Assembly: GCA_965237675.1 (NCBI GenBank)
Contig: OZ250150.1
Span: 3,008,001 to 3,072,000 of the forward strand
DNA length: 64,000 nucleotides
Direction of reading: 5' to 3'
From: Candidatus Latescibacterota bacterium
GTDB lineage: Bacteria > Latescibacterota > UBA2968 > GCA-2709665
Shown: positions 1 to 64,000 of the stretch, in pieces
Numbering within the stretch: position 1 is the first letter of the stretch
How the letters are laid out: every line of letters begins with the position of its first letter
Program-made: the position numbers and the translations under genes
The notes under the pieces: model-generated
Database searches by the model: none
Told to the model about the DNA's origin: nothing
Seen by the model: the letters and a program-made list of their open reading frames with translations, nothing else

Positions 1-967
1 CTACACGAGCGAGGGCGCACACATCATGGGCGTCGCTGCCGCGCCGGACGGGAGCATCTGCGGGGGCACGTTCTTTCCCAGGCGCACTTTCAGCTATCGT
101 CCGGGAACCGACACCTGGATCGAGCGGGAAAGCTTCGGCCAGTGGAATACCGTGGGCCGGCAGGGAGACCGCTTCTTTGTGGGCGGGTACGGCAGCGGCT
201 CCCTCCTGGAATGGGATCCGTCCAGACCCTGGGTGACTACGGAAAAGGAGAACCCCGCCTCGAATCCCTTCTTCCACCGGATCTGCACGCCCACCCTGCA
301 TCGCCCGCACAAACTGCTCGTCCATCCCGACGGCAAAACGCTGGTGGTGGCCGGAACCCCTGGCTACGGCTATACGGGCGGCGGGCTGCTCATCTGGGAC
401 TGCGAGGGGCGAACCGGAACCCTGCTGGAACATACCGACCTGTTGCCGGATCACTCAACGGCGAGCCTGGCGGCGCTGCCGGGCGGGAAGCTGTTGGGGG
501 GCACGACGACCAGCCCCGGAACCGGCGGGGAACAGAAGGCCGCCGAAGCCGAACTCTACATCTTCGACCTGGCCGCCAAAGAGGTGGAATGGCGCGAGGT
601 CCTCTTCCCGGGGGCGCAGGAATACACCGACCTCTGTAACGGTACCGACGGCTTCGTCTACGGTTTTGTGGACCGGGCGCGGTTCTTCGTCTTTTGTCCC
701 GAGAGTCGCCAGGTGGTCCATCAGGAAGATACCGAATCGACCTTTGGTCCAACGGCCCACCAGCAGGGGCCGCGCGTCTTCGTGCCGGCTCCTGGAAACG
801 CGGTTTATATTCTCTTTGAAAAAGGCATCGCCCGCGTTGAACACGAGACGTTCGCGATCGACCTGTGCGCCCCTTCACCTGTGACGATCAGCAACGGAGG
901 CGATTACCACGCCGGCCGCATCTATTTCACCAGCGACTCGCATCTTTACAGCTGGGAAATCTCATAG
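1..967 (+). CDS. beta-propeller repeat protein, 5' truncated by window edge
   Basis: Frame open from window start; repeated beta-strand/PDG turns (APDGSI, HPDGKTL, LPGGKLL, GTDGFVY). Confidence 0.65.
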   Translation, partial: YTSEGAHIMGVAAAPDGSICGGTFFPRRTFSYRPGTDTWIERESFGQWNTVGRQGDRFFVGGYGSGSLLEWDPSRPWVTTEKENPASNPFFHRICTPTLHRPHKLLVHPDGKTLVVAGTPGYGYTGGGLLIWDCEGRTGTLLEHTDLLPDHSTASLAALPGGKLLGGTTTSPGTGGEQKAAEAELYIFDLAAKEVEWREVLFPGAQEYTDLCNGTDGFVYGFVDRARFFVFCPESRQVVHQEDTESTFGPTAHQQGPRVFVPAPGNAVYILFEKGIARVEHETFAIDLCAPSPVTISNGGDYHAGRIYFTSDSHLYSWEIS

Positions 968-1033
968 TGGAACGCCACTGCCGGGCCCTTCTTCCGACCT
1001 CGTCGCGGCCGGCCGGCACAAACCGCGATCGCT

Positions 1034-2611
1034 TTAGCCTTCAATAATCCCCCGCAGCCGCTCATCCAGATCCGCCCTGACAACCGGCTGCGGTTCCATC
1101 AGGCGACGGTCTCTCAGCGAACCTCCCACGTCGCGCGCCGGCAGGATTGACCTTGGGTCTCCCAACTCGTCGTCGATCAACGTCGCGAGCAGGCGCTCGA
1201 TCAACTGCTGTTTCACCCCTGTGTATGCCGGATTGTCCCAGAGGTTTCGCAGGTCCTCCGGATCGTTTCGGACGTCGTAAAGTTCGCCGTATGGCGCAGA
1301 CCCATAGTGGAGCAGTTTCCAGTCCTCGGTCACCAGCATCTTGACCTTCATCGCCCCCTCCGCCAGTACGGAAATCCGCTCCACAATTACGGCCTCCCGA
1401 TGCCGATGGACCTCGCCTCGCAGCACCCCCGCGAAGGACCGTCCTTCCATGCCAGGGAGGGCCTCGGCGCCCGCCAGGTCCAGGAACGTCGGTGTCAGGT
1501 CCAGCTGCGTCATGACGCCATCGTACACCCGCCCGTGTTCCCCCGACGGCTGCCGCCAGAAGAACGGCACGCGGTTTACGCATTCGTACGACATCATCGG
1601 TTTGGCTGCAATGCCGTGGTCCTTCAACCCTTCTCCGTGGTCCGACGTAAACACCACGTGGGTATGCTCCCACAGACCCTGCCGATTCAACTCTTCAAAA
1701 ACGTCGCCCATGGCGTCGTCGATGAACGTCGTCAATCCGAAATAGTGCGCCACAATTTCGCCGAAATGTGAGCCATCCCACCCGGTCAGTGTATTGTACC
1801 CTCCGTAGCGCTTTCCGCAACGGGCCCATCCGTAATGCGGCGGTTTGTCTTGTACGTCTTCCGGCGGGACCGGATCCTGCATTTCCGAAGGATCGTACAT
1901 GTCGCAATAGGGCCGAGGAGGCGCGAAGGGCTGATGAGGATCCGCAAAAGACATCCACAGGAAGAACGGCTGATTCGGATCCCGGTTCCGCAGCCAGTTT
2001 ACGGTGCGCTGGCCGGTCCAGTGTGTGTAGTGCCACTGTGCGGGCAGTGCGTTCTTCCACGACATGTAGGCACCCGTGGGGGGTGCCAGGGCATGGTCCT
2101 TTCTCCAAAGCATCAACCCTTGGGGATGGTTCCGTTCCAGCCACACACGCCAATGCCCCGCAGGGTAGGCATGGCCCGTGTGCAACTCCACGTAGTTGAA
2201 CCCGTAGTAGGGCCCGTACCACAAACCGTCTACCGGACTCGCCGTCGCTCCGTCGGGCGAATGGTCGGGCAGCACGTCCTCCAGGTCCGCCGTCCTGAAA
2301 TGCGCCTTTCCGATCAAAGCCGTCTCATACCCCGCCTTCCGCAGGGAATCGCCCAGTACCGGTATGGCCTCGCTCAGGTTGACATCGTGGTTGAATACCT
2401 GGTGGCCCCGCTGGCTTCTCCCTGTAATCATGCTCGCCCGGGAGGGCATACATATCGCATTGGTCGGATACATGCGGCTGAACTGATCGCCCTCAAGGGC
2501 CAGCCGATCCATGCACGGCGTCCGCAGCACAGGATTGTGAATCCCGACCGCGTCCCAGCGTTGCTGGTCGGTTGTGATGAATAGGAAGTTTGGATGCGCC
2601 GGCTGACTCAT
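1034..2611 (-). CDS. formylglycine-dependent sulfatase
   Basis: PNFLFITTDQQR N-terminus, CMPSR (CxPxR) signature, GKAH, FTSDHG, ELYD..DPE; start set at MSQPAHP. Confidence 0.92.
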   Translation of the reverse strand: MSQPAHPNFLFITTDQQRWDAVGIHNPVLRTPCMDRLALEGDQFSRMYPTNAICMPSRASMITGRSQRGHQVFNHDVNLSEAIPVLGDSLRKAGYETALIGKAHFRTADLEDVLPDHSPDGATASPVDGLWYGPYYGFNYVELHTGHAYPAGHWRVWLERNHPQGLMLWRKDHALAPPTGAYMSWKNALPAQWHYTHWTGQRTVNWLRNRDPNQPFFLWMSFADPHQPFAPPRPYCDMYDPSEMQDPVPPEDVQDKPPHYGWARCGKRYGGYNTLTGWDGSHFGEIVAHYFGLTTFIDDAMGDVFEELNRQGLWEHTHVVFTSDHGEGLKDHGIAAKPMMSYECVNRVPFFWRQPSGEHGRVYDGVMTQLDLTPTFLDLAGAEALPGMEGRSFAGVLRGEVHRHREAVIVERISVLAEGAMKVKMLVTEDWKLLHYGSAPYGELYDVRNDPEDLRNLWDNPAYTGVKQQLIERLLATLIDDELGDPRSILPARDVGGSLRDRRLMEPQPVVRADLDERLRGIIEG

Positions 2612-2695
2612 AAGCGATTCACCGTTCCGGCCTCCAGTGTAGGCTTCCCGAGCTGAAGTCGGACGTCGGATCAGAATGTGGACCACAGAAAGTCC

Positions 2696-3430
2696 TTAAG
2701 GATTGCATTTTGTGGCCTTTTCCTTCCAATTCTCGTAAAACCGTCTTGCGTATCCCCTGAAGACATCCAGCTTCCCCACCACAGCCCGTTCGAAATCCAC
2801 CATCGCATCTTCTCCCAGCGTATCCACCAGGGCTCTGTGGTACGCCGGCACGGCGCCCCACTCTTCGATGGTATCCTCCGTAATCTCGATATGAAACTGG
2901 GCGGTGATCGCGTGATCCCCCATACTCATCGCCTGAACCGCGCACAACTCCGACGATGCAAGGACCTCCAGTTCATCCGGCACCGCCGTCACCGCCGAGC
3001 TATGCCATTGCAGACAGGGCAGCGTCGCGGGGAAACCCCGGAAGAAACCACTCGCCTTACCCGGTGTCGTGAGGGAAATATCCATCACCCCCACCTCGGG
3101 CCGGTCGTTCAGGCCCACGGTACCGCCTAGGGCTGCCGCCAGCAACTGGTGGCCGAGGCAGATGCCCACAAACGGCATCTTTCTCTCGACCACTGCGTAC
3201 CGAATGGCGGCTTTCTCCTCGATCAACCACGGATGAACATCCTCTTCCCAGACGTCCATGGGCCCACCCATCACCCATAACGCGTCGTAGGCGTACGGAT
3301 CCGGGATGCGCTCTCCCGCATCCAGTTCCACGACGTCCCACGAAATTCCGTCCTCGGCGAAGAACTCGCGAAACAGGCCGGGATGTTCGACGTCCAGGTG
3401 TTGAAAGACGAGCAGACGTTTAAGGGCCAT
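2696..3430 (-). CDS. class I glutamine amidotransferase-like protein
   Basis: MGGPM, GICLGHQ nucleophile elbow, QFHIE (H-x-E). Confidence 0.9.
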   Translation of the reverse strand: MALKRLLVFQHLDVEHPGLFREFFAEDGISWDVVELDAGERIPDPYAYDALWVMGGPMDVWEEDVHPWLIEEKAAIRYAVVERKMPFVGICLGHQLLAAALGGTVGLNDRPEVGVMDISLTTPGKASGFFRGFPATLPCLQWHSSAVTAVPDELEVLASSELCAVQAMSMGDHAITAQFHIEITEDTIEEWGAVPAYHRALVDTLGEDAMVDFERAVVGKLDVFRGYARRFYENWKEKATKCNP

Positions 3431-3609
3431 GATTTCCTCTCGGTTTTTCCTTCTGGATTCCAGGCCAGGAAATCAATATGTTGTTACCAGGGGCAGTGAA
3501 TAGTTGACGTTTTTTTCCTGCCATGCAGAGGAGTTCGATGTCAACTATAACGTGCTCCCGGTAATATGCAAGAAGCGTAGGGGTCACATACGCTTGTTCC
3601 CATCTGCTG

Positions 3610-3716
3610 CCCTGGGCTTGCCGAAACGTGGTCATTGCGTGCGTTGAGCTTGTCGAAATGCCCACGCTGTCGCCACCCTTCGCCGACCCTTCGACAACCC
3701 TTCGACAAGCTCAGGG
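3610..3716. repeat. REP-like palindromic element (TGAGCTTGTCGAA ... TTCGACAAGCTCAGGG)
   Basis: Inverted pair 3645-3657 / 3701-3713, degenerate extra copy at 3610-3625, ACCCTTCG stutter. Confidence 0.6.
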
Positions 3717-3776
3717 TGCCGGCTTAGGGCAGGGCGTAGGAACGACTCCGTTCAACGTCACACGGAGGCAGACACC

Positions 3777-4490
3777 ATGAATCTGTTGCGGAAATGCGGC
3801 GCGGAATTTATCGGCGCTTTTGCCATTGTACTGGGCGGATGCGGCGCCATTGCCGTCAACCAGATCAGCGGCGGTGCCGTCTCCCACGTGGGAATCGCCA
3901 CCGCCTTCGGGCTTATCGTGATGACGATGGTGTACGCCACCGGCCACATCTCGGGCGCCCATTTCAATCCCGCCGTGACCGTTGCCTTTTCCTTCACGAG
4001 GCACTTTCCCAAGCGGGAGATCGTCCCGTACATTGCCGCCCAATGCCTCGGCGCCGTTCTCGCCAGTTGCATCCACCTTGTCACGCTTTCGCCCGTGCTG
4101 AAACTCCGGCTGCCGGGCCAACGCCTCGATCTGGGTGTCACGCAACCCCTGGACGGCGCATGGACCACGGCCTTCGTCTGGGAATTCCTGCTCGCCTTCC
4201 TGCTGATGGTCGTCATCATGGCGGTTGCCACGGACTACCGGGCCACGGGCCATGCCGCCGGCCTCGCCATCGGCGGCACGATCTGGTTCGAAGCCATGTT
4301 CGCGGGCCCCCTATGCGGTGCGTCCATGAACCCCGCCCGCAGCCTGGGTCCGGCCCTTGTCTCAGGCAACTGGCAGCATTTCACGGCGTATGCCGCCGGA
4401 CCCGTGCTGGGCGCGCTTGCCGGCGCCCTTTTCTACGAATTTATCCGGTGCCACCCCGGGGATGAAACCGAAGTCAAGGGATGCTGCTGA
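3777..4490 (+). CDS. MIP-family aquaporin/aquaglyceroporin with C-terminal Cys-Cys
   Basis: SGAHFNPAVT and SMNPARS NPA motifs, six hydrophobic segments, ends in KGCC. Confidence 0.93.
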   Translation: MNLLRKCGAEFIGAFAIVLGGCGAIAVNQISGGAVSHVGIATAFGLIVMTMVYATGHISGAHFNPAVTVAFSFTRHFPKREIVPYIAAQCLGAVLASCIHLVTLSPVLKLRLPGQRLDLGVTQPLDGAWTTAFVWEFLLAFLLMVVIMAVATDYRATGHAAGLAIGGTIWFEAMFAGPLCGASMNPARSLGPALVSGNWQHFTAYAAGPVLGALAGALFYEFIRCHPGDETEVKGCC

Positions 4491-4539
4491 GAAACAGCAT
4501 CAGCATCGTCCCTCGACGTCCAAACGCAATGCCTCCGCC

Positions 4540-5376
4540 TTAAATCACGAGCGCAACTGCGAGTATGGCCAGCCCCACACCGGCGGCGGCGACGCGGTTG
4601 AGGCGTTCTTTCCAGAAGAAATGGGCGGACAGATTGTCGAGCAGGATCACGCTGCAACCCACAGCGGGGTAAAAAAGGGTGCCGGGCAGTCGGCTGAGGG
4701 CAACCATGATGACGCACAGCGCCAAGGCGTTATACGTGCCGAGGCTAACCCCCATTGCAAGTTCGGACCGCCTGGGGCGACGCATCCTCCCCGCAATGAA
4801 GGTGAAACCGATCGTGCCCGCGGTGGCGCCCATCACCATCAGGATCTGGACGAATTCCCCGTCGAGTCCGGCATAGTGAACCGAACGCAGGCAGGAGTGA
4901 CTCAGGCCCTGGGCGAAAAAAACCGCGAACAGCAGGCCGAAGGTTTTTGCGCCGGTCGCGTGGGCGCTTCCCCTCGCGCCCGAGGTCATCATCAGCAGCG
5001 CGGGAAAGGCAAGTATGATGCCTCCGAATTGAGTGGGTACAACCGGTTCCTGCCAGAGCCAGATTCCCAGGGCAACGGGCACCGCAATGGAAATACGAAA
5101 GGCCGTCAACACGGCCCCGACGGATGCGATTTCCAGGACGCGCATCATCAATGACATCGATCCGATGAATATCGCCCCTGTAATCAGGCCTGTCTGCAGC
5201 GCGGCTGCCGAAAACGTGAACCGACCCGTGGCCAGCAGATAGATGGCGAGGACCGCGCAGAGCGTCAGATAATTTGTGGAAACCACGACGGGCGCGTAAT
5301 AGCCGCGACGCTGGGAGAATTTGCAGATCTGGACAAATCCGAAATCAAGTAGAATCGCGAGTAGCAACCAGGTCAA
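4540..5376 (-). CDS. DMT/EamA-like membrane transporter
   Basis: About 10 hydrophobic segments in two repeats; LWQE and FFWKERL motifs. Confidence 0.75.
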   Translation of the reverse strand: MTWLLLAILLDFGFVQICKFSQRRGYYAPVVVSTNYLTLCAVLAIYLLATGRFTFSAAALQTGLITGAIFIGSMSLMMRVLEIASVGAVLTAFRISIAVPVALGIWLWQEPVVPTQFGGIILAFPALLMMTSGARGSAHATGAKTFGLLFAVFFAQGLSHSCLRSVHYAGLDGEFVQILMVMGATAGTIGFTFIAGRMRRPRRSELAMGVSLGTYNALALCVIMVALSRLPGTLFYPAVGCSVILLDNLSAHFFWKERLNRVAAAGVGLAILAVALVI

Positions 5377-5544
5377 TTCGGGCGCCTCTTCCGTCTTTTC
5401 AGGCCAACCACAGCAGGAATGATGCGTTTTAAGAATTCCGCCGAGCCGGACGGGTTTTTGCCGTCTGATCAGGCTCTACGGGTGTGCAATCCGTTCGAGG
5501 GGTCCTTGAGAATACGCGATTTGAAGTCCTGATGCGAAGTTCGT

Positions 5545-6324
5545 TTACGGCACCTGACTCCAGACCTCGCGGATCCATGGCAGGGCTGCCTTCAACGGCG
5601 CAATAAACAGATCGGTCTCGAAGTGCGTCAAACCCTGTACAACAATCATCTCGATACGAACGCCTTTGGCAATCAGCGTCCGCACCGTCGTTTCCACCGG
5701 TTCGAACGGAATCACCTCATCCGCAACGCTGTGGATGACCAGCAGGGGAATCTGCCAGTCCACGTCGGCGGCATTCTCCTCCGGCCTCGCCGAAATGGGA
5801 ATCGCGGCCCGAAAGAGTTCCGGGTGTCGCGCCGCCATATACCAGGTGCCCCGCCCGCCCATGCTGAAACCCGTCACAAGCGTCCTGGTTTCGTCAATCG
5901 TGTAGTTGGCCTTGATTGCCCGGATCAGATCCAGCACATTCTTCTCGCTCTCCGCGTTGTCCCAACCCCCCGACATGGCGTCGGGCGCAACGACGATCGC
6001 CCCAAGATCCTCCAGCGCAGGCAGGACCAGAATCTCCAGCATCCCGCCGCCGTAAAATGGCGTCACCGTTCCGCCGAAGTGCAGTGACAGAATCAGAGGC
6101 GCGCCACGCTGTGCGTCGTATCCGGCCGGTATGGAGATGGTATACCGCTGGGAACCGGGCAGCAGCACCCTGCGATAGATACCGGGCGACTGTGGCAAGT
6201 CCTCCTCGCCGGACCCCACCGGATCGTCGGACCCGCAGGCTGCCACCGCAACTGCAAGCGCTCCCGCCAGCAGCCAATAACTGGCTGGCGATTTTTTTCC
6301 TAACCATCGGCACAAGAAATTCAT
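5545..6324 (-). CDS. alpha/beta-hydrolase lipoprotein (esterase/peptidase)
   Basis: Signal peptide with lipobox VAAC, GFSMG nucleophile, HSVADEVIP; start set at MNFLCRW. Confidence 0.8.
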   Translation of the reverse strand: MNFLCRWLGKKSPASYWLLAGALAVAVAACGSDDPVGSGEEDLPQSPGIYRRVLLPGSQRYTISIPAGYDAQRGAPLILSLHFGGTVTPFYGGGMLEILVLPALEDLGAIVVAPDAMSGGWDNAESEKNVLDLIRAIKANYTIDETRTLVTGFSMGGRGTWYMAARHPELFRAAIPISARPEENAADVDWQIPLLVIHSVADEVIPFEPVETTVRTLIAKGVRIEMIVVQGLTHFETDLFIAPLKAALPWIREVWSQVP

Positions 6325-6417
6325 ATCTTTCCCCAATCCGAATCTGTGGACATGTCCCCGTGGCTTCAATATACGGTATCCGGGATTCACAACAAAACGG
6401 GTATTGAAGGACGCATC

Positions 6418-8040
6418 ATGACCGGCGCCGACATACTTATCCGGAGTCTCAAAGCCCAGAACATCCGATGCATCGTCGGTATGCCGGGCAACCAGAATAT
6501 CGACATTTACGACGCCCTGCTGCGGGCGGGCGGTATCGACCATTACCTCATCCGCAACGAACAGGGCGCAACGCTCGTCGCCAACGGATATGCCCGGGCG
6601 TCGGGCGAAGTGGGGGTTGCGCTCACCGTTCCCGGCCCCGGCGCCACGAACGCGTCCACGGGTATCGTCGACGCCCATACCGACTGCGTTCCGGTTCTGC
6701 TCATTACCGGCGGCACCGAAGTGGCCTTCAACGGGCGCGACCGGAGCAAGTGTTTCCACGGCCTGGATCAGGCCGCCTTCTTTGCGCCGATTACCCGGTT
6801 CTTCGCGCGCCCGGAACGTCTGGAGGACATTCCGGAAGCCGTCGTGGGCGCCTTCACCGCGTTGCGCGCGCCCCGGCCGGGGCCGGCCGTAATCGAGCTT
6901 CCCGTCGACGTTGCCGCCGCCGAGGGTGACGCAGACGTCCCCATCTACGTGGAGGGCCACCGCACCGAGCCGGACCCGGCGGACCTCCGGCGGGTCGCCG
7001 AAGTCATCGCGCGTATGGAAAGGCCGGCCATTCTCACGGGCGGCAATACGGCCGATTCGAACGCGGCCGCGGAACTTCGCGCGCTTTCCGAAACCCTCAA
7101 CGCGCCCGTGCTCTTCACCCGGCTCGGTAAGGGCGTCTTCCCGGATTCCCACCGGCTATCCGCGGGCCACTGCCGTGCCGGACTGGCGAATCGCGTTCTG
7201 AAGAGGGCCGATGGGCTGATTGCCGTGGGTTGCCGTTTTACCCAGATCGACACGTCGGGCTGGACCATGAAACTGCCTCCCACCCGCGTGCAACTCGATC
7301 CCGATCCCTCCGAACTCGGCCGCGAAATCTCAATCGACGCGGGCGCCGCGGGAGACCTGAAGCAGTCCCTGCCCTTTCTCCTCGATGCACTGGCTGAGAC
7401 GGAACAAACGGCGATTGGCTGGAACGATACGCTGCAACGGTTGCGGAAAGAGATCGCCATGGTCCGTCAACCGCTGCCAATGATGTCGGCGATGCGTGAG
7501 CACCTCGATTCAGACGCCGTCGTTTCGGTGGACGTCACCTCCATCGGATACCGATCCTTCGATGAATTCCCGATCGACCATCCCCGTTGTTTTCTGTATC
7601 CGTGTCACTCGGTGACCCTCGGTTTCGCGGCCCCCGCCGCCATCGGCGCCAAACTCGCCCAGCCCCACCGCCAGGTGGCCGCCTTCTGCGGCGACGGTGG
7701 ATTTCAGATGACGGCATTCGAACTGGCAACCGCCGCCGAACATGGAATCGAAATCATCTGCGTGGTCATCAACGACGGCAGCCTCAGCGCCATCCGGGGC
7801 GCCCAGGCCAAATCGTTCGACGGTCGGACCATAGACACCGATATGCAGACCCCCCGCATTGCCGAACTGGCCCGCTCCATGGGTGCCCGGGGGATTCGGG
7901 TGGATGAACCGGACCGCTTTCCCGCCGTCTTTGCCGATGTAATCGGCCTCGAGGGGCCGACGGTTATCGAAGTCGTAATGCAAAAACAACGCGACCACCT
8001 CATCCGGCAGGTTCCGTGGTTGTATCCGGACCAGACGTGA
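6418..8040 (+). CDS. thiamine-diphosphate-binding enzyme (acetolactate synthase-like)
   Basis: MTGADILIRSL, RNEQGA, PGPGATN, GDGGF...NDG ThDP motif. Confidence 0.9.
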   Translation: MTGADILIRSLKAQNIRCIVGMPGNQNIDIYDALLRAGGIDHYLIRNEQGATLVANGYARASGEVGVALTVPGPGATNASTGIVDAHTDCVPVLLITGGTEVAFNGRDRSKCFHGLDQAAFFAPITRFFARPERLEDIPEAVVGAFTALRAPRPGPAVIELPVDVAAAEGDADVPIYVEGHRTEPDPADLRRVAEVIARMERPAILTGGNTADSNAAAELRALSETLNAPVLFTRLGKGVFPDSHRLSAGHCRAGLANRVLKRADGLIAVGCRFTQIDTSGWTMKLPPTRVQLDPDPSELGREISIDAGAAGDLKQSLPFLLDALAETEQTAIGWNDTLQRLRKEIAMVRQPLPMMSAMREHLDSDAVVSVDVTSIGYRSFDEFPIDHPRCFLYPCHSVTLGFAAPAAIGAKLAQPHRQVAAFCGDGGFQMTAFELATAAEHGIEIICVVINDGSLSAIRGAQAKSFDGRTIDTDMQTPRIAELARSMGARGIRVDEPDRFPAVFADVIGLEGPTVIEVVMQKQRDHLIRQVPWLYPDQT

Positions 8041-8067
8041 CGTGCGAATTTACGGAAGAGAGGCACG

Positions 8068-9201
8068 ATGAAAATTACCGAGGTCAAGACGTTTCCCGTA
8101 TTTTACGGTTCCCGAAACTACCTCTTTGTCAAAATTGAAACCGACGAAGGCATCTACGGCGTGGGTGAATTCGGCATCACGTGGAAGGAGCAGGCCGGCG
8201 TCGGCGCCATCCGGCACATGGCCTCCGATCTCATCGGTCAGGATCCGCTCAACATAGAAACCATCTGGCAGATCCTGTTCAGGGGCGACTTCTTCCCGGG
8301 TGGGCGCATCCACATGGCGGCGATAAGCGCGATCGATATCGCCCTGTGGGACATCAAGGGCAAGGCACTGAACCAGCCGGTCTATATGCTGCTGGGCGGC
8401 AGGATCCGGGACCGTGTGGTCTGCTACACCGGCATCGGCGGCAGGAGTCCTGAAGAAACGGCACGTTCAGCGAAGGACCGGGTCTCCGAAGGGTGGAAAT
8501 ATCTGCGCATGTCCGTCCTCGATCGTGACGGCGTCCTTGAACCCTCAACGGCCGTTCGGGATTCGGTAGCGCACTTCGCCGCGGTTCGGGAAGCCGTTGG
8601 CCCGGAAATCGAAATCTGCATCGACGTTCACACACGGCTGGACCCGCCCGACACGATCCGCCTGGGTCGCAAACTGGAATCGTACGATCCGTTTTTCATC
8701 GAAGACCCTCTCAGATGTGAAAACCCGCAAACCTACCGGCTGGTCCGCAACCACGTGAACTGTCCGCTTGCCGTGGGCGAACACTACGCCAGCAAGTGGG
8801 AATTCCGCCAACTCATCGAAGAAGAACTGGCCGACTACGCGCGCATCGACCTCTGTATTGTCGGCGGTCTCACCGAGGCTCGCAAGGTGGCCAACTGGTG
8901 CGAGACCCACTACATCAAAATCGTACCCCACAACCCGCTTGGACCGGTTTCGGCCGCCGCCTGCCTCCACCTGGACGTTGCCACGGACAACTTCGCCGTG
9001 CAGGAAGGCGGTCTGGTTGGACGCACCGTCATGGAGGACCTGTTTCCCGTACAGGTGCCGTACGAATCGGGTTACCTTATTGCGCCCGACCGCCCCGGGC
9101 TGGGGGTCGAATTCGACGAAGCCGCGGCCGGGAAATATCCGTTCCGGTGGGGGCACGGCCCCCGTCTTCAACGGGAAGACGGATCGTTCACGAACTGGTA
9201 G
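8068..9201 (+). CDS. mandelate racemase/galactonate dehydratase-like enolase-superfamily protein
   Basis: AISAIDIALWDIKGKAL, metal ligands DVH/EDP/GE, PHN, PGLGVEFDE. Confidence 0.92.
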   Translation: MKITEVKTFPVFYGSRNYLFVKIETDEGIYGVGEFGITWKEQAGVGAIRHMASDLIGQDPLNIETIWQILFRGDFFPGGRIHMAAISAIDIALWDIKGKALNQPVYMLLGGRIRDRVVCYTGIGGRSPEETARSAKDRVSEGWKYLRMSVLDRDGVLEPSTAVRDSVAHFAAVREAVGPEIEICIDVHTRLDPPDTIRLGRKLESYDPFFIEDPLRCENPQTYRLVRNHVNCPLAVGEHYASKWEFRQLIEEELADYARIDLCIVGGLTEARKVANWCETHYIKIVPHNPLGPVSAAACLHLDVATDNFAVQEGGLVGRTVMEDLFPVQVPYESGYLIAPDRPGLGVEFDEAAAGKYPFRWGHGPRLQREDGSFTNW

Positions 9202-9295
9202 CCTGCGAAGCGGCGCGTAACGCAACAGGGTGGGTAGTGAGACGCGGAGCGGACGGCCGAAATGCCGGGCGACGTTCGAAAATAACCAGACGTAC

Positions 9296-9336
9296 AAAAA
9301 AAGGGCTACGCCTTGTTGGCGTAACCCTTTGTTTTT
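9296..9336. terminator. bidirectional intrinsic terminator
   Basis: AAAGGGCTACGCC-loop-GGCGTAACCCTTT hairpin with A and T tracts, between convergent units. Confidence 0.75.
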
Positions 9337-9338
9337 CA

Positions 9339-9425
9339 TGGTGCCGAAGCCGAGACTCGAACTCGGACGGGCATGCGCCCACTGCGCCCTCAACACAGCG
9401 TGTCTACCATTTCCACCACTTCGGC
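9339..9425 (-). tRNA. tRNA-Leu(GAG)
   Basis: Reverse complement GCCGAAG...TGGTAGAC...CTGTG-TTGAGGG-CGCAG, long variable arm, GTTCGAGTC, CTTCGGC-ACCA; usual position after secG. Confidence 0.96.
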
Positions 9426-9533
9426 AAAAAAGAACCGACCCCCTGCAGCACCGATCGGAGAACCTGTGTCAGACGGATTCGCCGACACCGGCTCTCATTC
9501 GATTCGTGACGTCCTGCGGGTCGGAAGGAGCCG

Positions 9534-9929
9534 CTACCGCCCCGTATCGGCCGGAGAAGTTGCCGGTGCGGTTCTTTCGGTAGCCGTACCCTGTCTGGTT
9601 TCTCCCAGTGGCAGAGGTTGGCCTCGATGCGTGCCTCGAAGCGGCACGGGCTGTTCCCGGAGCGCCCGCTCGGCCGCGGTGTCCGGCGCCGTAGTGTCGC
9701 CTCTGGACGTATACCAGAGGCCGATACAGGTCAGGAAAAAGGCCACCGCAAGAAACGTCGTTACCTTGCTGAGAAACGTTGCGGCGCCAGCCCCACCAAA
9801 CATCGCGCTCCCGCCGCCGCCGCCGCCAAAAGCGGTGGACAACCCACCCCCTTTACTGGCTTGCAGGAGGATGGATACGACTAAGATCAGGCATACCAGA
9901 ATATGTACGATCAGTAGAAAGGTTGCCAT
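9534..9929 (-). CDS. secG: preprotein translocase subunit SecG
   Basis: ILLQASKGGGLS..FGG and FLSKVT motifs; tpiA-secG-tRNA-Leu synteny. Confidence 0.95.
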   Translation of the reverse strand: MATFLLIVHILVCLILVVSILLQASKGGGLSTAFGGGGGGSAMFGGAGAATFLSKVTTFLAVAFFLTCIGLWYTSRGDTTAPDTAAERALREQPVPLRGTHRGQPLPLGETRQGTATERTAPATSPADTGR

Positions 9930-9953
9930 ATTATTTCCCTGAGCAAAAACAGG

Positions 9954-10709
9954 CTAAAGCGTCGCCTTCACGATGGCCGCGAACGCATCGGGCTCCAGCG
10001 AAGCCCCACCGATCAATCCGCCGTCTATGTTTGGCCGGGAAAACAGATCGGAGGCATTCTCCGGCTTGATGGAACCGCCGTACTGAATGCGTACCGACTC
10101 CGCGACGTTTTCGTTGTAGAGGCCACGCAGCACACCGCGGATTGACGCGTGCACAGATTCGGCCTGCTCGGGCGTTGCCGTCAGGCCCGTGCCGATGGCC
10201 CATACGGGTTCGTAGGCAACCACACAACCGGCCGCCTCCGGCCCTGACACATGATGAAGGGCCCCCGTCACCTGCTGCCCCACTACCTGTACGGTTGCGC
10301 CGGATTGCCGTTCGCCGATGGTTTCACCCACACAAACGACCGGCTTTAACCCCCCGCCGAGGGCGGCCCTAAGCCGCTGATTTACAGTTGTATCCGTCTC
10401 GCCGAAGTAAGTCCGCCGTTCGGAGTGCCCTAATATAACGTACTCACAACCGCATGTCAACAGCATCGCCGCCGAAATCTCCCCGGTAAACGCCCCTTCC
10501 GGTTCCCAGTGCAGATTCTGTGCGCCCAGCGTTACCGAACTCCCCGCCAGACCGGCATGCACACGCTCAAGGGCGGTAAAGGCGGGACATACCACCACGT
10601 CGACCTTCTCGATACCGTCCAACGCCGCCACAACGCCTCTGGCCAGTGTCTCCGCTTCGTCCGCCGTCTTGTGCATCTTCCAGTTTCCGGCCACAATCGG
10701 TGCGCGCAT
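9954..10709 (-). CDS. tpiA: triosephosphate isomerase
   Basis: AGNWKMH, GHSERR, AYEPVWAIGTG, YGGS. Confidence 0.98.
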   Translation of the reverse strand: MRAPIVAGNWKMHKTADEAETLARGVVAALDGIEKVDVVVCPAFTALERVHAGLAGSSVTLGAQNLHWEPEGAFTGEISAAMLLTCGCEYVILGHSERRTYFGETDTTVNQRLRAALGGGLKPVVCVGETIGERQSGATVQVVGQQVTGALHHVSGPEAAGCVVAYEPVWAIGTGLTATPEQAESVHASIRGVLRGLYNENVAESVRIQYGGSIKPENASDLFSRPNIDGGLIGGASLEPDAFAAIVKATL

Positions 10710-10748
10710 TTCCTCCTCCGCAATGAGTGGGCAGCCCTCATCGGGCGT

Positions 10749-11942
10749 TTACGATTGTTTTTCCGCCAGCGCAGCCACGCCCGGCAGCACCCTGCCTTCC
10801 AGATATTCCAGGAACGCACCGCCGCCCGTGGAAACATGCCCCAGCCGGTTCGTAAGACCGCACGCTGCCAGCGCGGCGAGGGTTTCGCCGCCGCCGGCCA
10901 GGGAGTTGGCCCCTCGGGAAGTGGCGTCCGCAACGGCGTGGGCCACCGCCCGGGTCCCCCCTGCAAAGGTGGAAATCTCCGAAACGCCCATCGGACCGTT
11001 CCACACCACGGAGCCCGCGTTCCGGATGACTTCCGAGAAGGTCGCACGGGTATCCGGCCCGATATCGAACCCCTCCTGGTCCGCGGGCATTCCGTCTCGA
11101 GGCACAACCCTCGCAGCGGCGCCTTCACGGGCTTCAGACGCCACCACGCAGTCCGTCGGGAGAAGAAGCCGGACCTTCAAAGCGGCCGCACGTTGGAGCA
11201 GGACTTCCGCCATCGCCACCCGGCCCGCCTCCAGCAGAGAACGCCCGATCTCCAGTCCCATCGCCTTGAAAAACGTGTACGCCATACCGCCGCCGATAAG
11301 CAGCGTATCCACACGGGTCAGCAACCGCTCAATCACGTCGATCTTGCCCGAAATCTTCGCGCCGCCCATGACCGCCACAAACGGCCTGGCCGGCTCGGAC
11401 AATGCCTTCTCGAGAGAATCCAGTTCATGTTGCATCAGGAATCCCGCGGCACAATCCACGAAATGATGGGTCATACCCTCTGTGGATGCATGCGCCCTGT
11501 GTGCCGTTCCGAAAGCATCGTTTACATACACGGAACCCAATTCGCAAAGCCGCCGGGCAAACTCGGGATCGTTCGCCTCCTCCCCCGCGTGATACCTCAA
11601 ATTCTCCAGCAGCACGACACCATCCGCGCGTTTTGCAAGCGCCTCGACCTCCGGCCCCACGCAATCCGGCGCCATAACCACCTCGCGCCCCAGCAGTTCA
11701 CACAGGCGTTCGGCCACCGGTTTCAGTGACAGGCCCGGTACGACGCGCCCTTTGGGCCGACCCAGATGGGACATCAGAATCGGCACGCCGCCCCGTTCTA
11801 AAATATACCGTACCGTGGGTAGCACAGCCCGGATCCGCGTGTCGTCCACGACCTCGCCGTTCCGGAGCGGTACGTTGAAATCCGCCCGTACCAGCACCCG
11901 CCGTCCCGCAGGCTCCAGATCCGCAATGGAAAGTTTCGCCAT
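10749..11942 (-). CDS. pgk: phosphoglycerate kinase
   Basis: RADFNVP, SHLGRP, LLENLRY, NDAFGTAHRAH, STGGGA. Confidence 0.98.
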   Translation of the reverse strand: MAKLSIADLEPAGRRVLVRADFNVPLRNGEVVDDTRIRAVLPTVRYILERGGVPILMSHLGRPKGRVVPGLSLKPVAERLCELLGREVVMAPDCVGPEVEALAKRADGVVLLENLRYHAGEEANDPEFARRLCELGSVYVNDAFGTAHRAHASTEGMTHHFVDCAAGFLMQHELDSLEKALSEPARPFVAVMGGAKISGKIDVIERLLTRVDTLLIGGGMAYTFFKAMGLEIGRSLLEAGRVAMAEVLLQRAAALKVRLLLPTDCVVASEAREGAAARVVPRDGMPADQEGFDIGPDTRATFSEVIRNAGSVVWNGPMGVSEISTFAGGTRAVAHAVADATSRGANSLAGGGETLAALAACGLTNRLGHVSTGGGAFLEYLEGRVLPGVAALAEKQS

Positions 11943-12282
11943 AATCCCAGTTCTTCGGGCCACCCCCCGGTCGGACTTCACCGGATTCGCCTCATCATTC
12001 TACGAAGGCTGATTAAGAGCGTCTATCGCTTTCTCCAGAACCGCATCTCTTTCCAACGGCTCTCCCGAGGTGGCAACAGAAACGTGAATGTCGGACACGA
12101 ATTCATTTCCTGGGGGCATAAGATCGGGAGCCGGTCCGCGGTGGCATCCCGCAGCACCCGGCTCCCGTATGGCTCGCTTGTGCGAATGAGATGTGCGAGG
12201 GTGGATGTGATCAATACACCGACACGCAGGCGAGGGGACTTCGAACCCCGCGTGATATCGGCCGGCGATGCCAGCTGGAATC

Positions 12283-13467
<1,185 letters not shown>

Positions 13468-13478
13468 TCAATCTTGGG

Positions 13479-14516
13479 TCAGCCGAAGAAGACCCTGGCA
13501 ATATCGTACAGGTTCATATCCACCGTGCGCAGCTTGGATACCGCGTCTTTCAGCGGCACCGGCATGATTTCGGTACCCCGAAGCGCCACCATATTCCCGA
13601 AATCTCCGGCATGCACCAGGTCGATTGCGCTAATGCCGAAGCGCGTGCCCAGGACCCGATCGAATGCCGTGGGGTTACCTCCGCGCTGGATATGGCCCAG
13701 TACGGTCACCCGGGTTTCAAACCCGGTTCGTTTTTCGATTTCATCGCCCAGCACGATGCCAATACCACCCAGACGGACGTGGCCGAACGCATCGCGTTCC
13801 TCGGACTGAAGAACAAGAGATTCATCGGATAGCTTGGCGCCCTCGGCAACCACCACAATACTGAAGGTCTTGCCGCGGTCGTGGCGTTTCTGGATGGAGG
13901 TGCACACCATCTTCAGTTCGACCGGCTGCTCCGGGATCAGTACCATGTCCGCGCCGCCGGCGATGCCGGCCTCTACGGCTATCCATCCTGCGTGACGCCC
14001 CATCACTTCCACCACCATAACGCGGTTGTGGGACTCGGCGGTGGTATGCAACCGATCGATGGCCTCCGTCACAATATTGATGGCCGTATCAAAGCCGAAG
14101 GTCTGGTCCGTGCCGTCCAGGTCGTTATCGATGGTTTTGGGAACTCCAATCACGTTCACACCGTCTTGGTACAGCTTGCTGGCGACGCCGACCGTGTCGT
14201 CTCCGCCAATGGCAATGAGCGCATCCAGCCCCATCTTCACCATATTCTGTTTCACGATGTCGCTGCCGTTGGACTCCTTATAGGGGTTGGTCCGTGAGGT
14301 ACCCAGAATGGTGCCTCCTCTTGGCAGAATACCCGAGACCGCATTCAGGTCCAGCGGCATGGAAATCGACTCGAGCATGCCTCTCCAACCCAGCATGATG
14401 CCCACGATTTCGTATCCGTAAGCGTCTATCCCTTTCCGTGTAACCGCACGTATTACGGCATTCAGCCCAGGGCAATCGCCGCCGCCAGTTAAAATGCCAA
14501 CACGCTCAATCGCCAT
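13479..14516 (-). CDS. pfkA: 6-phosphofructokinase
   Basis: TGGGDCPGLN, GGTILGTSR, PKTIDND, MGRHAGW, LGHIQRGG. Confidence 0.96.
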   Translation of the reverse strand: MAIERVGILTGGGDCPGLNAVIRAVTRKGIDAYGYEIVGIMLGWRGMLESISMPLDLNAVSGILPRGGTILGTSRTNPYKESNGSDIVKQNMVKMGLDALIAIGGDDTVGVASKLYQDGVNVIGVPKTIDNDLDGTDQTFGFDTAINIVTEAIDRLHTTAESHNRVMVVEVMGRHAGWIAVEAGIAGGADMVLIPEQPVELKMVCTSIQKRHDRGKTFSIVVVAEGAKLSDESLVLQSEERDAFGHVRLGGIGIVLGDEIEKRTGFETRVTVLGHIQRGGNPTAFDRVLGTRFGISAIDLVHAGDFGNMVALRGTEIMPVPLKDAVSKLRTVDMNLYDIARVFFG

Positions 14517-14686
14517 AGGTGCGCTCCGCGCCAGGTCGGATTGTAACGCATGAATTATCGTACGGATGGGGCCCGTCTGCACGGCTTCCTATCCGAAATC
14601 CTACCGGTTCAGAAACGACTGAATTTAAGCCATCCGGCTCTTGGTGTCAAGTTGTTTCTTTTGTCAAAGTGTTTGGAATCAACGCG

Positions 14687-15472
14687 TTATATAAAAAGAT
14701 GGGCGGCCGCGTCGTCTCCGTGAGCGTCCGTTTTGTCCGCATCAAAATAGGGACATGCGACGGCCGCCACGGCGACTTCGGATGCGCCCGCTTCCAGGAG
14801 CGCCGCCGCGCACGCATTGGCCGTTGCCCCTGTCGTAACCACATCGTCCACGAGCAGGACCGGGCGGTCTCTCACCAAATCGTCTCGGCGTCCGCGGAAT
14901 GCCCCCTCCATATTCACGCCGCGTTCCGCGGAATCCAGGGCCGTCTGTGTTTCCGTGGCACGTACCCGCTTCAGCGCCCGTTCCTGAACGGACAGATCCA
15001 GCAGCGGCGCCATGGCTCGGGCAATCAACACGCTCTGGTTGTAGCCCCGTTCCCGCTGCCTGCTGCCGTGCAGGGGCACCGGCACCACGACGGGCCGGGC
15101 CGCCGCGAGCGGTTCCCCCGCCAGCATCCGCCCCAACGCGCGGCCCAGGGTCTGCGCGGCAACGGTCTGGCCCTGGTATTTCAACATATGAACCAGACGC
15201 TGAACCGACTGGCTGAACGGGGTAAGCGCGTACAACCGGGTGAAAACGAACACTTTGTCCGTGCAATTCGCGCAGGGGTCGGAAACGCCGGGAGAGCCGC
15301 AACGGAGGCACCGCGGGCCGTTGATTATGCCCAGCGTCGCCCAACATGCGGAGCACAGACCGTCTGGTTCGTCCAGCGGTTCTCGGCACAGCAGACAGTG
15401 TGGTGGATAGACGAATCCGAGTACGGATTCCCGGAGGGCCCGCAGGCAACGGGTGACAGCGTCCATTTTCAT
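14687..15472 (-). CDS. comF: ComF family phosphoribosyltransferase-like protein
   Basis: Double zinc ribbon CxxC, PVPLH, RGYNQS, LVDDVVTTGAT. Confidence 0.93.
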   Translation of the reverse strand: MKMDAVTRCLRALRESVLGFVYPPHCLLCREPLDEPDGLCSACWATLGIINGPRCLRCGSPGVSDPCANCTDKVFVFTRLYALTPFSQSVQRLVHMLKYQGQTVAAQTLGRALGRMLAGEPLAAARPVVVPVPLHGSRQRERGYNQSVLIARAMAPLLDLSVQERALKRVRATETQTALDSAERGVNMEGAFRGRRDDLVRDRPVLLVDDVVTTGATANACAAALLEAGASEVAVAAVACPYFDADKTDAHGDDAAAHLFI

Positions 15473-15649
15473 ATCATTGCGATCGGAAATACGAAAAATG
15501 CCTTGCGAAACCGGCGTGTTACCGATACATTTCCAGACCTGGCGCGATCGTTCGCGAGTGTTCGTCGTATCCGGCTTCGATCGAGCGATTCACGTCTCCC
15601 CGCACCGGCCCCGACCACGCCCATTTGCGCCCCATCGCTTGCGACATCC

Positions 15650-17626
15650 ATGAAAAATACCCGCGCGATTTTCTTCGATCTGGACGGTACGCTCTTCGAT
15701 CTGGATCCGTTGGTTCAGGCCGCGCGAAGGCGTGTTGCCCGCCATCTGCATGGCCATGGCTTCTTCGCCTCCGAATCCTACGCCCTCAGTCGAATCAACG
15801 ACCTGGAACGACGGCACGGACCGTATTACTCGTCGTCTCCTTACTATTTCGCCTTCTACGACATTGCGAAGACCCTTCACCGCGACAAATCCGATCTTCT
15901 CTCGGACTATCTGAAAGCACAGCATCGACACCACGGTCGCCTTGAAGGCGCCGACTCCATCGAAGCCTTCGTGGCCGAACTCGAGTACGTTTACAACAGC
16001 GACGCCGTGGAAGACGTCAAGCTCTTTCCGGGCGCTGTCCAGACCCTTCAGGAACTCCGCGATGCGGGCTGCAGGCTTTTTCTGATTACATTCGGAAGAA
16101 ACCTGCGGCAGCAAAACAAGATTGACCTGCTGAACATCGCGCCCTATTTCCAGCGGATTGTCAACGAAGGTCCGCCCTCCCACGACCATTGGTTCGCGGA
16201 ACTCATCAAAGCCTACAAACTCTCTCCGGAGGAGGTCGTCTGCGTTGGCGACCGGACACACGACGAGATACGGGCGGGCAACCGTCTCGGATGTACAACC
16301 GTGTGGATGCGCCGCGGGCGTTTCGCCGAGGAAGAACCGGTAGAGGGCGACCGGCCCACCCATCAGATCCGGCTTCTCCCGCAGCTCTCAACCCTGATCC
16401 ATCTGGCGGGCAAGGGAAAAGACCGCCAGCGGCTCAAGGTGGTTGCGCTGGGAGGCGGCACCGGGCTACCCATCGTATTGCGCGGCATCCAGACCTATAC
16501 CGACAGCCCGACGGCCGTGGTGGCCGTTACGGACACCGGGGCGTCTTCGGGCCGCATACGCTGGAATCTGGGTGTGCAACCACCCGGTGACATCCGCAAT
16601 GCCCTGACCGCGCTTGCCGATCGGCGGCGGGTCTCCCACGGGCTCACCCGGGTTTTCCAACACCGGTTCCCGGACAGTGAACGGGAAGCCGGTATCTTTC
16701 GAAACGACAATATCGGCAACTTCCTGATTGCCGCGCTGACCCAGCAGTTGGGCGATTTTCAGAAAGCCATTCAGACGGCCGGCGATATGCTGCGCATACG
16801 GGGAGAAGTCTTTCCCGCCACCAACCGGAACGTGGACATTTGCGCCGAACTCGAGAATGGCGAACAGCGGTATACCGAGTGGATGGTGCGCAAAACCGGC
16901 AAATCGCCCATGAAACGCGCGTACCTTGTCGCCAACAGCGACATTCTTCGGGAATTGCAGCGGCCCGACGGCGCCCTCTATCGTAGAGACGACACCCAGA
17001 CCGGCCAGGTCGAGGTCCATGCCAGGCCCGGAAGTGGCTTCTGTCCCGCCAGGAACGAAGCCCGTGCGGCTCACGGCGTGGTGCAGGCCATCGCGGATGC
17101 GGATATTGTGGTGCTGGGCCCGGGCAGCCTGTTCACGAGCGTGATTACAAACCTGCTCGTTCCGGACGTCCAGCGGGCCCTTTGCGCCCGGCAACAGGGT
17201 CGTATCGTCTACATTTGCAACATCGTGACCCAACCGGGGCAGACCGACGGATTTCGGGCATCCGATCATCTCCGCGCCATCCTGCGCCACTTCCCGGAAC
17301 AACATGCGGGCTTTCTGGACCACATGCTTGTTCAAGATCCGGGAGCATTCCACAGGCCGGGTGGCCGCGGGTGGCGGCCGGTGTTGAAGGCCTACCTCAA
17401 CGACGGAAAAGAAACCGTGTTGTGCGATCCTGATGCGATCGGTCGTCTGGTCCCCTTCACCGTTACGGATCTGCTGGAGGACTACACGTCCGAGGTGAAG
17501 AATCGCCGTGCGGGAGACTTTATCAGCCACAATCCGGACCGGGTGGCCGACGCCGTCTGCCGAATCTACTGCGGGCTGGAAGTGCCGGACTACGGGGAGT
17601 TGGACAATGGGCCGCCAAGGGATTGA
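15650..17626 (+). CDS. HAD hydrolase fused to YvcK/GlmR (CofD/UPF0052) domain
   Basis: FFDLDGTL and VGDR..DE HAD motifs, then LGGGTG, DTGASSG, PPGDIRN, LGPGSLFTS, TQPGQTDG. Confidence 0.85.
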   Translation: MKNTRAIFFDLDGTLFDLDPLVQAARRRVARHLHGHGFFASESYALSRINDLERRHGPYYSSSPYYFAFYDIAKTLHRDKSDLLSDYLKAQHRHHGRLEGADSIEAFVAELEYVYNSDAVEDVKLFPGAVQTLQELRDAGCRLFLITFGRNLRQQNKIDLLNIAPYFQRIVNEGPPSHDHWFAELIKAYKLSPEEVVCVGDRTHDEIRAGNRLGCTTVWMRRGRFAEEEPVEGDRPTHQIRLLPQLSTLIHLAGKGKDRQRLKVVALGGGTGLPIVLRGIQTYTDSPTAVVAVTDTGASSGRIRWNLGVQPPGDIRNALTALADRRRVSHGLTRVFQHRFPDSEREAGIFRNDNIGNFLIAALTQQLGDFQKAIQTAGDMLRIRGEVFPATNRNVDICAELENGEQRYTEWMVRKTGKSPMKRAYLVANSDILRELQRPDGALYRRDDTQTGQVEVHARPGSGFCPARNEARAAHGVVQAIADADIVVLGPGSLFTSVITNLLVPDVQRALCARQQGRIVYICNIVTQPGQTDGFRASDHLRAILRHFPEQHAGFLDHMLVQDPGAFHRPGGRGWRPVLKAYLNDGKETVLCDPDAIGRLVPFTVTDLLEDYTSEVKNRRAGDFISHNPDRVADAVCRIYCGLEVPDYGELDNGPPRD

Positions 17627-18299
17627 AGCCGTCATCTTCGACCTGGACGACACCCTGTTCGACTGCACGGCCCAGCTGACCGAACCGGCGCGCCGCCGCG
17701 CGGCTGAAGTTCTTGCCGCGGCCATCCCTGATTCAACCCCTTCGGCGCTGCATCGTATTCAGGCGCAACTGGTCAGGCATTTCAGCTCCTCGGAAGCCAT
17801 CCGGGAGATCGCACGGCGCCACGAATTGTCAGCGGATCACGCGGAACGCGCGCTATCGGCCTACAACCGGGAGCAAGTGGAAGACATCAGACCCTTCCCG
17901 GATGCGATCCAGACGCTGAATGAACTCGCAGCCAGGAAGTACAGGCTCTGCCTGGTCACGACCGGCCGCCCTGAACGGCAGCGCCAGAAAATACGCCGCC
18001 TGGGTCTGTGTGCGTATTTTGACGAGGAAGATGGCACGCTTTTCTTTCACGACGACCGACGCGTTCCCCGGAAAGACCAGGCGCTACGACAGGCGGTTCG
18101 CAGTCTCAGGCTGCCACCCGCGCGGATTCTGTCGGTAGGGGACAAATTGAGTTCGGAGATCGCCGCGTCGAAACGCCTGGGCATGCGAACCGCCCGCCTG
18201 CGCTCCGGCCGGCAAAAAAACCAGCGCCCTCAGACCCCCGAGGAACGCCCCGATTACGAATTGGATTGTCTTTCCGGCCTGCTCGAATTACTCCCCTGA
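17607..18299 (+). CDS. HAD-superfamily hydrolase
   Basis: IFDLDDTL, VGDKLSSE; overlaps upstream stop. Confidence 0.88.
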   Translation: MGRQGIEAVIFDLDDTLFDCTAQLTEPARRRAAEVLAAAIPDSTPSALHRIQAQLVRHFSSSEAIREIARRHELSADHAERALSAYNREQVEDIRPFPDAIQTLNELAARKYRLCLVTTGRPERQRQKIRRLGLCAYFDEEDGTLFFHDDRRVPRKDQALRQAVRSLRLPPARILSVGDKLSSEIAASKRLGMRTARLRSGRQKNQRPQTPEERPDYELDCLSGLLELLP

Positions 18300-19097
18300 A
18301 AAGAACGCGGATTTACGCGGGTTTCGACCGCATTCCACAATCATCGAATCGCCTCGTTGAACCCCCAGCGCCTCCGCGGCGCTGCCCCCATTGACGGCAA
18401 CCTCCAGTGTATCCTCGCTCCCGTATAGTACAAGCGCTTCGCCTTCCGGAACGCCGGCGTACGTCCGGCAAATTCCCGCAAACACGCTTTCTCCCACCCG
18501 GACGCGAACCTCGCCGCCGCCGACTCGCTTCCTGGAAAGATTGCTGACTCCGTTGCCAAAACGATCGATATGTACAATTCGTCCCGCAATGACCCCGTCC
18601 TCCTCCTGGATCGACCAGAGATCCAGGCGTTCGGGATCCGAAACCGGTGGTCCCAGTTCGGCCACCGGGGCGCCGTTACATAGATGCGCCGCGATGGGAC
18701 CGAAGATATCCCGCCCGTGAAAGGTTGGGCTCACCGTGGATCTGAAATACTTCTCATTCCTGATCTCAACGGCATTCCAGTTCCGCTCACGCTGGAACAC
18801 CGCGCTGAACAACCCGTTGTCCGGGCCGACAAACCGGTAATCCGCCGTTTCCACCACAATTGCACGGCGGGCGCTTCCCACGCCCGGATCGACAACCGCG
18901 AGATGAACCGTACCCGGCGGAAAATAGCGGTATGCGCCCGACAGGACGTAGGCCCCGGAGGCCACGTCCTGTGGAGGGACCTGGTGGGAGACGTCCACCA
19001 GCGAGACATCGGGCGCGATCGCGAGCATTGACCCCTTCATTGCGGCCACGTACGGGTCGTGAAGTCCGAAATCCGTTGTCAATGTAATGATGGGCAA
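18288..19097 (-). CDS. SAM hydroxide adenosyltransferase (DUF62, chlorinase/fluorinase family)
   Basis: ITLTTDFG, VVDPGVGS, GPDNG, TFHGRDIF, IDRFGN. Confidence 0.92.
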   Translation of the reverse strand: MPIITLTTDFGLHDPYVAAMKGSMLAIAPDVSLVDVSHQVPPQDVASGAYVLSGAYRYFPPGTVHLAVVDPGVGSARRAIVVETADYRFVGPDNGLFSAVFQRERNWNAVEIRNEKYFRSTVSPTFHGRDIFGPIAAHLCNGAPVAELGPPVSDPERLDLWSIQEEDGVIAGRIVHIDRFGNGVSNLSRKRVGGGEVRVRVGESVFAGICRTYAGVPEGEALVLYGSEDTLEVAVNGGSAAEALGVQRGDSMIVECGRNPRKSAFFSGE

Positions 19098-19390
19098 AAA
19101 CGCACCTCCCGCGTTCGGCTGGCGATGATGGGCAAACGCCCCGCAGGGGGACGTCGCGGAAAACGCCATGGTACAGGCGACACCAATATAGCAAAAGGGA
19201 TTCGAAAGCAGGAACCAGGATTGCAGCCTGCCCTTCGACTCCGAACCGGCACACCCCGCACGTGGGGACTCCCGAACGGAATGATCGGTTTACGGGCGCG
19301 GGCCCCGCACCGACCGGAAGTCTCGTCTTGGGGCAGGGGCAGGCCACGCGTGGTCGTGACTGCTGTATTGCCGTTTCGGATTCTGTTTCC

Positions 19391-20080
19391 TCAGAACAGT
19401 TCCGCCTCTTTCATACTCAGAAACCGCTCCGCGCCCAGAATGATGTGGTCCAGCACCTCGATGCCCATAATTTCACCGGCCTGTACCATCCGGCGCGTCA
19501 GCTCGATGTCCTCCCGGCTCGGCGTTACGTCACCGGACGGGTGGTTGTGCGCCAGGATGACGCTCGCCGCGCACGAGCCCACGGCAGGGAAGAATACCTC
19601 GCGAGGATGAACCAAGGACGCGTTCAGCGATCCCACCGAGACCTCCTCCCTGCAGATGACCTGATTTCGGGCATTCAGAAAGACCGCCACAAAATGCTCT
19701 CTTCTTCGATCCTTGAATTCAGCGAGCAGCCCCACCGCGTCGGCCGGTTTCGTAATGGAAGGCTCGATGCCCATCCCCTGGTTCAACGCCCGTCTTGACA
19801 GTTCGAACCCGGCGACCAGGCCCGCGGCCTTCGCCCGGCCAATGCCTTTGATCGCCGTCAGTTCCGTCAGCCCCATTGCCATCAGCGCCTGGGGTGAATA
19901 CTGCTTCAGAATCCCCCCGGCAACCTCCAGCACATTTTTGCCTTCATACCCCGTCCGCAGAAGGACCGCCAGCAATTCCTCGTTCCTCAGCGCTTCGGCG
20001 CCAAGCCGTTCCAGTTTTTCCCGCGGCAGATCCACGTCGGCGACACCGTCGATTCCCCTGCGCCGGGCCAGCGCTTCCAT
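19391..20080 (-). CDS. radC: RadC (JAB domain) protein
   Basis: PREKL, ELLAVLLRTG, HPREVF, AHNHPSGD..PS..D, LDHII. Confidence 0.95.
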   Translation of the reverse strand: MEALARRRGIDGVADVDLPREKLERLGAEALRNEELLAVLLRTGYEGKNVLEVAGGILKQYSPQALMAMGLTELTAIKGIGRAKAAGLVAGFELSRRALNQGMGIEPSITKPADAVGLLAEFKDRRREHFVAVFLNARNQVICREEVSVGSLNASLVHPREVFFPAVGSCAASVILAHNHPSGDVTPSREDIELTRRMVQAGEIMGIEVLDHIILGAERFLSMKEAELF

Positions 20081-20492
20081 ATGGTTCTCTCATACTGTCG
20101 AGTGAGCGGCGCCGTGAGCGAGTGCGCCATGCGAAGACCCTCGCCACAAACGGTCCCCGCGTCCGGCGTCGTGTCGGGCGGAGGCCGTTCTGGACGCCCG
20201 GTGGCTTCAATCCGTTTTCCCACAATCTGACCATGCAAATACCGTTCCCAATTGTGAAATCAAGCCCGCGACGTGTAGACATAGGCGCAGCGTTCACTCG
20301 ACGGTCCGATCGGCCGCAGCATGCTGAACACGGTTTTCAAACCTATCGGTCCGTAAGGAAAGATCCTTCCAATCGAAGGGTGAATGCGAGAACCGGGTTT
20401 TCGCGAAACAACTTCGGAAAATATCGATCCTCTTGGTTATATTTCGAACCGTGCATTCTTCGATTGTGATCGAATAACGCGAGAGCAAACCA

Positions 20493-20850
20493 ATGGATAC
20501 GGCACAAGCGGTGGGCTTGTTCGACAAGAACCGGTTCCTGCGCCGTGAAAAAACACTGGATCCCACGGCCGCGGAGGAGGACCGAGCCGGGATCATTTGC
20601 CTGCTTGCGAAGCACGGCGCCGACCTCAATACGCGGGACAGGAAGGGGCCCACCCCGCTCCATCGCGCCATGTATGAAGGCCGGGTCGCCGCCGCCGATG
20701 CGCTGCTCGAAGCCGGCGCAGATCCGCCGGTGCACAACAAGAGGGGCAAGACCGCCATCGAGATCGCCAGGAAGGATGCGAAGGAGTTCGAGAATCGGGC
20801 TGAGACGGGTTGGCCGGTATCGGAGCAACGCGCGGCCTTTGCGGCGCTAA
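20493..20850 (+). pseudogene. ankyrin-repeat gene fragment
   Basis: LAKHGADLNTRDRKGPTPLHRA, LLEAGADP, GKTAIEIA; frame runs on antisense into the next gene. Confidence 0.55.
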
Positions 20851-22085
20851 TCGCTGAAAACCTCACTCGCCCCGGAGAGGGGACCATCGACGCGCTCTCC
20901 GGCTTTCATCACGCGTCGGACCTCCCGCAAATACGCCACTTCCTCCAGGGGATTCCCATCCACGGCGATCAGGTCCGCCAGGTAGCCCGGCGCGAGACGC
21001 CCCAGGCGATCGGCCATCCCGAGCATCTCGGCCGTATTCGTCGTCACGGCCTTGATTACGTCGGTGGTTGAAACGCCGAGGTCCGCAAGCGCTCTCGCCT
21101 CCCGCCACAACGTCGCGTGGGTGCTGTCGGTTCCCAGGCAGACCTTCACCCCGGCGCGTACGGCGTCGGGCAGGTAGCGCGCCGTGTGTTCCCGCGCGCG
21201 CTCCACGCGCCGCCGCCACCAATCCAGGTTCCAGGTCCCGAAGGATTCGAATCCGACCTCCCGGTCGAAGAACAGTTGAAGATTGGGATCGCTCAGGTAC
21301 GCGCCGGACTTCAGGAACCGCTCCACGTCTTCTGCCTCGAGCAGATTGGCGTGTTCGATGCTGTCGATCCCCGATTCCAACGCCCATCGCATGGCGGGTC
21401 CGCCGATCGCGTGGGCGGCGACCGGAATGCCCAGGTCGTGCGAGGCGCCGATGGCCGCCTCGATCTCTTTCCTGGAATAGGCCGCCACGTCCGTCAGGTC
21501 ACCCTGGAGATAATCCTCGAACGTATCGCCGTCTCTCACGTTGGTGATAAAGAGCTTCGTCCAATCCGCGCCCTGCGACACGTTCTCCCGGATCCGGGCG
21601 TCCAGTTCCGCCCGGCCGTCGGCCGGAAAAGACAGAAAGGGTGCTGTGCCCCTTGTCGGACGTAGCGCCCGTACACATACCCTCAGCCGGGGGCCCACGG
21701 CCTCTTTTCGTTCGATCGCCTCCTGGAAGGGTTTTTCGACGCCCGGACGGTCTCCAAGCGTCCGCATCGTGGTCACGCCAGTGGCCAGGTCGCTCCTGAG
21801 GTTCATTGCCCCCCGCAGAACCGCGGTTGTCGGATCCAGTTCGAAGTGGGCGTTCAGCGGAACGCGGAAGCGGTTGTTGGCCGTAATGTGGGCATGGGAG
21901 TCGATCAGGGCCGGCATCACCGTCCACGAAGACCAGTCCAGCGTTTCCCACGTCGGATCCACGTTCAGGGCCGCCGGCGCTCCCGCGCCCAGAATACGCT
22001 CACCATCAAGTATCACGATCCCGCCCGGCATGGGTGGCGCGTCCGGGTCGACGATAAGCAGCTTCGATCTGATGAGGGTCGGCAT
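20847..22085 (-). CDS. metal-dependent amidohydrolase
   Basis: PALIDSHAH, GVTTMR, AAHA, IEHA, GTDS, ADLIAVDGNP. Confidence 0.92.
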   Translation of the reverse strand: MPTLIRSKLLIVDPDAPPMPGGIVILDGERILGAGAPAALNVDPTWETLDWSSWTVMPALIDSHAHITANNRFRVPLNAHFELDPTTAVLRGAMNLRSDLATGVTTMRTLGDRPGVEKPFQEAIERKEAVGPRLRVCVRALRPTRGTAPFLSFPADGRAELDARIRENVSQGADWTKLFITNVRDGDTFEDYLQGDLTDVAAYSRKEIEAAIGASHDLGIPVAAHAIGGPAMRWALESGIDSIEHANLLEAEDVERFLKSGAYLSDPNLQLFFDREVGFESFGTWNLDWWRRRVERAREHTARYLPDAVRAGVKVCLGTDSTHATLWREARALADLGVSTTDVIKAVTTNTAEMLGMADRLGRLAPGYLADLIAVDGNPLEEVAYLREVRRVMKAGERVDGPLSGASEVFSD

Positions 22086-22124
22086 GGGCGGGTCGGTGTG
22101 TGTTTCGAATATCGACAGTTGGCG

Positions 22125-23063
22125 TCAAACGCGGACCAGTTTGCGGAAACTGCGCATTTCTCTGGGCGGATCCAACCGCGAACCGAACGCGCTCCAGGAC
22201 ACTTCTCCAACGTAGATATCCCCGCGGGAGTCCACCGCCAACCCGTGGGGGGCCGTGAACTGACCGGGACTCTCGCCGGACATCGTGTCGCCCAGCCTGC
22301 CCAGACGCCTGCCCGACAGATCGTGAATGCTCACGCACGAGCCCACGTTGGGATAGGTTGCGTTGACGTCGAGTTGCGTCGGCAGTTGTCCGACGTAGAC
22401 GAGGTCTCCGTCGATATGCAGGCCGCAGGGTCGGTGAAGGTTGTTCCACTGCGTGACGTAGTTGCCCTCGGCATCGAACACCTGCACCCGATGGTTTTCC
22501 CGGTCGGCGATATAGACCGACCCATGGCTGTCCGTGCAAACGCTGTGCACCAGATTGAACTGCCCCGGATCCGTGCCGAAGTCTCCCCATGAGAACAGGT
22601 GTTCCCCATCGGCGGAGAACTTGTGCACCCTTGCGTTGCCGTAACCATCTGAAATATAGAGATCTCCGGTTGCAGGATCGAAGGCCGCCTTGGTCGGTTG
22701 GTTGAACGGTATCCCGCTCTGAGCCGGCGCGCCCGTCCCGGGAGTGCCGATCACCATCAGCACCTCGCCTTCGAGCGTGCACTTGCGAACGCAATGCCCC
22801 TGGTCGTCCACGCAATAGAGCATCCCGTCGGGACCCAGGGTCAGGCCGTGGGGGCGCGTGAACAACCCTTCACCCCAGGACGCCAGGAATCGCCCGTCGC
22901 GGTCGAATACGATGACCGGATGATCTCCCCGGTTGAACACGTACACCCGGTCGTTGGAATCCACCACTATATCCACCACCTCTTTGAATCGCCAGCCGTC
23001 GGGCAAACCCGCCCAATCGGATAATTCCTCATATTTGTATTCGCCGCTGCCGAGACGAGCCAT
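22125..23063 (-). CDS. NHL-repeat protein (peptidyl-alpha-hydroxyglycine lyase-like)
   Basis: PHGL, ISDGYGNARV, ADRENHRVQVF, GQF..PHG repeats. Confidence 0.88.
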   Translation of the reverse strand: MARLGSGEYKYEELSDWAGLPDGWRFKEVVDIVVDSNDRVYVFNRGDHPVIVFDRDGRFLASWGEGLFTRPHGLTLGPDGMLYCVDDQGHCVRKCTLEGEVLMVIGTPGTGAPAQSGIPFNQPTKAAFDPATGDLYISDGYGNARVHKFSADGEHLFSWGDFGTDPGQFNLVHSVCTDSHGSVYIADRENHRVQVFDAEGNYVTQWNNLHRPCGLHIDGDLVYVGQLPTQLDVNATYPNVGSCVSIHDLSGRRLGRLGDTMSGESPGQFTAPHGLAVDSRGDIYVGEVSWSAFGSRLDPPREMRSFRKLVRV

Positions 23064-23471
23064 AGGGCACCCCTTTTGCCGTGGTTATTGGATGGACAGC
23101 CCGCGCAGGGGCCGCCTGCGGGAACCATGCGGTTCCGCGATGGTCCGTGGATTTCATCTCCGATTCGGTCGGTGTCCAGTATACGCCTCCGCATTCCGGC
23201 CTGTCAACAGGAACGCGCGCCCCCGGTGCCGGGCCCGCGTGCAGCCCGAAAGCGTGTGTCATCCGTTTGCCGTGCACAATTTTCTTGTCTGTGTCCAGTC
23301 ACCGGGCTATCTTTTGTCGCACCACGATCGAACCGTCTCCGCGGTAGGGGAGAACGCCGGAGGACATCCGTCTTCGCGCCCGGCCCCCGTCCCGTCCTGA
23401 TTCGGCCGACCGCGCTTGCGCTCACCAACAACGCATTGAACGGTCTGAGCACGATCGGAGAAAGCGAACCC

Positions 23472-23795
23472 ATGGACATATCTCCCGTACAGGTTGCCTT
23501 CCGCGGTTTTCAGTACGACCTCTCCCGTGTGCGTATCCTGAACTGCATCCAGAAGGCGCTGAATGCCGGGAAATTGAAGCGTCCCGCTTTCACGCGTTGG
23601 CCCGGGGGTGAACCGATCACCGTCCACATCGGCGAAACCCACCTGACGAATTGGAGGCGCCAGTATGAAGAAGGCGCGAAAGTCGACATCCCCACAGGCG
23701 CGGGGGAAACACTGGACGAGATTCTCGGCGTACACCGACCCTGGCCAGATCAGCGGTGTAAATCTCCTCACCGCACAGGAGACAGCAACCGGTAA
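23472..23795 (+). CDS. hypothetical protein
   Basis: ATG-started 107-aa ORF filling an intergenic gap; no motif recognised. Confidence 0.4.
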   Translation: MDISPVQVAFRGFQYDLSRVRILNCIQKALNAGKLKRPAFTRWPGGEPITVHIGETHLTNWRRQYEEGAKVDIPTGAGETLDEILGVHRPWPDQRCKSPHRTGDSNR

Positions 23796-23960
23796 TTCCG
23801 CTCATCCCGACAGGGAGCCGGAAGTCGGCTCCCGTCACTGTTCGGCATCCGGGGATTGCACGCCCGCCAGAACGAAGCCAGCGCGTTTTCTTCGAATATC
23901 GTCGTCAGTTATGGGGGATGGCCGTACCGGAGAACGCTCGACCCGGAAAAGGAGTCTGCA

Positions 23961-24770
23961 ATGGACGACGAAGAGAGATATTTCTTTGATCTCAATGGCT
24001 ATCTCGTCGTTGAGAACGCCCTCTCCTCAGGGGAGGTTGCCGCGTGCAACGAAGCCATAGACCGGAACGCCCACCGGATTCGTGAACGGCCCGAAGAACA
24101 ATCCCTCTCGGGTCAATCCAAAATGCTCAAGGGTCAGCAGGGTCGCGGCGATCTCGGAGGCATGCTCACGTGGCCGAAACCCTGGTGCCAGCCCTTCAGG
24201 GATCTCCTGGTACATCCCGGTATCGTACCGCACCTCACGGAACTGTTGCGCGAGGGTTTCCGCCTGGATCATCTTTACGGCATCATCATGCGCAAGGGTA
24301 CGGAGGGACACGTGCTTCACGGCGGCGGCACCACCGACGACCTGACCCATTTCTACCAGTTCCACAATGGCAACATGCGTTGCGGCCTTACCGTTGTCTC
24401 CTGGATCCTTACCGACTGCGGCCACGGTGACGGTGGATTCGCCTGCATTCCCGGGAGCCACAAATCCAACTACCCGACCCCGCGGGGCGTGACCCTGCTG
24501 GATAGAGACATCGGCGTGGTCCGGCAGGTGGAAGCGAAGGCGGGATCGGCCGTCATTTTCACCGAAGCCCTCACACACGGTACGATGCCCTGGGCGGCCG
24601 CCCATCAGCGGCGTTCCATTCTGTACAAATACGCGCCCGGACCGCTGACCTACGCACGAACCTACCTGCCGCAGGGCGTTGAAGAGGTTCTGGAGGAATT
24701 CACGCCGCAACAGCGCGCCGTGCTGGAACCGCCGTACCGCCCGGCGCGCCCGGTCGTTTCGACCGGCTGA
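23961..24770 (+). CDS. phytanoyl-CoA dioxygenase family Fe(II)/2OG oxygenase
   Basis: FDLNGYLV, LHGG, IPGSHK, FTEALTHG, RRS; AGGAG RBS. Confidence 0.9.
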   Translation: MDDEERYFFDLNGYLVVENALSSGEVAACNEAIDRNAHRIRERPEEQSLSGQSKMLKGQQGRGDLGGMLTWPKPWCQPFRDLLVHPGIVPHLTELLREGFRLDHLYGIIMRKGTEGHVLHGGGTTDDLTHFYQFHNGNMRCGLTVVSWILTDCGHGDGGFACIPGSHKSNYPTPRGVTLLDRDIGVVRQVEAKAGSAVIFTEALTHGTMPWAAAHQRRSILYKYAPGPLTYARTYLPQGVEEVLEEFTPQQRAVLEPPYRPARPVVSTG

Positions 24771-24918
24771 CCCGCGGCATCCCGGCGGTTGCGGTACAGG
24801 GCGTCGTTTCGACATCCCCGCGAATCCGCATTGGCCCCAGGAAAAAGACCCCGGTCCTATTCGACCGGGGTCGGGAATGATCGCGAACTGCGCCAGGGCC
24901 GCGCTGCCGCCGATCTAC

Positions 24919-26070
24919 CTAGAGATAGTTCACGCCGTACCAGAGCGCCGGAATTGGAAACACCTCCGCCAGGATCTCGCCCGCCCGTCCTCCCGACTTC
25001 AGCAGCGCCTCCTCGGCTCCATCCAGCGTACCGAAAATCAGCTGCACCGCCGCCCCCTGGTCCGGCGCCACCAAACGGTCGCCACCATAGCAGAATATCA
25101 TTTCGTCTCCCTGCTCCTGAAAGACGAGGCTGTGCGCCTCGGTCTCTCCCACCACCTCGGCGAAGTAGGGTCGCATCCGTTCCATGAACTGGACGAAATT
25201 GATCAGTGTGACCGTCCCCGACGAATTGGCCGGCGCACCGGTAAGCCCTCTGCCCTGCAGGCAATCCTGGAACCACCGATCGCAGCCCATGACGTGGAGG
25301 TTGAGCGCCTGAAGGTCCAGCGCCCGGATCAGTTTTCCCATGGCGCCGGTCAGACACCGCCGGTCTCCCGCCGCCTCCTGCACCGGTATCCTGGTTTCGC
25401 CGTCGCGGGGCTGCTGTACAATCATATAGCCCCGTATCATCCCGGCTTCACGTACGTTGAACACCCGCGCGGGCCGGTTCATGACAAATCCGTTGAACGC
25501 GTGGGCGTAATCGGAAGGCGGCCGCATCCACCGTACGGGCTCCCCCCGGTACACCGACGCCATCGCGGGCACGTCGTCCGGGGAGGCTTCGACCAGTTCC
25601 ACGCCGGCGTCGTCGAAATCCCCGGCCTGTTCCGCCTTCAGAGAGAAGCTCCAGTCGCGCCCGACGTACCGGCACCCGAACCGGTGGTACATCTTGCGAT
25701 AACCGGATACCAGCATGAAGTCCACGCCGTCCTCCCTGCAGACCCGCATGGTGTCCTCAAACAGGGCGGTCGCGTACCCCTTGCCGCGGTGTTCTTCGTA
25801 CGTGGCCACACCGCCGAGCGATGACGCGCGCACTGTACAACCGAATATGGACGCGTTCCGCCGGAGCGCGCCGATGTGCGAGACGACGTGCCCGTCCGCC
25901 ACCACCACACGCATTTCACCGGCATGGGCCGGCGTGTAAAAGTGCGGGTACTCCTCCGCCAGGCCCGGCCGGAACACGGTTCCGACCAGTTCGCAAAGAC
26001 TCTCGAATTCATCCGGATGCAGGCTCCGCATCCCATCGCGCCACGAGGGTTGGGGGTCGTTGGGCATCAT
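24919..26070 (-). CDS. GNAT acetyltransferase (Eis-like)
   Basis: LGGVATYEEHRGKGYA acetyl-CoA motif, MYHRFG. Confidence 0.85.
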   Translation of the reverse strand: MMPNDPQPSWRDGMRSLHPDEFESLCELVGTVFRPGLAEEYPHFYTPAHAGEMRVVVADGHVVSHIGALRRNASIFGCTVRASSLGGVATYEEHRGKGYATALFEDTMRVCREDGVDFMLVSGYRKMYHRFGCRYVGRDWSFSLKAEQAGDFDDAGVELVEASPDDVPAMASVYRGEPVRWMRPPSDYAHAFNGFVMNRPARVFNVREAGMIRGYMIVQQPRDGETRIPVQEAAGDRRCLTGAMGKLIRALDLQALNLHVMGCDRWFQDCLQGRGLTGAPANSSGTVTLINFVQFMERMRPYFAEVVGETEAHSLVFQEQGDEMIFCYGGDRLVAPDQGAAVQLIFGTLDGAEEALLKSGGRAGEILAEVFPIPALWYGVNYL

Positions 26071-26199
26071 GGCCTCCTTGAATCACGGAACCGGCGCTTT
26101 CTGACGCGTCAGTTCATGAGGTCGATCGAAATCTGAAGGTCGAACGGTTCGGGGAACCTCCAAACACGGGAAATCCGCGTCCGTTCCGGGCCACGGCGG

Positions 26200-27147
26200 T
26201 CAGGTTTCGTCCTGAACCATGAAACCCGGCACGCTGAAGTATCGTTCCGCCGAATCACAGATCACCGTTGCCACGCGTTTTCCTTCGCCTAAAGTTTCCG
26301 CCACCCGGAGCGCGGCCCAGACGTTCGCGCCCGCCGAGATACCGCTCAGGATTCCCTCCTCGGCCGCCAGCCGGCGCGCGGTCTCAAACGCGTCTTCGTC
26401 TGTTGCACAGATAACGCGGTCGTACACCTCACGGTTCAACACCTCCGGCACGAATCCTGCGCCGATGCCCTGAATGTTGTGAAGTCCCGGCTCTCCGCCC
26501 GACAGCACGCTGGACCGTTGCGGTTCCACGGCCACGATCAGCACATCGGGGAACTCCGCCTTGAGTACTTCGCCCACGCCCGTGATCGTACCGCCGGTAC
26601 CTACGCCTGCCACGAACGCGTCCAGCCGCCCATCCACCGCTTCCAGGATCTCACGCGCGGTGGTGCGGCGGTGGACCTCCGGATTCGCCGGATTGGCGAA
26701 CTGCTGCGGCATGAACGTCCCGGTAGGGGACTCCCGCGCGATGCGGACCGCTTCGTCCACCGCGCCCTGCATATCCTTCTCGCCCGGGGTCAGCACCACC
26801 TCGACGCCGAAACTCTGCAGCAGATCCCGCCGTTCCCGGCTCATGGAATCGGGCATCGTCAACAACAGCCGGTACCCTTTCGCCGCGGCCACCAGCGCCA
26901 GGCCGATGCCGGTATTCCCGCTGGTCGGCTCCACGATTGTCATGCCCGGCTTCAGGCTGCCGTCCCGTTCCGCCGCCTCGACCATCGCGTCCGCAATCCG
27001 GTCTTTCACCGAAGCCACGGGGTTGGAGGCCTCGATTTTAACGGCCACCTCGGCCATGCCCGGTTCCACGAGCCGGTTCAGCCGCACCATCGGCGTCTCG
27101 CCGATCAGTTCCAGAATGTCGTCCACCACCGCGTTGGCCGATGGCAT
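26200..27147 (-). CDS. cysK: cysteine synthase A
   Basis: SVKDRIA PLP lysine, EPTSGNTG, GVGTGGT, IQGIGAGF. Confidence 0.95.
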   Translation of the reverse strand: MPSANAVVDDILELIGETPMVRLNRLVEPGMAEVAVKIEASNPVASVKDRIADAMVEAAERDGSLKPGMTIVEPTSGNTGIGLALVAAAKGYRLLLTMPDSMSRERRDLLQSFGVEVVLTPGEKDMQGAVDEAVRIARESPTGTFMPQQFANPANPEVHRRTTAREILEAVDGRLDAFVAGVGTGGTITGVGEVLKAEFPDVLIVAVEPQRSSVLSGGEPGLHNIQGIGAGFVPEVLNREVYDRVICATDEDAFETARRLAAEEGILSGISAGANVWAALRVAETLGEGKRVATVICDSAERYFSVPGFMVQDET

Positions 27148-27222
27148 ATCGTTCCTTTCGAACGCGTCAACCAGGTCCCATCAACGCCCGTGATCGGGCA
27201 ATCTCAAGCACACCATATCCAT

Positions 27223-27684
27223 CTATCCCACGTCGCCGGCACACTCCCCGCGGGTTTCCACGGCCTCGATCGCCATGTTCCCGAGCCGCCGGATGTCCTC
27301 AGCGATCGTTTCGTCCTCCAGGTCCGCCGGACCGCACCACCGGTAGCCCTCCGCCTCGGAGGCGGCCACCTTCAGACTGCCGCCGGTCACCCGCGCGAAA
27401 TAGATCAGGTCGATGTGCTGGTGATCGGGCGAGATCTGTTCCAGGAGAATACATTCGGGCCGGCTCAGCACCTCCACGGTCCCCATCGGGTACCTCGGCG
27501 AAAGGAGGGCCACCTCCAGGCCGCACTCCTCCCGCACCTCGCGGACCGCCGCATCGCACGGCAGTTCGTCCTCATCGATGTGCCCGCCCGGCGGAAGCCA
27601 CAGCCGGAGCCGCTTATGGAATAGCAACAACGTCCTGCCGTCCTGAACGACGAACGTGGTTGCCGTAAAGTCTCGTGTGGTCAT
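27223..27684 (-). CDS. NUDIX hydrolase
   Basis: GGHIDEDELPCDAAVREVREECGL Nudix box. Confidence 0.92.
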   Translation of the reverse strand: MTTRDFTATTFVVQDGRTLLLFHKRLRLWLPPGGHIDEDELPCDAAVREVREECGLEVALLSPRYPMGTVEVLSRPECILLEQISPDHQHIDLIYFARVTGGSLKVAASEAEGYRWCGPADLEDETIAEDIRRLGNMAIEAVETRGECAGDVG

Positions 27685-27731
27685 CCTTTTGAATATACCG
27701 CGCGCTACGGCGGGGGACAAACCCTAAAATG

Positions 27732-28165
27732 ACTGTGATTAACATGATTAAGCCAGGATTAACTGTGATTAAGGCAGATGCGGGGACAGGAGAAACGAGC
27801 GAAATCCGATTTTCCATGTGAGTCAATTAAACAAAGCCCGACAGGTCTGCGACTAATTCACGATTGACTTACATGGATGGACAGGATGAACAGGATGGAA
27901 ACCATGAACTGCAAGACCGGTGTCCGCTGATTAACTCTGCTGAAAAGAAGACTTCCCGGAGCCGTTGGGGACTCACGGGAAATTCTCAAACCAACACCGA
28001 CAAACGTGGATCTACAGGGTATACTGTCAATTAGCCATAGGTCACGCGACTAATGTATTTTGTGTGATTAGGTAAACCGGTTGGACACGGTGGACAGGGT
28101 GTAATCGCGATCTGCGCGACGTTTCGCTTCTTGGTCTTTATCCTGTCTATCGTGGGCATCCATGT
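27732..28165. repeat. cluster of 9-nt-periodic repeats (TGATTA.. family and CATGGAT..ACAGGAT family)
   Basis: ACTGTGATTAACATGATTAA at 27733; ACATGGATGGACAGGATGAACAGGAT at 27871; inverted copy 28140-28165. Confidence 0.8.
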
Positions 28166-28209
28166 AAAGTTGGGTTTTGCTCTCGATGGTGGGCGTCGTC
28201 AATCCAGGT

Positions 28210-28590
28210 TTACCAGATGGTCTGTGAATAGAACGCCTGGATTATTGAATCGGAGGTGACGATGGGGCAGGCGTTCAGGCTGGCGGTCGCGACAATGATC
28301 CGATCGGCAGGGTCGCGATGGTCCCAGTCGAGTTCGAGGCTTTTGATCCAGGTCCGCGTGCATACGGGCAGGATATCGATACGGTCGACTTGCTCCAGTT
28401 TATCCGTGAATTCCTGAATCGAAACCGGAATTAGTAGCTGTTCCTTCTTAACTTTAATACCGATTTCCCATATCGATATGGCGCTCAGGGCGATCCTGTC
28501 GGCGTCCGAGATCGCCTGTTCGGCAGCCTGAGACAGCCGATCCGGATCCAGTGTCCAGAACACAAGGGCCGAAGTGTCCAAAAGGACCAT
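28210..28590 (-). CDS. vapC: PIN-domain VapC toxin
   Basis: LLDTSALVFW, SAISIWEI, HRDPADRIIVAT, TSD. Confidence 0.92.
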   Translation of the reverse strand: MVLLDTSALVFWTLDPDRLSQAAEQAISDADRIALSAISIWEIGIKVKKEQLLIPVSIQEFTDKLEQVDRIDILPVCTRTWIKSLELDWDHRDPADRIIVATASLNACPIVTSDSIIQAFYSQTIW

Positions 28591-28820
28591 CACAGGTCAG
28601 TCCATTCATCGGTGGTTGGCAAATTGATGTCTTCGCGATAGATCGCGCCCCCTTGAATGGCGCCGAACACGTCTTCCACGGTCTTTTTTCGTTCAATAGG
28701 CTGAATGCGCAAAACCGGCCGCCTTCGATCCGTGACAATCAGTTCTTCGCCGGTTTTCTCAAGCTCGCGAAAGATGCGGAGCATATTGGCTTTCAACTTG
28801 CTCTTCGAAATGGATTGCAC
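28590..28820 (-). CDS. Phd/YefM-family antitoxin
   Basis: ISKSKLKAN..GEELIVTDRRRP; TGATG coupling to the toxin start. Confidence 0.88.
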   Translation of the reverse strand: MQSISKSKLKANMLRIFRELEKTGEELIVTDRRRPVLRIQPIERKKTVEDVFGAIQGGAIYREDINLPTTDEWTDL

Positions 28821-28841
28821 GTGTTCTCCTCGACTGAATTA

Positions 28842-28895
28842 AATGACTGTGGTTATAACTATAGTCATTATACTCAAAAACAAATATCCTGTCAA
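28842..28895 (-). promoter_or_regulatory. consensus sigma70 promoter plus palindromic TA operator
   Basis: TTGACA(28895-28890)-17 nt-TATAAT(28872-28867); inverted repeat AATGACT.T.GTTA/TAAC.A.AGTCATT at 28842-28869. Confidence 0.85.
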
Positions 28896-28900
28896 TAGAA

Positions 28901-29475
28901 CCGACAGGACGTGACTGTAATTACCGTGATAATTTCACATGGATATACAGGATGAACAGGATCTTCTTTGATTTAGGCATGGGTCACGCGACCACCGTGA
29001 GTCGTGTACACTCACTCGCGTAGCCGGAACTTGATCTCGGAGATTGAAGCCGTCTCGAGGAACGACTCCAATTCCTTCTTCAAGTTTTCCTTGGACTCGG
29101 CAATGGTTTTTCCCTGGCTCGCGATGTCCAACTCGGGGCAGAGAGCAACGTACCCATTGCCGACGCGCTCGATAATTGCCGTCAACTGCCTGCTCATCAC
29201 CGACTCCCGCATTTCCGATTCAAAGAATCAACTATGGATATACAGGATGCACGGGATAATACTGTGATTACCGTGATTAAACTATGATTGCGCTGATTAA
29301 GGCAACTGCGGGGACAGAGAACACGAGCGAAATCCGACTTGGCATCTGAAACACGGAAAAAAGCCTGTCAGTACTTTGATTAAGGTGAAATGTATGATTA
29401 CTGATTACCGTGATTAAGGCGCGTGGTCGGAAAAGGGCAACAGCGGAAATCCTGAGCATCATGTTAATCACAGTG
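28901..29475. repeat. second cluster of 9-nt-periodic repeats flanking hicB
   Basis: CATGGAT family at 28937 and 29234; TGATTA family at 28913, 29261, 29400, 29464; 50-bp segment 29295-29345 resembles 27767-27817. Confidence 0.75.
29012..29197 (-). CDS. hicB: HicB-family antitoxin, orphan and C-terminally degraded
   Basis: LTAIIER.G.GYVALCPELDIASQGKT..E...NL. Confidence 0.8.
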   Translation of the reverse strand: MSRQLTAIIERVGNGYVALCPELDIASQGKTIAESKENLKKELESFLETASISEIKFRLRE

Positions 29476-29485
29476 TCTGTGCTGT

Positions 29486-30109
29486 TCATCTATGTTTCTT
29501 GTCCTTTTTACGAGGATCGCCTGTCGATTGTTCCCATGATTTTGTGAAGGATTCGGGTTCGACCCCGAGCGCATCGGCCACGCGGTTGATATAGTTGAAA
29601 AAGCCGATGATCTGAACCGCGTCGTGGATGCCCTGATCGTCGAAGCCGTGCCCGCGCAAACCGTCTATATCGTCCGCCGTTGCAGCCCGCGGATCCAGGC
29701 TGAGCTTTTCCGCTAAGGCGCACAGTGCGCGGTCGGCGGGGGGCAGGTCGGCCCGGCGCCAGTCCGCGGCCAACTGATGCACCAGCCGGTCGGCCTCGTG
29801 GCCGTCTTCAACGCCGAAATCACTGGCGACCTCGGCACGGAGGTCGTGGGCGTGCGCGCGTATTCAGTACACGCAGTGATTCGTGGCTGATACCACAACG
29901 GCCAGCATCTCCCGCCGCGCGCGGCTGAGAGGGGAGGGGCCGTGCATCAGCACGCCATAGAAATCCAGCGAAGCCTTCATCGCGGGGGGGTTGGGGCTCA
30001 TGATAGAGACAATGCCCCAGATCCGTCCCGTGTGGGACATCGCGGCGTCGTATAGCTTCTTTAACAGGCCGGTGGCCTTATCTGGCGGGATGACGTCAAT
30101 AAAGGGCAT
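29486..30109 (-). CDS. AhpD/carboxymuconolactone decarboxylase-like selenoprotein (CxxU), copy 1
   Basis: Two in-frame ORFs joined by TGA at 29866-29864 in NHC-V-Y-U-IRAH; SECIS-like hairpin CGACCTC-CGTGCC-GAGGTCG follows; FNYINRVAD. Confidence 0.85.
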
Positions 30110-30174
30110 CTCGCGACCTCCTTCCCCACATGGATCAACATGGATTCGTCAACTTCGAAAACCCAAATCGACCT

Positions 30175-30300
30175 ACATGGATGGACAGGATGAACAGGAT
30201 GAAAACCGCAGGAAAAAACGAAAACAGAGAAAGCCACAAAAAGCACAAAAGACACAAAAAATGCGGCAAACCAAAACCGCTGAAAAAGGATGGATAGGAT
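30175..30300 (+). repeat. adjacent CATGGAT-family and CCACAAAAAG-family 9-nt-periodic repeats
   Basis: ACATGGATGGACAGGATGAACAGGAT 30175-30200; GCCACAAAAAGCACAAAAGACACAAAAA 30233-30260. Confidence 0.8.
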
Positions 30301-30944
30301 AAAAAGAAAAACAGACTCGCAAAACCAGTTCAAGCTGTGATTATTCTAATTGCCAGGTTCAGATCATCCATCGACGCCTTGACAATCGCTTTAAATATAC
30401 TATACTTATGTGCAGTATTGGGTTTGGTCTGCTTTGCGACTCTGTATTGTACCGCCATATCGAAGATACTTCTGTGCAGTACCGATTCACGATTAACGTA
30501 ATCGCCTATACTCTTATTTGAGACACTACCTAATGAGATATCGCCGGTCATTTCCACAGTTGACATTGACGTGACTTCCATTCATCTTTGCTGCCGGCGC
30601 AAAAGCAGACCTGTTATCGCGTATCGCGATTTAAGTACGGATGTCAGGTTACGGGATTAATTAGCCCATTCCTTCCCTGCGGTCTCGTCTGTATCCGCGC
30701 GGGGTCCCTCGCGACATGTTGAAGTGCCTGTAAGCCGGCCTCTTGACATTAGCCCCCTCTCCTTTGGATTTCAGAATGTTCTCAGGTTAACTGTGATTCT
30801 TGTAGTATAGCACTATTGCTTCTCGTTTGCTCGGCTCGTGAATATAACTCAAAGACCATCGGTCGGTGACAACAGAATCGTCCGGTTACGGACGTCGTCT
30901 CCAACAGGCATCCTTGGTAGGTTACATGGTCACGGAATTTGAAA

Positions 30945-31475
30945 ATGCTGGATTTGAATGAGTTAGGTAAAGGCTCCATAACTGCGATCTCACCGGCAGT
31001 TGGTGCAGCCTTGGCCGAAGTTGGTGGCGTTTGTATGGAGTCTCAGGGACATGAGCGGGGTGTGGCACTTACAGTCCGAGGTTACCATAAGAACTGCTAC
31101 GCCGTTGTTTGGCCGTGTATTACTGAGCAGTCTCGTTTGACATGGAACGATCCGGAGAATGCTACGGAGTACGGCGCCGTGGGGGTTGCAGTATTGATCG
31201 CGAAGGCGATAACCGGGTATGAAATTGTCCGGCAATCCCGGAAGGGGACAGGTTTTGATTATTGGATGGGGAAGACGTCCGATGAGGGTTTCGCGAATAA
31301 AGCCGGTCTGGAAATATCGGGTATTCGCAAAGGCGACAATCGAATCATTAGAAAAAGAGTAAATGAAAAGTTGCGACAAACTGACCGGCCGGATGATCCT
31401 AAATTGGAAATTTACGTTATCGTCGTAGAATTCGGGGCGCCGATCGCAGAGGTAAGAAAAAATGAGTGCCGTTGA
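30945..31475 (+). CDS. hypothetical protein, possible PD-(D/E)XK-fold nuclease
   Basis: ATEYGA...GTGFDYW...LEISG acidic motif spacing; overlaps next gene. Confidence 0.6.
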   Translation: MLDLNELGKGSITAISPAVGAALAEVGGVCMESQGHERGVALTVRGYHKNCYAVVWPCITEQSRLTWNDPENATEYGAVGVAVLIAKAITGYEIVRQSRKGTGFDYWMGKTSDEGFANKAGLEISGIRKGDNRIIRKRVNEKLRQTDRPDDPKLEIYVIVVEFGAPIAEVRKNECR

Positions 31476-32577
31476 TAAATACCACGACGAAGCCATGGAA
31501 GCGGCTTTTTTCGCCGATCAAGAACGGCGTCGAGGAAACCAAAAGCGATCAGAGGAGTTGTTTGACCAGGCATTGGATTTGGAGCTCAAGGCCCTTGGTG
31601 GGATGTTGGAGCCGGTGGAGCCGACTTACTCGATACTACACCGTAGTGCAGGGTGGCTTGCTTTGGATTGCAACAAACCGCGACTGGCAGAACAATTAGC
31701 TAGCAAAGCCCTCGCTGGTGAGCCGGATTCGCAGATTGCGGAGGAACTGCGCGACCTGTTGGAGCAGATCAACTTTCGGCGTCACCTTGAACTAAGGGGA
31801 GTAACACTGGGAGAGGGCGAAATCCAGTTGAGTCTTTCCGGGCAGCATGTGGGTCTGGGTATGGTGAGTCAAGGCGAGTTTTTTGGGCGCGTGGAAAACT
31901 CATCAAAGATAATTCAACGTATCGTAGAACGCCGCAGCAACGAGCCATTCAGGGAAAGAGGGCGACCTAAGAAGGATATAGCGGAGAACTACGAACTGTT
32001 CGTTTCTACGCCAAGGGCGGCTAGTTTTGCCGTGACTTTGAAGTTAGGCCGGCCAACAGGGCAGCTATTTCTGCCAGGGGTATTAACCACAAATGACGTA
32101 CTGGATGAATTCATGGACTTAATGGAGATGGTAAGCCAATTCAGAGTTTCAGAGATTCAGAATCGTATCTCCGACCCTGCGTACTTCAGGAACTTCATTG
32201 GTCTTTCAAGGAAGATTGCCCCGGACGGGGAGCGGATCCGCCAGGTAGGTCTGACGTCACTGAGAAACGGCACGGAACGCTTCGTAGACGTTTCTACGCC
32301 CGCGTCTGAATTTCCGCCACTTCCAGTTCATGAAGAATTGAAAGAATTCGAAACCGAACCGGTCGAGTTGAGAGGGGTACTGCGATACGCAGACGCGACG
32401 AGCGATGCGAGAAACAGAATCAAGATCATCGGAGAAGGCAGAGAGGCACATATCATAGAAGTGCCCGATGGCATGATGAACGACATTGTACGCCCTTTGT
32501 GGGCTTCCCAGGTCAGGGTGAACGGTATACGAAAGGGATCACGCATTATACTGGAAGACATCTGGCCAGACGATTAG
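31462..32577 (+). CDS. hypothetical protein with helical (TPR-like) N-terminus
   Basis: 371-aa ORF coupled to the upstream gene; helical N-terminus HRSAGWLALDC..AEQL. Confidence 0.75.
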   Translation: MSAVDKYHDEAMEAAFFADQERRRGNQKRSEELFDQALDLELKALGGMLEPVEPTYSILHRSAGWLALDCNKPRLAEQLASKALAGEPDSQIAEELRDLLEQINFRRHLELRGVTLGEGEIQLSLSGQHVGLGMVSQGEFFGRVENSSKIIQRIVERRSNEPFRERGRPKKDIAENYELFVSTPRAASFAVTLKLGRPTGQLFLPGVLTTNDVLDEFMDLMEMVSQFRVSEIQNRISDPAYFRNFIGLSRKIAPDGERIRQVGLTSLRNGTERFVDVSTPASEFPPLPVHEELKEFETEPVELRGVLRYADATSDARNRIKIIGEGREAHIIEVPDGMMNDIVRPLWASQVRVNGIRKGSRIILEDIWPDD

Positions 32578-32672
32578 CCGGTGAATCGCGGGGCGGCTAT
32601 AAAAGGCGGCCGGAGAAAGTCGAAGCCAGGTCCTTTCCTTCATCGCTAGTAGCCGAGCGGGGGTCGAGCCAA

Positions 32673-33173
32673 ATGTCACTGGAGAGGATGGCTGAGGGGC
32701 TACTCGCAGATGCAGGCGTGGATTCCGCACCGGTTCACTTGGATCGGATCGCCAGAGACTTGGGCGTAAAGATCCAGTATGTCGATCTCGGGGAAGATTG
32801 CTCGGGGGTGCTCGTCCGTAGTGGGAACCGGGCTGTGATTGGTGTCAATGAGGATCACCATTCGAATCGGCAGCGGTTTAGCATCGCGCATGAAATCGCC
32901 CATTTCGTTCTGCACAGAGGGGATACGTACATAGGCAAGGAGTATCGTGTACAATTCCGCGACCTTGAGTCAGGTTCTGGTACAAAACGGGAAGAGATGG
33001 AGGCTAACGCATTTGCTGCAGCATTGCTTATGCCTGCCGCCTGGGTCAGGGATGCCTTCGCCCGGCAGCCTTTTGACTTGACCGAAGACGATGTGCTGGG
33101 GATGCTTGCTGAGAAGTTTGACGTGAGCACTCAATCAATGACGTACCGCCTTATGAAGCTGCGAATGATCTAA
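32673..33173 (+). CDS. ImmA/IrrE-family metallo-endopeptidase
   Basis: RQRFSIAHEIAH (HExxH), EMEANAFAAALLMP. Confidence 0.92.
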   Translation: MSLERMAEGLLADAGVDSAPVHLDRIARDLGVKIQYVDLGEDCSGVLVRSGNRAVIGVNEDHHSNRQRFSIAHEIAHFVLHRGDTYIGKEYRVQFRDLESGSGTKREEMEANAFAAALLMPAAWVRDAFARQPFDLTEDDVLGMLAEKFDVSTQSMTYRLMKLRMI

Positions 33174-33225
33174 AGCCGCCAAAAGCACCTCTGACCAATC
33201 TTGCTGAATCAAGCGAAGCCAGACG

Positions 33226-33489
33226 ATGACCGAGACGAATCCAACGCAGGAGCGTCCATATCCCCTGGACCATGAAGGGCGTATTGCCCGGCTGGAGGGC
33301 GTGGTCGAACAGATCAACGTCCGGTTGGGGAGGATGGAAACAAAGATAGACACAGTGGAAGCCAAGATCGACGTCAATCGCATGTCACTGGAAGCCAAGA
33401 TCGATGGGCTGTACCGTTGGATGGTACCGTTGCAGATTACGACGATCCTGGCTATCGCGGGGCTTGCGTTCAAGGCGTTCAGCGGCTAG
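33226..33489 (+). CDS. small coiled-coil protein with C-terminal TM helix (DUF1640-like)
   Basis: RIARLEG, repeated E.KID coiled coil, hydrophobic tail. Confidence 0.7.
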   Translation: MTETNPTQERPYPLDHEGRIARLEGVVEQINVRLGRMETKIDTVEAKIDVNRMSLEAKIDGLYRWMVPLQITTILAIAGLAFKAFSG

Positions 33490-33523
33490 TCTCAAGCGCA
33501 GCCAGATCAGGTTTTCGGTTCTT

Positions 33524-33774
33524 ATCCAGTGCATCCATGTTCCTCTTCTCATCATCTTGGCGGTCCGCCAATCACGGTAATCCCTAAGTCCTGCTAATCC
33601 CTCGTCCAGACGGTGTTTTTCCTTCCTTCCGCAGCACTTTCTTCTAATCAGTGTCCATCAGTAATCATCCGAATCACAATTTGGACAGTGATTAATTCAC
33701 ATAGATGGGCAGGATACACAGGATTTGGGGTTTTGTGTTCTTCATCCCGCCTATCCTATCCTGTTGATCCATGT
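33524..33774. repeat. 9-nt-periodic repeat cluster
   Basis: Inverted CATGGAT family 33524-33540; AATCAC family 33570-33680; facing pair 33699-33724 / 33744-33774. Confidence 0.7.
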
Positions 33775-34371
33775 TCCCCGTTTTTCTGTTTTTCCCATGC
33801 CTTCGTGAAGGATTCGGGTTCGACCCCGAGCGCATCGGCCACGCGGTTGATATAGTTGAAAAAGCCGATGATCTGAACCGCGTCGTGGATGCCCTGATCG
33901 TCGAAGCCGTGCCCGCGCAAACCGTCTATATCGTCCGCCGTTGCAGCCCGCGGATCCAGGTTGAGCTTTTCCGCGAAGGCGCACAGTGCGCGGTCGGCGG
34001 GGGGCAGGTCGGCCCGGCGCCAGTCCGCGGCCAACTGATGCACCAGCCGGTCGGCCTCGTGGCCGTCTTTAACGCCGAAATCCGTGGCGACCTCGGCACG
34101 GAGGTCGTGGGCATGCGCGCGAATTCAGTACACGCAGTGATTCGTGGCTGATACCACAACGGCCAGCATCTCCCGCCGCGCGCGGCTGAGAGGGGAGGGG
34201 CCGTGCATCAGCACGCCATAGAAATCCAGCGAAGCCTTCATGGCGGGGGGGGTTGGGGCTCATGATAGAGACAATACCCCAGATCCGTCCCGTGCGGGAC
34301 ATCGCGGCGTCATACAGCTTTTTTAACAGGCCAGTGGCCCTCTCCGGCGGGATGACGTCTATATGTGGCAT
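33756..34371 (-). pseudogene. AhpD-like CxxU selenoprotein, copy 2, with +1 frameshift in a G8 run
   Basis: Near-identical to 29486-30109; TGA at 34127-34125 with the same hairpin; G8 at 34245-34252 versus G7 in copy 1. Confidence 0.8.
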
Positions 34372-34777
34372 CACGGACCTCCATTCCAACAGGGATCAAC
34401 AGGGACAATTCAATCCGTAAAATCAAGCCAACTCACATGGATAGACAGGATGAGCAGGATGAAAACCACAAGAACGGGTCAAAACCAGTGCATGCGGATT
34501 GGCCGAGTTGCAAGACAACGGACGCCGGGCGCCGTTACGGGTTCACGTGGAATTTGCAATTCAAGATCAACAAACATGATTAGTCAGGATGAGTAAGAAA
34601 AAGCCCCAAACAACCCAACAAACGGATGGGGGATACGATGGAAGTACGAGAGCATCGAGTCGCGGGACATTTGCTGCAGCCATCCGGAAGAGTACAAAAG
34701 CGATTGCTGATCGACGAATCAGTCTGATTTGCGGGCTTTCGGCGGAGGTATTGTGCGCGGAGAGTATCTGCCCGGTA

Positions 34778-35416
34778 TCAAGTTGATACGCGACCCCATT
34801 GGTCTACTTCGTTAAGGTGGCAATTCTTGTATTTTCTGCCACTTCCGCAAGGACATCGGTCATTTCTACCGGCAGCCAAATTTGAAATATCTGCGATTTC
34901 CGTGATATACTGCCGAAACCCTTCTTCACCGTGCGCGTATTCATCCCAGAGATCACTTCGTGCAGCACTGATGCCGAATTTTTCGGTGTAAGATAGACGA
35001 AAAAAGAAGGGAATTATCAAGTGTGTAATAAAGGTTTCGATTCTGAGTTTTCGATCATGCGCAATTGTTATTCCCAAACAACAAGCACCATCTGATTCGT
35101 AAATGTGTAAATCGATTATGGGAACTTGACATTTTTTCGCTATTTCAGGATGCCTTCCTCCGATTTCATAAACCTTTGGCCAACCATTCAGATCCCTTGA
35201 ATCAGGATATAGACGAATTTCTATCTCAAATACATCCTGGATAACGGTGTGTTGACCGTCGGTGTCAGCAACATTGTCGATTATAAGTTTGCCTGACCCC
35301 GTCTCAAAATAGGCACAGAAGTCAAGCTCTCCCACTATTTTTTGAACTTTGCCCTTATATTGTAAGTTTGGGAAATGCGATTCTAACCATTGAATTTCTT
35401 TTTCATTCACCTTCAT
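34778..35416 (-). CDS. prokaryotic E2-like protein with SEC-C motif (CBASS accessory)
   Basis: WPKVYEIGGR...HIYESDGACCLG E2-like catalytic region; GRNDRCPCGSGRKYKNCH. Confidence 0.75.
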   Translation of the reverse strand: MKVNEKEIQWLESHFPNLQYKGKVQKIVGELDFCAYFETGSGKLIIDNVADTDGQHTVIQDVFEIEIRLYPDSRDLNGWPKVYEIGGRHPEIAKKCQVPIIDLHIYESDGACCLGITIAHDRKLRIETFITHLIIPFFFRLSYTEKFGISAARSDLWDEYAHGEEGFRQYITEIADISNLAAGRNDRCPCGSGRKYKNCHLNEVDQWGRVST

Positions 35417-35424
35417 TTCTCACA

Positions 35425-36366
35425 TTACCAGGCATAAGGTTTTCTAGGAATTACCGCTCCTGTCGAAGAAGCTGTGCTTTCTGTGAGTTCTCCGAATTTA
35501 TCACCGAACTGCTCTCTCCACTTTTTGACACTGGTATTATGATCAGTCGCTTCAAACGCTTCGTCCACCTTGCGGTTGTATGTATTAAATAAATCCCTAA
35601 AATGCCTGTATTTATCCTGATCCCAGTGCCTGGTGAAACTCTCTTCTGGCAAGACCGGATTATAGACTTCCGGCATGTCCGGATTGTCTTGCAGGAAGTC
35701 ATTTATCCGATTCGAAATCGTCTTCAAGGTGGTTGGAATATCCTTGAAGTCTTCACTGCCCTCGTCGTCATCGAACACACGCTCACCGATGAGTGTGGTC
35801 AAGAGGATTGATTTAATCGAGAAGTTTCCCTTATGATCTCTGAGGAATTTCAACAGTCTCGTAACCCTCTTTAGGTTTCCGTTTGTTATCCTTGTTTTTC
35901 CGTTGAACCAGTCCCGATAACCGGTGCCGTCAGTGATTTCAAATTCATTTTCCTTCCGATTGCAGATATATCGATATTCTCCATCCGTGACGCAGGGAAC
36001 AATATCCAAATGAAAATCGCCTGCATAGTCGATGTAAACGCACCTTGTCTTCCGATGTGATTTTTCCCGATATGTATCGTTTTGCCTGAGGCAATGGTAG
36101 ACTTCGTTTATGTATTCTTCAGGTTCTTTATCGGGATCGTATTCCATAAACAACAAAACGTCAGCATCATATTCACGGCCATTTACGGGTTTGATAATAG
36201 TCCTTAACGCATAAGAACCCTGTCGTTCGGTTTTTTCGTATGAGTCCAGGGATTTGCTAAGGTAATCAACTACCGCCGATGTGCTGCGATTCAACCTGTC
36301 GAGTCTTGTTTCGTTGAGATTTACCTCTTCGGCGAGGAAATCTTCGAAATATTTCTGGTGTTTCAT
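35425..36366 (-). CDS. cGAS/DncV-like nucleotidyltransferase (CD-NTase, SMODS)
   Basis: QGSYALRTIIKP...EYDAD (GS..DxD), KTRCV, FHLDIVP, NPV..E.F..W, W..QFG. Confidence 0.9.
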   Translation of the reverse strand: MKHQKYFEDFLAEEVNLNETRLDRLNRSTSAVVDYLSKSLDSYEKTERQGSYALRTIIKPVNGREYDADVLLFMEYDPDKEPEEYINEVYHCLRQNDTYREKSHRKTRCVYIDYAGDFHLDIVPCVTDGEYRYICNRKENEFEITDGTGYRDWFNGKTRITNGNLKRVTRLLKFLRDHKGNFSIKSILLTTLIGERVFDDDEGSEDFKDIPTTLKTISNRINDFLQDNPDMPEVYNPVLPEESFTRHWDQDKYRHFRDLFNTYNRKVDEAFEATDHNTSVKKWREQFGDKFGELTESTASSTGAVIPRKPYAW

Positions 36367-36424
36367 TTTTCTTCTCCTTTAATGTTTCGGGGACTAAGAA
36401 GCATGACTGTTTTTCTGTACTTTG

Positions 36425-37374
36425 CTAGAGCCCAAGGAATTCTCTTATCCTTTGGCCCCTGTGTGTAAAATCCTGATCAGCTTCTCGTGTCCAGTCATGA
36501 AGTTTCCGAGGGGTATCCATCGGAAGGGGTCTGTCCGATACGAAATTGATGCGCAGAAGTTGCTCTGGTTCCCTCATCTCCTGCGTTTGAAGCAACAAAC
36601 TTAACATGTTGTGAGAACTCTCACCTTGTAGATTGAAAATCAGATTGAGGAGTTTTTGGCGTTCCCAGCGGGTGGCCATTCCCCACCCCCAAAAAGCATT
36701 ATGAAGCCTTCCGGTGTTGAATTGATAGGTAGTTTTGCTTGTACCCGTACCAATCTAAGGTCACCTAAATCAACACCCAGACGGCGCTTCGCATCAATTG
36801 CTGCGACGAGGGCAGGATTATTTGCCCACAAACCGCCATCGATCAGTGGATAGTGATCCACCATATAGGGGTCGAAGTATGTAGGTGCAGAACAAGAAGC
36901 CATCACCGCGTCGCCGACTTGAACCTCAGGGTCGCGATGGAACCCAGGATCATACGCTGATTTAAACACGTGCACCCGACCGCCTCCAATATCAACGGAT
37001 GGGATGATTAGCGGTACTGAAATATCCTTCAAACGTGTGTTTCCAAACAGCTTAAAGAGGTAACGTCGCAAGACCTCATTGCTGTAACGACTCGCAAAGA
37101 GGCTAGTTAAACCGAATGGGATGAATTTGTCAATCCAACGTCGCTTAAAGATCAGATGAGCTTGTTCAGCGTAGAGATTGTATAGAGAATCTGCAGATCG
37201 ACCGTGAGCCAATCCAGCGGCGATGATAGAACCCGTGCTCGTGCCCGCAAACAAACCGAATTTGTCACACCATTCGACGCCCCATTCCTCCTCCATGCGC
37301 TTGAGAAGATACGCTGAGTATGCGCCTCTGAAACCACCCCCGTCAATAGACAGAATATAGAATTTTCCGCTCAA
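36425..37374 (-). pseudogene. capV: CapV-like patatin phospholipase, frameshifted near 36754
   Basis: DGGGFRG, GTSTG, SAPTYF, DGGLWANNP; IGTG and the C-terminus continue in another frame to 36425. Confidence 0.8.
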
Positions 37375-37437
37375 AACAGGAATTTCCTCCTTGTGACCTC
37401 GCGATGCCAGACACACAGTGCTTGCATTTAATCAAGT

Positions 37438-37464
37438 TCTGTTACCTCAATATCCGGTAACAGA
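37438..37464. promoter_or_regulatory. perfect 9-bp inverted repeat upstream of the CBASS operon (putative operator)
   Basis: TCTGTTACC-N9-GGTAACAGA. Confidence 0.55.
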
Positions 37465-37488
37465 TAACAAAAAATAACCAAAACACAA

Positions 37489-38100
37489 TCATGTAGCAAC
37501 CATTTTGTTTACGAAAAGCGGGCCTCCGGTAGGACTGGACACTTTGCGACGATCTATAAGATGCATATCAGCGAGCTCTTGGAGCAGATGGTTGGCATTC
37601 TGCAGGGATAGACCAAGTCTCAAAGAAATCTCATTGGTGGCGTATTCGCCGTTTCGTTTAAGAAGGTCCAAGATATCCTTCATCTTTGCCTTCTTCCGTT
37701 TCTCCTTTTCTGCTTCGTTATCTCCTTCGGTTGAAAGATAACCAAACGGTATCCATCGATTTCGGACAGAAAGCCACATGGTTAGATCCTGCTCCACAAG
37801 CGCAGCGCGAACTCCATCCAAGAGCTCCTCAAAATCATCTCCATCATACTTGAGCACGATCGTTTTTATCCGGTAATCGCCGGCCAACAATCTCTTAAAA
37901 CTCCGACGAATTGTCTGTTTTGCGTATGAATAACCCAAGAATTCTAGACCATTTAGGTCGAAAACGCCTACCGTATCCTGCGGTGTTCGCTCGAGTGTTT
38001 GGTTCAATTCTACGTAATCTTCCCGTTCAGCTTGCCAGGAAAATTTGAGATCCTTGCCAAATTCTCTAAAGCGAACAGATTGCATGTTCTGTTTCCCCAA
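37489..38100 (-). CDS. STAS-like plus winged-HTH regulator (CapS-like)
   Basis: VFDLNGLEFLGYSY STAS-like motif; C-terminal EISLRLGLSLQNANHLLQELADMHLIDR wHTH. Confidence 0.65.
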   Translation of the reverse strand: MGKQNMQSVRFREFGKDLKFSWQAEREDYVELNQTLERTPQDTVGVFDLNGLEFLGYSYAKQTIRRSFKRLLAGDYRIKTIVLKYDGDDFEELLDGVRAALVEQDLTMWLSVRNRWIPFGYLSTEGDNEAEKEKRKKAKMKDILDLLKRNGEYATNEISLRLGLSLQNANHLLQELADMHLIDRRKVSSPTGGPLFVNKMVAT

Positions 38101-38110
38101 ATTGCGGTAT

Positions 38111-38146
38111 CAGATGAAATTTAAAAACATCTGCAAGAAATGTCAA
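38111..38146 (-). promoter_or_regulatory. sigma70 promoter with overlapping inverted repeat
   Basis: TTGACA(38146-38141)-17 nt-TAAATT(38123-38118); CAGATG-N11-CATCTG spans the -10 box. Confidence 0.7.
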
Positions 38147-38149
38147 GTC

Positions 38150-39028
38150 TTATCTCCATACGAATAGCTGTGTACCAGGAAACCAGGTGCCTTGGCCCGC
38201 CTTATTATCTTCCTGTGGACCGATGGCAATCGCACCCGAACCGGATCGAAGGCGGCAGCCCAAATGCAGAATCTTCGCAATTCTAAAAATCTGCCTGATC
38301 CCGCCACCACGTTCTTCGTTCTGATCTCTCATACGTGAAATGCCGCGTTCAACGACAGCAGTCAGCGCATTGATATCTGTTTCAAAACTGTGGATAGTAT
38401 TCAAGCTATTTCGTATCCCAACCCCTAAGTCGCCGATGGCAAGCCTAAATCCTTGGCGCTTAGGGTAATGTTGAATCTGTGAACAATAATATGGGAGAGA
38501 GGTCCCATCTGGCTGAGAATGTTCAAAAAGGTTTGAGAATGTCTCTGTGATTAACCCTTTGAGGTGTCGTACCAACGTTGTAGTAAGGCCATAGTGTACT
38601 CGCAGAAAGCTGACAAAGCTGTCGATCAAGGCGTCGAGATTGTCGCCGTTCTCTCCAATGGCAAATTGGCCCAATGGGTCGAGTAAGGGTGTGAAAATTG
38701 GAGAATGATGTTCTTGTATATTCCCAAGTTCGGTGAGCTTAGATGCGTCGTCATCTGAAAGGGTTAAGTTGTCTACTTTATCGAAAAAATGCATGCGCTT
38801 CATGTATGTGAGCGGGCACGGCTCATCCCGTTTTATCTCTGGCAAGATGGCTTCAATGTGCATTCCGGTTACCAATTCGGAGTGTAGGAACAAAGCCAAA
38901 AGGACAAGGCCGTCCGATTGGACAAATTCAAGGGAAGAAAAATCAAGACAAATGTCATCCCGATAAGACTCGGAAACGACATTTAAAATTGTCGTGTAGT
39001 CGAGTTTGGATATCCGGAACGTCTTCAT
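38150..39028 (-). CDS. STAS-like plus GHKL/HATPase anti-sigma-type kinase (CapK-like)
   Basis: LDFSSLEFV N-terminus; ETFSNLFEHS (N box), DLGVGI (G1), GISR, RGGGI (G2), FPGT. Confidence 0.75.
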   Translation of the reverse strand: MKTFRISKLDYTTILNVVSESYRDDICLDFSSLEFVQSDGLVLLALFLHSELVTGMHIEAILPEIKRDEPCPLTYMKRMHFFDKVDNLTLSDDDASKLTELGNIQEHHSPIFTPLLDPLGQFAIGENGDNLDALIDSFVSFLRVHYGLTTTLVRHLKGLITETFSNLFEHSQPDGTSLPYYCSQIQHYPKRQGFRLAIGDLGVGIRNSLNTIHSFETDINALTAVVERGISRMRDQNEERGGGIRQIFRIAKILHLGCRLRSGSGAIAIGPQEDNKAGQGTWFPGTQLFVWR

Positions 39029-40135
39029 GGTAAGAAGAGTATAGATCGAAAACCCCGTCTCGTCAAATTGGACGGGAGACTCAACGAGAGAATTATGGCT
39101 AGGATTCGGGCATATCGCTTGAGATTAGGGTGCATTCGTGGTCTCTCGGACATGGGCGATAGGCCCCAATTGGTTTGAAGCCGAATACGATTGTTTGACG
39201 GGTTTTCGCATTTATCCTGCCTATCCTGTTCATCCATGTTTCCCGTCTACCCACATCCGCCCAATGGCCGCCTGAATCTTCTTTTCGAATCGCTCAATCA
39301 ACACTTGGTTGGCTCTCACAAGCGCCTGCTCGGTGTCGACCTCAGCGACAATTTTTCGTTGCACAACGACAGATGGTAACGGGACTCTAATTGTCTTGAT
39401 GTCGATCAGATGAAGATTTGTTACTGTTCCTGACTTCGATCGAGATGTAGCTTGTGCGTAAGCAGGGTCAGAATTCAGGAACAGCTCGAGGAAACGTGAA
39501 TCTACCAGTTCTCGACGAGGTTTTATTAATGCAAGGCTTACGAAGATGCTAAAATCACCTTCCCAATCAACCATTTTTGCCACCCCGATTGTCCCGTTTT
39601 TTGTATATAGTATATCTCCCTGTTCGGGGTGACATCGCTTCGTGAGCTCAAGGTGTTCCTCTTTGGAGATAAACTTTTTTGACGAGTTGCTCTTCGTAAT
39701 GTCAGTCACCCGGAGAAAAGGTATACCCGAGTCAGTGTATGTTGGAGTTGTGTGGGTACCGTCGGTAATCTTGTTAGCGATTTCCGATAACTCCACCATC
39801 GGCCACTCGGTGTCGATGTGAATATGCGGCCGGTAGTTGTCGATTACCGCGCGCGCGCCGTCGATCACCCGCTGATATCCCTCGATCTCCGCCACAATCT
39901 CCCGCTGCACCTCCAGCGGCGGCAGGGGGATCTCGAAATTCTCAATGAACTTTCGCGGCACACGTTGGAGTCCACCGGTTCCCGTCATATTATCGATACC
40001 GGCTTGGCGAAATGACGGACGGGTAACGCAATAATAAACCCACTCCGAGAGCACCTTCTCAGACGCTCGAATCACGTAGAATTCGCTGGAACCAAATCCA
40101 ATACCATTTTTCAGATTTCTAGCAATTCCAGCCTT

Positions 40136-41949
40136 GAGTCCACTCCGAAAAGTCGAGTTTACTTATTGAGGAAAAAGTACTAAATTTCAAGGTGAGAAGA
40201 GGTTTCAAAGTTGCGGACGTATAAAGGAAAAAGCGAGGGTATAGAATCAATGTATAAGAGAAGCGCGTCATGCAGCCAACCGGATCTGTTTTCGGGCTTC
40301 GAGTCGCATTTCAAGAGGCGCAAGCAGGACCAGTTGAATGATCCGAAGTCGTGGCATAATCTGTTTTACCAGCACGTCACGTCAAAGATAGAAGAGGATG
40401 TGTTTTCGGTGTTGTTTGATCCCAACCAAGGCCGCCCCAATGCGCCGATTCGTCACCTGGTGTCGATGATGATCTTGAAGGAGGGCTTTGGGTGGAGCGA
40501 TGCCCAACTATTCGAGCATTGTCGGTTCAACATCCTGGTGATGCGGGCATTGGGGTTGATGAATCTATGCGATGAAGTGCCTGCGGAGTCCACGTATTAT
40601 TTGTTCAAGCAGGCCTTGTATGCGGATCAACTCGAAGCCGGTCGAGATCTGATTGGAGAGACCTTTTCCAGCTTGACACAGACGCAGGCCAACGCCTTTG
40701 GTGTATTAGGTCAGCACATCCGAATGGACAGTAAGTTGATCGGCTCTAACATTGCCCTGTGTTGTCGGTTGCAGTTGGTGGTGCGTTGCTTACAAGGGTT
40801 CTGGGGGTCGCTGGACAAGGCCCAAAAGCGACGATCATCGGCAAAAAATCAGCAGGTTTTGGACGGATTGCTGAAGGTGAAGGCGCATCAGGTTGTCTAT
40901 GGTCTCACCCGCGCTGAAAAGTGTGAGAAGCTGCAGGAATGCGGGCAGTTATTGAGCAGGCTTCAAGCGACCTATACCGACGAAGACAGCGGTCACTACG
41001 GTCTGATCGTGCGTGTTATGGGGGATCAATATACCGTTTTATCGTCCTCCAAACAGGTGCTTCCGAAGCCTCCTAAAGAGATCTCCTCATCCTCCTTGCA
41101 GTCTGCCGATGATGAAGATGCGACCTTTCGCAGGAAAGGGAAGGACAAGGTGAAAGGATACAGTGTCAACCTCACCGAGACCTGTGGTGAGGACGGCCTC
41201 AATTTGATCACGGACGTTGACGTCAAACCGGCGACGACGCCCGACAATGCGTTTGTACAAGCGGCCATCGAGCGGACGCAACAGGTCGTGGGTGACGCCT
41301 TGGAAGTGTCAATGGATGGGGCCTATAATGATCAATCCAACGCCGAGTATGCAAAAGAACAGGACAAGCAATTCTATTACAGTGGCCTGCAAGGAACCCC
41401 AGGACGTTTCATTTATGAACGCACAGAAGATGGCGTCACCGTCATCGATCAACAAACCGGAGAGGTTCACATAGCCCAAGAATACAAACCGGGAAAATAC
41501 AAAATCATCATGGATGGCAAACCCCGATACTTTAAAGAACAGCACATCGACAATTACCTCAAACGCAAACAGATTGAAGCCCTGCCTGACCACATCAGAA
41601 ACCGACGCAATAACGTCGAAGCCAGCATCTTTCAGTTGAGCTACTACACCAAAGATGGCAAGACGCGCTATCGCGGACTGAGGCCACACCAATTGTGGGC
41701 GCACTGTCGCGGCTTATGGGTCAACCTCGTTCGGATCAAGAACTACCTCGCAACACCTCCGATGCTCCCCGCATAAGGGGGGGTTTCTTGCAAAAACCTC
41801 CATACCATAGGCCCTGAGCAACTTCGTAGGTTGCCCCTGAGTTGATTTGCCGCACCTACACGTTATATCGTCGCCACACGCTAAATCACAATACCCAACC
41901 CTGACCACTTACATCAGGCCTTTATAACCCCCGTTTTCGGAGGGGACTC
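40136..41949 (+). mobile_element. insertion sequence (IS5/IS1182-like DDE)
   Basis: TIRs GAGTCCACTCCGAAAA / TTTTCGGAGGGGACTC; 6-bp TSD AGCCTT at 40130-40135 and 41950-41955. Confidence 0.92.
40250..41776 (+). CDS. DDE transposase
   Basis: GRP...WSD..L DUF772-like N-terminus; RMDSK, MDGAY, RNNVEA catalytic residues. Confidence 0.9.
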   Translation: MYKRSASCSQPDLFSGFESHFKRRKQDQLNDPKSWHNLFYQHVTSKIEEDVFSVLFDPNQGRPNAPIRHLVSMMILKEGFGWSDAQLFEHCRFNILVMRALGLMNLCDEVPAESTYYLFKQALYADQLEAGRDLIGETFSSLTQTQANAFGVLGQHIRMDSKLIGSNIALCCRLQLVVRCLQGFWGSLDKAQKRRSSAKNQQVLDGLLKVKAHQVVYGLTRAEKCEKLQECGQLLSRLQATYTDEDSGHYGLIVRVMGDQYTVLSSSKQVLPKPPKEISSSSLQSADDEDATFRRKGKDKVKGYSVNLTETCGEDGLNLITDVDVKPATTPDNAFVQAAIERTQQVVGDALEVSMDGAYNDQSNAEYAKEQDKQFYYSGLQGTPGRFIYERTEDGVTVIDQQTGEVHIAQEYKPGKYKIIMDGKPRYFKEQHIDNYLKRKQIEALPDHIRNRRNNVEASIFQLSYYTKDGKTRYRGLRPHQLWAHCRGLWVNLVRIKNYLATPPMLPA

Positions 41950-44328
41950 AGCCTTGCCATTTTCAAAACATGGTGTCACCTTTGACAATAACACATCGTT
42001 GTCCGCGAAGTAGGTGTAGCTGGCGCCAACCTGACCGAGTAATCTCTGCTCCTTAGCGACGAACGTGATCTGATTCTCGTTGAGATCCGACATCGGTACA
42101 AATGAGACTGTTGCATCCATTGATATCGACGCGAGTTCGGATTTGCGAGGATTGACAATACAAATCTCTCCAATTGGTACAAACGGGAATTCACTACTGA
42201 TCCTTGTTGTCTCCCGATACCTCTCCCCACTCAGACTGTATTCCCCACCTTCCTTGATTTTGGTTTTTTCGACGATGAGGGCCGCGCCTTGCTGGATGAG
42301 TTTCTGCAACACTGACTCATCGGGGGTGGGGGGCGTTTCGTCTTTATCCTGCCTATCCTGTCCATCCATGTTCCCCCTGCCATCCATGTATTCCTTCAAA
42401 GCCAGTTGCGTTTTCGGGAGGTCGTTCTTGTCAATCGGTCTGCGCTGAGCACCAAGGTCGAAGCCGTCGTTTTCGACCTTGAAAAAGGCGATGTAGTCCG
42501 TCCTTTTCGCCAGGGTTTTGTCGAGGATCAGGATGGATGTCTTGACGCCGGAGTAGGGATTGAACACACCCGCGGGAAGAGAGACCACGGCCACGAGGTA
42601 CTCCTCGACCAGCATCTTGCGCAACTGTTTATGGGCGTTCTGGCTCTGAAAGATGATACCCTCGGGCACGATGATCCCGGCGCGGCCGGCTGGCGTGAGA
42701 TGCTCGGCCATGTAGTCCACGAACAGCACTTCGCTGCGTTTCGATTTCACCGAAAAGTGGCTGTGCGGGCGGATGCCGCCCTTGGGCGACATGAACGGCG
42801 GATTGGCCAGAATCACTTCGGCGTACTCGTTCCAGCGGTCCTCGCTGGTGAGGGTGTCGTATTCGAAGATGTGCGGGTCGGCGAAGCCGTGCAGGTACAT
42901 GTTTACCAGCGACAGGCGCACCATGTCCGGCGAGATGTCGTAGCCCTTGAAGTTGGCCGCGAGTTTGGCCCGTTCGTCCGGCGTGAACGTGCTGTGTCCC
43001 TTGTCGTCGGTATTGGCCGCATGGATATGCTTGTACGACGAAATCAGAAACCCGGCGGTGCCGCAGGCCGGGTCGAGGATGGTTTCGTTCTTCCTGGGGT
43101 CGATGACGGCGACCATGAAGTCGATGATATGGCGGGGGGTTCGGAACTGTCCGGCGTCGCCCTGGGACCCGAGGACCGAGAGCAGGTACTCGAAGGCGTC
43201 GCCGAGCCGCTCTGAATGGTCATAGGTAAACTCGTCGATGACTTTCAGGAAGGCGCGGAGGGTCTCAGGGTCTCGATACGGGAGATAGGCGTTGTTGAAG
43301 ATGTCACGGAAAAGCGGCGGGATGCCGGGGTTCTCGGGCATCTTGACAATGGCCTCGGCGTAGCGATTCAGGACTTCGTGTCCGCCCAGGCCGGATCGCA
43401 TCAGCCTGGCCCAGCCGAACCGGGCGAAGTCACCGGCGAAGAACTTCCGCGCGCCTCCGAATTCCTCGCTACCGGCGTCCATGTCGTCCATGAACTTGTA
43501 GATCAACGCGATGGTAATCTGCTCGACCTGGCTCTTGGGATCGGGCACCTTTCCGACAAGGATGTCTCGAGCGGTATCGATACGCCGTTTCGTTTCGCTA
43601 TCAAGCATAGGTAGAAGATCCTTTTTGGCCACAAAAAGCACAAAATGCACAGAAGGGATAGAAGCCAACCGGCGTGTGAAGAAACGCCTGCAGTCCGTAA
43701 GGAATATTGGCGTTATTCGTAGCTATTCAGCAGTTCACGCAATAAGCCTTTTTGTGTTTTTGTGCCTTTTGTGGCAATTGTTTTTACGCGGCAAACTGGT
43801 TGAGCGGGATAATAACCACAAAAAGCACAGAACGCACAGAAATTAAGGAGCTGAATGGCAGGTGTCGAATCGACTCGATTCTGTAGTTATCACGGTGTTT
43901 TTCTTGGCTATATAGCCAGTTACTGGTTAATTCTTTTTTTGTGTTTTTGTGCCTTTTGTGGCAATTGTTTTTACACGGCAAACTGGTTGAGTAGGACGAT
44001 AGCCACAAAAAGCACAGACGGCACAGAAATTAAGGAGCTGAATGGCAGGTGTAGAATCGACTCGATTCTGTAGTCAGTACGGTGTTTCTCTTGGCTATAC
44101 ACCCTGTAACTGATTGGTTCTTTTTGTGTTTTTGTGCCTTTTGTGGCAATTGTTTTTGCGCGGCAAACTGGCTAAGCGGGACAATAACCACAAAAAGCAC
44201 AGAAAGCACAGAAAGTGAACATCAGCGTACAAACGGTCAGAATTCGATCGCCCTACGTGCCAATATAGAGTGAGACAACTCCCCATCCGAGTTTAGTGTA
44301 GGTTTGAGGGCGGAGAGGAGAGCAAGAG

Positions 44329-44797
44329 ATGATGAGTATGGACAACGGCCGACAGGAGCAGGTGTCGGTAGCAGTCCCGGAGCGGAGCGAAGGGACTGCT
44401 ACCGAGGCGCCCCGCCCTGACCCGGAAGTGCCAGAGAAGGCGAAGCGCCGGCGGTTCACTGCGCGGTACAAGCTTCGGGTCCTCCAAGAGGCGGAGGCGT
44501 GTCGAGAGCCGGGTCAGCTCGGCGCATTGCTGCGACGAGAGGGGCTATACTCCTCGCACCTGGCACAATGGCGTCGCGCCCGGCGTGAAAGGATCGTTGA
44601 AGGCGCTTTCCAAGCAGCGCGGTCCCAAGGGCCGTCGTCGCGAACCGGTGGCCGTCGAGAACGAGCAGCTACGCAAAGAAAACGCTCGGTTGCGACGACG
44701 CCTGGAGCAGGCGCAGATGGTCCTTGAGATCCAAAAAAAAGCCTCGGAGATCCTGGGCATCCCCCTGAACCCGCCGCCGAGCGACGACGACGCATGA
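44329..44797 (+). pseudogene. IS3-family OrfA with internal +1 frameshift
   Basis: RRRFTARYKL, LLRREGLYSSHL..WR, then GSLKAL...LEIQKKAS in another frame; extra A at 44588-44590. Confidence 0.75.
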
Positions 44798-45807
44798 AAG
44801 CCGCCGCCGAACAATTGGCCCCGACCGTCGGCTTGGCTTCGGCGTGCCGCGCGTTGGGTGTGGCTCGGGCCTCGGTCTACCGGCAGCGCAAGCCCCCTGT
44901 GTCGAGACGCCGTCCCTGTTGCCGGCCTTCGCCGCGTGCGCTGGCCCCGCCGGAGCGAGCCCACGTGCTGGACGTGCTGCACGAGGACCGCTTCGTAGAC
45001 CGAGCCCCGGCGGCAGTATACGCCATCCTGCTGGAGCAAGGACGGTATCTGTGCTCGATACGAACGATGTATCGCCTGCTCCACAATGCCAAAGAGGTGC
45101 ACGAGCGACGACGACAGCGGCGCCACCCGCATCGGGAACCGCCGCGCCTGGTGGCCACCGCCCCAAACCAGGTGTGGACTTGGGACATCACGCGCCTGCC
45201 GGGTCCGCGCAAGTGGGTGACCTATCCCCTCTATGTGGTGCTGGATCTGTTCTCGCGCTACGTCGTGGCTTGGATGGTGGCCACGTGCGAGAGCGCCACC
45301 CGGGCGCAGCGGTTAATCCACAGCGCCTGCCAAAAGCAGGACATCGAGCCCGGACAACTCACCCTGCACCAGGACCGGGGTGGGCCGATGACGGCTAAGA
45401 CGTTTTCGCAGTTGTTGATCGATCTGGACATCCTGGCCAGCTACTCGAGGCCGCGCGTGTCCGATGACAATCCGTACTCGGAAAGCCAATTCAAGACGCT
45501 TAAATACGCACCGACGTACCCGGGGCGCTTTTCCAGTACTCACAACGCGCGCACCTATTTCCAGACGTTTTTCCCCTGGTACAACACCCAACACCGTCAC
45601 AGTGGATTGGGGCTGCTCACACCGGACAAAGTGCACTACGGCCTGGCCGACGAGATTCAGACGGCACGACAGCACGTGCTCCACAAGGCCTTTGCAAACC
45701 ATCCTGAACGCTTCGTCAACGGCCCGCCTCGACCACCACGGGTTCCTCGTGCAGTCTGGATCAATCAGCCACCAAACTCCATCGAATGCGACCGTATGCG
45801 TCATTGA
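44794..45807 (+). CDS. IS3-family OrfB transposase (rve core)
   Basis: PNQVWTWDIT, LDLFSRY, HQDRG, DNPYSESQFKTLKY, YNTQHRH. Confidence 0.92.
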   Translation: MKAAAEQLAPTVGLASACRALGVARASVYRQRKPPVSRRRPCCRPSPRALAPPERAHVLDVLHEDRFVDRAPAAVYAILLEQGRYLCSIRTMYRLLHNAKEVHERRRQRRHPHREPPRLVATAPNQVWTWDITRLPGPRKWVTYPLYVVLDLFSRYVVAWMVATCESATRAQRLIHSACQKQDIEPGQLTLHQDRGGPMTAKTFSQLLIDLDILASYSRPRVSDDNPYSESQFKTLKYAPTYPGRFSSTHNARTYFQTFFPWYNTQHRHSGLGLLTPDKVHYGLADEIQTARQHVLHKAFANHPERFVNGPPRPPRVPRAVWINQPPNSIECDRMRH

Positions 45808-45874
45808 ATTCTCACGCGAGGTGTCTCATTCCTATTGACATGTTCCGTCGCGCCTTTTGTGGCTACGAAGCAAT

Positions 45875-46255
45875 TCACAGGATTAGCTTTTTTACCTGGA
45901 GCTTTGCGGCGCCGAAGTTGATGAGCATAGCGTCACGATGACCGGATGCGCGGAGATAGCCCAGCGTCTGTGCGATATGTTCCGGTGCCAAAGTCCTGGC
46001 AGCCTTAAGCTCAAGAACAAGGCAGTTTTCCACGAACAAATCGGCAAAGAAGCTGCCGAGGAGCGTACCGTCTTCATCGCGCACCTGTAGAGGCTTTTGC
46101 TGCTCGACAGAAAGGCCAATCTTACTCAAACGGTGGGCCATTCCATTCTCATACACCTTCTCCAGGTGACCATTCCGAAGATGGGTATGCAATTCAAAAG
46201 CCGTTTGCCGAACCTTATCACACAAATCTCGAACGCGCTGGTCGTCTCTTTTCAC
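45875..46255 (-). CDS. GxxExxY protein (PD-(D/E)XK-like nuclease fold)
   Basis: GHLEKVY motif, ADLFVE..LVLELKA, HIAQTLGYL, LINFG; GTG start at 46255. Confidence 0.92.
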   Translation of the reverse strand: MKRDDQRVRDLCDKVRQTAFELHTHLRNGHLEKVYENGMAHRLSKIGLSVEQQKPLQVRDEDGTLLGSFFADLFVENCLVLELKAARTLAPEHIAQTLGYLRASGHRDAMLINFGAAKLQVKKLIL

Positions 46256-47281
46256 TTTATAACCGATCAATTGGCCACAAAAAGCACAAAAGGCACCGAA
46301 AGTATAGAAGCCAAACGGCAGGTGCCGAAACAACGGGACTCAACATCCATTATCGGTGTCGGCGGTGGCCCATCATCAGTTTGGCCACAAAAAGCACAAA
46401 AGGTACAGAAATTAAATGGCTGAACAGCGGGTGTAGAATCGACTCCATTCTGTAGTCACTGCGGTGTTTTCCTAGGCTATACACCCTGTAACTGAATAGT
46501 TCCTTTTTGTGTTTTTGTGCCTTTTGTGGCCATTGCCTTTAAGCCGCGAACTGGCTGAACGGGAAAATAACCACAAAAAGCACAGAAGGCACAGAAATTA
46601 GAGAACTGAACGGCAGGTGTAGAACCGCCTCGATTCCCTAGCTAATACGGTGTTTTTCTAGGCCATTTGCCGGTTTTCGGGGTCGTTTCCTTTTGTGTTT
46701 TTGTGCCTTTTGTGGCCATTGATTTTATGCAGCAAACTGGTTCAGCGGGACAAAAAGCACAGAAGGCACAGAGGGTGCAGAATAGAAACGACATGTGTAG
46801 CAACGACTGCACTCGGTATCGACTATTGGTGTCATTCGCGGCTATTCAGCAGTTCACGGAATAGGCCTTTTTGCCTTTTGTGTTTTTGTGCCTTTTGTGG
46901 CCATTGTCTTTACACGGCAAACTGATTGAGCGGGACGACAACCACAAAAAGCACAGAAGGCACAGAAATTAAGGAGCTGAACGGCAGGTGTCGAATCGAC
47001 TCGATTCTGTAGTTATTACGCTGTTTTTCTTGGCTATACAGCCAGTAACTGGTTAATTCTTTTTTTTGTGTTTTTGTGCCTTTTGTGGCAATTGTTTTTA
47101 CGCGGCAAACTGGTTGAGCGGGATAATAACCACAAAAAGCACAGAACGCACAGAAGGTATAGAAGCTAAACGGCATGTGTAGAAACGACGGGATTCAGTA
47201 TCGACTATTGGTGTCATTCGTGGCTATTCATCCTTTCACAGAATAAGTATTTTTCTCTTGTGCCTTTTGTGGCAATCGATT

Positions 47282-49813
47282 CTATGCAGCAAACTGGTTC
47301 AAAGGTACGTAGTCTTTCACGTATTCGGGAACGAGGGTGCGGTATTTTTCCGGTACGGCCCCCAGGTCTTTCATTGAGAGAACCGGGCTCGTGGCCAGGT
47401 CGGTGAAGTGCCGGTTTTCGATGATGTGGCGGATCTGGTCGCTTGTGACGTACGCCTTGAAATAGGTCTTGATCGCGGGGATGGACTCGACCTCCTCGGG
47501 GGTGTAGTCGGCCACGAACTTCGCGAATTCCTCTTCCAGCATTTCGTCCCTGGATTTAAATCGCGGGATCAGCCCGAACACTTTCTCCAGAATCTCCCGC
47601 AGGGTGATGCGGCGGTCCACGGCCGCTGCTCGGCGCAGCTTTTCAAGGGTGTAGTACTCCTCGGGTCGGTCGAAGACCTCCTGGTTGACGTAGTCGATGA
47701 CCCGGTCCCAGTGACCGGCCTCCACGGCCTGGGCGATAGTGTCGTCCTTGCGCACGGCATCCTCGAATTTCTCGAAGAACATGCGGTCGATCTTCATCCC
47801 TTCCGAACCGATGGCCTCGACCTGGATCGAGGAGAGGATGTCCCTGCCCAGGTATTCGTAGGCGCCCGCGTCGGACCCGGGCTGTTCCCCGCCCCCTCTT
47901 TCATGGGCGTCTTTATAGACCACAGGCAAATTCAACACTTCGTCGTAGTTGAACTCGGTCTCGAAGTATTCGCAGCTGGCGAAGAAGTCGAACAGCTTGA
48001 ACGCGGTCTTATCGGGCTCGTCTACGCGTTCCGCCACGGCCGGATTGAGCAACTGCTCGAGGAAGTCGTGTTTCCGCGTGCCCCGCCCCTTGATCTGGAT
48101 GAAGTCGGTGGGGGAGAAGATGGGGCGGAACAGACCCAGATTCAGAATATCCGTGCAATCGTACCCGGTGGTCATCATGCCAACGGTCACACAGACCCGC
48201 GCTTTACATGTCCGATAGGAGGGGAGAAAGTTGCACGAGCCGAGCAGTTTATTGTTTGCAAAATTGATGGTTAGCTGCTGCGCGTGCGCAATCTGCGACG
48301 TCACCTGAACCGCAAAATCCGATTGATAGCGGTCAGGAAACATGACGTGGGCCATGGCGTTGAGGATCTGAGTCAATCTTGCCGCGTGGTTCTGGCTGAC
48401 TGCAAAGACGATGGACTTGCCGACTTCGCCGCTGACGGGGTCCCGCAGCGCATTCTCCAGGAAAGTCTTGCAGAAAAGCTGGTTGGTCGCTTCGGAATAG
48501 AAACGCTTCTCAAATTCACGCTGTTTGTAGGCCTCTTCCTGCTCTTCTCCCTCATCGTCCTTAAAAGAAACGACGAATCCCTGTTCCGAGAGCAAATCGG
48601 TCGTCACCTTCGTGCGTGCGTCCACAACCGTCGGATTGATCAGATAGCCATCTTTCACGCCGTCGAGCAGCGAGTACTTGAACGTGGGCTGCCCGCTCTC
48701 GCATCCAAACGTGCGGTAGGTATCCATCAGAAGCCGGCGTTCGGCGTCGCGCGGATCCCGCGTGGTGGGGTGCGTGTGGTCGAACCCCTTGAGGTAGTCG
48801 CGGGGGGTTGCGGTGAGGCCCAGCTTGTACCCCACGAAATAGTCGAATACGGACCGGGCATTGCCGCCGATGGACCGGTGCGCTTCGTCCGAGATGACGA
48901 GGTCGAAGTCGGTCGGTGAGAAAAGGGTCTGGTACTTGTTGTTGAACAGGAGCGATTGGACCGTGGTAACGACAATCTCCTCGGAGCGCCAGTCGTCGCG
49001 CCGCTCTTTGTAGACCACCGTCTGAAAGTCGGCCGAAAGCAGTGCAGCGAAGACCTTCCGTGCCTGCTCCTCGAGTTCCAGCCGGTCGACGAGGAACAGG
49101 ACGCGAGACGCGTTGCCGGAACGGAGAAAAAGCTTTATGACCGCGGCGGCGACAAGGGTCTTTCCCGTACCCGTGGCCATCTCGAACAGAAATCGGTCTC
49201 TGCCGTCTTTCACCGCCCGTTGCAGGGAGTGAACGGCTCTGAGTTGGTAATCACGGAGGAAGCGAAGGTTGTTGGCCTTGATGAAACCTGGGCGTTCGGT
49301 TTCGTTCTTCCACGCGGCTTCCGAGCGGTAATTCGGCCGCTGGGTGAGCACGATGTAGTCCTCGCCGACCCGCTCGTCAACCAGGCGCTGCGGGTTGGGC
49401 TGGACTCTGTTGTAGACGGTTACGGATTGCGGCGTCGGGAACGATGTGACAACGTACGGATTGCCTCGTTCGAGGTCCCAGAAGTAATGCAGGTTTCCGT
49501 TCGATAGGATAACGAAACGGCAGGCCTGCGAGCGGGCGTACTTTCGCGCCTGCTCCTTGCCCGCCAAGGGATCCTTGTCTTCCGACTTGGCCTCCAGGAC
49601 AATGAGGGGAAAACCTTTGCCGTCCAACAGCAGAAAATCGATACGACCAGACGTCCCCTCGAAATCGTCGCCCAATGCGTCGAGGTCCGCGTTTTTCAGG
49701 ACGACCTTGTGTTCGACGCGAATGTTGCCGGGCTTGCCTTCATCATCGAAGAAGCGCCACCCGGCCGCCTCGAGCATTTTATTGATCTTGATTCGCGCCG
49801 CTGCTTCATTCAT
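47282..49813 (-). CDS. hsdR: type I restriction enzyme subunit R
   Basis: IDFLL..LEAK..QARKYA nuclease, LRDYQ, MATGTGKT, DEAHRS, GLTATP, QIKGRGTR. Confidence 0.93.
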   Translation of the reverse strand: MNEAAARIKINKMLEAAGWRFFDDEGKPGNIRVEHKVVLKNADLDALGDDFEGTSGRIDFLLLDGKGFPLIVLEAKSEDKDPLAGKEQARKYARSQACRFVILSNGNLHYFWDLERGNPYVVTSFPTPQSVTVYNRVQPNPQRLVDERVGEDYIVLTQRPNYRSEAAWKNETERPGFIKANNLRFLRDYQLRAVHSLQRAVKDGRDRFLFEMATGTGKTLVAAAVIKLFLRSGNASRVLFLVDRLELEEQARKVFAALLSADFQTVVYKERRDDWRSEEIVVTTVQSLLFNNKYQTLFSPTDFDLVISDEAHRSIGGNARSVFDYFVGYKLGLTATPRDYLKGFDHTHPTTRDPRDAERRLLMDTYRTFGCESGQPTFKYSLLDGVKDGYLINPTVVDARTKVTTDLLSEQGFVVSFKDDEGEEQEEAYKQREFEKRFYSEATNQLFCKTFLENALRDPVSGEVGKSIVFAVSQNHAARLTQILNAMAHVMFPDRYQSDFAVQVTSQIAHAQQLTINFANNKLLGSCNFLPSYRTCKARVCVTVGMMTTGYDCTDILNLGLFRPIFSPTDFIQIKGRGTRKHDFLEQLLNPAVAERVDEPDKTAFKLFDFFASCEYFETEFNYDEVLNLPVVYKDAHERGGGEQPGSDAGAYEYLGRDILSSIQVEAIGSEGMKIDRMFFEKFEDAVRKDDTIAQAVEAGHWDRVIDYVNQEVFDRPEEYYTLEKLRRAAAVDRRITLREILEKVFGLIPRFKSRDEMLEEEFAKFVADYTPEEVESIPAIKTYFKAYVTSDQIRHIIENRHFTDLATSPVLSMKDLGAVPEKYRTLVPEYVKDYVPLNQFAA

Positions 49814-49849
49814 GGATGGGTTATCTCTTATTTCATTCAGAATCAACTA

Positions 49850-49967
49850 ACATGGATGGACAGGATATACTGTGATTACCGTGATTAGTGGGATTTAACT
49901 GTGATTCAAATGATTGGTGGGATTTGAGTGTTTCGCTTTTCATCCTGTATATCCTGTGTTTCCATGT
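49850..49967. repeat. facing pair of CATGGAT-family repeats enclosing TGATTA-family repeats
   Basis: ACATGGATGGACAGGAT 49850; ACTGTGATTACCGTGATTA 49869; ATCCTGTATATCCTGTGTTTCCATGT 49942-49967. Confidence 0.78.
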
Positions 49968-50215
49968 TCCCCCACTTTTCGCCGATATAGTTCCTCAGCA
50001 ATTTCAACCTCCACCTGGGTTACGTACACTTCCTCGTGCAAGCGTTGCTTAATCTCAGTTGCTGATGCCGTCTCCAGGAACAACTCCAACGCCTCCTTCA
50101 AATTACCCCTTGCTTCAGAAACGGTTGCACCCTGACTCGCAATGTCCACCTCAGGCCAGAGGGCGACGTATCCATCGCCTTCGCGTTCTATAATGGCTGT
50201 TAACTGTCTTGTCAT
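49940..50215 (-). CDS. hicB: HicB-family antitoxin, orphan
   Basis: MTRQLTAIIEREGDGYVAL.PEVDIASQG.T..EA..NLKEALEL; tail reads into the repeat. Confidence 0.85.
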   Translation of the reverse strand: MTRQLTAIIEREGDGYVALWPEVDIASQGATVSEARGNLKEALELFLETASATEIKQRLHEEVYVTQVEVEIAEELYRRKVGEHGNTGYTG

Positions 50216-50277
50216 CGCAAGCTCTTGTCGTGCGGATTTCGTAGCTTCACGCTTCCCTTAATCCTTCATTTTTCGCC

Positions 50278-50511
50278 CTTGCCTTTAATCACAGCCCATC
50301 ATTTTAATCACACGAATCACAGTCTGTTTCGGTTTTCATCCTGTCTATCCATGTTTCTCGCTTCTCCGCTTTTGCCTTTAATCACAGTCCATCATTTTAA
50401 TCATACAAATCACAGTCTGTTTCGGTTTTCATCCTGTCTATCCATGTTTCTCGCTTCTCCGCTTTTGCCTTTAATCACAGTCCATCATTTTAATCATACA
50501 AATCACAGTCT
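50278..50511. repeat. 93-bp tandem repeat, about 2.5 copies
   Basis: GCCTTTAATCACAG at 50281, 50374, 50467; unit combines AATCAC and ATCCTG..ATCCATGT motifs. Confidence 0.9.
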
Positions 50512-51007
50512 ACCAGCCCCCAACCTGCGTCCGGTCCACGATATCCCGTGTCAGGATCTCGAACGCCGCGCCGAGGCCCTCCTGACGTGCCTCTTCGCGC
50601 TGTCCGGCGGCGCTGTAGATGCCGTATCCCTTCAGGCGCTTTTCCTCCCAGAGCAACTTCTTGTTTTTCGCATCGTAGCAGCTGACATCCAGAAAGACCG
50701 AAAGCTGGAACTGGTCCTCCTGGCCACGGTAGGTGAAGGGGTCGTCCCGCACCTCCACGATCGTACCGCGAAGCACAATGTCCGCACGGTCCTCGTCCAT
50801 CACACGCAGCGCCCCATCCTGCAGGAACGCCTGGATCAGGCTGTCCGTCAGCGCCTGCTGGATCTCCGGCTCCAGGCTCTCGTTCTCCATCAGCGGAATG
50901 GCGACCGAACGAAAACCCGACCCGCCGGTGGCCGATGTTGAATAGTACGCGCATCCGCCCAGCCAGAGCAGCAATAGTGCCGTGACAGGAAGAAGAGAAC
51001 GGTTCAA
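50510..51007 (-). CDS. lptE: LptE-family lipoprotein
   Basis: Lipobox LGGC, SVAIP..EN, ADIVLRGTI, C-terminal W. Confidence 0.75.
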   Translation of the reverse strand: MNRSLLPVTALLLLWLGGCAYYSTSATGGSGFRSVAIPLMENESLEPEIQQALTDSLIQAFLQDGALRVMDEDRADIVLRGTIVEVRDDPFTYRGQEDQFQLSVFLDVSCYDAKNKKLLWEEKRLKGYGIYSAAGQREEARQEGLGAAFEILTRDIVDRTQVGGW

Positions 51008-51402
51008 GCCGATTCCTCCTCGTCTGCCTTCCCGGTCTCCTCGTCCTTCGGCGTCTTCTCTTCGGCGCTTTCGGCGGCCTCGTCTCCGCTTTCGCCCGAA
51101 GATTCATCGGTTTCATCGGGTATTTTGTTAACCTCGTCGATATAATTCATCCTCAACTCGTATAGCGCGTGCTCCAGAAACCGCTGCTCGTTATCGCTCA
51201 AATTGCCCTTTGTCTTGGCCTCCAGCATGGCCAGCATATCGATCGAGTGCTTCGCCTGGGCCAGGTCCCGTTCCACCTTATTGGTCACGGGATTCATCAC
51301 CTTGCCCATATGCTGCCAGGCCGCACCCTGAAACATCAGCACAACCTGCGAAAACAGAAACTCGTTCATCTGCTCCTGCGTAATCGGTTCGTTCTCGCCC
51401 AT
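51004..51402 (-). CDS. DUF1844-family protein
   Basis: AKHSIDML.ML..KTKGNL...E...L...LYELRMNY. Confidence 0.85.
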   Translation of the reverse strand: MGENEPITQEQMNEFLFSQVVLMFQGAAWQHMGKVMNPVTNKVERDLAQAKHSIDMLAMLEAKTKGNLSDNEQRFLEHALYELRMNYIDEVNKIPDETDESSGESGDEAAESAEEKTPKDEETGKADEEESA

Positions 51403-51472
51403 GTCAACAATCCTCCTTAAAATGTAGATTCAATGGCATCGCACTTCACGTCGTGTTGCTCACGTCTCACGT

Positions 51473-52099
51473 CTAACCGTCTAAGGCGGTTTCCAGCTGC
51501 GCCAGTGCGGTCTCTTCGTTTGCCCATCCACGCACGATGTCCATTTGCGCTTCGCCCCGTCTCACGACCACGCTCGGAAACTCCCGTACGCCCATCGACC
51601 GGCGCAGGTCAAATCCCGCCTGCAGTTGCGCTTCGATCTCCGGCGACCTGATGTCCCGTTCGAATCGATCCACGTCAAGCGGCGGTGAAAGCGTTCCTGC
51701 AACCGCGACCAGCGTTTCGGTATCCGAGGGATTCTTCGCCTCCTCGTAGTACGCCCGCTGGATGGCGTCGAACATCTCCGGCGCCGCATCGTCGCGCTGC
51801 GCCCTTGCCGCCAGCACCGCCCGGCAGGCGGGGTAGGTCGACCGGCGGGGCTTGCATTTGTGCCAGAAGTCCCAGTTGAATTCCGCTCCCGTCGCTGCCG
51901 TGACGTCCCGCCAATTCCGTTGTACGTACGCGCGGGTCGCTTCCGGCATCGGTTGGTCCGAATCCTTCGCCAGCCCGCCCATCACGTATACCACCGGCAC
52001 GGTCTCCGGAAGCGCCGCCACGACTTCGGTCAACACCGGCCTGAATCCCCAGCACCACGAACACATGGGGTCTGCGACGTAATAGAGTCGGGGATCCAT
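51473..52099 (-). CDS. DsbA-family thioredoxin-fold protein
   Basis: DPMCSWCWGF, STYPACRA, GV.EFPS cis-Pro. Confidence 0.9.
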   Translation of the reverse strand: MDPRLYYVADPMCSWCWGFRPVLTEVVAALPETVPVVYVMGGLAKDSDQPMPEATRAYVQRNWRDVTAATGAEFNWDFWHKCKPRRSTYPACRAVLAARAQRDDAAPEMFDAIQRAYYEEAKNPSDTETLVAVAGTLSPPLDVDRFERDIRSPEIEAQLQAGFDLRRSMGVREFPSVVVRRGEAQMDIVRGWANEETALAQLETALDG

Positions 52100-52435
52100 T
52101 GTTCGTTCCTCTCAAGAATGCGCACGTCAAAGCGGAAGAAAGACGATGGGCGCGATTTGAATTACCCGAGACGAACCGGCCTTTAAATCCGGATTCCACG
52201 CCCCGGTACGGGTACAATATTAAAGACGCACGTTGAAAAAGGCAAGCATATCAGCCGCGTCCACAGCTGCGCAATGCCGATCCGAACGCCCTTTTCGGTG
52301 GCCCGACAGAATCCGCTTGCGCGGGCATATCAGTTGTGCGTACTTTCATCGTACATCATTTTTCCAACCCCGTCACGTATACGAATTGGTCATTGGAAAC
52401 GCGCAATCGGAAAACACATAAAAAGGAGGTCGCCA

Positions 52436-52900
52436 GTGAACGTGGAAGTCACCATAAACGGCGAGCGCCACAGCCACGACGTGGAGCCCAGGCTGCTGCT
52501 CGTGCATTTTCTGCGCGACGTAGTCGGCCTCACCGGCACCCACATCGGCTGCGAAACCAGCCTCTGCGGCGCCTGCACCGTGATGCTCAACGGGCAAGCG
52601 GTGAAATCCTGTACATTGCTCACGGTACAGGCGAATGGCGCGGAAATCACCACGATCGAAGGCCTGGCCGAAAACGGCGAACTCCATCCGGTCCAGGAGG
52701 GCTTCTGGGAGTGCCACGGCCTGCAGTGCGGCTTCTGCACGCCTGGTATGATCATAGCCGCCCACCAGTTGCTCCAGCGCAACGCCAGGCCCACCGAAGA
52801 ACAGATTCGGCGCGGCATCGAGGGCAACCTCTGTCGCTGCACCGGGTACCAGCACATTGTCGACGCTGTTCAGTACGCAGCCCGAAAAATGAGATCCTAA
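52436..52900 (+). CDS. coxS: molybdenum hydroxylase small [2Fe-2S] subunit
   Basis: [30 protein letters not shown] after GGAGG. Confidence 0.92.
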
Positions 52901-52912
52901 AGGAGGTCTTCC

Positions 52913-55243
52913 ATGCCTGTCGGTAAATCAGTAGGCGCCAGAATCAAGCGCAGGGAAGATCCCCGGTTGATTCAGGGCCTTGCGCAATACGTAGACGACA
53001 TCCAACTGCCCGGGACGCTGCATGTCGCCGTCGTCCGCAGCCCGTACGGACACGCGCACATCAGCACCATCGACACCGCCGCCGCCGCGGGCCACCCGGG
53101 TGTGGTCGCCGTGGTTACCGGCGACGACCTCAAAGACAACATCGGCACCATTCCCTGCGCCGCCACCGATCCCGAAGCCTTTCCGGGCATCCAGGTTCCG
53201 GAGCATCCGGTTCTGGCCCACGGCAAGGTGCGTTTCGTAGGGGAGCCGGTCGCAGCGGTCGTGGCCGACTGCCCGTATACCGCCACGGACGCGGCCGAAC
53301 TCATTGAGGTGGACTACGACCCGCTCGACGCCGTTAACTCGGCCGAGGCCGCGCTCAGCGAAGGCGCGCCCGTGCTGCACGAACAGTTCGGCAGCAACCA
53401 GGCCTTCACCTGGGCTATTGCCGGCGGCGACATCGACGACGCCTTCGCCCAGGCCGACCGCGTTGTCAAACAGCGCTTCGACCACCAGCGCCTGGTCCCG
53501 AACCCCCTGGAAACCCGGGGCGTTGTCGCCCGGTTTCAACCCGGCGACGACAAACTCACCGTCTGGTCTTCCACCCAGATCCCGCATCTGCTCAAGACCC
53601 AGTTGTCACTCATTCTCAACCGGCCCGAACAACTCGTCCAGGTCATCGCCCCCGAAGTGGGCGGCGGCTTCGGCTGCAAGCTGAACGTGTACGCCGAGGA
53701 AGCCCTGGTGGGGTACCTCTCGATCCAGCTCAAGAAGCCGGTCAAGTGGATCGAAAGCCGGCGGGAAAATTTCCTGCACACGATCCACGGTCGCGACCAG
53801 ATTGGCGACGTGGAAGTCCCCGTCAAGAACGACGGGACCATCCTGGGCCTGAAATACACGGTGCAGGCCGACGTGGGCGCCTACTATCAACTGCTGACCC
53901 CCGCCATCCCGACCCTCACGGGGTTGATGCTCTGCGGCTGTTACAGGTTCCAGAACGTCTCCATGGAACTCACCGCCGCCTTCACCAACAAGATGGCCAC
54001 CGATGCGTACCGTGGCGCGGGAAGGCCGGAAGCCACCTACCTCGTCGAACGCATGCTGGACTGCGTGGCCTTCGATCTGGACATGGATCCACTTGAGGTC
54101 CGCCGCAAGAACTTCATCGGCAAAGACGAGTTCCCGTTTACGACCGGCACGGCCGTCGCGTACGACAGCGGCGACTACGACCTTGCCCTGAACAAGGCGC
54201 TCAAGAAAATCGACTACGAGGGTTTCAGGAAGGAACAGGAAGAGTCCCGCGAAAAGGGCCGGTACCTGGGCATCGGCTTCTCGACCTACGTGGAAATCTG
54301 TGGCATGGGGCCCTCGGCGGCCATGCCGGCCGGAGGATGGGAAAGTGGCACCGTGCGCGTGGACCCCACGGGCACGGTCACCGTTCTCACCGGCGTATCG
54401 CCCCACGGCCAGGGCCAGGAAACCACGTTTGCGCAACTCATCGCCGACGGACTGGGGGTGGACATCGACGATGTCCGCATCATCCACGGCGATACCGAAG
54501 CCGTCCAATACGGCATCGGCACGTTCGGCTCCCGAGCGACGGCGGTGGGTGGTACGGCCATGGTGATGGCCATGGAAAAAATTAAAGATAAGGCCATCGA
54601 TATCGCCGCGCACCTCCTGGAGAGCAATCCCCAGGACATCGTCCTGGAAGACGGCAAATACGGCGTCAAGGGTTCGCCCGACCAGGGCGTGACCCTTATG
54701 GATATATCGATGGCCGCCCACGGGGGCGTGAATCTGCCGCCGGATACCGAACCGGGCATGGCTGCCACCCACTTCTTCGAACCCTCCAATTTTACCTACC
54801 CGTTCGGCACCCATATCGCCATCGTGGAAGTGGACGGAGACACCGGCGAAGTGGACATCCTGCGCTATATCGCGGTTGACGACTGCGGCCGGATCATCAA
54901 CCCGATGATCGTCGAGGGTCAGATCCACGGGGGCATCGTCCAGGGTCTGGGCCAGGCGCTTTACGAAGAAGCCATTTACGACGAGAGCGGCCAGATGCTC
55001 ACCGGGTCGTTCATGGACTATGCCCTGCCCAAGGCGCACAACCTCCCGCGCTTCGAACTGGACAACACGGTTACGCCTTCCCCCGTGAACCCCATGGGTG
55101 TCAAGGGCGTGGGAGAGGCCGGTACCATCGGCTCAACGCCGTCCATCGTCAACGCGGTGGTCGATGCGCTCAAGCCATTCGGCGTACGTCATATCGACAT
55201 GCCGTTGCGTCCCGAAAAACTCTGGAAGCTGATGCAGGGTTAG
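52913..55243 (+). CDS. coxL: molybdenum hydroxylase large subunit (form II CoxL-like)
   Basis: GGGFG.K, AYRGAGR, HGQGQET, GVKGVGE. Confidence 0.9.
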   Translation: MPVGKSVGARIKRREDPRLIQGLAQYVDDIQLPGTLHVAVVRSPYGHAHISTIDTAAAAGHPGVVAVVTGDDLKDNIGTIPCAATDPEAFPGIQVPEHPVLAHGKVRFVGEPVAAVVADCPYTATDAAELIEVDYDPLDAVNSAEAALSEGAPVLHEQFGSNQAFTWAIAGGDIDDAFAQADRVVKQRFDHQRLVPNPLETRGVVARFQPGDDKLTVWSSTQIPHLLKTQLSLILNRPEQLVQVIAPEVGGGFGCKLNVYAEEALVGYLSIQLKKPVKWIESRRENFLHTIHGRDQIGDVEVPVKNDGTILGLKYTVQADVGAYYQLLTPAIPTLTGLMLCGCYRFQNVSMELTAAFTNKMATDAYRGAGRPEATYLVERMLDCVAFDLDMDPLEVRRKNFIGKDEFPFTTGTAVAYDSGDYDLALNKALKKIDYEGFRKEQEESREKGRYLGIGFSTYVEICGMGPSAAMPAGGWESGTVRVDPTGTVTVLTGVSPHGQGQETTFAQLIADGLGVDIDDVRIIHGDTEAVQYGIGTFGSRATAVGGTAMVMAMEKIKDKAIDIAAHLLESNPQDIVLEDGKYGVKGSPDQGVTLMDISMAAHGGVNLPPDTEPGMAATHFFEPSNFTYPFGTHIAIVEVDGDTGEVDILRYIAVDDCGRIINPMIVEGQIHGGIVQGLGQALYEEAIYDESGQMLTGSFMDYALPKAHNLPRFELDNTVTPSPVNPMGVKGVGEAGTIGSTPSIVNAVVDALKPFGVRHIDMPLRPEKLWKLMQG

Positions 55244-55343
55244 GTTGTTTTCCCGGCCCATCGGGGGGCACGGAAGACCGGATGACGACCGGTTGAACGC
55301 GCACGCGCGGATGTTCAAAATTTCGATACCTGGAGAAATCACA

Positions 55344-56210
55344 ATGATTCCAAGCCCATTCGACTATCATGCGCCGAAGACACTGAGAAAGGCGCTCAGC
55401 CTGCTTCAGGAACACGGCGACGACGCCAAGGTCCTGGCGGGCGGCCACAGCCTCATCCCACTGATGAAATTGCGGTTCGCCTCGCCTGCAACCCTCATCG
55501 ACCTCGGCGGCATCACGGGTCTGCGGAAGGTCGTCGCCGGAAACGAAACCATATCGATCGGCGCGCTGGCGACGCACTACGCGGTCGAAAGCCACCGGCT
55601 GCTGAAATCCAGGTGCGGCCTGCTCCCGGAAACCGCCTCGGCCATCGGAGACGTCCAGGTGCGCAATCGCGGTACGGTTGGCGGCAGCCTGGTCCACGCG
55701 GACCCCGCGGCGGACTGGCCCGCCACGATGCTTGCGTTGAACGCCGAACTCGATATCGCCGGCGCCGGGGGCGAGCGGAGCGTTTCCATCGGCGATTTCT
55801 TCGAAGATCTGCTCACCACCGCCATCGACGACGACGAAATCCTCACCCGGATCCGTGTCGCCACCCCGCCGGCCAACTCCGGCGGCGCCTACGTCAAGAT
55901 GCACCAGTCCGCATCGGGATTCGCCATCTGCGGCGTTGCCGCGCAGGTCACGCGGGACAACGGCAACTTCGCCTCGGTCGGCATCGGCATCACCGGCGTA
56001 TCCCCGGTGGCCTATAGGGCCTCGGGCGTCGAAGCCGCGCTCCAGGGGGGGCCGCTGAACAGCGAGACCATTTCCGCGGCAGCGGAAAAAGCCGCTGAAG
56101 GCGTTGAAGAGTTCCAGGAAGACCATCACGCCTCGGGCGACTATCGTGCCCATCTGGCAAGGGTCTTTACCCGCCAGGCGCTCACCCTGGCCGCGGAACG
56201 GGCGGCCTGA
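55344..56210 (+). CDS. coxM: molybdenum hydroxylase FAD subunit
   Basis: LAGGHSLIP.MKLR, QVRNRGTVGG..HADP..D. Confidence 0.92.
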   Translation: MIPSPFDYHAPKTLRKALSLLQEHGDDAKVLAGGHSLIPLMKLRFASPATLIDLGGITGLRKVVAGNETISIGALATHYAVESHRLLKSRCGLLPETASAIGDVQVRNRGTVGGSLVHADPAADWPATMLALNAELDIAGAGGERSVSIGDFFEDLLTTAIDDDEILTRIRVATPPANSGGAYVKMHQSASGFAICGVAAQVTRDNGNFASVGIGITGVSPVAYRASGVEAALQGGPLNSETISAAAEKAAEGVEEFQEDHHASGDYRAHLARVFTRQALTLAAERAA

Positions 56211-56317
56211 CAGGCCCGATTCCATCGATTCGATATGCAAGCGCGCCGTCGACGCAACCGCAAGTCGGGCGCGCGCTTGCGCGTACGTACCCCGCGGAAG
56301 GCGCGGAGGAGGCGCTT

Positions 56318-56827
56318 TTGAAAATCCAGGGCACGCATACGATCAACGCGCCGCGGGAACGGGTCTTCGAAATGCTCACGGATCCCGATGCTCTCGCCAG
56401 GTGTATACCCGGCGCCAGGAAACTGAAACGGGTCGGTGAGAACATGTACGAATTGGAGATCAACGCGGGCGTCGGTCCAATCAGGGGTAGTTACAGCGGC
56501 ACGGTTCGCCTGGAAGACCTGAACCCGCCGGATCACTATCGCATGATCGTCGACGCGAAGGGAAAGACCGGATTTGTCAGGGGCGAGGGCAGCATCGATC
56601 TCGGCCCCGAGGGCGACGGGACCCAGGTTTCATACAGCGGCAACGTGCAACTCGGGGGCCCCGTTGCGGCGGTGGGCCAGCGCTTGCACCTGAGCGTTTC
56701 GAAAATGATGACACGACAGCTTTTCGGCGCCATCGAGGCCGAGGCCAACGCGGCGCCGGGCGAAACGGTAAAGCATGGTATCCTGCGGGACTATCTCCGC
56801 GGCAAGAAGCACGGGGCGGGGCAATAG
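56318..56827 (+). CDS. coxG: CoxG/SRPBCC family protein
   Basis: L.DP..LARCIPG, GVGPIRG, VGQRL. Confidence 0.88.
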   Translation: MKIQGTHTINAPRERVFEMLTDPDALARCIPGARKLKRVGENMYELEINAGVGPIRGSYSGTVRLEDLNPPDHYRMIVDAKGKTGFVRGEGSIDLGPEGDGTQVSYSGNVQLGGPVAAVGQRLHLSVSKMMTRQLFGAIEAEANAAPGETVKHGILRDYLRGKKHGAGQ

Positions 56828-56990
56828 CGTTTCACGCCGGTATAGGCGCTGAGGCAGGCTCAACCCGGATTTTGTAAGGGCCTGGAAGAAAAATGCTGTT
56901 TTTGATGGATATGGCGCCAGGACGTGTCCGTGAGATCCATATGCATCGTGTACAACATCCGGCCACCCATTCGCGAAACTGACTTTCCGC

Positions 56991-57356
56991 ATGCCCTTCA
57001 TCGACTGGAAAGACATCCCCGTCAACGAACTGGCGCCCGGCGTGCGCATCCGTGCGCCCTACGGCGAGAATATCATGATCTCCCTGCTGGAAATGGACGA
57101 GGGCGCGGTTGTACCGCTGCATCATCATCCGCACGAGCAGGGCGGCATTATGCTCCAGGGACGGATCGAACTTACCATCGGTGACGACACCCGTACCGTT
57201 GAGAAGGACGCTGCCTATCTCATCCCGCCCCATGTGCCGCATCGCGCGGTCGCAGTGGGCGGCACCGCCGTTGTGCTGGATATCTTCAGCCCCGTGCGGG
57301 AAGACTATGTGGAACTGGGCAACCGCTACATCCCGCGGGAAGACGCGCCCGGATAA
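56991..57356 (+). CDS. cupin-domain protein
   Basis: PLHHHPHEQ, IPPHVPH, DIFSPVREDY. Confidence 0.9.
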   Translation: MPFIDWKDIPVNELAPGVRIRAPYGENIMISLLEMDEGAVVPLHHHPHEQGGIMLQGRIELTIGDDTRTVEKDAAYLIPPHVPHRAVAVGGTAVVLDIFSPVREDYVELGNRYIPREDAPG

Positions 57357-57376
57357 ACCCGCCTCAGGAGGCCGCC

Positions 57377-57832
57377 GTGTTGCAAAGAATCCTGGAAACC
57401 GACAACAGTACCTCGAGCCTCATCCTTCGTCTTGCGCTGGGTATCGTCATGTTTCCGCACGGCGCCCAGAAACTGCTGGGCTGGTTCGGCGGTTACGGAT
57501 TTTCCGGAACGATAGGCTTCTTTACCGAAACCCTCGGAATCCCCGCCCTCTTTGCATTTCTGGTCATCATTGCCGAGTTCTTCGGTGCCCTGGCCCTCAT
57601 CGTCGGCCTGCTCACCCGGATCGCCGCGCTCGGCGTCGGCGTCGTGATGGCCGTGGCCGCGACCCTGCACGTTTCGAACGGTTTTTTCATGAACTGGACC
57701 GGGCAACAGCAGGGCGAGGGGTATGAGTATCACCTCCTCGCACTTGGCATCACCGTCGCGATCGTCCTGAACGGCGCCGGCCGCTGTTCGGTGGACCGGG
57801 CCCTGGTGACGAACGCGGATTCCTCGACATGA
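57377..57832 (+). CDS. DoxX-family membrane protein
   Basis: HGAQKLLGWFGG.G, GFFMNW, GYEYHLL, GAGRCSVD. Confidence 0.92.
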   Translation: MLQRILETDNSTSSLILRLALGIVMFPHGAQKLLGWFGGYGFSGTIGFFTETLGIPALFAFLVIIAEFFGALALIVGLLTRIAALGVGVVMAVAATLHVSNGFFMNWTGQQQGEGYEYHLLALGITVAIVLNGAGRCSVDRALVTNADSST

Positions 57833-57870
57833 CATTCACGTATTGACCGTCCGTTCGCTTGGCTCCAATC

Positions 57871-57919
57871 GAATAAGACAAGAGGGTCGGGAAGTGCTCC
57901 CGACCCTCTTGTCTTATTC
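57871..57919. terminator. perfect 22-bp hairpin, likely terminator
   Basis: GAATAAGACAAGAGGGTCGGGA-AGTGC-TCCCGACCCTCTTGTCTTATTC. Confidence 0.7.
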
Positions 57920-58095
57920 ACAGTCCGGCTTATCTTCCACCTCTGAGGCGGCACAAGGTAGCGAATAGCTTACCTCAGTCATCAGACGAAAGAACAATTG
58001 ACGTCTGCGCCATCAGGCGTGCAACCACGAAAGGCAGTGAGACGGGAGACGTAAGAAGGCCACCCCGCGTCCACCGGACATCGATATGGCCTGGC

Positions 58096-58190
58096 GAAGT
58101 CAATCGGTGATATGCGCGCCACGACGAGGGCAACCACAAGGGTTGCCCCTACAAAGCAGCGATCAGCGGTCAGCAATCAGCAGTCAGCTA
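58096..58190 (-). repeat. GTAG-type REP plus 7-nt TCAGC.. repeats
   Basis: GGGCAACCACAAGGGTTGCCCCTAC 58128-58152; TCAGCGG TCAGCAA TCAGCAG TCAGC 58163-58188. Confidence 0.7.
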
Positions 58191-58510
58191 ACACCGGTTC
58201 GCGGTACGGGGGCAAATCCACACGGCGATCCTTCCCGGCCAACCCATCGCCCGCCCGGCCTGGGGGGTTGGGGGTTTTCCCGCGCTATACCGTCCAGCAG
58301 TGTCGCCTGGTGTATGCTTCGGTGGTCTCAGGGCAGTGTCCCACGACCTCTCCATTGAAGCGATTCGCGGAAAAACAGCCCAGCGGCGTCTGAGCGGCGC
58401 CGTTCTTTTTGGCTCTTTTTCATTGGCGAGAAAGAAAAAGGGCGTAAAATAATAAAAGATAAGAATTTATATCCAAATTCATCCCTAAAAACCTGTCATT
58501 CAGAAACGCC

Positions 58511-61500
58511 TTATCGTTGTGACATCTCAACCTTTGACGATGACAGAAGAGATCCGGCAAACCCCCTCAGGAAATGGCGTAGATCGTCCAGATAGGTATA
58601 GAATAGCGGCACGACGAACAGCGTCAATATCGTCGATGAGACCAACCCGCCGATCATCGTGATGCCCAGAGGCGCGTACGGCGTTCCCAGCATGGTCGCT
58701 GATCCGGCGGCCATCGGGAACAATCCGAAGATGGTCGTGAAGGTTGTCATCAGAATGGGCCGAAACCGGTTGTACCCAGCCTCCTCGATCGCCTTCGCGC
58801 GGCTCATGCCGCTCACTCTCAACCGGTTAATCATATCAATCAGCACGATCGCGTTGTTCACCACCACGCCAATGAGCAGAATAATGCCCATTTGGGACAT
58901 TTTTCCCATAACGGTATCCGTGAGGAACAGACTCCAGTACACCCCCAGGAAGGCGAACGGGATTGACAGCAACACCGCAAACGGCAGAACGAACGACTCG
59001 AAGAGCACGCCCATCAGTAAGAATACACAGGTAATCGCCATCGTGATTGCAAACGACATCGTATCGTCGGTCTCCCGGAACCTGGAGTAGGTCTCCCCCT
59101 TGTTCCAGGAATATCCCCGCGGCATGGCGAAACCTTCCATCGCCCGGTCGATCCGGGCCCACAGCCCTTGCAGATCCTCCTGTGTCGTGTGCGCTTTTAC
59201 CCACATCCGTATCTTCCCGCCCTCCCTCCGAATGGAACCGCTGCCCTTCGTTACGTTGAACGTGGCGAAAGCCGAAAGGGGAACCTGGATGCCGTTCTTG
59301 GATCGAAACGGAAAACTCTTGAGTTGCGCCAGTGTCTGGCGGTCGTCCTCGTCCATAAACAGCCGGACGGAAATCTCACGGTCTCCCTTGTAATACGGTG
59401 CCAGGTTGACGCCGCGCAGCTGATATGAGATGCTGCGCCCTACAGCCTGGGCGGAAATCCCATACGAATGAGCCTGTTCCTTGTTGATGAGCACCTGCAC
59501 CTCTGTTTCTGCAAACTCGAGATTGCTGTCCACGCTCACGACGTCCGGAATCGCCTCCACCCGTTGCCGCACCGCCTCCGACAGCTCGCCCAGGACGTCG
59601 ATGTCCTCGCCGTAGAGATAGACCGAAACGCCCGGGTCGCTGCGCCAACTGGTCTGCACCATCAACCGGACGCCCACAAAGCGGGGAATAAGCTTCTTGA
59701 CATCCGCGATGACCGCCGCTCGTGTCATCCGCCCCTTCACGGGGATTCCGACCTTCTTTCGAACGCTCCTGTAGAACTGTTTCCACCACGCCCGGTCCGG
59801 CTCTTCTTCCAGATAGACCCGGATGAAGCCGCGTTGCCGCCAGTAACCCAGCCGCACCGTTCTAATTCGGTACGTATCCCGCTTACTGTCCAGAAAATCC
59901 TCGATCTGAGTTGCGATCAGCTCCATCTCCGCCCGCTTGAAGAACGGAGGGGCCGCGAGACGAATATAAAACTCATTATTCACCCGGGCACGCCCGGTTG
60001 TCTTTTTGATGTTCGACGCCGGATAGAGGACCGAAACAAACAGGATGATGAAGATCAGCGAAGCGTCCCGGCGGTGTGCAAGAATCCACCTCAGACAGGC
60101 CTGATATTTCCGACGCGACCACCGGATCGACCGCGGATCTTCCTTGGGGGAGTGCTTGCCGAGCAACTTCGCCGCAAGGGGGATGAAGATCAGCGCCACA
60201 AACAGAGATCCCAACAACGACACAACCACCGGAATACCGATCCTGGTGAGTTCAAAGGTCAGCCCGATGTCGCCTGTCATAAACATCAGCGGCATAAAGA
60301 CCACGACCGTGGTCAGCGTCGCCATCGATATGGCCATGCCCACCTCGCTGGCCCCGGCAACGGAGGCTTCCTGCGCATCCATTCCTTTTGCCCGCATCCG
60401 ATAGATGTTTTCCACGATGACGATCGCGTTGTCCACCACCATTCCCATCCCCACCATCAGACCCATCATCGTCAGCAGATTCAACGACCAGTCCAGAAAA
60501 TAGAGCGCGGAAATCGTCATCATAATACACAGTGGAATCGACAGCGTAATCAGGGCCGTCATCCGGATCGCGCGAAGGAAATACAGCAGGATCAGGGCGG
60601 CAAAGAGGCCGCCCCAAATCGCGGTAATCCGGATGTTGTCAATCGAATCCCGCACCGCCTTTCCCTGATCCCACATAATGTTGAACTGTACCCCGGTTTC
60701 CTGACCGATCCGTTCCAATTCCTCCTTCACCAGGCTGGACACGTCCACCACATTGGCGCTCGACTCCTTGTATACATCCAGTCCGACTGCTTCCTTTCCA
60801 TTGATTCGCCAGGATCCCAGGTCCGGCGGCCTTCCGAATAGCACGCCCCCGACGTCGGCAACGCTGACGGGTCCCAGGCCGTTCGACCGCTTGATGGGAA
60901 TCCGCCGGATCTCGTCCATGTCCCGATACCGCGCCAGCGAACGGACGAAATACTTCTTTTCACCTTCCTGTACGTAACCGCCGGCCAGCGCGAAATTCTC
61001 TCCCTGCAACGCCTGCACCACGTCGGCGGGTCGAAGGCCCAGCGAACGCATCCGTTCCTGGAACACGACCACCATGATCTCCTTTCTGAATCGTCCCCAG
61101 AAAGAGACCTTCGCCACCCCATCGATTCGTTCCAGACGACGTTGAACCTTGTTTTCCATAAACGACTGGATATCATCCAGCCCCGCCGGCGGGGCGACCC
61201 CCATCCATATGATCTCCTGGTCCGTCTCCTCGTTATACTTCCAGACGCCCGTCCGGTCGCGCTTCTCAGGGGGTAATTCCAGTTTCAGGCGGTCCAGCCG
61301 GTCCATCACCTGGTTGTAGGCCAGAGACATATCCGTCTCCGCGCGAAACCGAAGACCGGCCTCCGCCCAGTTATTGCCGGCCCACGTACGCATCCGGAGG
61401 AGGTTCTTGACGGTTCCGAAATGCGCCTCGAACAGCCGGCAGATTTCCTGGTCGTTCTCCTTGGGGGAGGTATCCTGATTGCCCACCCACACCCACAGTT

Positions 61501-61666
61501 GTTTCCGTTCCCACCCGGAGGGAAAGGCCTGCAGGCGTATCTTGCTATAGGAAACGGCGCCGATCACCAGCAGCGCCACGAGGCACATGGTCACGGTTAC
61601 AGGCCGCGTTATGGAAAAACGCGGCAACAAAGCGTGTCGATCCTTCACCAGGGTCTCCAGCGACAA
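58511..61666 (-). CDS. RND efflux permease (AcrB/AcrD/AcrF family)
   Basis: FSITRPV, GMVVDNAIVIVENI, GVVVNNAIVLID, RFRPILMTT; 1051 aa. Confidence 0.93.
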   Translation of the reverse strand: MSLETLVKDRHALLPRFSITRPVTVTMCLVALLVIGAVSYSKIRLQAFPSGWERKQLWVWVGNQDTSPKENDQEICRLFEAHFGTVKNLLRMRTWAGNNWAEAGLRFRAETDMSLAYNQVMDRLDRLKLELPPEKRDRTGVWKYNEETDQEIIWMGVAPPAGLDDIQSFMENKVQRRLERIDGVAKVSFWGRFRKEIMVVVFQERMRSLGLRPADVVQALQGENFALAGGYVQEGEKKYFVRSLARYRDMDEIRRIPIKRSNGLGPVSVADVGGVLFGRPPDLGSWRINGKEAVGLDVYKESSANVVDVSSLVKEELERIGQETGVQFNIMWDQGKAVRDSIDNIRITAIWGGLFAALILLYFLRAIRMTALITLSIPLCIMMTISALYFLDWSLNLLTMMGLMVGMGMVVDNAIVIVENIYRMRAKGMDAQEASVAGASEVGMAISMATLTTVVVFMPLMFMTGDIGLTFELTRIGIPVVVSLLGSLFVALIFIPLAAKLLGKHSPKEDPRSIRWSRRKYQACLRWILAHRRDASLIFIILFVSVLYPASNIKKTTGRARVNNEFYIRLAAPPFFKRAEMELIATQIEDFLDSKRDTYRIRTVRLGYWRQRGFIRVYLEEEPDRAWWKQFYRSVRKKVGIPVKGRMTRAAVIADVKKLIPRFVGVRLMVQTSWRSDPGVSVYLYGEDIDVLGELSEAVRQRVEAIPDVVSVDSNLEFAETEVQVLINKEQAHSYGISAQAVGRSISYQLRGVNLAPYYKGDREISVRLFMDEDDRQTLAQLKSFPFRSKNGIQVPLSAFATFNVTKGSGSIRREGGKIRMWVKAHTTQEDLQGLWARIDRAMEGFAMPRGYSWNKGETYSRFRETDDTMSFAITMAITCVFLLMGVLFESFVLPFAVLLSIPFAFLGVYWSLFLTDTVMGKMSQMGIILLIGVVVNNAIVLIDMINRLRVSGMSRAKAIEEAGYNRFRPILMTTFTTIFGLFPMAAGSATMLGTPYAPLGITMIGGLVSSTILTLFVVPLFYTYLDDLRHFLRGFAGSLLSSSKVEMSQR

Positions 61667-61852
61667 ACGGATTCAAAAAACCGGTTCATCCGGAATGGTC
61701 CTGAAAGAAGATACACAAGCGATGTTAAAAATAACATGGAAAACAGGGTTTCGCCTCAATTTTGCCGGTGATACGCCAGGAACCGCGAGAACATCAGATC
61801 GACACCTCTCGTTGTAAGGACGCCAGCGGGGCCTTGTGCCGACGTTGCATTC

Positions 61853-62020
61853 GTAGGGGCGACGCCCGCACGTCCTGGCGGGGACATCGGTCAATGGTTA
61901 TCGCTCTTCCGCGCCGTGTTTGAGTTTGTAGGGGCAACCCTTGTGGTTGTCCACCTTGCGGCGCGAAAGTCAATCGATTGGCTGTACGCTGAGGGCTGAC
62001 CGCTGTCCGCTATTTGCTGA
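61853..62020 (+). repeat. GTAG-type REPs plus 7-nt GCTGA.. repeats
   Basis: GTAGGGGCAACCCTTGTGGTTGTCC 61928-61952, degenerate copy at 61853; GCTGA repeats 61988-62020. Confidence 0.7.
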
Positions 62021-62037
62021 TTTTCACCCATTTCCGC

Positions 62038-62066
62038 TTGACATGGAGCGTTCAAAGGCCTATTTT
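62038..62066 (+). promoter_or_regulatory. sigma70-like promoter for the T-box/pheS transcript
   Basis: TTGACA-17 nt-TATTTT just upstream of the T-box leader. Confidence 0.6.
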
Positions 62067-62076
62067 CTGACCCAAT

Positions 62077-62400
62077 AGCGATGACGGAGGAAAGTAAGCC
62101 GTCCCCAACCGGAAAGGGAGGGGGCGCCACGGACTGAAAGCGCTCCCGCGGTATGAACGGCCGAAGTTCCCTCTCGAGCTGCAAAGCTGAATACGAGTAG
62201 CGAGTGCATGCCCCGTCAATCCGGCAGAGGCAGTGGTCTCGCGGCACCCGTTATTAGGCTGCGCCGGTGACTCTCGCCGTAAACGGAGAGGGGCGGTCAT
62301 TGCCGCCTGCAAAGCGGCGCTTTTCAGGCGCAAATAGGGTGGTACCGCGGAAGGCATCGGGTCCTTTCGTCCCTATCGGGATGAAAGGCCTTTCTTTTTA
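62077..62400 (+). ncRNA. T-box riboswitch (Phe, UUC specifier)
   Basis: GCGATGA..GGAAAGTA stem I start, ACTGAAA distal loop, GAAG-TTC specifier at 62167-62169, AAATAGGGTGGTACCGCG T-box, terminator hairpin with U tract 62360-62399. Confidence 0.92.
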
Positions 62401-62472
62401 TATGGGGCGGCGCAACTCGAACGCGCAAATCCTCCCGCGCATGAGCGATCACGGATCTCAAGGAGCAGTCCT

Positions 62473-64000
62473 GTGAATCCATCGGCAGACCTGTCGTCTC
62501 TCCATGCCCTCGAAATCAAGACGCTCCGCGCCTTTAACGATTGCGATGGCAACGCGTTGTCCGATTCCCGACTGCCCGAAGCCGCCGGCATCGGCCCCGG
62601 CCAGATCCGGCGCGCGGTGGAATGGCTTCGCTCCAAGAACCTTCTCGAGATTACCGGCGATACCACGGTCTCCACAGTCAGCCTTACCGAATCGGGGATC
62701 GCCCAGGCCGGCATCGGCGCCACGCCGGAAATCGCGCTTCTGATTCGCGCGGGAGAGGAACCCGCACCCTCGCTCAGGGACCTCCAGGCCGACACCCGCT
62801 TCGACAAGGGGGAATGGGGGAGCGCCTTCGGAGGGCTGAAAGCCGAAGGCGCGATCCGGCAGGAGGGCGCCGCCATCCGCATCGCCGATCCGGAAAGGGC
62901 CGCGTTCTATACGGAGAGGCTGATGTCCGAGCTTTTCCGGCGCTTGCAAGGGGCTGGCGAAGAGGCGGTCCTGAGCCTCACCGACTTTCCGGAGGATGTC
63001 CAGTCCTATATCCGCGACAGAACGAGCAAACGCGGCAAGGGTAGAGCGGCCATCCGCGTGGACGAACGACTGGAACGCACGTACAGACTCACCGCTGCGG
63101 GCGCGCAAACCCTAAGGCGCATCGTGGAAACGAACCTGACCGGCGACGAGGTCTCGCGCCTGACGCCGGAGATGCTCCAGTCCGGCGATTGGAAGAACGT
63201 CTCTTTCCGACGATACGACATCAGCATCAAACCGCCGCGCATTCTCATCGGCCGTCTCCACCCCTACCGGGCGTATCTCGACGGCGTACGGCGCAAACTG
63301 CTTTCCCTGGGTTTTGAAGAAATGAAGGGTCCCCTGGTTGAAACCGAATTCTGGAACATGGATGCCCTGTTCATGCCGCAGTTCCATGCCGCGCGAAATA
63401 TACATGACGCCTATTATATAAAGGAACCCACCCATTCGAAGGGCGTCGAAGAACCCTTCTTTTCAAGTGTGGCCGAGGCCCACGCCACAGGTGGAAATAC
63501 GGGCTCCCGCGGCTGGCGTTACGAATTCAGCCCGGAACGCGCGCGTCGTCTGATTTTGCGAAGCCAGGGCACCGCGCTGTCAGCCCGCACACTGGCTTCC
63601 CGCCCGAATATCCCGGGCAAATACTTCGCCGTTGCGCGCTGTTTCCGATACGACGACGTCGACGCCACCCATGCCGCGGACTTCTTTCAGGTGGAGGGCA
63701 TCGTCCTCGGAGAGGGCATCAACTTTCGGAGCCTGCTTGGCCTGCTCAAACTCTTTGCGCTGGAGATCGCACAGTCCGAGGAATGTCGTTTTGTGCCGGA
63801 TTATTTCCCATTCACGGAGCCGTCTGTTGAGCTGCAGGCCAGGCACCCCGCATTGGGCTGGATCGAATTCGGCGGCGCAGGCCTTTTCCGGCCTGAACTC
63901 ACGCGACCCCTGGGCGTCGACGTCCCCGTCATTGCCTGGGGTCTGGGTATAGACCGCATGGCGATGGTGGCGCTGGGTATTGACGATATCCGCGACCTTT
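62473..64000 (+). CDS. pheS: phenylalanine--tRNA ligase alpha subunit, long archaeal-type, 3' truncated by window
   Basis: AGGAG then GTG; GRLHP, EFWNMDALFMPQFHAAR, CFRYD.VDATH..DFFQVEG, YFPFTEPS, AWGLGIDR. Confidence 0.95.
   Translation, partial: MNPSADLSSLHALEIKTLRAFNDCDGNALSDSRLPEAAGIGPGQIRRAVEWLRSKNLLEITGDTTVSTVSLTESGIAQAGIGATPEIALLIRAGEEPAPSLRDLQADTRFDKGEWGSAFGGLKAEGAIRQEGAAIRIADPERAAFYTERLMSELFRRLQGAGEEAVLSLTDFPEDVQSYIRDRTSKRGKGRAAIRVDERLERTYRLTAAGAQTLRRIVETNLTGDEVSRLTPEMLQSGDWKNVSFRRYDISIKPPRILIGRLHPYRAYLDGVRRKLLSLGFEEMKGPLVETEFWNMDALFMPQFHAARNIHDAYYIKEPTHSKGVEEPFFSSVAEAHATGGNTGSRGWRYEFSPERARRLILRSQGTALSARTLASRPNIPGKYFAVARCFRYDDVDATHAADFFQVEGIVLGEGINFRSLLGLLKLFALEIAQSEECRFVPDYFPFTEPSVELQARHPALGWIEFGGAGLFRPELTRPLGVDVPVIAWGLGIDRMAMVALGIDDIRDL

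Follow-up and report, generated by a model that had tools for sequence, protein, structure and literature searches.

Many defence islands lack an integrase, and the way in which such islands come together is a general question. In Pseudomonas and E. coli such integrase-less defence hotspots lie between conserved core genes, and clusters of integron attC sites lacking an integrase were reportedly described by Cury and colleagues in 2016. Among short repeats, the REPs are lineage-specific. According to two reports, REP and REPIN elements are mobilised by RAYT transposases (PMC3337134, PMC3116915). A third states that in the intergenic mosaic elements of Neisseria dRS3 repeats (ATTCCCN8GGGAAT) flank RS units, and proposes that the dRS3 repeats favour exchange by serving as binding sites for a recombinase (PMC1797815).

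The locus considered here lies in a 64,000-nt stretch of contig OZ250150.1 from a Candidatus Latescibacterota bacterium (genome G000), referred to as the window. A preliminary description had proposed a defence island without integrase or att sites, in which three families of 9-nt-periodic repeats (F1, F2 and F3) form a shared grammar that drives the accretion of gene cassettes. The observation is confirmed and the interpretation partly supported. The interval is a genus-wide gene-swapping hotspot and a real accretion site, and the repeats are small, hairpin-forming, mobile DNA elements of MITE/REPIN-like behaviour. No enzyme that acts on the repeats was found in the searches described below, and a driving role of the repeats in the gene swapping would be putative.

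All three families occur where they had been placed and are far above chance. F1, CACAAAAAGCACAGAAGGCACAGAA, has 12 matches in the window at no more than three mismatches compared with none in 100 shuffles, the F2 arm, CATGGATnnACAGGATnnACAGGAT, has five against an expectation of none, and F3 has six against 0.02. Regular expressions gave 24, 19 and 4 matches for F1, F2 and F3 respectively, all within 27736-50431, and an HMM of the F2 arm (nhmmer, E<0.01) found 14 arms in the window, all within 27866-50450 and none in the flanks, as the preliminary description had it; its nesting at 30175-30260, 49850-49967 and 50278-50511 is also as described. The period of F3 is 9-11 nt, and F3 grades into F2; at the left end of the 13 arrays compared, some species have GTGATTA-type and others CAGGATTA-type repeats. 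The heptamers ACAGGAT, CACARAA and GTGATTA are the top period-9 repeats of the genome, and an arm consists of 2-4 heptamer copies at 9-nt spacing. F1 also forms tandem units of 187 bp at 43748-44214 and 46385-47189. Of 57 adjacent (+,-) arm pairs 55 enclose 2-233 nt, and solo arms are frequent (89 of 144 have no partner within 200 nt). The consensus of the F2 arm has a sharp outer edge, and the 2-nt spacer within the arm is variable, with no co-variation of spacer bases between paired arms, features which, judged from the sequence, would point to phased protein-binding sites rather than an RNA helix. No Rfam family reached the gathering score in a scan of the window, and a literature search by sequence strings and keywords returned nothing on these repeat motifs.

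Features of the island and its left flank, from left to right in window coordinates (feature, position, strand, supporting matches and remarks)
NUDIX gene	27223..27720	-	Pfam NUDIX E 4e-15; conserved left flank of hotspot; alignable in each of 14 genus genomes, also in sister genera
Array left end: four F3/F2-type heptamers (GTGATTA / CAGGATTA), 9-11 nt spacing	27732..27825	+	conserved tail of ~50 nt
F2(+) arm 27866-27902 and degenerate F2(-) arm 28134-28170	27866..28170	.	~300-bp inverted-arm element; nhmmer E 8e-11 for the (+) arm, E 0.05/0.32 for pieces of the split degenerate arm
PIN-domain toxin	28210-28593	-	PIN E 1e-18; toxin/antitoxin pair in arrays of 11/12 relatives
Phd/YefM-like antitoxin	28590-28820	-	PhdYeFM E 1e-5, under family cut-off
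F3-like repeats, then F2(+) arm	28916..28962	+	F2 arm E 8e-9
Small UPF0150/HicB-like ORF	29012..29212	-	UPF0150 E 0.035, under cut-off, weak assignment; in arrays of 9/12 relatives
F2(+) arm, then two F3 blocks	29234..29417	+	
CMD-family gene copy 1, two ORFs (split)	29486..30109	-	CMD E 8e-6; family in arrays of 12/12 relatives
F2(+) arm, 30 nt on F1(+) arm	30171..30259	+	
CapP-like M78 peptidase	32499..33173	+	Peptidase_M78 E 3e-24; PADLOC capP E 5e-38
F2(+)/F2(-) hairpin element	33696..33776	.	E 0.003 and 0.001
CMD-family gene copy 2 with own F2(+) arm 34430-34466	33789..34468	-	duplicate of 29528-30208
CBASS-type module: E2-like, cyclase, patatin effector, wHTH protein, 292-aa ORF	34778..39028	-	SMODS E 4e-31, Patatin E 2e-31; PADLOC Cyclase E 5e-121, Effector E 8e-69, E2 E 3e-25
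F2(-) arm	39208..39241	-	nhmmer E 1e-9
hsdS 3' part	39230..40075	-	Methylase_S E 3e-16
IS element with DUF772 transposase	40133..41950	+	interrupts hsdS; multi-copy in genome; no copy at hsdS site in G008
F2(-) arm at hsdM/hsdS junction	42340..42372	-	E 7e-10; read through in frame (HsdM, then MDGQDRQD, then HsdS-like N-terminus)
hsdM	42373..43668	-	N6_Mtase E 4e-49
F1 array 1: 187-bp units	43630..44215	.	unit = F1(+)...F1(-) hairpin and 59-nt linker
IS3-family element	44248..45847	+	rve E 3e-20; 7 genome copies
PDDEXK_3 (GxxExxY) nuclease gene, inside F1 arrays	45875..46333	-	PDDEXK_3 E 9e-29
F1 array 2: 4.3 units of 186 bp	46276..47189	.	
hsdR	47282..49846	-	ResIII E 4e-37 and HSDR_N
Composite element: F2(+), four F3 repeats, F2(-)	49844..49968	.	
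Second UPF0150/HicB-like small ORF	49940..50215	-	E 0.025, weak assignment; in arrays of 8/12 relatives
Array right end: 93-bp F3(-)/F2(-) unit, 2.5 copies	50279..50511	-	stops at stop codon of right-flank gene

Repeats had been said to sit at nearly every module junction, and by our own tally they do so at 12 of 15; the borders at 30581/30939, 32577 (32577-32585 is free of repeats) and 45847/45875 are the exceptions. None of the 41 ORFs scanned in the island and its flanks matches a tyrosine or serine recombinase family, and the sole tRNA of the window, at 9339-9425, lies outside the island. The picture of a recombinase-free island has to be set beside the two IS elements with DDE transposases that it contains (40133-41950 and 44248-45847). 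The right-flank ORF, which had been named lptE, matched no family in Pfam or NCBIfam.

Comparison of the flanking interval across relatives revealed both filled and empty states. In the 12 of 14 genus genomes that have both flanks on one contig the interval measures 3.2-28 kb (in the other two the flanks are on separate contigs and give no size), and it is empty in three of five sister-genus genomes, where the distance between the flanks, from the upstream 208-aa gene to the NUDIX gene, is 16, 103 and 140 nt in G019, G015 and G016 respectively. The array directly adjoins the upstream gene at its stop codon. A four-repeat block forms the left end in 13 of 13 arrays, and 12 of the 13 finish on the right with an F2(-) arm, which lies about 38 nt from the stop codon. 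Within these ends a shared backbone of small genes is split by F2 arms, and the defence cargo is specific to each species; cargo in the relatives includes SIR2, Schlafen/AlbA_2, AbiEii-like ATPases, a group II intron, IS21 and others. The same core-gene flanks hold different defence cargo from species to species. With an empty site, a minimal backbone and a filled series, the locus is a clean case in which to ask how such islands are built, and it is a hotspot packed with repeats whose edges coincide with the ends of several independent rearrangements.

Mapping of the families over the whole genome gave a divided answer. F2 is strongly enriched in the island, with 10 of its 21 genomic clusters (37 arms) compared with 0.15 expected from the island's share of the genome, but the families are also found outside it, at about 20 other loci each, F1 among them, and arms are dotted singly across the chromosome beside ordinary genes. 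The repeat grammar is not specific to the locus, and the arms belong to mobile families that are dispersed and distributed independently of one another. At G000:5299452 lies a 240-nt element that begins with an F2 arm; five of five relatives lack it at the orthologous site and have copies elsewhere, and a copy at 971555 is common to G000 and G012, the orthologous stretch being unaligned in the other four relatives, among which only the G002 gap (45 nt) is too short to hold it. F2 arms come and go in this way at orthologous sites between genes that keep their places. Such insertion polymorphism among relatives, and terminal inverted repeats around a short non-coding segment, are both properties of MITEs. 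The flanks of 59 arm pairs are inverted, not direct, and AT-rich (TTAA-like), and no target-site duplication is clearly readable, the alignment to empty sites being strongly diverged.

The distribution of F2 extends far beyond the genus. The arm was found in more than 112 stretches from many phyla, where arithmetic for 20 fixed bases gives about one, with carriers in Latescibacterota, Dehalococcoidia, Terriglobia, Opitutales, Gammaproteobacteria, Planctomycetes and others, and also on a phage contig; a reversed-pattern control gave none in all 46 genomes searched. By genus, F2 is present in 14 of 14 genomes of its own genus, one of two of genus g2, none of five of g3-g5 and one of 16 of g6, and the corresponding figures for F1 are 13 of 14, none of seven in g2-g5 and 15 of 16. 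Since F2 is common to many phyla yet missing in most sister genera, frequent cross-phylum transfer and a protein partner are implied. The dominant spacer variant differs genome by genome. One Terriglobia genome has 140 arms, many in pairs exactly 125 nt apart that form uniform 150-bp elements. No conserved neighbour gene was found across the 112 cross-phylum loci, the largest clusters comprising six loci.

A number of candidates for the mobilising enzyme were considered and rejected. A RAYT partner is not indicated, because an arm lies within 1.5 kb of none of the three Y1 loci in G000 and none of 20 in other F2-bearing genomes (0/23 in total), and two of five F2-bearing genomes (G041 and G045) have arms and no Y1 match. 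None of the IS elements of G000 has the arms as termini, and an autonomous element with the same termini was found neither in G000 nor at the 112 cross-phylum loci, distant arm pairs enclosing only ordinary genes or unrelated IS elements. The PDDEXK_3 nuclease is a recurrent cargo, but it is absent in the F2-bearing G003 and G009 and has many F2-free carriers. It was also asked whether F2 is a portable start codon, as ATG GAT occurs within the arm and the reading frames of hsdS and of one PDDEXK_3 gene continue from there; ORFs of at least 100 aa numbered 19 vs 12, 4 vs 1 and 10 vs 5 in frame 0 and frame 1, and frame 0 being hardly more open than frame 1 this reading was rejected.

Several rearrangements end at arms. 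The two copies of the duplicated CMD gene are near-identical from 29528/33789 as far as the F2 arm, at whose inner edge (30208/34468) the similarity stops and unrelated sequence follows, and a strain variant lacking 34472-49998 has its joint 5 nt from the same arm that ends this duplication. The contig joint concerned (34471->49999, side 43, depth-supported) and that of a copy-number variant at the right end (50278->50465, side 123) are the only two counted as reasonably firm; several contig joints at arms that have short sides (23-43 nt) possibly come from other copies or organisms. The copy number of F1 array 2 also varies in population contigs (joint 46304->47069). Over 13 arrays 129 of 449 collapsed alignment breakpoints fell within 10 nt of an arm compared with 12% of random intergenic positions, an enrichment that may be an artefact of alignment or assembly, because the arms stand out as conserved patches where the surrounding intergenic DNA has diverged, and because repeats are where short metagenome contigs break. 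Independent rearrangements end at the same arm edges, and a causal role of the arms would be putative. IS elements, homologous recombination between duplicated genes and tolerance of junk DNA could explain much of the pattern.

We consider it probable that the island is this species' version of the genus hotspot and that the repeats are arms of MITE/REPIN-type mobile elements which are secondary in accretion. In the genus ancestor an element bounded by inverted CAGGAT-type arms would have landed in the spacer between the 208-aa gene and the NUDIX gene, and the array would then have grown through further insertions, deletions and exchanges. The arm families would move horizontally and then amplify inside genomes, and would pile up in the hotspot because insertions are tolerated there and because the elements tend to land beside one another. 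The arms may supply hairpins, homology at dispersed places and perhaps sites bound by protein, where incoming DNA would be joined or lost. IS elements may also contribute, as may duplicated backbone genes by recombining homologously with each other. A secondary role of the arms in accretion seems the most likely; protein binding, a mechanism of transposition and any causal role of the arms are presumed parts of this account. MITEs and REPs are usually lineage-specific, and constancy of 20 bases across phyla is unusual for them; the motif might instead reflect a conserved function.

It is conceivable, though in our judgement rather unlikely, that a dedicated system of site-specific recombination, its enzyme encoded elsewhere, uses the arms as its sites and captures and shuffles cassettes in the manner of attC or dRS3. 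The small backbone genes of the island lie on one strand throughout with arms between them, a gene was duplicated together with its arms as a unit that ends exactly at an arm edge, the inverted arms at 34430 and 39208 bracket the CBASS-type module, in the unrelated genome L123 a PDDEXK_3 gene lies exactly between inverted arms, and the joints of strain variants fall at arms. There is also a partial likeness between the attC R'' core, RYYYAAC, and the consensus of the outer flank, WWT(T/G)AAC. Against this, the best TIGR02249 (integron integrase) match in G000 scored 111.7 + 103.7 bits compared with a cut-off of 265, none exceeded the cut-off in five genomes from other phyla that carry F2, and the partial matches have no arms in their vicinity. 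The majority of arm pairs are gene-free, with 2-233 nt between the arms, single arms are scattered beside ordinary chromosomal genes, and F1 and F2 differ in taxonomic distribution. Arm orientation is mixed. The window's 14 arms alone form a balanced bracket string, which fails once a single threshold is applied across 13 arrays: one array (G003) is then balanced and cleanly nested and G000 is not, which tells against cassette-like use of the arms and led to rejection of a nested-transposon model.

A far-reaching proposal would make the 9-nt-phased heptamer arms (ACAGGAT, CACARAA, CACGAAG, GTGATTA and others) the recognition sites of an undescribed cross-phylum family of transposases or recombinases, whose arm-bounded units carry genes in their 'loop' and, by nested insertion at arm edges, build integrase-less defence islands, a form of gene capture parallel to integrons in many uncultured phyla. 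We regard this as doubtful. If the partner is a new mobilising enzyme the arms would represent a new mobile-element family of wide ecological reach, and if there is none they would be one more REP/NIME-like repeat system.

That the arms are cis-acting expression signals (operators, promoters, bidirectional terminators or RNA-stability hairpins), present at junctions simply because these are intergenic, appears improbable. Many start codons have an arm 20-120 nt upstream whose outer edge is turned toward the gene, a degenerate F2 unit shares sequence with a 12/12 sigma-70 consensus at 28895-28867, and paired arms are able to form long hairpins with T-rich flanks behind them; but promoter- and terminator-like sites are no commoner than in shuffles (6 vs 6.5, 9 vs 7.2, 2 vs 3.3 and 7 vs 8.8), and on this ground a promoter or terminator function was rejected. 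In RNA run X21 contigs fell only on the two IS elements and on loose ends with single F1 and F2 arms (42341, 42372 and 46503), for which DNA carry-over is possible; such contigs reveal no transcript starts or ends and the uncovered parts are uninformative. The orientation of arms to neighbouring genes is mixed, at both 5' and 3' ends, the spacers show no co-variation between arms, no Rfam family matched, and the arms come and go at orthologous sites between fixed genes and are patchy among sister genera.

Tn7-like elements often carry defence cargo, and the island could be read as a single large, decayed transposon of Tn7 or Mu style downstream of a conserved gene, its end repeats being transposase-binding sites and its internal copies debris. 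This is highly improbable: the array does start right behind the upstream stop codon and the extremes of the G000 array are inverted repeats of about 45 bp starting ACTGTGATT with 3-4 short repeats each, but a scan of ORFs from G000 and four relatives showed no TnsA/B/C-like gene, its only rve plus Mu-transposase-C match being one gene in G013 that we take to be IstA-like, of IS21 type, the right end is an F2 arm and not an F3 block in 12 of 13 arrays, a 5-bp duplication was not seen, and elements of 60-300 bp with these same arms are spread throughout this genome and others.

Seen as mobile elements of MITE/REPIN type within a genus hotspot, the repeats share features with several described systems. 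REP and REPIN elements are likewise short extragenic palindromes that occur singly, as inverted doublets around a spacer or in clusters, and are non-coding, multi-copy and amplified within the genome; they differ in that there is no arm-flanked Y1 (RAYT) gene here, two arm-bearing genomes having no Y1 at all, and in that the arms are phased heptamers with one sequence across many phyla. MITEs such as the Correia elements also have terminal inverted repeats, a length of 60-300 bp, no coding capacity, presence/absence polymorphism and families of uniform length (the 150-bp family of G042), whereas the repeats described here come with many solo arms and tandem arrays, with no autonomous partner in G000 or at the 112 cross-phylum loci and no clearly readable target-site duplication. 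In the Neisserial mosaic and minimal mobile elements, arrays of short inverted repeats of dynamic length similarly split variable spacers, are interspersed with IS elements and further repeats, and lie beside exchangeable genes, including restriction-modification genes, with conserved flanks, and the proposal of recombinase sites made for dRS3 matches that of the preliminary description; the arms of the present locus are unrelated in sequence, 25-35 nt long with an internal period of 9 nt, cross-phylum in distribution and not linked to a phage recombinase. The attC sites of integrons and of integrase-less attC clusters are likewise imperfect palindromes between small co-oriented genes, often toxin-antitoxin genes, with no integrase nearby, but here there is no IntI anywhere in the G000 genome, the arm orientation is mixed in 13 arrays, the arms are long and conserved in sequence rather than structure, and most elements are gene-free. 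The integrase-less hotspots between core genes resemble the locus in having the same flanks in every species, differing defence cargo and neither integrase nor tRNA, and the present interval departs from them in its conserved internal backbone and its dense mobile palindromic repeats.

The preliminary description had reported three repeat families with a 9-nt period, here F1 (heptamer CACARAA), F2 (ACAGGAT) and F3 (GTGATTA), and all three strings are present in the window beyond chance, with 12 matches at ≤3 mismatches for F1 against 0 in 100 shuffles, 5 against 0 by chance for F2 and 6 against 0.02 for F3. An HMM trained on 267 F2 arms (an arm being a block of 9-nt-spaced heptamers) recognised 14 arms in the window at E<0.01, all 14 within 27866-50450, in keeping with the earlier statement that the flanking core lacks the repeats, and the G+C content of the island (27.7-50.5 kb) is low (0.42 - 0.60 versus 0.58 - 0.65 for the flanks). 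When heptamers exactly repeated at a distance of 9 nt were ranked across the genome ACAGGAT (16), GCACAGA (11) and AATCACA (10) came top, so the shared period is a real property of the families. F3 is not independent of F2, since the same four left-end positions of the array (the whole repeat-rich interval between the NUDIX-side and right flanks) hold GTGATTA units in some species and CAGGATTA units in others, and the left-end block of the source genome (G000) has one CAGGATTAA among its four units.

All three families extend across the genome. In the 5.6-Mb assembly simple patterns found 69 sites for F1, 69 for F2 and 10 for F3, of which 24, 19 and 4 respectively lie in the window, and the F2 HMM found 37 arms in 21 clusters, the island holding 10 against the 0.15 expected from its 0.4% of the genome. 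Outside the island F2 heads an intergenic element of ~240 nt present in ~13 copies, and F1 occurs at ~20 loci as hairpin units of ~140 bp and as junction units. F3 forms just one further cluster in the genome, at G000:C1:1583019-1589230 (L147), where its neighbours are a PDDEXK_3 gene distinct from that of the island (1588892-1589230) and ~100-bp units arrayed in tandem. IS insertions seem to gather near arms in this genome, multi-copy elements (up to ~20 copies, 99.9% identical) lying 245 - 976 nt inside F1/F2 arms at several loci (G000:C1:2047596-2050585, 1467997 and 4710813).

Features of the island and its repeats (window coordinates)
Feature	Position	Remark
PIN/Phd-like pair		Family search
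Promoter-like site	28895-28867 (-)	Upstream of the Phd/PIN pair
UPF0150/HicB-like small ORFs, two		Both matches weak, under cut-off
CMD-family gene, two copies	29486-30109; 33789-34389	Each split into two ORFs
CapP-like peptidase
CBASS-type set: E2, cyclase, patatin effector	36425-37416 (-) (patatin)	Patatin covers profile positions 5-212 of 331
Type I restriction-modification system	41914-43668 (-) (hsdM frame)
IS element, DDE transposase	40133-41950	Splits hsdS; multi-copy in genome
IS element, DDE transposase	44248-45847	Multi-copy in genome
PDDEXK_3 nuclease gene
F1 tandem units, 187-bp	43748-44214; 46385-47189
F3/F2 tandem unit, 93 bp	50279-50511	2.5 copies
tRNA	9339-9425	Outside the island; only one in window

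None of the ORFs scanned matched a tyrosine or serine recombinase family, in line with what had been claimed for the island. The right-flank ORF, previously named lptE, matches no family in the search. The open frame of hsdM continues through an F2 arm (...MDGRGNMDGQDRQD...) into an HsdS-like N-terminus before the first IS element interrupts it, so that the arm lies at the hsdM/hsdS junction and is translated in frame; this arm is kept in four relatives (G012, G013, G001 and G008). The patatin effector is short, with an 84-aa ORF downstream, and the window copy may be frameshifted relative to the population because contigs of a sequencing run (X1) carry 10 additional bases behind 36753 at full depth. 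Both CMD-family copies look like pseudogenes, though the gene was found in the arrays of all 12 relatives fetched. The promoter-like site matches the sigma-70 consensus (TTGACA, 17 nt, TATAAT) at 12/12 positions, with a degenerate ACAGGAT unit overlapping the -35 box.

The locus is an insertion hotspot throughout the genus. Both flanks were located in all 14 species, and in the twelve other than G005 and G007, where they lie on separate contigs, the interval measures, from reported coordinates, 3.2 kb (G011), 3.3 kb (G003), 3.9 kb (G004), 4.0 kb (G006), 4.7 kb (G002), 6.2 kb (G014), 6.5 kb (G009), 8.0 kb (G010), 16.6 kb (G012), 19.2 kb (G013), 26.1 kb (G001) and 27.9 kb (G008). The flanking genes are adjacent in sister genera, their matched parts being 16 nt (G019), 103 nt (G015) and 140 nt (G016) apart, and the NUDIX-to-right-flank interval thus exists in both empty and filled states. 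Two further sister-genus genomes (G017 and G020) have ~4 kb of other DNA between the flanks, and the G017 insert (L210), at the same NUDIX site, contains short-period repeats of its own, of CACGAAG and TTGCAAA type: at 2700-2950 and 4200-4340 of L210 there are CACGGAA/CACGAAG arms repeating every 9-10 nt and inverted 7-nt arrays of TTGCAAA. The hotspot therefore hosts inverted short-period arrays of differing sequence. The array starts immediately past the upstream gene's stop codon. Across 13 arrays of the genus the left end is a four-repeat block in 13/13 and the right end in 12/13 an F2(-) arm at ~38 nt from the stop codon, and every array contains F2 arms (6 - 26 at E≤0.05). The PIN/Phd pair is found in 11/12 fetched arrays, the two small UPF0150/HicB-like ORFs in 9/12 and 8/12, and hsdM with hsdR in 4/12. 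Species-specific cargo includes SIR2-domain proteins, Schlafen/AlbA_2, DUF3644, FRG-TPR and AbiEii-like ATPases, together with a group II intron and IS elements, among them an IS21-type pair.

Several comparisons bear on mobility and on breakpoints. One F2-headed element (G000:5299452) lies within an insertion of ~440 nt that is absent from 5/5 relatives, which carry copies of the element elsewhere. Another, at 971555, is common to G000 and G012 and does not align to the orthologous stretch in the other four relatives, where there are 45 nt only (G002) or 180 (G014), 366 (G008) and 381 nt (G009) of unaligned DNA, and at two further loci arms lie alongside small variable genes. The CMD copies, which bracket a 3.4-kb insert, are near-identical between 29528/33789 and 30208/34468, where the F2(+) arm has its inner edge, and past it show no relation; G008 has one CMD copy. 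Identity to G008 is 96% over 29526-32582 against ~85-88% for the background backbone, which suggests a recent exchange between species. The left end of this segment is also that of the CMD duplication. Public contigs from run X3 show 34471 joined to 49999 in the main strain (depth ~77, ~1.3% diverged), which therefore lacks the CBASS and restriction systems; these are present in a minor strain (depth 3-11) identical to the window. Among public contigs the 93-bp array varies in copy number (50278->50465, side 123), as does the F1 array (46304->47069). Nine of the 15 contig joints listed fall at or beside an arm, most of them having short sides and possibly deriving from other repeat copies. When alignment ends were collapsed across the 13 arrays, 129 of 449 fell ≤10 nt from an F1/F2 arm, against 7% for random positions and 12% for random intergenic ones; these ends are non-independent, and conserved arms in diverged spacers will draw them.

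The distribution among 40 relatives is patchy and the F1 and F2 patterns differ, F2 being present in 14/14 genomes of the own genus (g1), 1/2 of g2, 0/5 of g3-g5, 1/16 of g6 and 0/3 of g7-g9, and F1 in 13/14, 0/2, 0/5, 15/16 and 0/3 respectively. The F2 pattern CATGGATNNACAGGATNNNCAGGAT, with 20 fixed bases, is expected by our arithmetic about once by chance in 596 Gb and was found in at least 112 stretches. Record titles among the matches listed name Latescibacterota, Dehalococcoidia and other Chloroflexota, Terriglobia, Pyrinomonadaceae, Opitutales, Kiritimatiellae, Pirellula, Gammaproteobacteria, Burkholderiaceae, Nitrospirae, Gemmatimonadota, Armatimonadota, Hydrogenedentota, Sumerlaeota and others. 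Among these matches conservation is confined to the arm, the arm breaks off sharply at its outer edge (WWT[T/G]AA|CATGGAT), each 9-mer has two spacer bases that are variable and unmatched between the two arms of a pair, 55/144 arms have an inverted partner ≤200 nt away, and 55/57 adjacent (+,-) pairs enclose just 2 - 233 nt. F1-like arms (CCACAAAAAGCACAAAAG..., CACAGAG..., CACGAAG...) occur 11 times in the 112 F2 loci listed against ~0.001 expected by the same arithmetic. In five complete genomes from other phyla the F2 arms number 28, 140, 60, 4 and 14 (0 for a reversed control pattern), the dominant spacer variant differing genome by genome, and many arms of the Terriglobia genome are paired at a distance of exactly 125 nt. 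F2 arms were also found on six viral contigs. One of these contigs (L168), a phage fragment, encodes portal, terminase and coat proteins, and between its portal and terminase genes, at 4778-5482, F2 arms flank a 143-aa ORF that belongs to no known family.

A number of other readings have been considered. A link to RAYT transposases was rejected, as 0/23 Y1-transposase loci are flanked by arms and two carriers have no Y1 genes. Two Y1-transposase genes of G000 (C1:1531597-1534821 and 1675651-1678875; L002 and L003) are 89% identical over 754 nt; the repeats on either side of them belong to other families, present in dozens of copies in the genome, and may represent a separate REP/RAYT system. 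An integron would call for an integrase, and none scored above cut-off in G000 or five other carriers; PDDEXK_3 as a partner does not track F2, no gene is a conserved neighbour of F2 arms among the matches listed, and no IS with arm-type termini was found in G000. Insertion as successively nested elements gives clean nesting by arm orientation in only 1/13 arrays. There is no surplus of promoter-like or terminator-like sites over shuffles, and the ATG of F2 opens long frames no oftener than the next frame. No Rfam family is matched in the window at gathering score, and a literature search by motif strings and keywords, covering sources other than subscription journals and supplementary files, returned nothing relevant on the repeats.

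The best-supported interpretation is that the repeats are horizontally spreading, self-amplifying palindromic elements of MITE/REPIN-like kind, whose arms are phased heptamer arrays, and that they accumulated in a genus-wide insertion hotspot now holding defence cargo. They probably founded the hotspot. The proposal of the preliminary description that they drive cassette accretion draws some support from the breakpoints and joints at arms, and a candidate role in promoting accretion is plausible. The closest functional analogues are the Neisseria dRS3/NIME arrays with their minimal mobile elements, for which comparative evidence of a similar sort had led to the proposal that they promote recombination (PMC1797815).

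Follow-up and report, generated by a model that had tools for sequence, protein, structure and literature searches.

In a Candidatus Latescibacterota bacterium, a member of a little-known phylum, the interval between hsdR and hsdM holds a row of small palindromic repeats arranged in tandem, and each of them carries a remnant of the final nine hsdR codons; these copies are what duplication and recombination left behind and do not form a dated record of insertions. On balance it is probable that the hsdR end and the adjoining repeat (termed H) were duplicated as one segment, which homologous recombination through the arms of H then multiplied and rearranged. On the best reading, at least two hsdR alleles would have supplied the founders, as working ends. 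The window analysed was a stretch of 64,000 nucleotides (assembly GCA_965237675.1, contig OZ250150.1, positions 3,008,001 to 3,072,000), and its features are listed in Table 1.

Table 1. Features of the hsdR-hsdM interval and its flanks, ordered from hsdR to hsdM (positions within the window; c, copy of the hsdR end; H, palindromic element)
Feature	Positions	Strand	Sequence or basis
hsdR, type I restriction subunit R, 854 aa	47282..49846	(-)	Pfam ResIII, HSDR_N
Real hsdR end VPLNQFAA*, last 27 nt	47282-47308	(-)	GTA CCT TTG AAC CAG TTT GCT GCA TAG
H0, A-type core	47130..47273	(-)	nhmmer, alignment; left arm unlike all others (89% vs 100%)
c1, pseudo-end IPLNQFAA*, same as c7	47098..47124	(-)	ATC CCG CTC AAC CAG TTT GCC GCG TAA
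H1, B-type core, 95% identical to H6	46942..47089	(-)	nhmmer
c2, pseudo-end VPLNQFAV*	46910..46936	(-)	GTC CCG CTC AAT CAG TTT GCC GTG TAA
H2, A-type core	46750..46901	(-)	nhmmer; right arm ~9 nt shorter at c3 junction
c3, pseudo-end VPLNQFAA*	46725..46751	(-)	GTC CCG CTG AAC CAG TTT GCT GCA TAA
H3, C-type core	46571..46716	(-)	nhmmer
c4, pseudo-end FPFSQFAA*	46539..46565	(-)	TTC CCG TTC AGC CAG TTC GCG GCT TAA
H4, B-type core	46385..46530	(-)	nhmmer
H', partial element, 3' two-thirds, A-like	46275..46381	(-)	nhmmer model positions 42-146; directly upstream of GxxExxY gene
GxxExxY / PDDEXK_3 gene, 129 aa, flanked by H elements	45875..46264	(-)	Pfam PF13366; TIGR04256 114 bits vs cut-off 35
Short H element split by IS3-family IS	44188..45863; left part 45848-45863, right part 44188-44247	(-)	
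IS3-family insertion sequence, ~1600 bp	44248-45847; orfA 44329-44727, orfB 44794-45807	orfA +, orfB +	Pfam rve; NCBIfam transpos_IS3 184 bits vs cut-off 160
c5, pseudo-end VPLSQFAAQ, stop lost	44156..44182	(-)	GTC CCG CTT AGC CAG TTT GCC GCG CAA
H5, B-type core	44003..44147	(-)	nhmmer
c6, pseudo-end VLLNQFAV*	43971..43997	(-)	GTC CTA CTC AAC CAG TTT GCC GTG TAA
H6, B-type core	43816..43962	(-)	nhmmer
c7, pseudo-end IPLNQFAA*, same as c1	43784..43810	(-)	ATC CCG CTC AAC CAG TTT GCC GCG TAA
H7, A-type core	43629..43775	(-)	nhmmer; right arm adjoins hsdM leader (..GTGGCCAAAAAGGA..ATG)
hsdM (N6_Mtase)	41914..43620	(-)	Pfam

Gene ends and palindromes between hsdR and hsdM

An initial annotation of this DNA had reported seven copies of the hsdR end, and both their sequences and their positions were confirmed. 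So was the spacing that it described: in all eight tails (the real end and the seven copies) the distance from the stop position to GCCACAAAAGG is exactly 8 nt. The copies are homologous to a genuine, conserved gene end, as the annotation had supposed, VPLNQFAA* being the true C-terminus and V(P/S)LNQF..* being kept in 15 hsdR orthologues from two families (71-89% identity). Nor do the tails arise by chance, because the pattern AAYCARTTYGYNGYNTAR has six matches in this genome (G000) against none for the reversed control, and counts elsewhere are low, with at most one match per genome in 40 relatives and a next highest count of three among 168 genomes of the phylum.

H is a palindromic, MITE-like element of ~146 nt whose left arm lies 8 nt beyond each tail. 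Its copies are 135-155 nt long and were found by nhmmer at 20 places in the genome, 11 of them outside the window; the arms (~22-26 nt, each made up of three GNCACAAAA-type 9-mers) pair in every copy. Terminal inverted repeats, small size, a non-coding sequence and several dispersed copies are all features of a MITE, and no target-site duplication of H itself was identifiable.

The HsdR protein is nearest to the EcoAI-type R family of NCBIfam, with a score below the cut-off. The end of the hsdM ORF is similar to hsdS sequence at other loci (tblastn); hsdS is apparently disrupted by an IS, and the restriction system may therefore be decaying. Over 407 nt the GxxExxY gene shares 89% nucleotide identity with that of a relative (G039), for which hsdM reaches only 79.7%. 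Among 17 ORFs in and around the array, Pfam revealed no recombinases other than IS transposases (IS3 (rve) and DUF772), the remaining matches being to hsd, GxxExxY, CBASS-like and housekeeping genes.

Mosaic units and no support for a chronological order

Mean identity among units U1-U7 falls from 100% in the left arm to 92.5% in the right arm, 81.8% in the tail, 80% in the spacer and 69% in the core. The units are joined in one way: the sequence right arm-(C/T)T(A/G)T(T/C)-tail has the same form in front of six of the seven copies, and at c3 it has lost roughly 9 nt (both by eye). They are also mosaics. The three core types (A, B and C) do not track the tails, so that U1 and U7 have tails 100% identical and cores 61% identical, and the nearest relatives of the core types lie behind hsdR of different species (81-82.5% for B with G012; 52 of 56 nt for C, as H3, with the element that follows the real hsdR end in G013). 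The tail c3 is itself a chimera, with a 5' part of the array type and a 3' part that, counted with the 4 nt after it, matches the real end at 24 of 25 positions (by eye).

The annotation had read the array as a possible chronological record in which each unit was a separate integration. Neither idea is supported: c1 equals c7 although the two stand at opposite ends of the array, the arm variant GTGCGTTCTGTGC preceding both (by eye); decay does not correlate with array position (Spearman p=0.43 and 0.70); tails and cores combine as mosaics through a single form of junction; the B-type copies show a neutral pattern, described below; a co-occurring relative has two units fewer; the arm-tail-arm module was also taken up by a composite MITE; and the ORFs checked nearby include no recombinase but IS transposases.

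The array has one junction form and mosaic units, as a tandem array maintained by unequal recombination would. Varying copy number is the weak point, because the contig that joins 43754 to 44125, and so has two units fewer, comes from run X8 with a depth of 2.1. The same contig joins 44247 to 45848 and lacks the IS3 element, and exact stretches of unit cores are present in runs from two studies.

Codon-level signature of the copies

The copies had been described as synonymously recoded, with differences concentrated at third codon positions, and each of these statements stands in part. Between the real end and the copy consensus there are seven changes, all of them synonymous (p=6e-5 to 1.3e-4), and the founder would therefore have been a working end from an allele that had diverged synonymously; c3 likewise differs from the real ends of G000, G012, G013 and G015 by three to four changes, all synonymous. 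For most copies the description is overstated, because six of the seven contain one or more amino-acid changes (IPLNQFAA, VPLNQFAV, FPFSQFAA, VPLSQFAAQ, VLLNQFAV), one has lost its stop, and c3 alone is purely synonymous. Similarly, variable sites fall at codon positions 1/2/3 as 3/3/8 across all eight tails (Fisher p=0.013), but as 3/3/6 in the seven copies alone (p=0.13).

Copies average ~2.7 changes per 27 nt from their own consensus. The five B-type copies (c1, c2, c5, c6 and c7) carry three synonymous to five non-synonymous distinct changes, tallied from the per-copy listing, and their pattern looks neutral. Within this main copy group the pattern is neutral, and between groups the differences are synonymous only. 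All seven copies together have nine synonymous to seven non-synonymous distinct changes, a synonymous excess (p=0.007-0.015) that counts against the favoured explanation; it is carried by c3 and by c4, the most diverged copy (three synonymous and three non-synonymous changes), and without c3 the ratio is 6:7 (p=0.08-0.12). Eleven dispersed, non-hsdR copies have a ratio indistinguishable from that of the array (Fisher p=0.34), with the stop and the NQ residues lost. A note of caution follows for repeats of this kind: differences that look synonymous can stem from selection on, and exchange with, one live copy, and need not mean that every copy was once translated.

Duplication, recombination and their alternatives

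In the favoured explanation, the segment from hsdR codon V847 through H (~187 nt) would have been duplicated head to tail, which would create the common junction. Unequal crossing-over and gene conversion, both acting at the nearly invariant arms, would then have lengthened, shortened and reshuffled the array, in exchanges that involved the real end and, probably, other hsdR alleles, whose import we infer. The first tail alone would be translated, and the other tails would decay. A small palindromic repeat just past a stop codon can, by this route, pull a gene end into a tandem array. One feature sits awkwardly with this account, in that the greater divergence of cores (69%) than of tails (82%) is not explained by one duplication and neutral decay unless cores were swapped or tails constrained.

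It is unlikely that tail and H together form a small mobile element integrating site-specifically in the last nine hsdR codons, each arrival supplying a replacement end and pushing the old one downstream, such that the array would be an ordered record of integrations. The junction position and 8-nt spacing are uniform in every unit, as such a model would have it, CAGTT is unvaried in all eight tails, the purely synonymous difference between real end and array consensus agrees with it, and the three-9-mer arms resemble putative protein-binding sites. The chimera c3 has a 3' part that matches the resident end type and changes type near CAGTT, although homologous exchange would look alike. The unit c3-H3 is similar to the real junction of G013, and a contig from run X1 leads from the hsdR body into a c3-like tail (weak support, with a depth of 4 and 21 nt on the short side); displaced working ends would fit both of these equally well. 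Against such integration stand the identity of c1 and c7, the neutral B-type copies, the lack of any rise in decay with distance from hsdR, the three tail units that lie past the GxxExxY gene as seen from hsdR, and the occurrence of the same junction in dispersed modules moved by another element. Site-specific integration of units, as proposed in the annotation, is further undercut by the single junction form, by the lack of an integrase among the ORFs checked and by the rarity of such clusters: the cluster occurs in one of 168 genomes of the phylum, with no second hsdR-tail array in the 167 others, and two metagenome scans for tail clusters returned no matches each.

A single local tandem duplication followed by neutral decay, with no other allele and no exchange with the working end, is likewise improbable. 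The annotation had named this as the outcome that would overturn its reading, and it does describe most of the copies, but not the founders. The junction common to all units, the absence of a significant codon-position bias in the copies alone and the inseparability of array and dispersed control all accord with it; yet a rough rate argument predicts about one synonymous change in the real end where there are seven, the 3' part of c3 is nearly the same as the real end, and the three core types have their nearest relatives at the hsdR genes of different species.

A more doubtful proposal is that the H palindromes may be recombination sites of a type I restriction cassette platform whose enzyme is encoded elsewhere. 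Through these sites, GxxExxY genes and whole gene-end modules would pass from one allele or species to another, and the stacked ends would be footprints of successive allele replacements, each leaving the previous working end behind. Finally, retention of the tails for a function (as ends of small translated ORFs, as spare, swappable hsdR ends or as loops of structured RNA) is very improbable: tails are more conserved than cores, six of seven copies keep the stop codon, and right arm, tail and left arm could form a hairpin of ~94 nt, but the units have no ORF in common (frames differ and no start is shared), ten weak Rfam matches, all to miRNA models, score far below the gathering scores (best 28.7 vs 95 bits), RNAalifold finds the arm stem as the only conserved structure, dispersed copies have lost the stop and NQ residues, and the restriction system itself may be decaying.

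Capture by a composite element

The arm-tail-arm module also occurs as four dispersed copies in this genome, each flanked by a 45-nt hairpin, X, which is found there only as those four flanking pairs. The composite X-unit-X has 8-bp target duplications at three of the four places (by eye), and the module is present in at least eight other genomes of the genus, some of which are without this hsdR. One array period has been captured by a composite MITE and has then spread in the genus.

Comparison with known repeats and arrays

Intergenic, palindromic, MITE-like repeats of bacteria include the Correia elements of Neisseria, ERIC, RUP and BOX. H is like these in being ~146 nt long, non-coding, bounded by imperfect terminal inverted repeats and placed between genes of one operon, and in having many copies, nested in and carried by other MITEs. 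It is unlike them in its three-9-mer arms, in its position 7-8 nt past the stop of one particular gene at loci of two families, and in forming arrays with gene-end relics as spacers.

Some integrative elements restore the 3' end of the gene that they target (att sites in tRNA, tmRNA and protein genes). The array is similar in that a displaced gene end lies beyond the inserted segment with the gene intact, and in that, at the founder level, the displaced end departs from the real one by synonymous changes only. However, no integrase occurs among the ORFs checked, the 146-nt 'element' has no cargo, the copies multiply and shuffle in place, and the module is also found away from the target gene.

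A minisatellite lying inside a MITE is described for Porphyromonas gingivalis (PMC4596501). The present array resembles minisatellites, which change by unequal homologous recombination, in its head-to-tail units, single junction form and mosaics, and in a unit number that differs in a co-occurring relative. It departs from them in that its units are old, with diverged cores and arms still identical, and in that each unit carries the last nine codons of a gene; the array therefore preserves dead gene ends that still bear the codon-level signature of their source alleles. Integron cassette arrays share with it imperfect palindromes between short cassettes, here including a small GxxExxY gene between two palindromes, with a similarity across families that exceeds that of its neighbours. 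Unlike integrons, the array has no intI among the ORFs checked nearby, its triple-9-mer arms do not have the attC R''/L''..L'/R' layout, and most of its 'cassettes' are 40-nt gene-end relics.

Repeats at other restriction loci

Some of the 15 hsdR orthologues have no repeat behind the gene end, and GCCACAAAAGG or a close variant stands 7-8 nt past the stop in four of them (G031, G039, G029 and G034, by eye). A scan of a collection of genome contigs returned one stretch, a plain hsdR end. A second repeat array is present in G034; no further array with hsdR tails was found in the genomes, contigs and metagenomes scanned. Because the arms are invariant, GxxExxY genes appear to be exchanged across families and G034 holds that second array, we infer a wider role, and the evidence suggests that such repeats shape the rearrangement of type I restriction loci in Latescibacterota. 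G140 has an independent duplication scar at another hsd locus, where the head of an hsdM and the last 74 nt of hsdR are fused.

Structure of the array and its surroundings

The space between hsdR and hsdM is occupied by an array of tandem repeats on the minus strand, which Tandem Repeats Finder reports as two blocks, at 46385-47189 (period 186, 4.3 copies, 72% matches) and at 43748-44214 (period 187, 2.5 copies, 88% matches). Each unit comprises a 27-nt tail resembling the last nine codons of hsdR, an 8-nt spacer, an element H of ~146 nt and a 5-nt junction. Within H, a core of ~100 nt separates the left arm, GCCACAAAAGGCACAAAAACAC, from the right, ..CTGTGCCTTCTGTGCTTTTTGTGG; the arms are mutually inverted repeats, each of which reads as three 9-mers (9-mer GNCACAAAA), and across 20 aligned copies the arm stem is the sole conserved pairing. 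The strand opposite to hsd gives the more stable fold in seven of eight H copies, and a comparison of H with Rfam returned nothing near threshold. We regard H as a palindromic repeat of MITE-like type; neither a target duplication of H itself nor its transposase was identified.

Other readings of the unit were tried and rejected: a CRISPR-like array is out because its 40-nt 'repeats' would be more variable than its 146-nt 'spacers', and small ORFs ending in the tails are out because neither frame nor start is common to the units. A long target duplication produced by H insertion (an S-H-S layout) was set aside; where H lies in the X and Z contexts, the repeats beside it make better sense as another MITE, present in two copies that enclose H, and in a relative, G012, the presumed second tail was, on re-reading, H's own conserved 3' core motif.

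Features of the hsd locus (positions relative to the window) and of dispersed elements (positions on contig C1 of the source genome, G000)
Feature	Position	Strand	Remarks
hsdR	49846..47282	-	Pfam ResIII and HSDR_N; type I restriction operon
Non-coding repeats	between hsdR and GxxExxY gene		more repeats between IS3 and hsdM
GxxExxY/PDDEXK_3 gene	46264..45875	-	TIGR04256, 114 bits
IS3-family insertion sequence	about 44248-45847
hsdM	from 43620	-
IS1182-like element	40211-41776
hsdS piece	40075..39230		beyond IS1182-like element
Patatin-like phospholipase	36640-37416	-	CBASS-like pair
SMODS/DncV-like nucleotidyltransferase	35425-36366	-	CBASS-like pair
Composite MITE sites	C1:135747-136027, 768223-768466, 2050534-2050917, 4710599-4710879
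H-nesting MITE family	C1: 94.9k, 386.3k, 724.5k, 968.5k, 3575.1k, 5202.5k, others (39.0k, 431.9k, 893.1k ...)

The IS1182-like element looks to split hsdS, as the ORF designated hsdM matches, at about residues 457-557, sequence from the hsdS region of other loci and the rest of hsdS lies beyond the element; Pfam gave no family for the C-terminal 168 aa of that ORF. Together with the IS3 element within the array, the split hsdS may mean that the restriction system is decaying. A CBASS-like pair adjoins hsdS (35425-37416, minus strand), which places the hsd locus within a defence island. Just upstream of the hsdR region, the translation of a plus-strand ORF (~50225-50560) carries a tandem segment ..PLITVHHFNHTNHSLFRFSSCLSMFLAS.. 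~2.5 times, which suggests a tandem repeat of ~100 nt in the underlying DNA. A promoter and terminator scan found no excess of either, with two promoter-like sites (2.0 in shuffles) and seven terminator-like sites (5.1 in shuffles, sd 2.5).

The tails derive from hsdR

Seven copies of the hsdR end, as reported in the initial annotation, are present where it placed them, and all eight ends, the real one included, lie exactly 8 nt ahead of the left arm. A degenerate tail pattern matched six times in the source genome, where its reversed control never did, and at most once in each of 40 relatives; among 168 genomes of the phylum, none but the source genome exceeded three matches, so that chance is no explanation for the copies. 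Full-length HsdR orthologues (71-89% identity) occur in 15 of the 40 relatives, in two families, and all share the C-terminus V(P/S)LNQF plus one or two small residues before the stop; NQF[AV][AV]* is present in 36 of the 168 genomes. As this C-terminus is conserved also where no repeat follows the gene (G008, G001, G015, G016, G025), the tail is not a contribution of the repeat: it belongs to hsdR, and the copies were derived from hsdR rather than the reverse. The left arm or a close variant stands 7-8 nt past the stop in G031, G039, G029 and G034, like the source genome (as judged by eye), and H behind hsdR is therefore old. Two metagenome scans gave no match, and the scan of genome contigs matched G039 only, in a single stretch that is a plain hsdR end. 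No such arrays were found in those parts of the literature consulted on GxxExxY genes with restriction, and on hsdR, MITE, intergenic and tandem repeats.

Codon pattern and order of the copies

The tails had been described as synonymously recoded, with differences concentrated at third codon positions, and this is true of part of them. The consensus of the seven copies, GTC CCG CTC AAC CAG TTT GCC GCG TAA (VPLNQFAA*), differs from the real end at seven sites, all synonymous (binomial p=6e-5 to 1.3e-4), and copy c3 departs from the consensus by three changes, synonymous only. Amino-acid changes are present in every one of the six other copies, of which c5 no longer has a stop. Distinct changes in the copies number 9 synonymous against 7 non-synonymous (p=0.007-0.015), falling to 6 against 7 without c3 (p=0.08-0.12), and to 3 against 5 in the five B-type copies (c1, c2, c5, c6 and c7; tallied from the per-copy listing); random change would be ~25-28% synonymous. 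The third-position bias holds with the real end included (variable sites 3/3/8 at codon positions 1/2/3, p=0.013) and is not significant without it (3/3/6, p=0.13). Eleven module copies far from any hsdR, taken as a neutral control, gave 9 synonymous and 14 non-synonymous changes (variable sites 6/5/6), from which the array does not differ significantly (Fisher p=0.34). These counts locate the codon signature between groups (the real end, the B group, c3 and perhaps c4), and not within the main group.

Nor does the array read as a chronological record of integrations. The copy that adjoins hsdR (c1) is identical to the one that adjoins hsdM (c7), and the rare arm variant GTGCGTTCTGTGC precedes both (by eye). 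Along the array there is no upward trend in either non-synonymous load or divergence from the real end (Spearman p=0.43 and 0.70), and three of the tail units are found on the far side of the GxxExxY gene. The units form a mosaic, with mutual identities of 100% (left arm), 92.5% (right arm), 82% (tail), 80% (spacer) and 69% (core), and the three core types (A, in H0, H2 and H7; B, in H1, H4, H5 and H6; C, in H3) do not track the tails.

The number of units also seems to vary. Read data were taken as Logan contigs, in which array stretches without cover carry no information on expression. Exact pieces of unit cores occur in contigs from runs of two studies, one run being possibly the source sample, and the array is thus no artefact of a single assembly. 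A contig of run X8 (depth 2.1, with 3-7 other letters) joins 43754 to 44125, with two fewer units, and 44247 to 45848, without IS3; a relative in the same samples would thus have a different number of units, and IS3 would have come in late. Five contigs from RNA library X18 (four on IS3, one short piece on a repeat arm) are uninformative on expression.

How the array may have formed

The account that we hold to be somewhat better than an even bet begins with duplication of the segment formed by the last nine codons, the 8 nt and H. Homologous recombination through the invariant arms would then have amplified, lost and shuffled units, sequence would have been exchanged with the live end and probably also with foreign alleles, and all tails except the first would have decayed neutrally. 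Exchange between the copies and the real end is indicated by c3: its 3' part, extended by the following 4 nt, matches the real end at 24 of 25 positions (by eye). In its behaviour the array is comparable to a minisatellite whose unit is based on a MITE.

The model of the initial annotation, in which units integrate site-specifically in the last ~9 codons, has the constant 8-nt spacing and the synonymous differences of the real end on its side. The array is superficially akin to att-site regeneration, but on the ORFs, genomes and models compared it does not qualify as an integrative element, an integron or a member of any Rfam family. Six of the seven junctions ahead of the copies share one form and that of c3 is a ~9-nt deletion of it (by eye), which favours a single founding junction over seven independent events, and we consider integration unlikely. 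Pure local duplication followed by decay, which we judge unlikely to a similar degree, accords with the neutral-like counts within the array; set against it are the seven synonymous differences of the real end, of which neutral decay at the rate of the copies (on average ~2.7 per 27 nt from their own consensus, by our own count) would lead one to expect about one, in a rough argument on small numbers. That the tails have a function seems very improbable, and a small share of the probability goes to none of these accounts.

Origin of the founding sequences

Given the excess of synonymous changes in the real end over neutral expectation, we favour a reading in which homologous recombination would have brought in, from another allele, either today's hsdR end or the array itself. 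The B consensus differs from each of six sampled VPLNQFAA ends by 5-7 synonymous changes and no non-synonymous one. Several likenesses fit an origin in another allele: the B cores most resemble the element behind hsdR of G012 (81-82.5%) and the C core that behind hsdR of G013 (52/56); the GxxExxY gene with its 3' flank has 89% DNA identity to G039 (locus L030), of another family, where hsdM reaches 79.7% and hsdR 63-81% per 150-nt window; and a contig of run X1 (depth 4, 21 nt on the short side) runs from the hsdR body into a c3-like tail, GTT TCG CTG AAC CAG TTT GCT GCA TAA. Relatives of the same genus have a different GxxExxY type (39-42% aa), and the comparison suggests that the GxxExxY gene may have been exchanged between loci. 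It may instead be that the real ends have done no more than drift, with the module either young or under constraint. A sliding comparison of hsdR with seven orthologues showed no obvious recombination breakpoint.

Arrays and modules elsewhere

Between GxxExxY and hsdM of G034 (L034 700-1220) lies an array of ~five units with a short H (71 nt), a 33-nt spacer and a period of 104 nt. Its spacer is no hsdR tail and by eye looks more like the 5' start of a GxxExxY gene than the end of hsdR. Two further loci with arrays are in G004, and one of these includes a GxxExxY gene: at L054 (G004:C35), beside a TPR gene, an H array accompanies a GxxExxY gene of the G000 type, and the 3' half of the loop resembles the local left flank, a likeness that is ambiguous as to the S-H-S layout. 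At apparently the same locus, the source genome has a single H (C1:5015675-5015828) followed by CTATTGTCACGCTCAATCGG, which resembles the junction and the first half of a tail. A different hsd locus, in G140 (L038 2959-6943), bears a duplication scar of its own, in which the initial 373 nt of hsdM (99% identical to the real one) run into the final 74 nt of hsdR (96%); content differs between the two repeats. Long microsatellites stand directly behind hsdR in G015 (L025; GGATAGACA-like) and G022 (L035; GAGGCGA-like), where the GxxExxY gene heads read MD(K/A)QD..; HsdM of the source genome contains NMDGQDRQDKDE.

A module of right arm, tail and left arm recurs at four other sites of the source genome (~C1:135.8k, 768.4k, 2050.6k and 4710.8k), each holding one full array period between two copies of a 45-nt hairpin, X, whose eight copies in the genome form these four pairs and occur nowhere else. 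Three of the four sites have 8-bp target duplications (GCTTTCCG, ACCTTGCC and TCCACAGC, by eye), and the two X copies at 2050k share an insert of ~125 nt. Our interpretation is that a composite MITE took up a single period from an array of this kind. The module is matched over nearly its full length in at least eight other genomes of the genus, among them G002, where this HsdR found no match, and G010, where it found only weak, partial ones. Gap-free dispersed copies have mostly lost N and the stop (script consensus VPLFRFAAK, commonest VLLFRFAAK); since the array copies retain AAC and TAA, the dispersed copies are not their source. On its own, H is present at a further 11 places of the source genome, six within another MITE and one solitary. 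This other family, in which H is nested, has the ends TTAACCTTGATTCG ... CGAATTGAGGTTAA, and its shorter members keep the right arm only.

Follow-up and report, generated by a model that had tools for sequence, protein, structure and literature searches.

We lean towards reading the gap between hsdR and hsdM in the window (the whole stretch of 64 000 nucleotides that was analysed) as a pile-up of one small family of palindromic cassettes, the gene-less derivatives of which have been amplified locally. Positions 43629–47272 hold eight complete hairpin units of ~146 bp and three small or partial units, all of these (about ten) gene-less, together with one intact gene for a 126-aa GxxExxY protein and a polymorphic IS3-type insertion. 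The initial annotation had described this array, with the GxxExxY gene as the only gene in it apart from the IS, and the observation as a whole is upheld. On one side, hsdR (47282–49846, minus strand) encodes an EcoAI-like type I restriction R subunit (Pfam ResIII/HSDR_N, NCBIfam restrict_EcoAI) with the C-terminus ...VPLNQFAA-stop. On the other side, hsdM (41914–43608, minus strand) encodes an N6 DNA methylase (Pfam N6_Mtase, E = 3.9e-49), with a likely ATG at 43608 judged from the sequence and the starts of its relatives. HsdR on one flank and N6_Mtase/HsdM on the other agree with the restriction–modification operon setting that had been claimed; hsdS is located past an IS1182-type transposase gene.

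The units have 27-bp arms with a periodicity of 9 nt. TRF detects 8–9-nt periodicity at each position originally named, as well as a 186–187-bp period at 43748–44214 (2.5 copies) and 46385–47189 (4.3 copies). The right-arm spacings reported earlier are exact, the repeat search (family D4) giving 187, 185, 2383, 186, 185, 188, and 184 bp. Allowing up to 3 mismatches, the left-arm pattern is found at 11 sites in the window, 10 of them in the array and one at 30234, versus 0 expected from 100 shuffles. The assignment of the interiors to two interleaved classes, c1 and c2, also agrees with the earlier one, with identities of 67–94% within c1, 70–74% within c2, and 55–69% between them; the two classes are mutually homologous, a point absent from the earlier account. 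U1 (c2, 43629–43774) is followed after 20 nt by the hsdM ATG, and the unit alignment places U2 (c1) at 43816–43961 and U3 (c1) at 44003–44146. The small unit U4 consists of a left arm (44188–44214) and the left part of a short interior up to 44249, with a right-arm stub at 45851–45863 (repeat family D7), and its loop contains the IS. This element, of the IS3 family, is ~1600 bp long (44250–45849, plus strand; orfA, 44329–44727; orfB with Pfam rve, 44794–45807), and a contig of run X8 has the empty site, joining 44247 to 45848 with 4 letters shared. The partial unit U5 (46275–46384, family D5) has a left arm and part of a c2 interior but no right arm. The remaining units are U6 (c1, 46385–46529) and U7 (c1, 46571–46715), both from the unit alignment; U8 (c2, 46748–46900), the right arm of which has four 9-mers; U9 (c1, 46942–47088), 3 kb from U2 and 95% identical to it; and U10 (c2, 47130–47272), an arm–interior–arm hairpin found by both the repeat search and the unit alignment.

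The ~40-bp linkers between the units are copies of the last ~10 codons of hsdR, its stop codon, and the spacer. Their source, T0 (47273–47313, minus strand), is the true hsdR tail with its stop codon and a 9-nt spacer, and family D4 takes in 47258–47308 at 88%. The copies, all on the minus strand, were compared in a linker alignment. IIPLNQFAA-stop is read at 47089–47129, which is 100% identical to 43775–43815, and LNQFAV-stop at 46901–46941 and 43962–44002. A short copy at 46716–46747 (LNQFAA-stop), the nearest to the true tail, lacks 9 nt where it meets the arm, a diverged copy at 46530–46570 reads FSQFAA-stop, and the copy at 44147–44187 has lost the stop codon and reads LSQFAAQ. The consensus reading is L/F-N/S-Q-F-A-A/V-stop. 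The LNQFAA C-terminus is native to the HsdR family, an LNxFxx-type tail being found in 118 of the 120 homologues listed. This anatomy, and the homologies of the parts, are established.

All linker copies have the same TTATTATCCCGCTC-like arm-to-linker junction and, because this one junction is common to them, we infer a single origin followed by amplification. Recombination between existing repeats cannot produce the first junction of an arm with the hsdR tail. In seven well-aligned linker codons, 6 of 7 third positions are variable versus 4 of the 14 others, a count that is weak since the copies are not independent; such a bias would be expected of repeated acquisition, with the copies stemming from different functional alleles of hsdR. 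Linker and arm are identical over 67 nt at 43775 and 47089, and then continue into a c1 and a c2 interior, respectively. Recombination within the arms therefore accounts for the mosaics, and the original argument that interleaving speaks against slippage loses most of its force. Since c1 and c2 differ by 31–45% while adjacent linkers can be identical, the interiors must be imported. In a contig from a related population, precisely two units are missing, 43754 being joined to 44125.

Loaded cassettes in close relatives begin a few bases past the hsdR stop codon. Their order is a purine-rich arm (CCACAAAAGGCACAAAA...), a short leader, the GxxExxY gene, a second purine-rich arm, a trailer, and a pyrimidine-rich arm. 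This arm–gene–arm–trailer–arm layout was read in L013, L014, L015, and L016, and between hsdR and hsdM of L017 lies the simple arm–gene–arm form. Of 61 cassettes, 41 have a purine-rich and 2 a pyrimidine-rich arm upstream, and the window units have the same polarity as the canonical cassette. In BLASTN, the c2/c1 interiors match trailers of loaded cassettes (L016, 2986–3054; L014, 2921–2959), and by eye the short loop of L013 and L015 resembles a unit interior. The 146-bp units would be arm–trailer–arm, gene-less versions of the canonical cassette, formed by deletion of the gene between the two direct purine-rich arms. The 186-bp repeat would then have arisen when one unit was fused to a duplicate of the hsdR tail (its ~10 final codons with the stop and the spacer). 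Unequal recombination or slippage may have amplified this repeat on both sides of the gene, with interiors swapped via recombination within the arms. At two further loci, L020 and L016/L137, the adjacent 5' sequence has likewise been duplicated in tandem along with a hairpin, a recurrence that hints at some specific mechanism and not at chance.

The GxxExxY gene of the window (PDDEXK_3; 45875–46255, minus strand, GTG start; PF13366, E = 5e-29; TIGR04256, E = 4e-33) sits in a linker position outside the hairpins, preceded by a pyrimidine-rich arm and followed by a purine-rich stub, whereas the canonical position is inside the arms. The canonical upstream purine-rich arm is absent, and there is no evident ribosome-binding site before the GTG. 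The AF2 model (pLDDT 95.7) has the PD-(D/E)XK fold that had been proposed, and the PD-(D/E)XK residues are retained; D72, E82, and K84 are kept across 68 sequences. The dN/dS is 0.095–0.129.

The initial annotation had suggested a survey of GxxExxY loci for flanking inverted repeats. An inverted repeat with a score of at least 28 lies around the gene in 69 of 79 loci, versus 4 of 286 controls at shifted positions, and the association holds across phyla. The co-variation of protein and repeat was also seen, the arm sequence following the protein clade; this genome alone has three GxxExxY genes with three arm types. At 55–70% protein identity, arm identity is 0.62 versus 0.30 at 4-fold sites (shuffled background, 0.27). 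This comparison of sequences places the arms under sequence selection, their conservation greatly exceeding that of synonymous sites. All 20 GxxExxY arms that could be scored have a period of 9, 10, or 11, and all 13 scorable arms of four-helix-bundle genes one of 7 or 8; these latter genes lack the nuclease motif and are found in like cassettes in 15 of 30 cases versus 0 of 54 controls. Genomes with an hsdR 3' end 87–89% identical to that of the window have a different GxxExxY clade at the same spot, with 41–45% protein identity and ACAGGAT-type arms, and both cassette clades lie 3–28 nt past the same hsdR stop codon. A 91%-identical GxxExxY gene adjoins an hsdR of merely 73% identity. Judged from these sequences, cassettes have been exchanged at this hsdR site in relatives.

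It is possible, though we think it unlikely, that the GxxExxY protein is a dedicated nuclease or recombinase of the repeats, comparable to RAYT with REP or IntI with attC, which inserts units at the hsdR tail, the array being a series of successive site-specific insertions. The gene–arm association is what such an enzyme would leave, as are the catalytic residues retained at a dN/dS of about 0.1, the third-position variation of the linkers, and the tandem flank-plus-hairpin units, which are found at three loci in all. Furthermore, arm type tracks gene clade rather than host, with the same clade and arm type across phyla, two clades arrived independently past the same stop codon, and an upstream frame in the same orientation stops right at the purine-rich end in 32 of 50 cassettes versus 10 of 48 for a mirrored control. 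However, the single 5' junction of the linkers does not fit successive insertions, no target-site duplication was seen, and arrays are few among GxxExxY loci. In 64 loci of 5 kb, there is one arm core in 21, two in 32, three in 7, four in 2, five in 1, and seven in 1. With 53 of 64 loci having only one or two arm cores and a maximum of seven, the proposed building of arrays at a fixed site is not borne out as a general property. Furthermore, GxxExxY orthologues of at least 81% identity were found in only 4 of 41 related genomes, yet genomes in which none was found have 17–24 matches to the array piece (e.g., 24 in G022 and 22 in G009), and of the 17 dispersed arm copies in this genome, 16 are nested in other MITE-like repeats. 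The periodic repeat families of the genome far outnumber its GxxExxY and four-helix-bundle genes (3 + 1), and the latter genes have the same kind of cassette with no nuclease motif. Thus, of the proposed nuclease with cognate repeats, the association, the clade-tracking arms, and the conserved nuclease residues stand, while the plentiful arms where the cognate gene was not found, the dispersed copies within other repeats, and the position of the window gene outside the hairpins count against it.

REP/REPIN sequences with RAYT, and the BIME arrays of E. coli, are comparable in that inverted palindromic repeats belonging to a small gene lie on both of its sides. Gene-less REP/REPIN copies are dispersed intergenically, often directly past stop codons, and BIMEs are tandem mosaics of alternating orientation with two kinds of spacer. 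GxxExxY cassettes share the gene-flanking palindromic arms, the dispersed gene-less copies, often after stop codons, and the tandem mosaics with alternating orientation and two spacers. They differ in having a PD-(D/E)XK protein where RAYT is an HUH/Y1 transposase, arms of three 9–10-nt iterons, and tens of dispersed copies, mostly inside other repeats, rather than hundreds; their arms are also retained by genomes in which no cognate gene was found. Integron arrays consist of serial units that occupy one fixed position 3' of a gene, with imperfect inverted repeats as recombination sites. The window units are likewise serial, at one site 3' of a gene, with imperfect inverted repeats, but they are gene-less and mutually homologous, with two arms each rather than one attC, and there is no integrase gene among the neighbours scanned.

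Less probable than a dedicated enzyme is that GxxExxY is passive cargo, for example a restriction or defence accessory, of arms that either serve as recognition ends for a host or transposon enzyme encoded elsewhere and acting in trans or merely recombine. The same cassette design around four-helix-bundle genes fits this, as does the persistence of arms where the cognate gene was not found. So do the dispersed copies that are carried by other MITE-like repeats; one of these, within a DUF4160-like gene, has a 9-bp target duplication. Likewise, 9 of 80 loci lie behind the HsdR family of the window, but the other 71 do not adjoin this hsdR, arm sequence and period follow protein family and clade rather than host phylum, and there are several arm types within one genome. 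MITEs are short non-coding units with terminal inverted repeats, which arise as internal deletions of a gene-bearing element and can be nested. The window units are also short, non-coding, and inverted-repeat-ended, with nested copies, but they show no target-site duplication, have no DDE transposase partner, and are amplified in tandem with a piece of the neighbouring gene. As with free-standing homing endonuclease genes, a small nuclease-fold gene lies between strongly conserved genes and is exchanged horizontally, independently of its neighbours, at the same landing spot. Periodic inverted arms and gene-less derivatives, which GxxExxY cassettes have, are to our knowledge not among the features of homing endonuclease genes.

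Lower again we place an element that acts as RNA, like 23S rRNA intervening sequences, in which the arms would pair in the operon transcript, RNase III would cut there or the upstream mRNA would be stabilised, and the array would tune the hsdR:hsdM expression ratio. The 32 cassettes that begin where a gene of the same orientation stops are compatible with this, and units and arm–linker–arm segments are predicted to fold well (z −3.5 to −6.5; minus and plus strands, −3.7 and −5.1 for U9, −4.8 and −6.5 for U1). However, arm mismatches in 61 cassettes show no wobble bias (sense-strand G.U 81, A.C 79, other 182), the operon-sense strand has A.C mismatches in this clade and the antisense folds better (−50.2 vs. 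−36.8 kcal/mol), promoter-like and terminator-like sites are not above shuffled expectation, and conservation of the arms is of sequence, not of pairing alone. Intervening sequences that bear an ORF (S23p/PF05635; Coxiella burnetii, PMC4990558) reportedly have a small, conserved ORF of unassigned function boxed by inverted repeats. The analogy of design lies in the boxed small ORF and selfish-insertion behaviour, and four-helix-bundle relatives in this phylum share the cassette design. The host here differs in being an mRNA operon rather than rRNA, the cargo is a nuclease-fold protein, and in the 61 cassettes the arms bear no mark of selection at the RNA level.

An assembly artefact, raised in the initial annotation, or a plain satellite biologically unlinked to the gene is highly improbable: although the 3.6-kb array is spanned by no contig or read among the runs compared, its units differ by 5–45% and their order is unique, homologous structures occur in relatives, and contigs of two runs from different studies have exact pieces, including the IS/gene/unit junction (45818–46532 with 0 differences, 46750–46903, 47126–47500, and 43522–43708; 46571–46715 in run X1 only).

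We found no account of such a cassette in the literature searched. Since arrays are rare, the linkers share one junction, and arms are abundant where the cognate gene was not found, we read the array as local recombinational amplification of a cassette family rather than as purposeful building. GxxExxY is a conserved gene of a nuclease family that occurs in many bacterial phyla, and its product is probably a binder, as yet putative, of the 9–10-nt iterons in its own arms.

The array occupies positions 43629-47272 of the window, within a type I restriction operon. Profile matches place the genes for HsdR (47282-49846) and the N6 methylase HsdM (41914-43608), both on the minus strand, on its two sides, and hsdS was found past an IS1182-type transposase gene on the opposite strand (40211-41776). 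Since this transposase gene lies between hsdM and hsdS, the operon is split twice. The repeat searches agree with the ~186-bp array described in the initial annotation: TRF gives a period of 186-187 bp on both sides of the central genes and an 8-9-nt periodicity at every place where 9-nt-periodic arms had been named, and the right-arm spacings are recovered as 187, 185, 2383, 186, 185, 188, and 184 bp. The left arm, with up to 3 mismatches, has 11 copies in the window, 10 in the array and 1 at 30234, against a chance expectation of none. There are eight complete units, each with an arm, an interior of ~90 nt, and the inverted arm, together with a partial unit (46275-46384) and a small unit with an IS in its loop. 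The division of the interiors into two classes, c1 and c2, is also seen by alignment, with identities of 67-94% within c1, 70-74% within c2, and 55-69% between them, so the classes are diverged relatives rather than unrelated sequences. With U for a unit and T for the linker, the order on the operon strand is hsdR with its true tail (T0), U10, T, U9, T, U8, T, U7, T, U6, the partial U5, the GxxExxY gene, the small U4 with the IS, T, U3, T, U2, T, U1, and hsdM. As first described, the array holds only an IS3-type element and the gene for a 126-aa GxxExxY/PDDEXK_3 protein. It shows that a type I restriction operon can accommodate a 3.6-kb insert between its R and M genes. Elsewhere in the window, at 30120-30300, solo periodic arms of at least three types (ACATGGAT..., ACAGGATGA..., CCACAAAAAGCACAAAAGACAC, and GGATGGATAGGAT) are clustered just upstream of a minus-strand gene; two of them flank GxxExxY genes elsewhere.

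The concern that the array might be an assembly artefact is ruled out at the level that could be tested, since all the units differ from one another. Exact pieces of the array, including the junction of the IS, the gene, and a unit (45818-46532), are present in contigs of two sequencing runs from different studies; none of the run contigs compared spans the whole array. A contig of run X8 (depth 41.8) joins 43658, 47065-47089, 14 other letters, and 45879. This joint would mean that a relative has almost no array from hsdM to the gene, and as its flanking sides are only 25 nt, we do not rely on it. The contig pieces of RNA run X19 fall on the IS only, apart from one 32-nt arm piece, and are uninformative about transcription of the array. 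A promoter and terminator scan gave 2 promoter-like and 7 terminator-like sites, not above shuffles. The Rfam 'mir-3910' matches to the arm-linker-arm hairpins are sub-threshold (22-29 bits, with a gathering score of 95), an effect of any long hairpin rather than the sign of an RNA family. A coding repeat was dropped because spacings of 187, 185, 186, 185, 188, and 184 break the reading frame. A CRISPR-like array was rejected because the arms alternate in orientation and the sequences between them, of either kind, are homologous from one unit to the next; a CRISPR array has identical direct repeats and unrelated spacers, and the array here has neither.

The linkers are copies of the end of hsdR. 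On the operon strand, hsdR ends with ...VPLNQFAA, a stop, and a 9-nt spacer; the 40-nt linkers can each be read as L/F-N/S-Q-F-A-A/V-stop and then have a comparable spacer. The genuine hsdR tail falls in the linker repeat family, at 88% over 51 nt, and every copy of the linker starts from one and the same junction with the arm before it. An LNxFxx-type C-terminal tail is present in 118 of the 120 HsdR homologues, from several phyla, among the matches listed, and judged by these homologues the LNQFAA tail is native to the HsdR family. The linker had also been considered as a remnant of the GxxExxY 3'-end (INFGAA compared with LNQFAA); this idea gave way to the hsdR tail, for which the agreement extends to the DNA and which is HsdR's own. 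Among the linker copies, which are not independent, 6 of 7 third codon positions are variable, compared with 4 of 14 first and second positions.

The IS3-family insertion sequence (44250-45849, ~1600 bp) is polymorphic and lies in the loop of the small hairpin unit. In the contig of a related population, 44247 and 45848 are directly connected, and 4 letters are shared at the joint. This empty site shows that the IS lies in the small-hairpin loop and deleted nothing, and the insertion is recent; the proposal that the IS had deleted the interior of a unit was rejected on the same grounds. A base at 44588, in orfA, is absent from contigs of three runs, and the window may thus carry a 1-nt assembly error there.

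The GxxExxY gene of the window is intact and under selection. Its product matches both family profiles along their full length, PF13366 with 101.4 bits (cut-off 22) over profile positions 2-116 of 117, and TIGR04256 with 114.2 bits (cut-off 35); dN/dS against six orthologues is 0.095-0.129. The GxxExxY motif is GHLEKVY (residues 29-35), and of the PD-(D/E)XK residues, D72 is found in all of the 68 sequences compared, and E82 and K84 in at least 90% of them. The AF2 model (pLDDT 95.7) has a PD-(D/E)XK fold, with Cas4 SSO0001 as the best Foldseek match (E 5.4e-4, TMq 0.57), along with lambda exonuclease and Hjc; a PDB sequence search gave no solved relative, only ankyrin noise. The gene starts with GTG. 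A pyrimidine-rich arm (46300-46274) precedes it and a purine-rich stub (45863-45851) follows it; the gene thus lies between hairpins, in the position of a linker, whereas a canonical cassette encloses its gene between an upstream purine-rich arm and a pyrimidine-rich one that comes at or after the stop. The arms of the array are of the CACAAAAGG type, with a period of 9, and the same type flanks relatives at 55-91% identity.

We surveyed 80 fetched loci encoding relatives of this protein, with titles from Latescibacterota, Acidobacteriota, Gemmatimonadota, Planctomycetota, Verrucomicrobiota, Chloroflexota, Nitrospirota, Ignavibacteria, Cyanobacteria, and others. The association of GxxExxY genes with flanking inverted repeats, for which the initial annotation had proposed such a survey, was found in 69 of 79 scorable loci compared with 4 of 286 shifted controls, although these counts, like all those of the cassette survey, are inflated by kinship. 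The arm test used here was an inverted repeat score of at least 28 linking the two 250-nt flanks, with controls shifted by 1-1.6 kb. In the usual form of the cassette, the start is preceded at ~20 nt by a purine-rich arm, and the pyrimidine-rich arm either overlaps the stop or follows it by 0-3 nt; in 61 cassettes, an upstream arm rich in purines is seen 41 times and one rich in pyrimidines 2 times. The outer end of the purine-rich arm is near a co-oriented stop (-12 to +15 nt from the stop of an open frame of at least 90 codons) in 32/50 cassettes, vs 10/48 in the mirrored control. An internal stop or frameshift is present in 7 of the 74 GxxExxY matches checked (L027, L028, L058, L069, L077, L080, and L085), so cassettes also decay in place.

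The arm type (CACAAAAGG, CGCAAAG, GATGAACGC, GGACAGGAT, or ACTGAT/TATGAT) follows the protein clade. For protein pairs 55-70% identical, the mean arm identity is 0.62, compared with 0.30 at 4-fold sites, and for pairs 30-45% identical, the values are 0.22 and 0.25, where the background with one arm shuffled is 0.27. Thus, the arms change in step with the protein, and by this comparison they are under sequence selection. The mismatches between paired arms comprise 81 G.U (sense strand), 79 A.C, and 182 others, next to 1895 Watson-Crick pairs; as counted here, they show no wobble bias and do not favour an RNA stem. The period of the scorable GxxExxY arms is 9 in 11 cassettes, 10 in 8, and 11 in 1. 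Genes for a four-helix-bundle protein (PF05635) in the same phylum are boxed in the same way in 15 of 30 loci and 0 of 54 controls, and their arms have a period of 7 (11 cassettes) or 8 (2 cassettes). One such gene with 7-nt arms lies in the window's own genome (G000:C1:1368011-1368325), followed downstream by a gene-less copy with leader and trailer and then by tandem arm repeats.

The units of the array can be compared with the loaded cassettes of the closest relatives (loci L013-L016), which consist of a purine-rich arm, a leader, the gene, a second purine-rich arm, a trailer, and a pyrimidine-rich arm. By BLASTN, the unit interiors match the trailers of L016 (2986-3054) and L014 (2921-2959), and they match the short loop of L013/L015 by eye. 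Read on either strand, the units also show the polarity of the cassette and open with a purine-rich arm. A cassette that lost its gene between these two direct copies of the purine-rich arm would be reduced to exactly such a unit.

A set of 41 related genomes, the window's own among them, yielded the hsdR 3' end in 16, and the hsdR-hsdM site takes several forms. It is empty in L131 (G025), with 26 nt from stop to ATG, and holds a gene-less periodic hairpin in L136 (G024), a clean GxxExxY cassette in L017, and a CACAAAAGG-type cassette with hairpins in L013-L015 and L019. In L124 (G008), L125 (G012), and L126 (G015), it holds another GxxExxY clade (41-45% identity) with ACAGGAT-type arms. The hsdR 3' end of these second-clade genomes is 87-89% identical in DNA to that of the window, whereas a gene 91% identical to the window's sits behind an hsdR only 73% identical. 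This discordance shows that the exchange of cassettes at the hsdR-hsdM spot is uncoupled from hsdR. Both clades are represented among the nine survey loci, out of 80, that lie directly behind this HsdR tail. In L126, the purine-rich arm after the hsdR stop, which precedes the second-clade gene, is expanded to ~20 tandem copies of a 9-mer, AGACAGGAT (60-215 of the oriented stretch). In L127 (G001), the place of the cassette is taken by ~800 nt that are rich in GC, look non-coding, and are apparently structured; this sequence extends from the hsdR stop to an ACAGGAT-type arm.

The general building of arrays by this system, as first envisaged, was not borne out, since most loci carry one or two arm cores. 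Among 64 loci of 5 kb, there is 1 core in 21, 2 in 32, 3 in 7, 4 in 2, 5 in 1, and 7 in 1; the window has ~19 arms. Shorter arrays are seen at L019 (at least 5 hairpins after the gene, with a period of ~104-108 nt), L020 (at least 2 copies of flank plus hairpin, 190 nt), and L010 (3-4 units, 178 nt). At L016/L137, the linkers copy the local 5' flank, which follows a TPR-like gene, and an hsdR tail was rejected for them. Thus, co-duplication of the 5' flank and the hairpin recurs at three independent loci: the window, L020, and L016/L137. Upstream of a second GxxExxY gene in the window's genome (G000:C1:3995251-3995595, with ACGAAAGTCGCGAAA-type arms), a tandem duplication of ~130 bp runs from the 3' end of the preceding gene through the arm into the first GxxExxY codons, and is another case of flank co-duplication.

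How the array grew can be judged from its repeats. The linker and adjacent arm at 43775 and 47089 are identical over 67 nt, after which one continues into a c1 and the other into a c2 interior; U2 and U9, 3 kb apart, are 95% identical; and exactly two units are absent from the contig of a related population. Together with the single junction and the expansion in L126, these features favour local amplification and exchange. Simple amplification is opposed by the interiors, which differ far more than the adjoining linkers, and by the third-position bias of the linkers, although the linker copies are not independent. We read the array as an accumulation of GxxExxY cassettes that have lost their gene and have multiplied along with a copied hsdR tail, most likely by recombination between arms.

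The arm also occurs at 17 other sites of the 5.6-Mb genome. Twelve of these are inside one MITE-like repeat with TTAACCTCAATTCG-type ends, four are in a composite flanked by a 41-bp hairpin repeat and carry a diverged copy of the hsdR-tail linker, and one is alone. Pieces of the array have thus spread as passengers of other repeats. The MITE-like elements of ~230 bp at G000:C1 39014, 431878, 893088, 1961497, 2047595, and 4666975 are near-identical, with TTAACCTCAATTCG / CGAATCAAGGTTAA ends, TTAA at both borders, and one solo arm each, and look recently active. The 41-bp hairpin repeat (CACTGCTGTCC...GGACAGGTGTGA) lies on both sides of the array fragment at 4710745, 135856, 768331, and 2050643 of the same contig; the composite at 4710745 interrupts a DUF4160-like frame, with a 9-bp target duplication, GCTGTGGAT.

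The window's genome has many families of periodic repeats, three GxxExxY genes, and one four-helix-bundle gene, and each of these four genes has its own arm type. Across phyla, both the sequence and the period of the arms go with the protein rather than with the host, which makes it probable that the GxxExxY protein recognises its own arms. The simple model, that the GxxExxY nuclease drives the repeats, is nevertheless opposed by the parallel four-helix-bundle cassettes, by the dispersed copies that hitch-hike in other repeats, and by arms in genomes where the cognate gene was not found. A 439-bp piece of the array matches 27 of 41 related genomes (the window's own counted), mostly via the arms, and with one protein query, GxxExxY orthologues at least 81% identical are found in only 4 of the 41. 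Genomes without such an orthologue have up to 24 matches to the array piece. Across the 41 genomes, again with one protein query, the repeat population does not depend on a resident cognate gene in the manner of REP/RAYT.

The locus can also be compared with known systems in other ways. The gene of a REP/RAYT system encodes an HUH/Y1 (IS200/IS605-like) transposase, whereas the only Pfam match of the window gene is PDDEXK_3. An integron has the IntI tyrosine recombinase, attI, and an array of ORFs with attC; the units here have no ORF, and no integrase was found among the 11 neighbouring ORFs scanned. The 23S rRNA intervening sequences lie in a 23S helix and are removed by RNase III at the stem, whereas the site here is the hsdR-hsdM spacer. 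A MITE has terminal inverted repeats and a target-site duplication and derives from a transposase-bearing IS; the units here have inverted arms, no duplication of a few bases is seen at them, a 40-bp flank copy being present instead, and they would derive from a gene-bearing cassette.

To our knowledge, PF13366 (GxxExxY) and PF05635 (IVS protein, Avd-like) are large, widespread families with no known function. In the one literature collection covered, the GxxExxY/PF13366 family is mentioned only, with no function described, and no periodic-armed GxxExxY cassette was found in print. An entry in Steczkiewicz et al. (2012; PMC3424549) lists PF13366 as 'Unknown' with 'multiple transfers', and a passage in PMC8934634 mentions a GxxExxY domain beside a reverse transcriptase. 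This window contributes as new a large array with hsdR-tail linkers, a single site at which two cassette clades are exchanged, the rule on arm period, and arm mismatches that lack a wobble bias.

We tentatively put forward a reading that, taken whole with all its steps, we consider somewhat unlikely: the GxxExxY proteins may be the sequence-specific nucleases of small selfish cassettes that form an undescribed class. Each protein would recognise three iterons of 9-10 nt in its own inverted arms, and the cassette would home just past the stop codon of a co-oriented gene, here at the conserved hsdR tail. The gene-less hairpins would be non-autonomous derivatives, and imprecise repair after cutting would duplicate the 5' flank and the hairpin to give arrays. 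The four-helix-bundle (IVS-protein) cassettes, with iterons of 7 nt, would be a sister class with another arm-binding protein.

The locus and its relatives give the GxxExxY family a concrete, testable context: arms that co-vary with the protein and are selected, placement at stop codons of co-oriented genes, exchange at one site independent of the flanking genes, and gene-less hairpins that are left behind and are able to amplify and to spread within other repeats. Should the protein act on the arms, the cassette would represent a novel type of mobile element equipped with a minimal PD-(D/E)XK enzyme, and would account for many of the short, periodic repeats in the intergenic DNA of bacteria.
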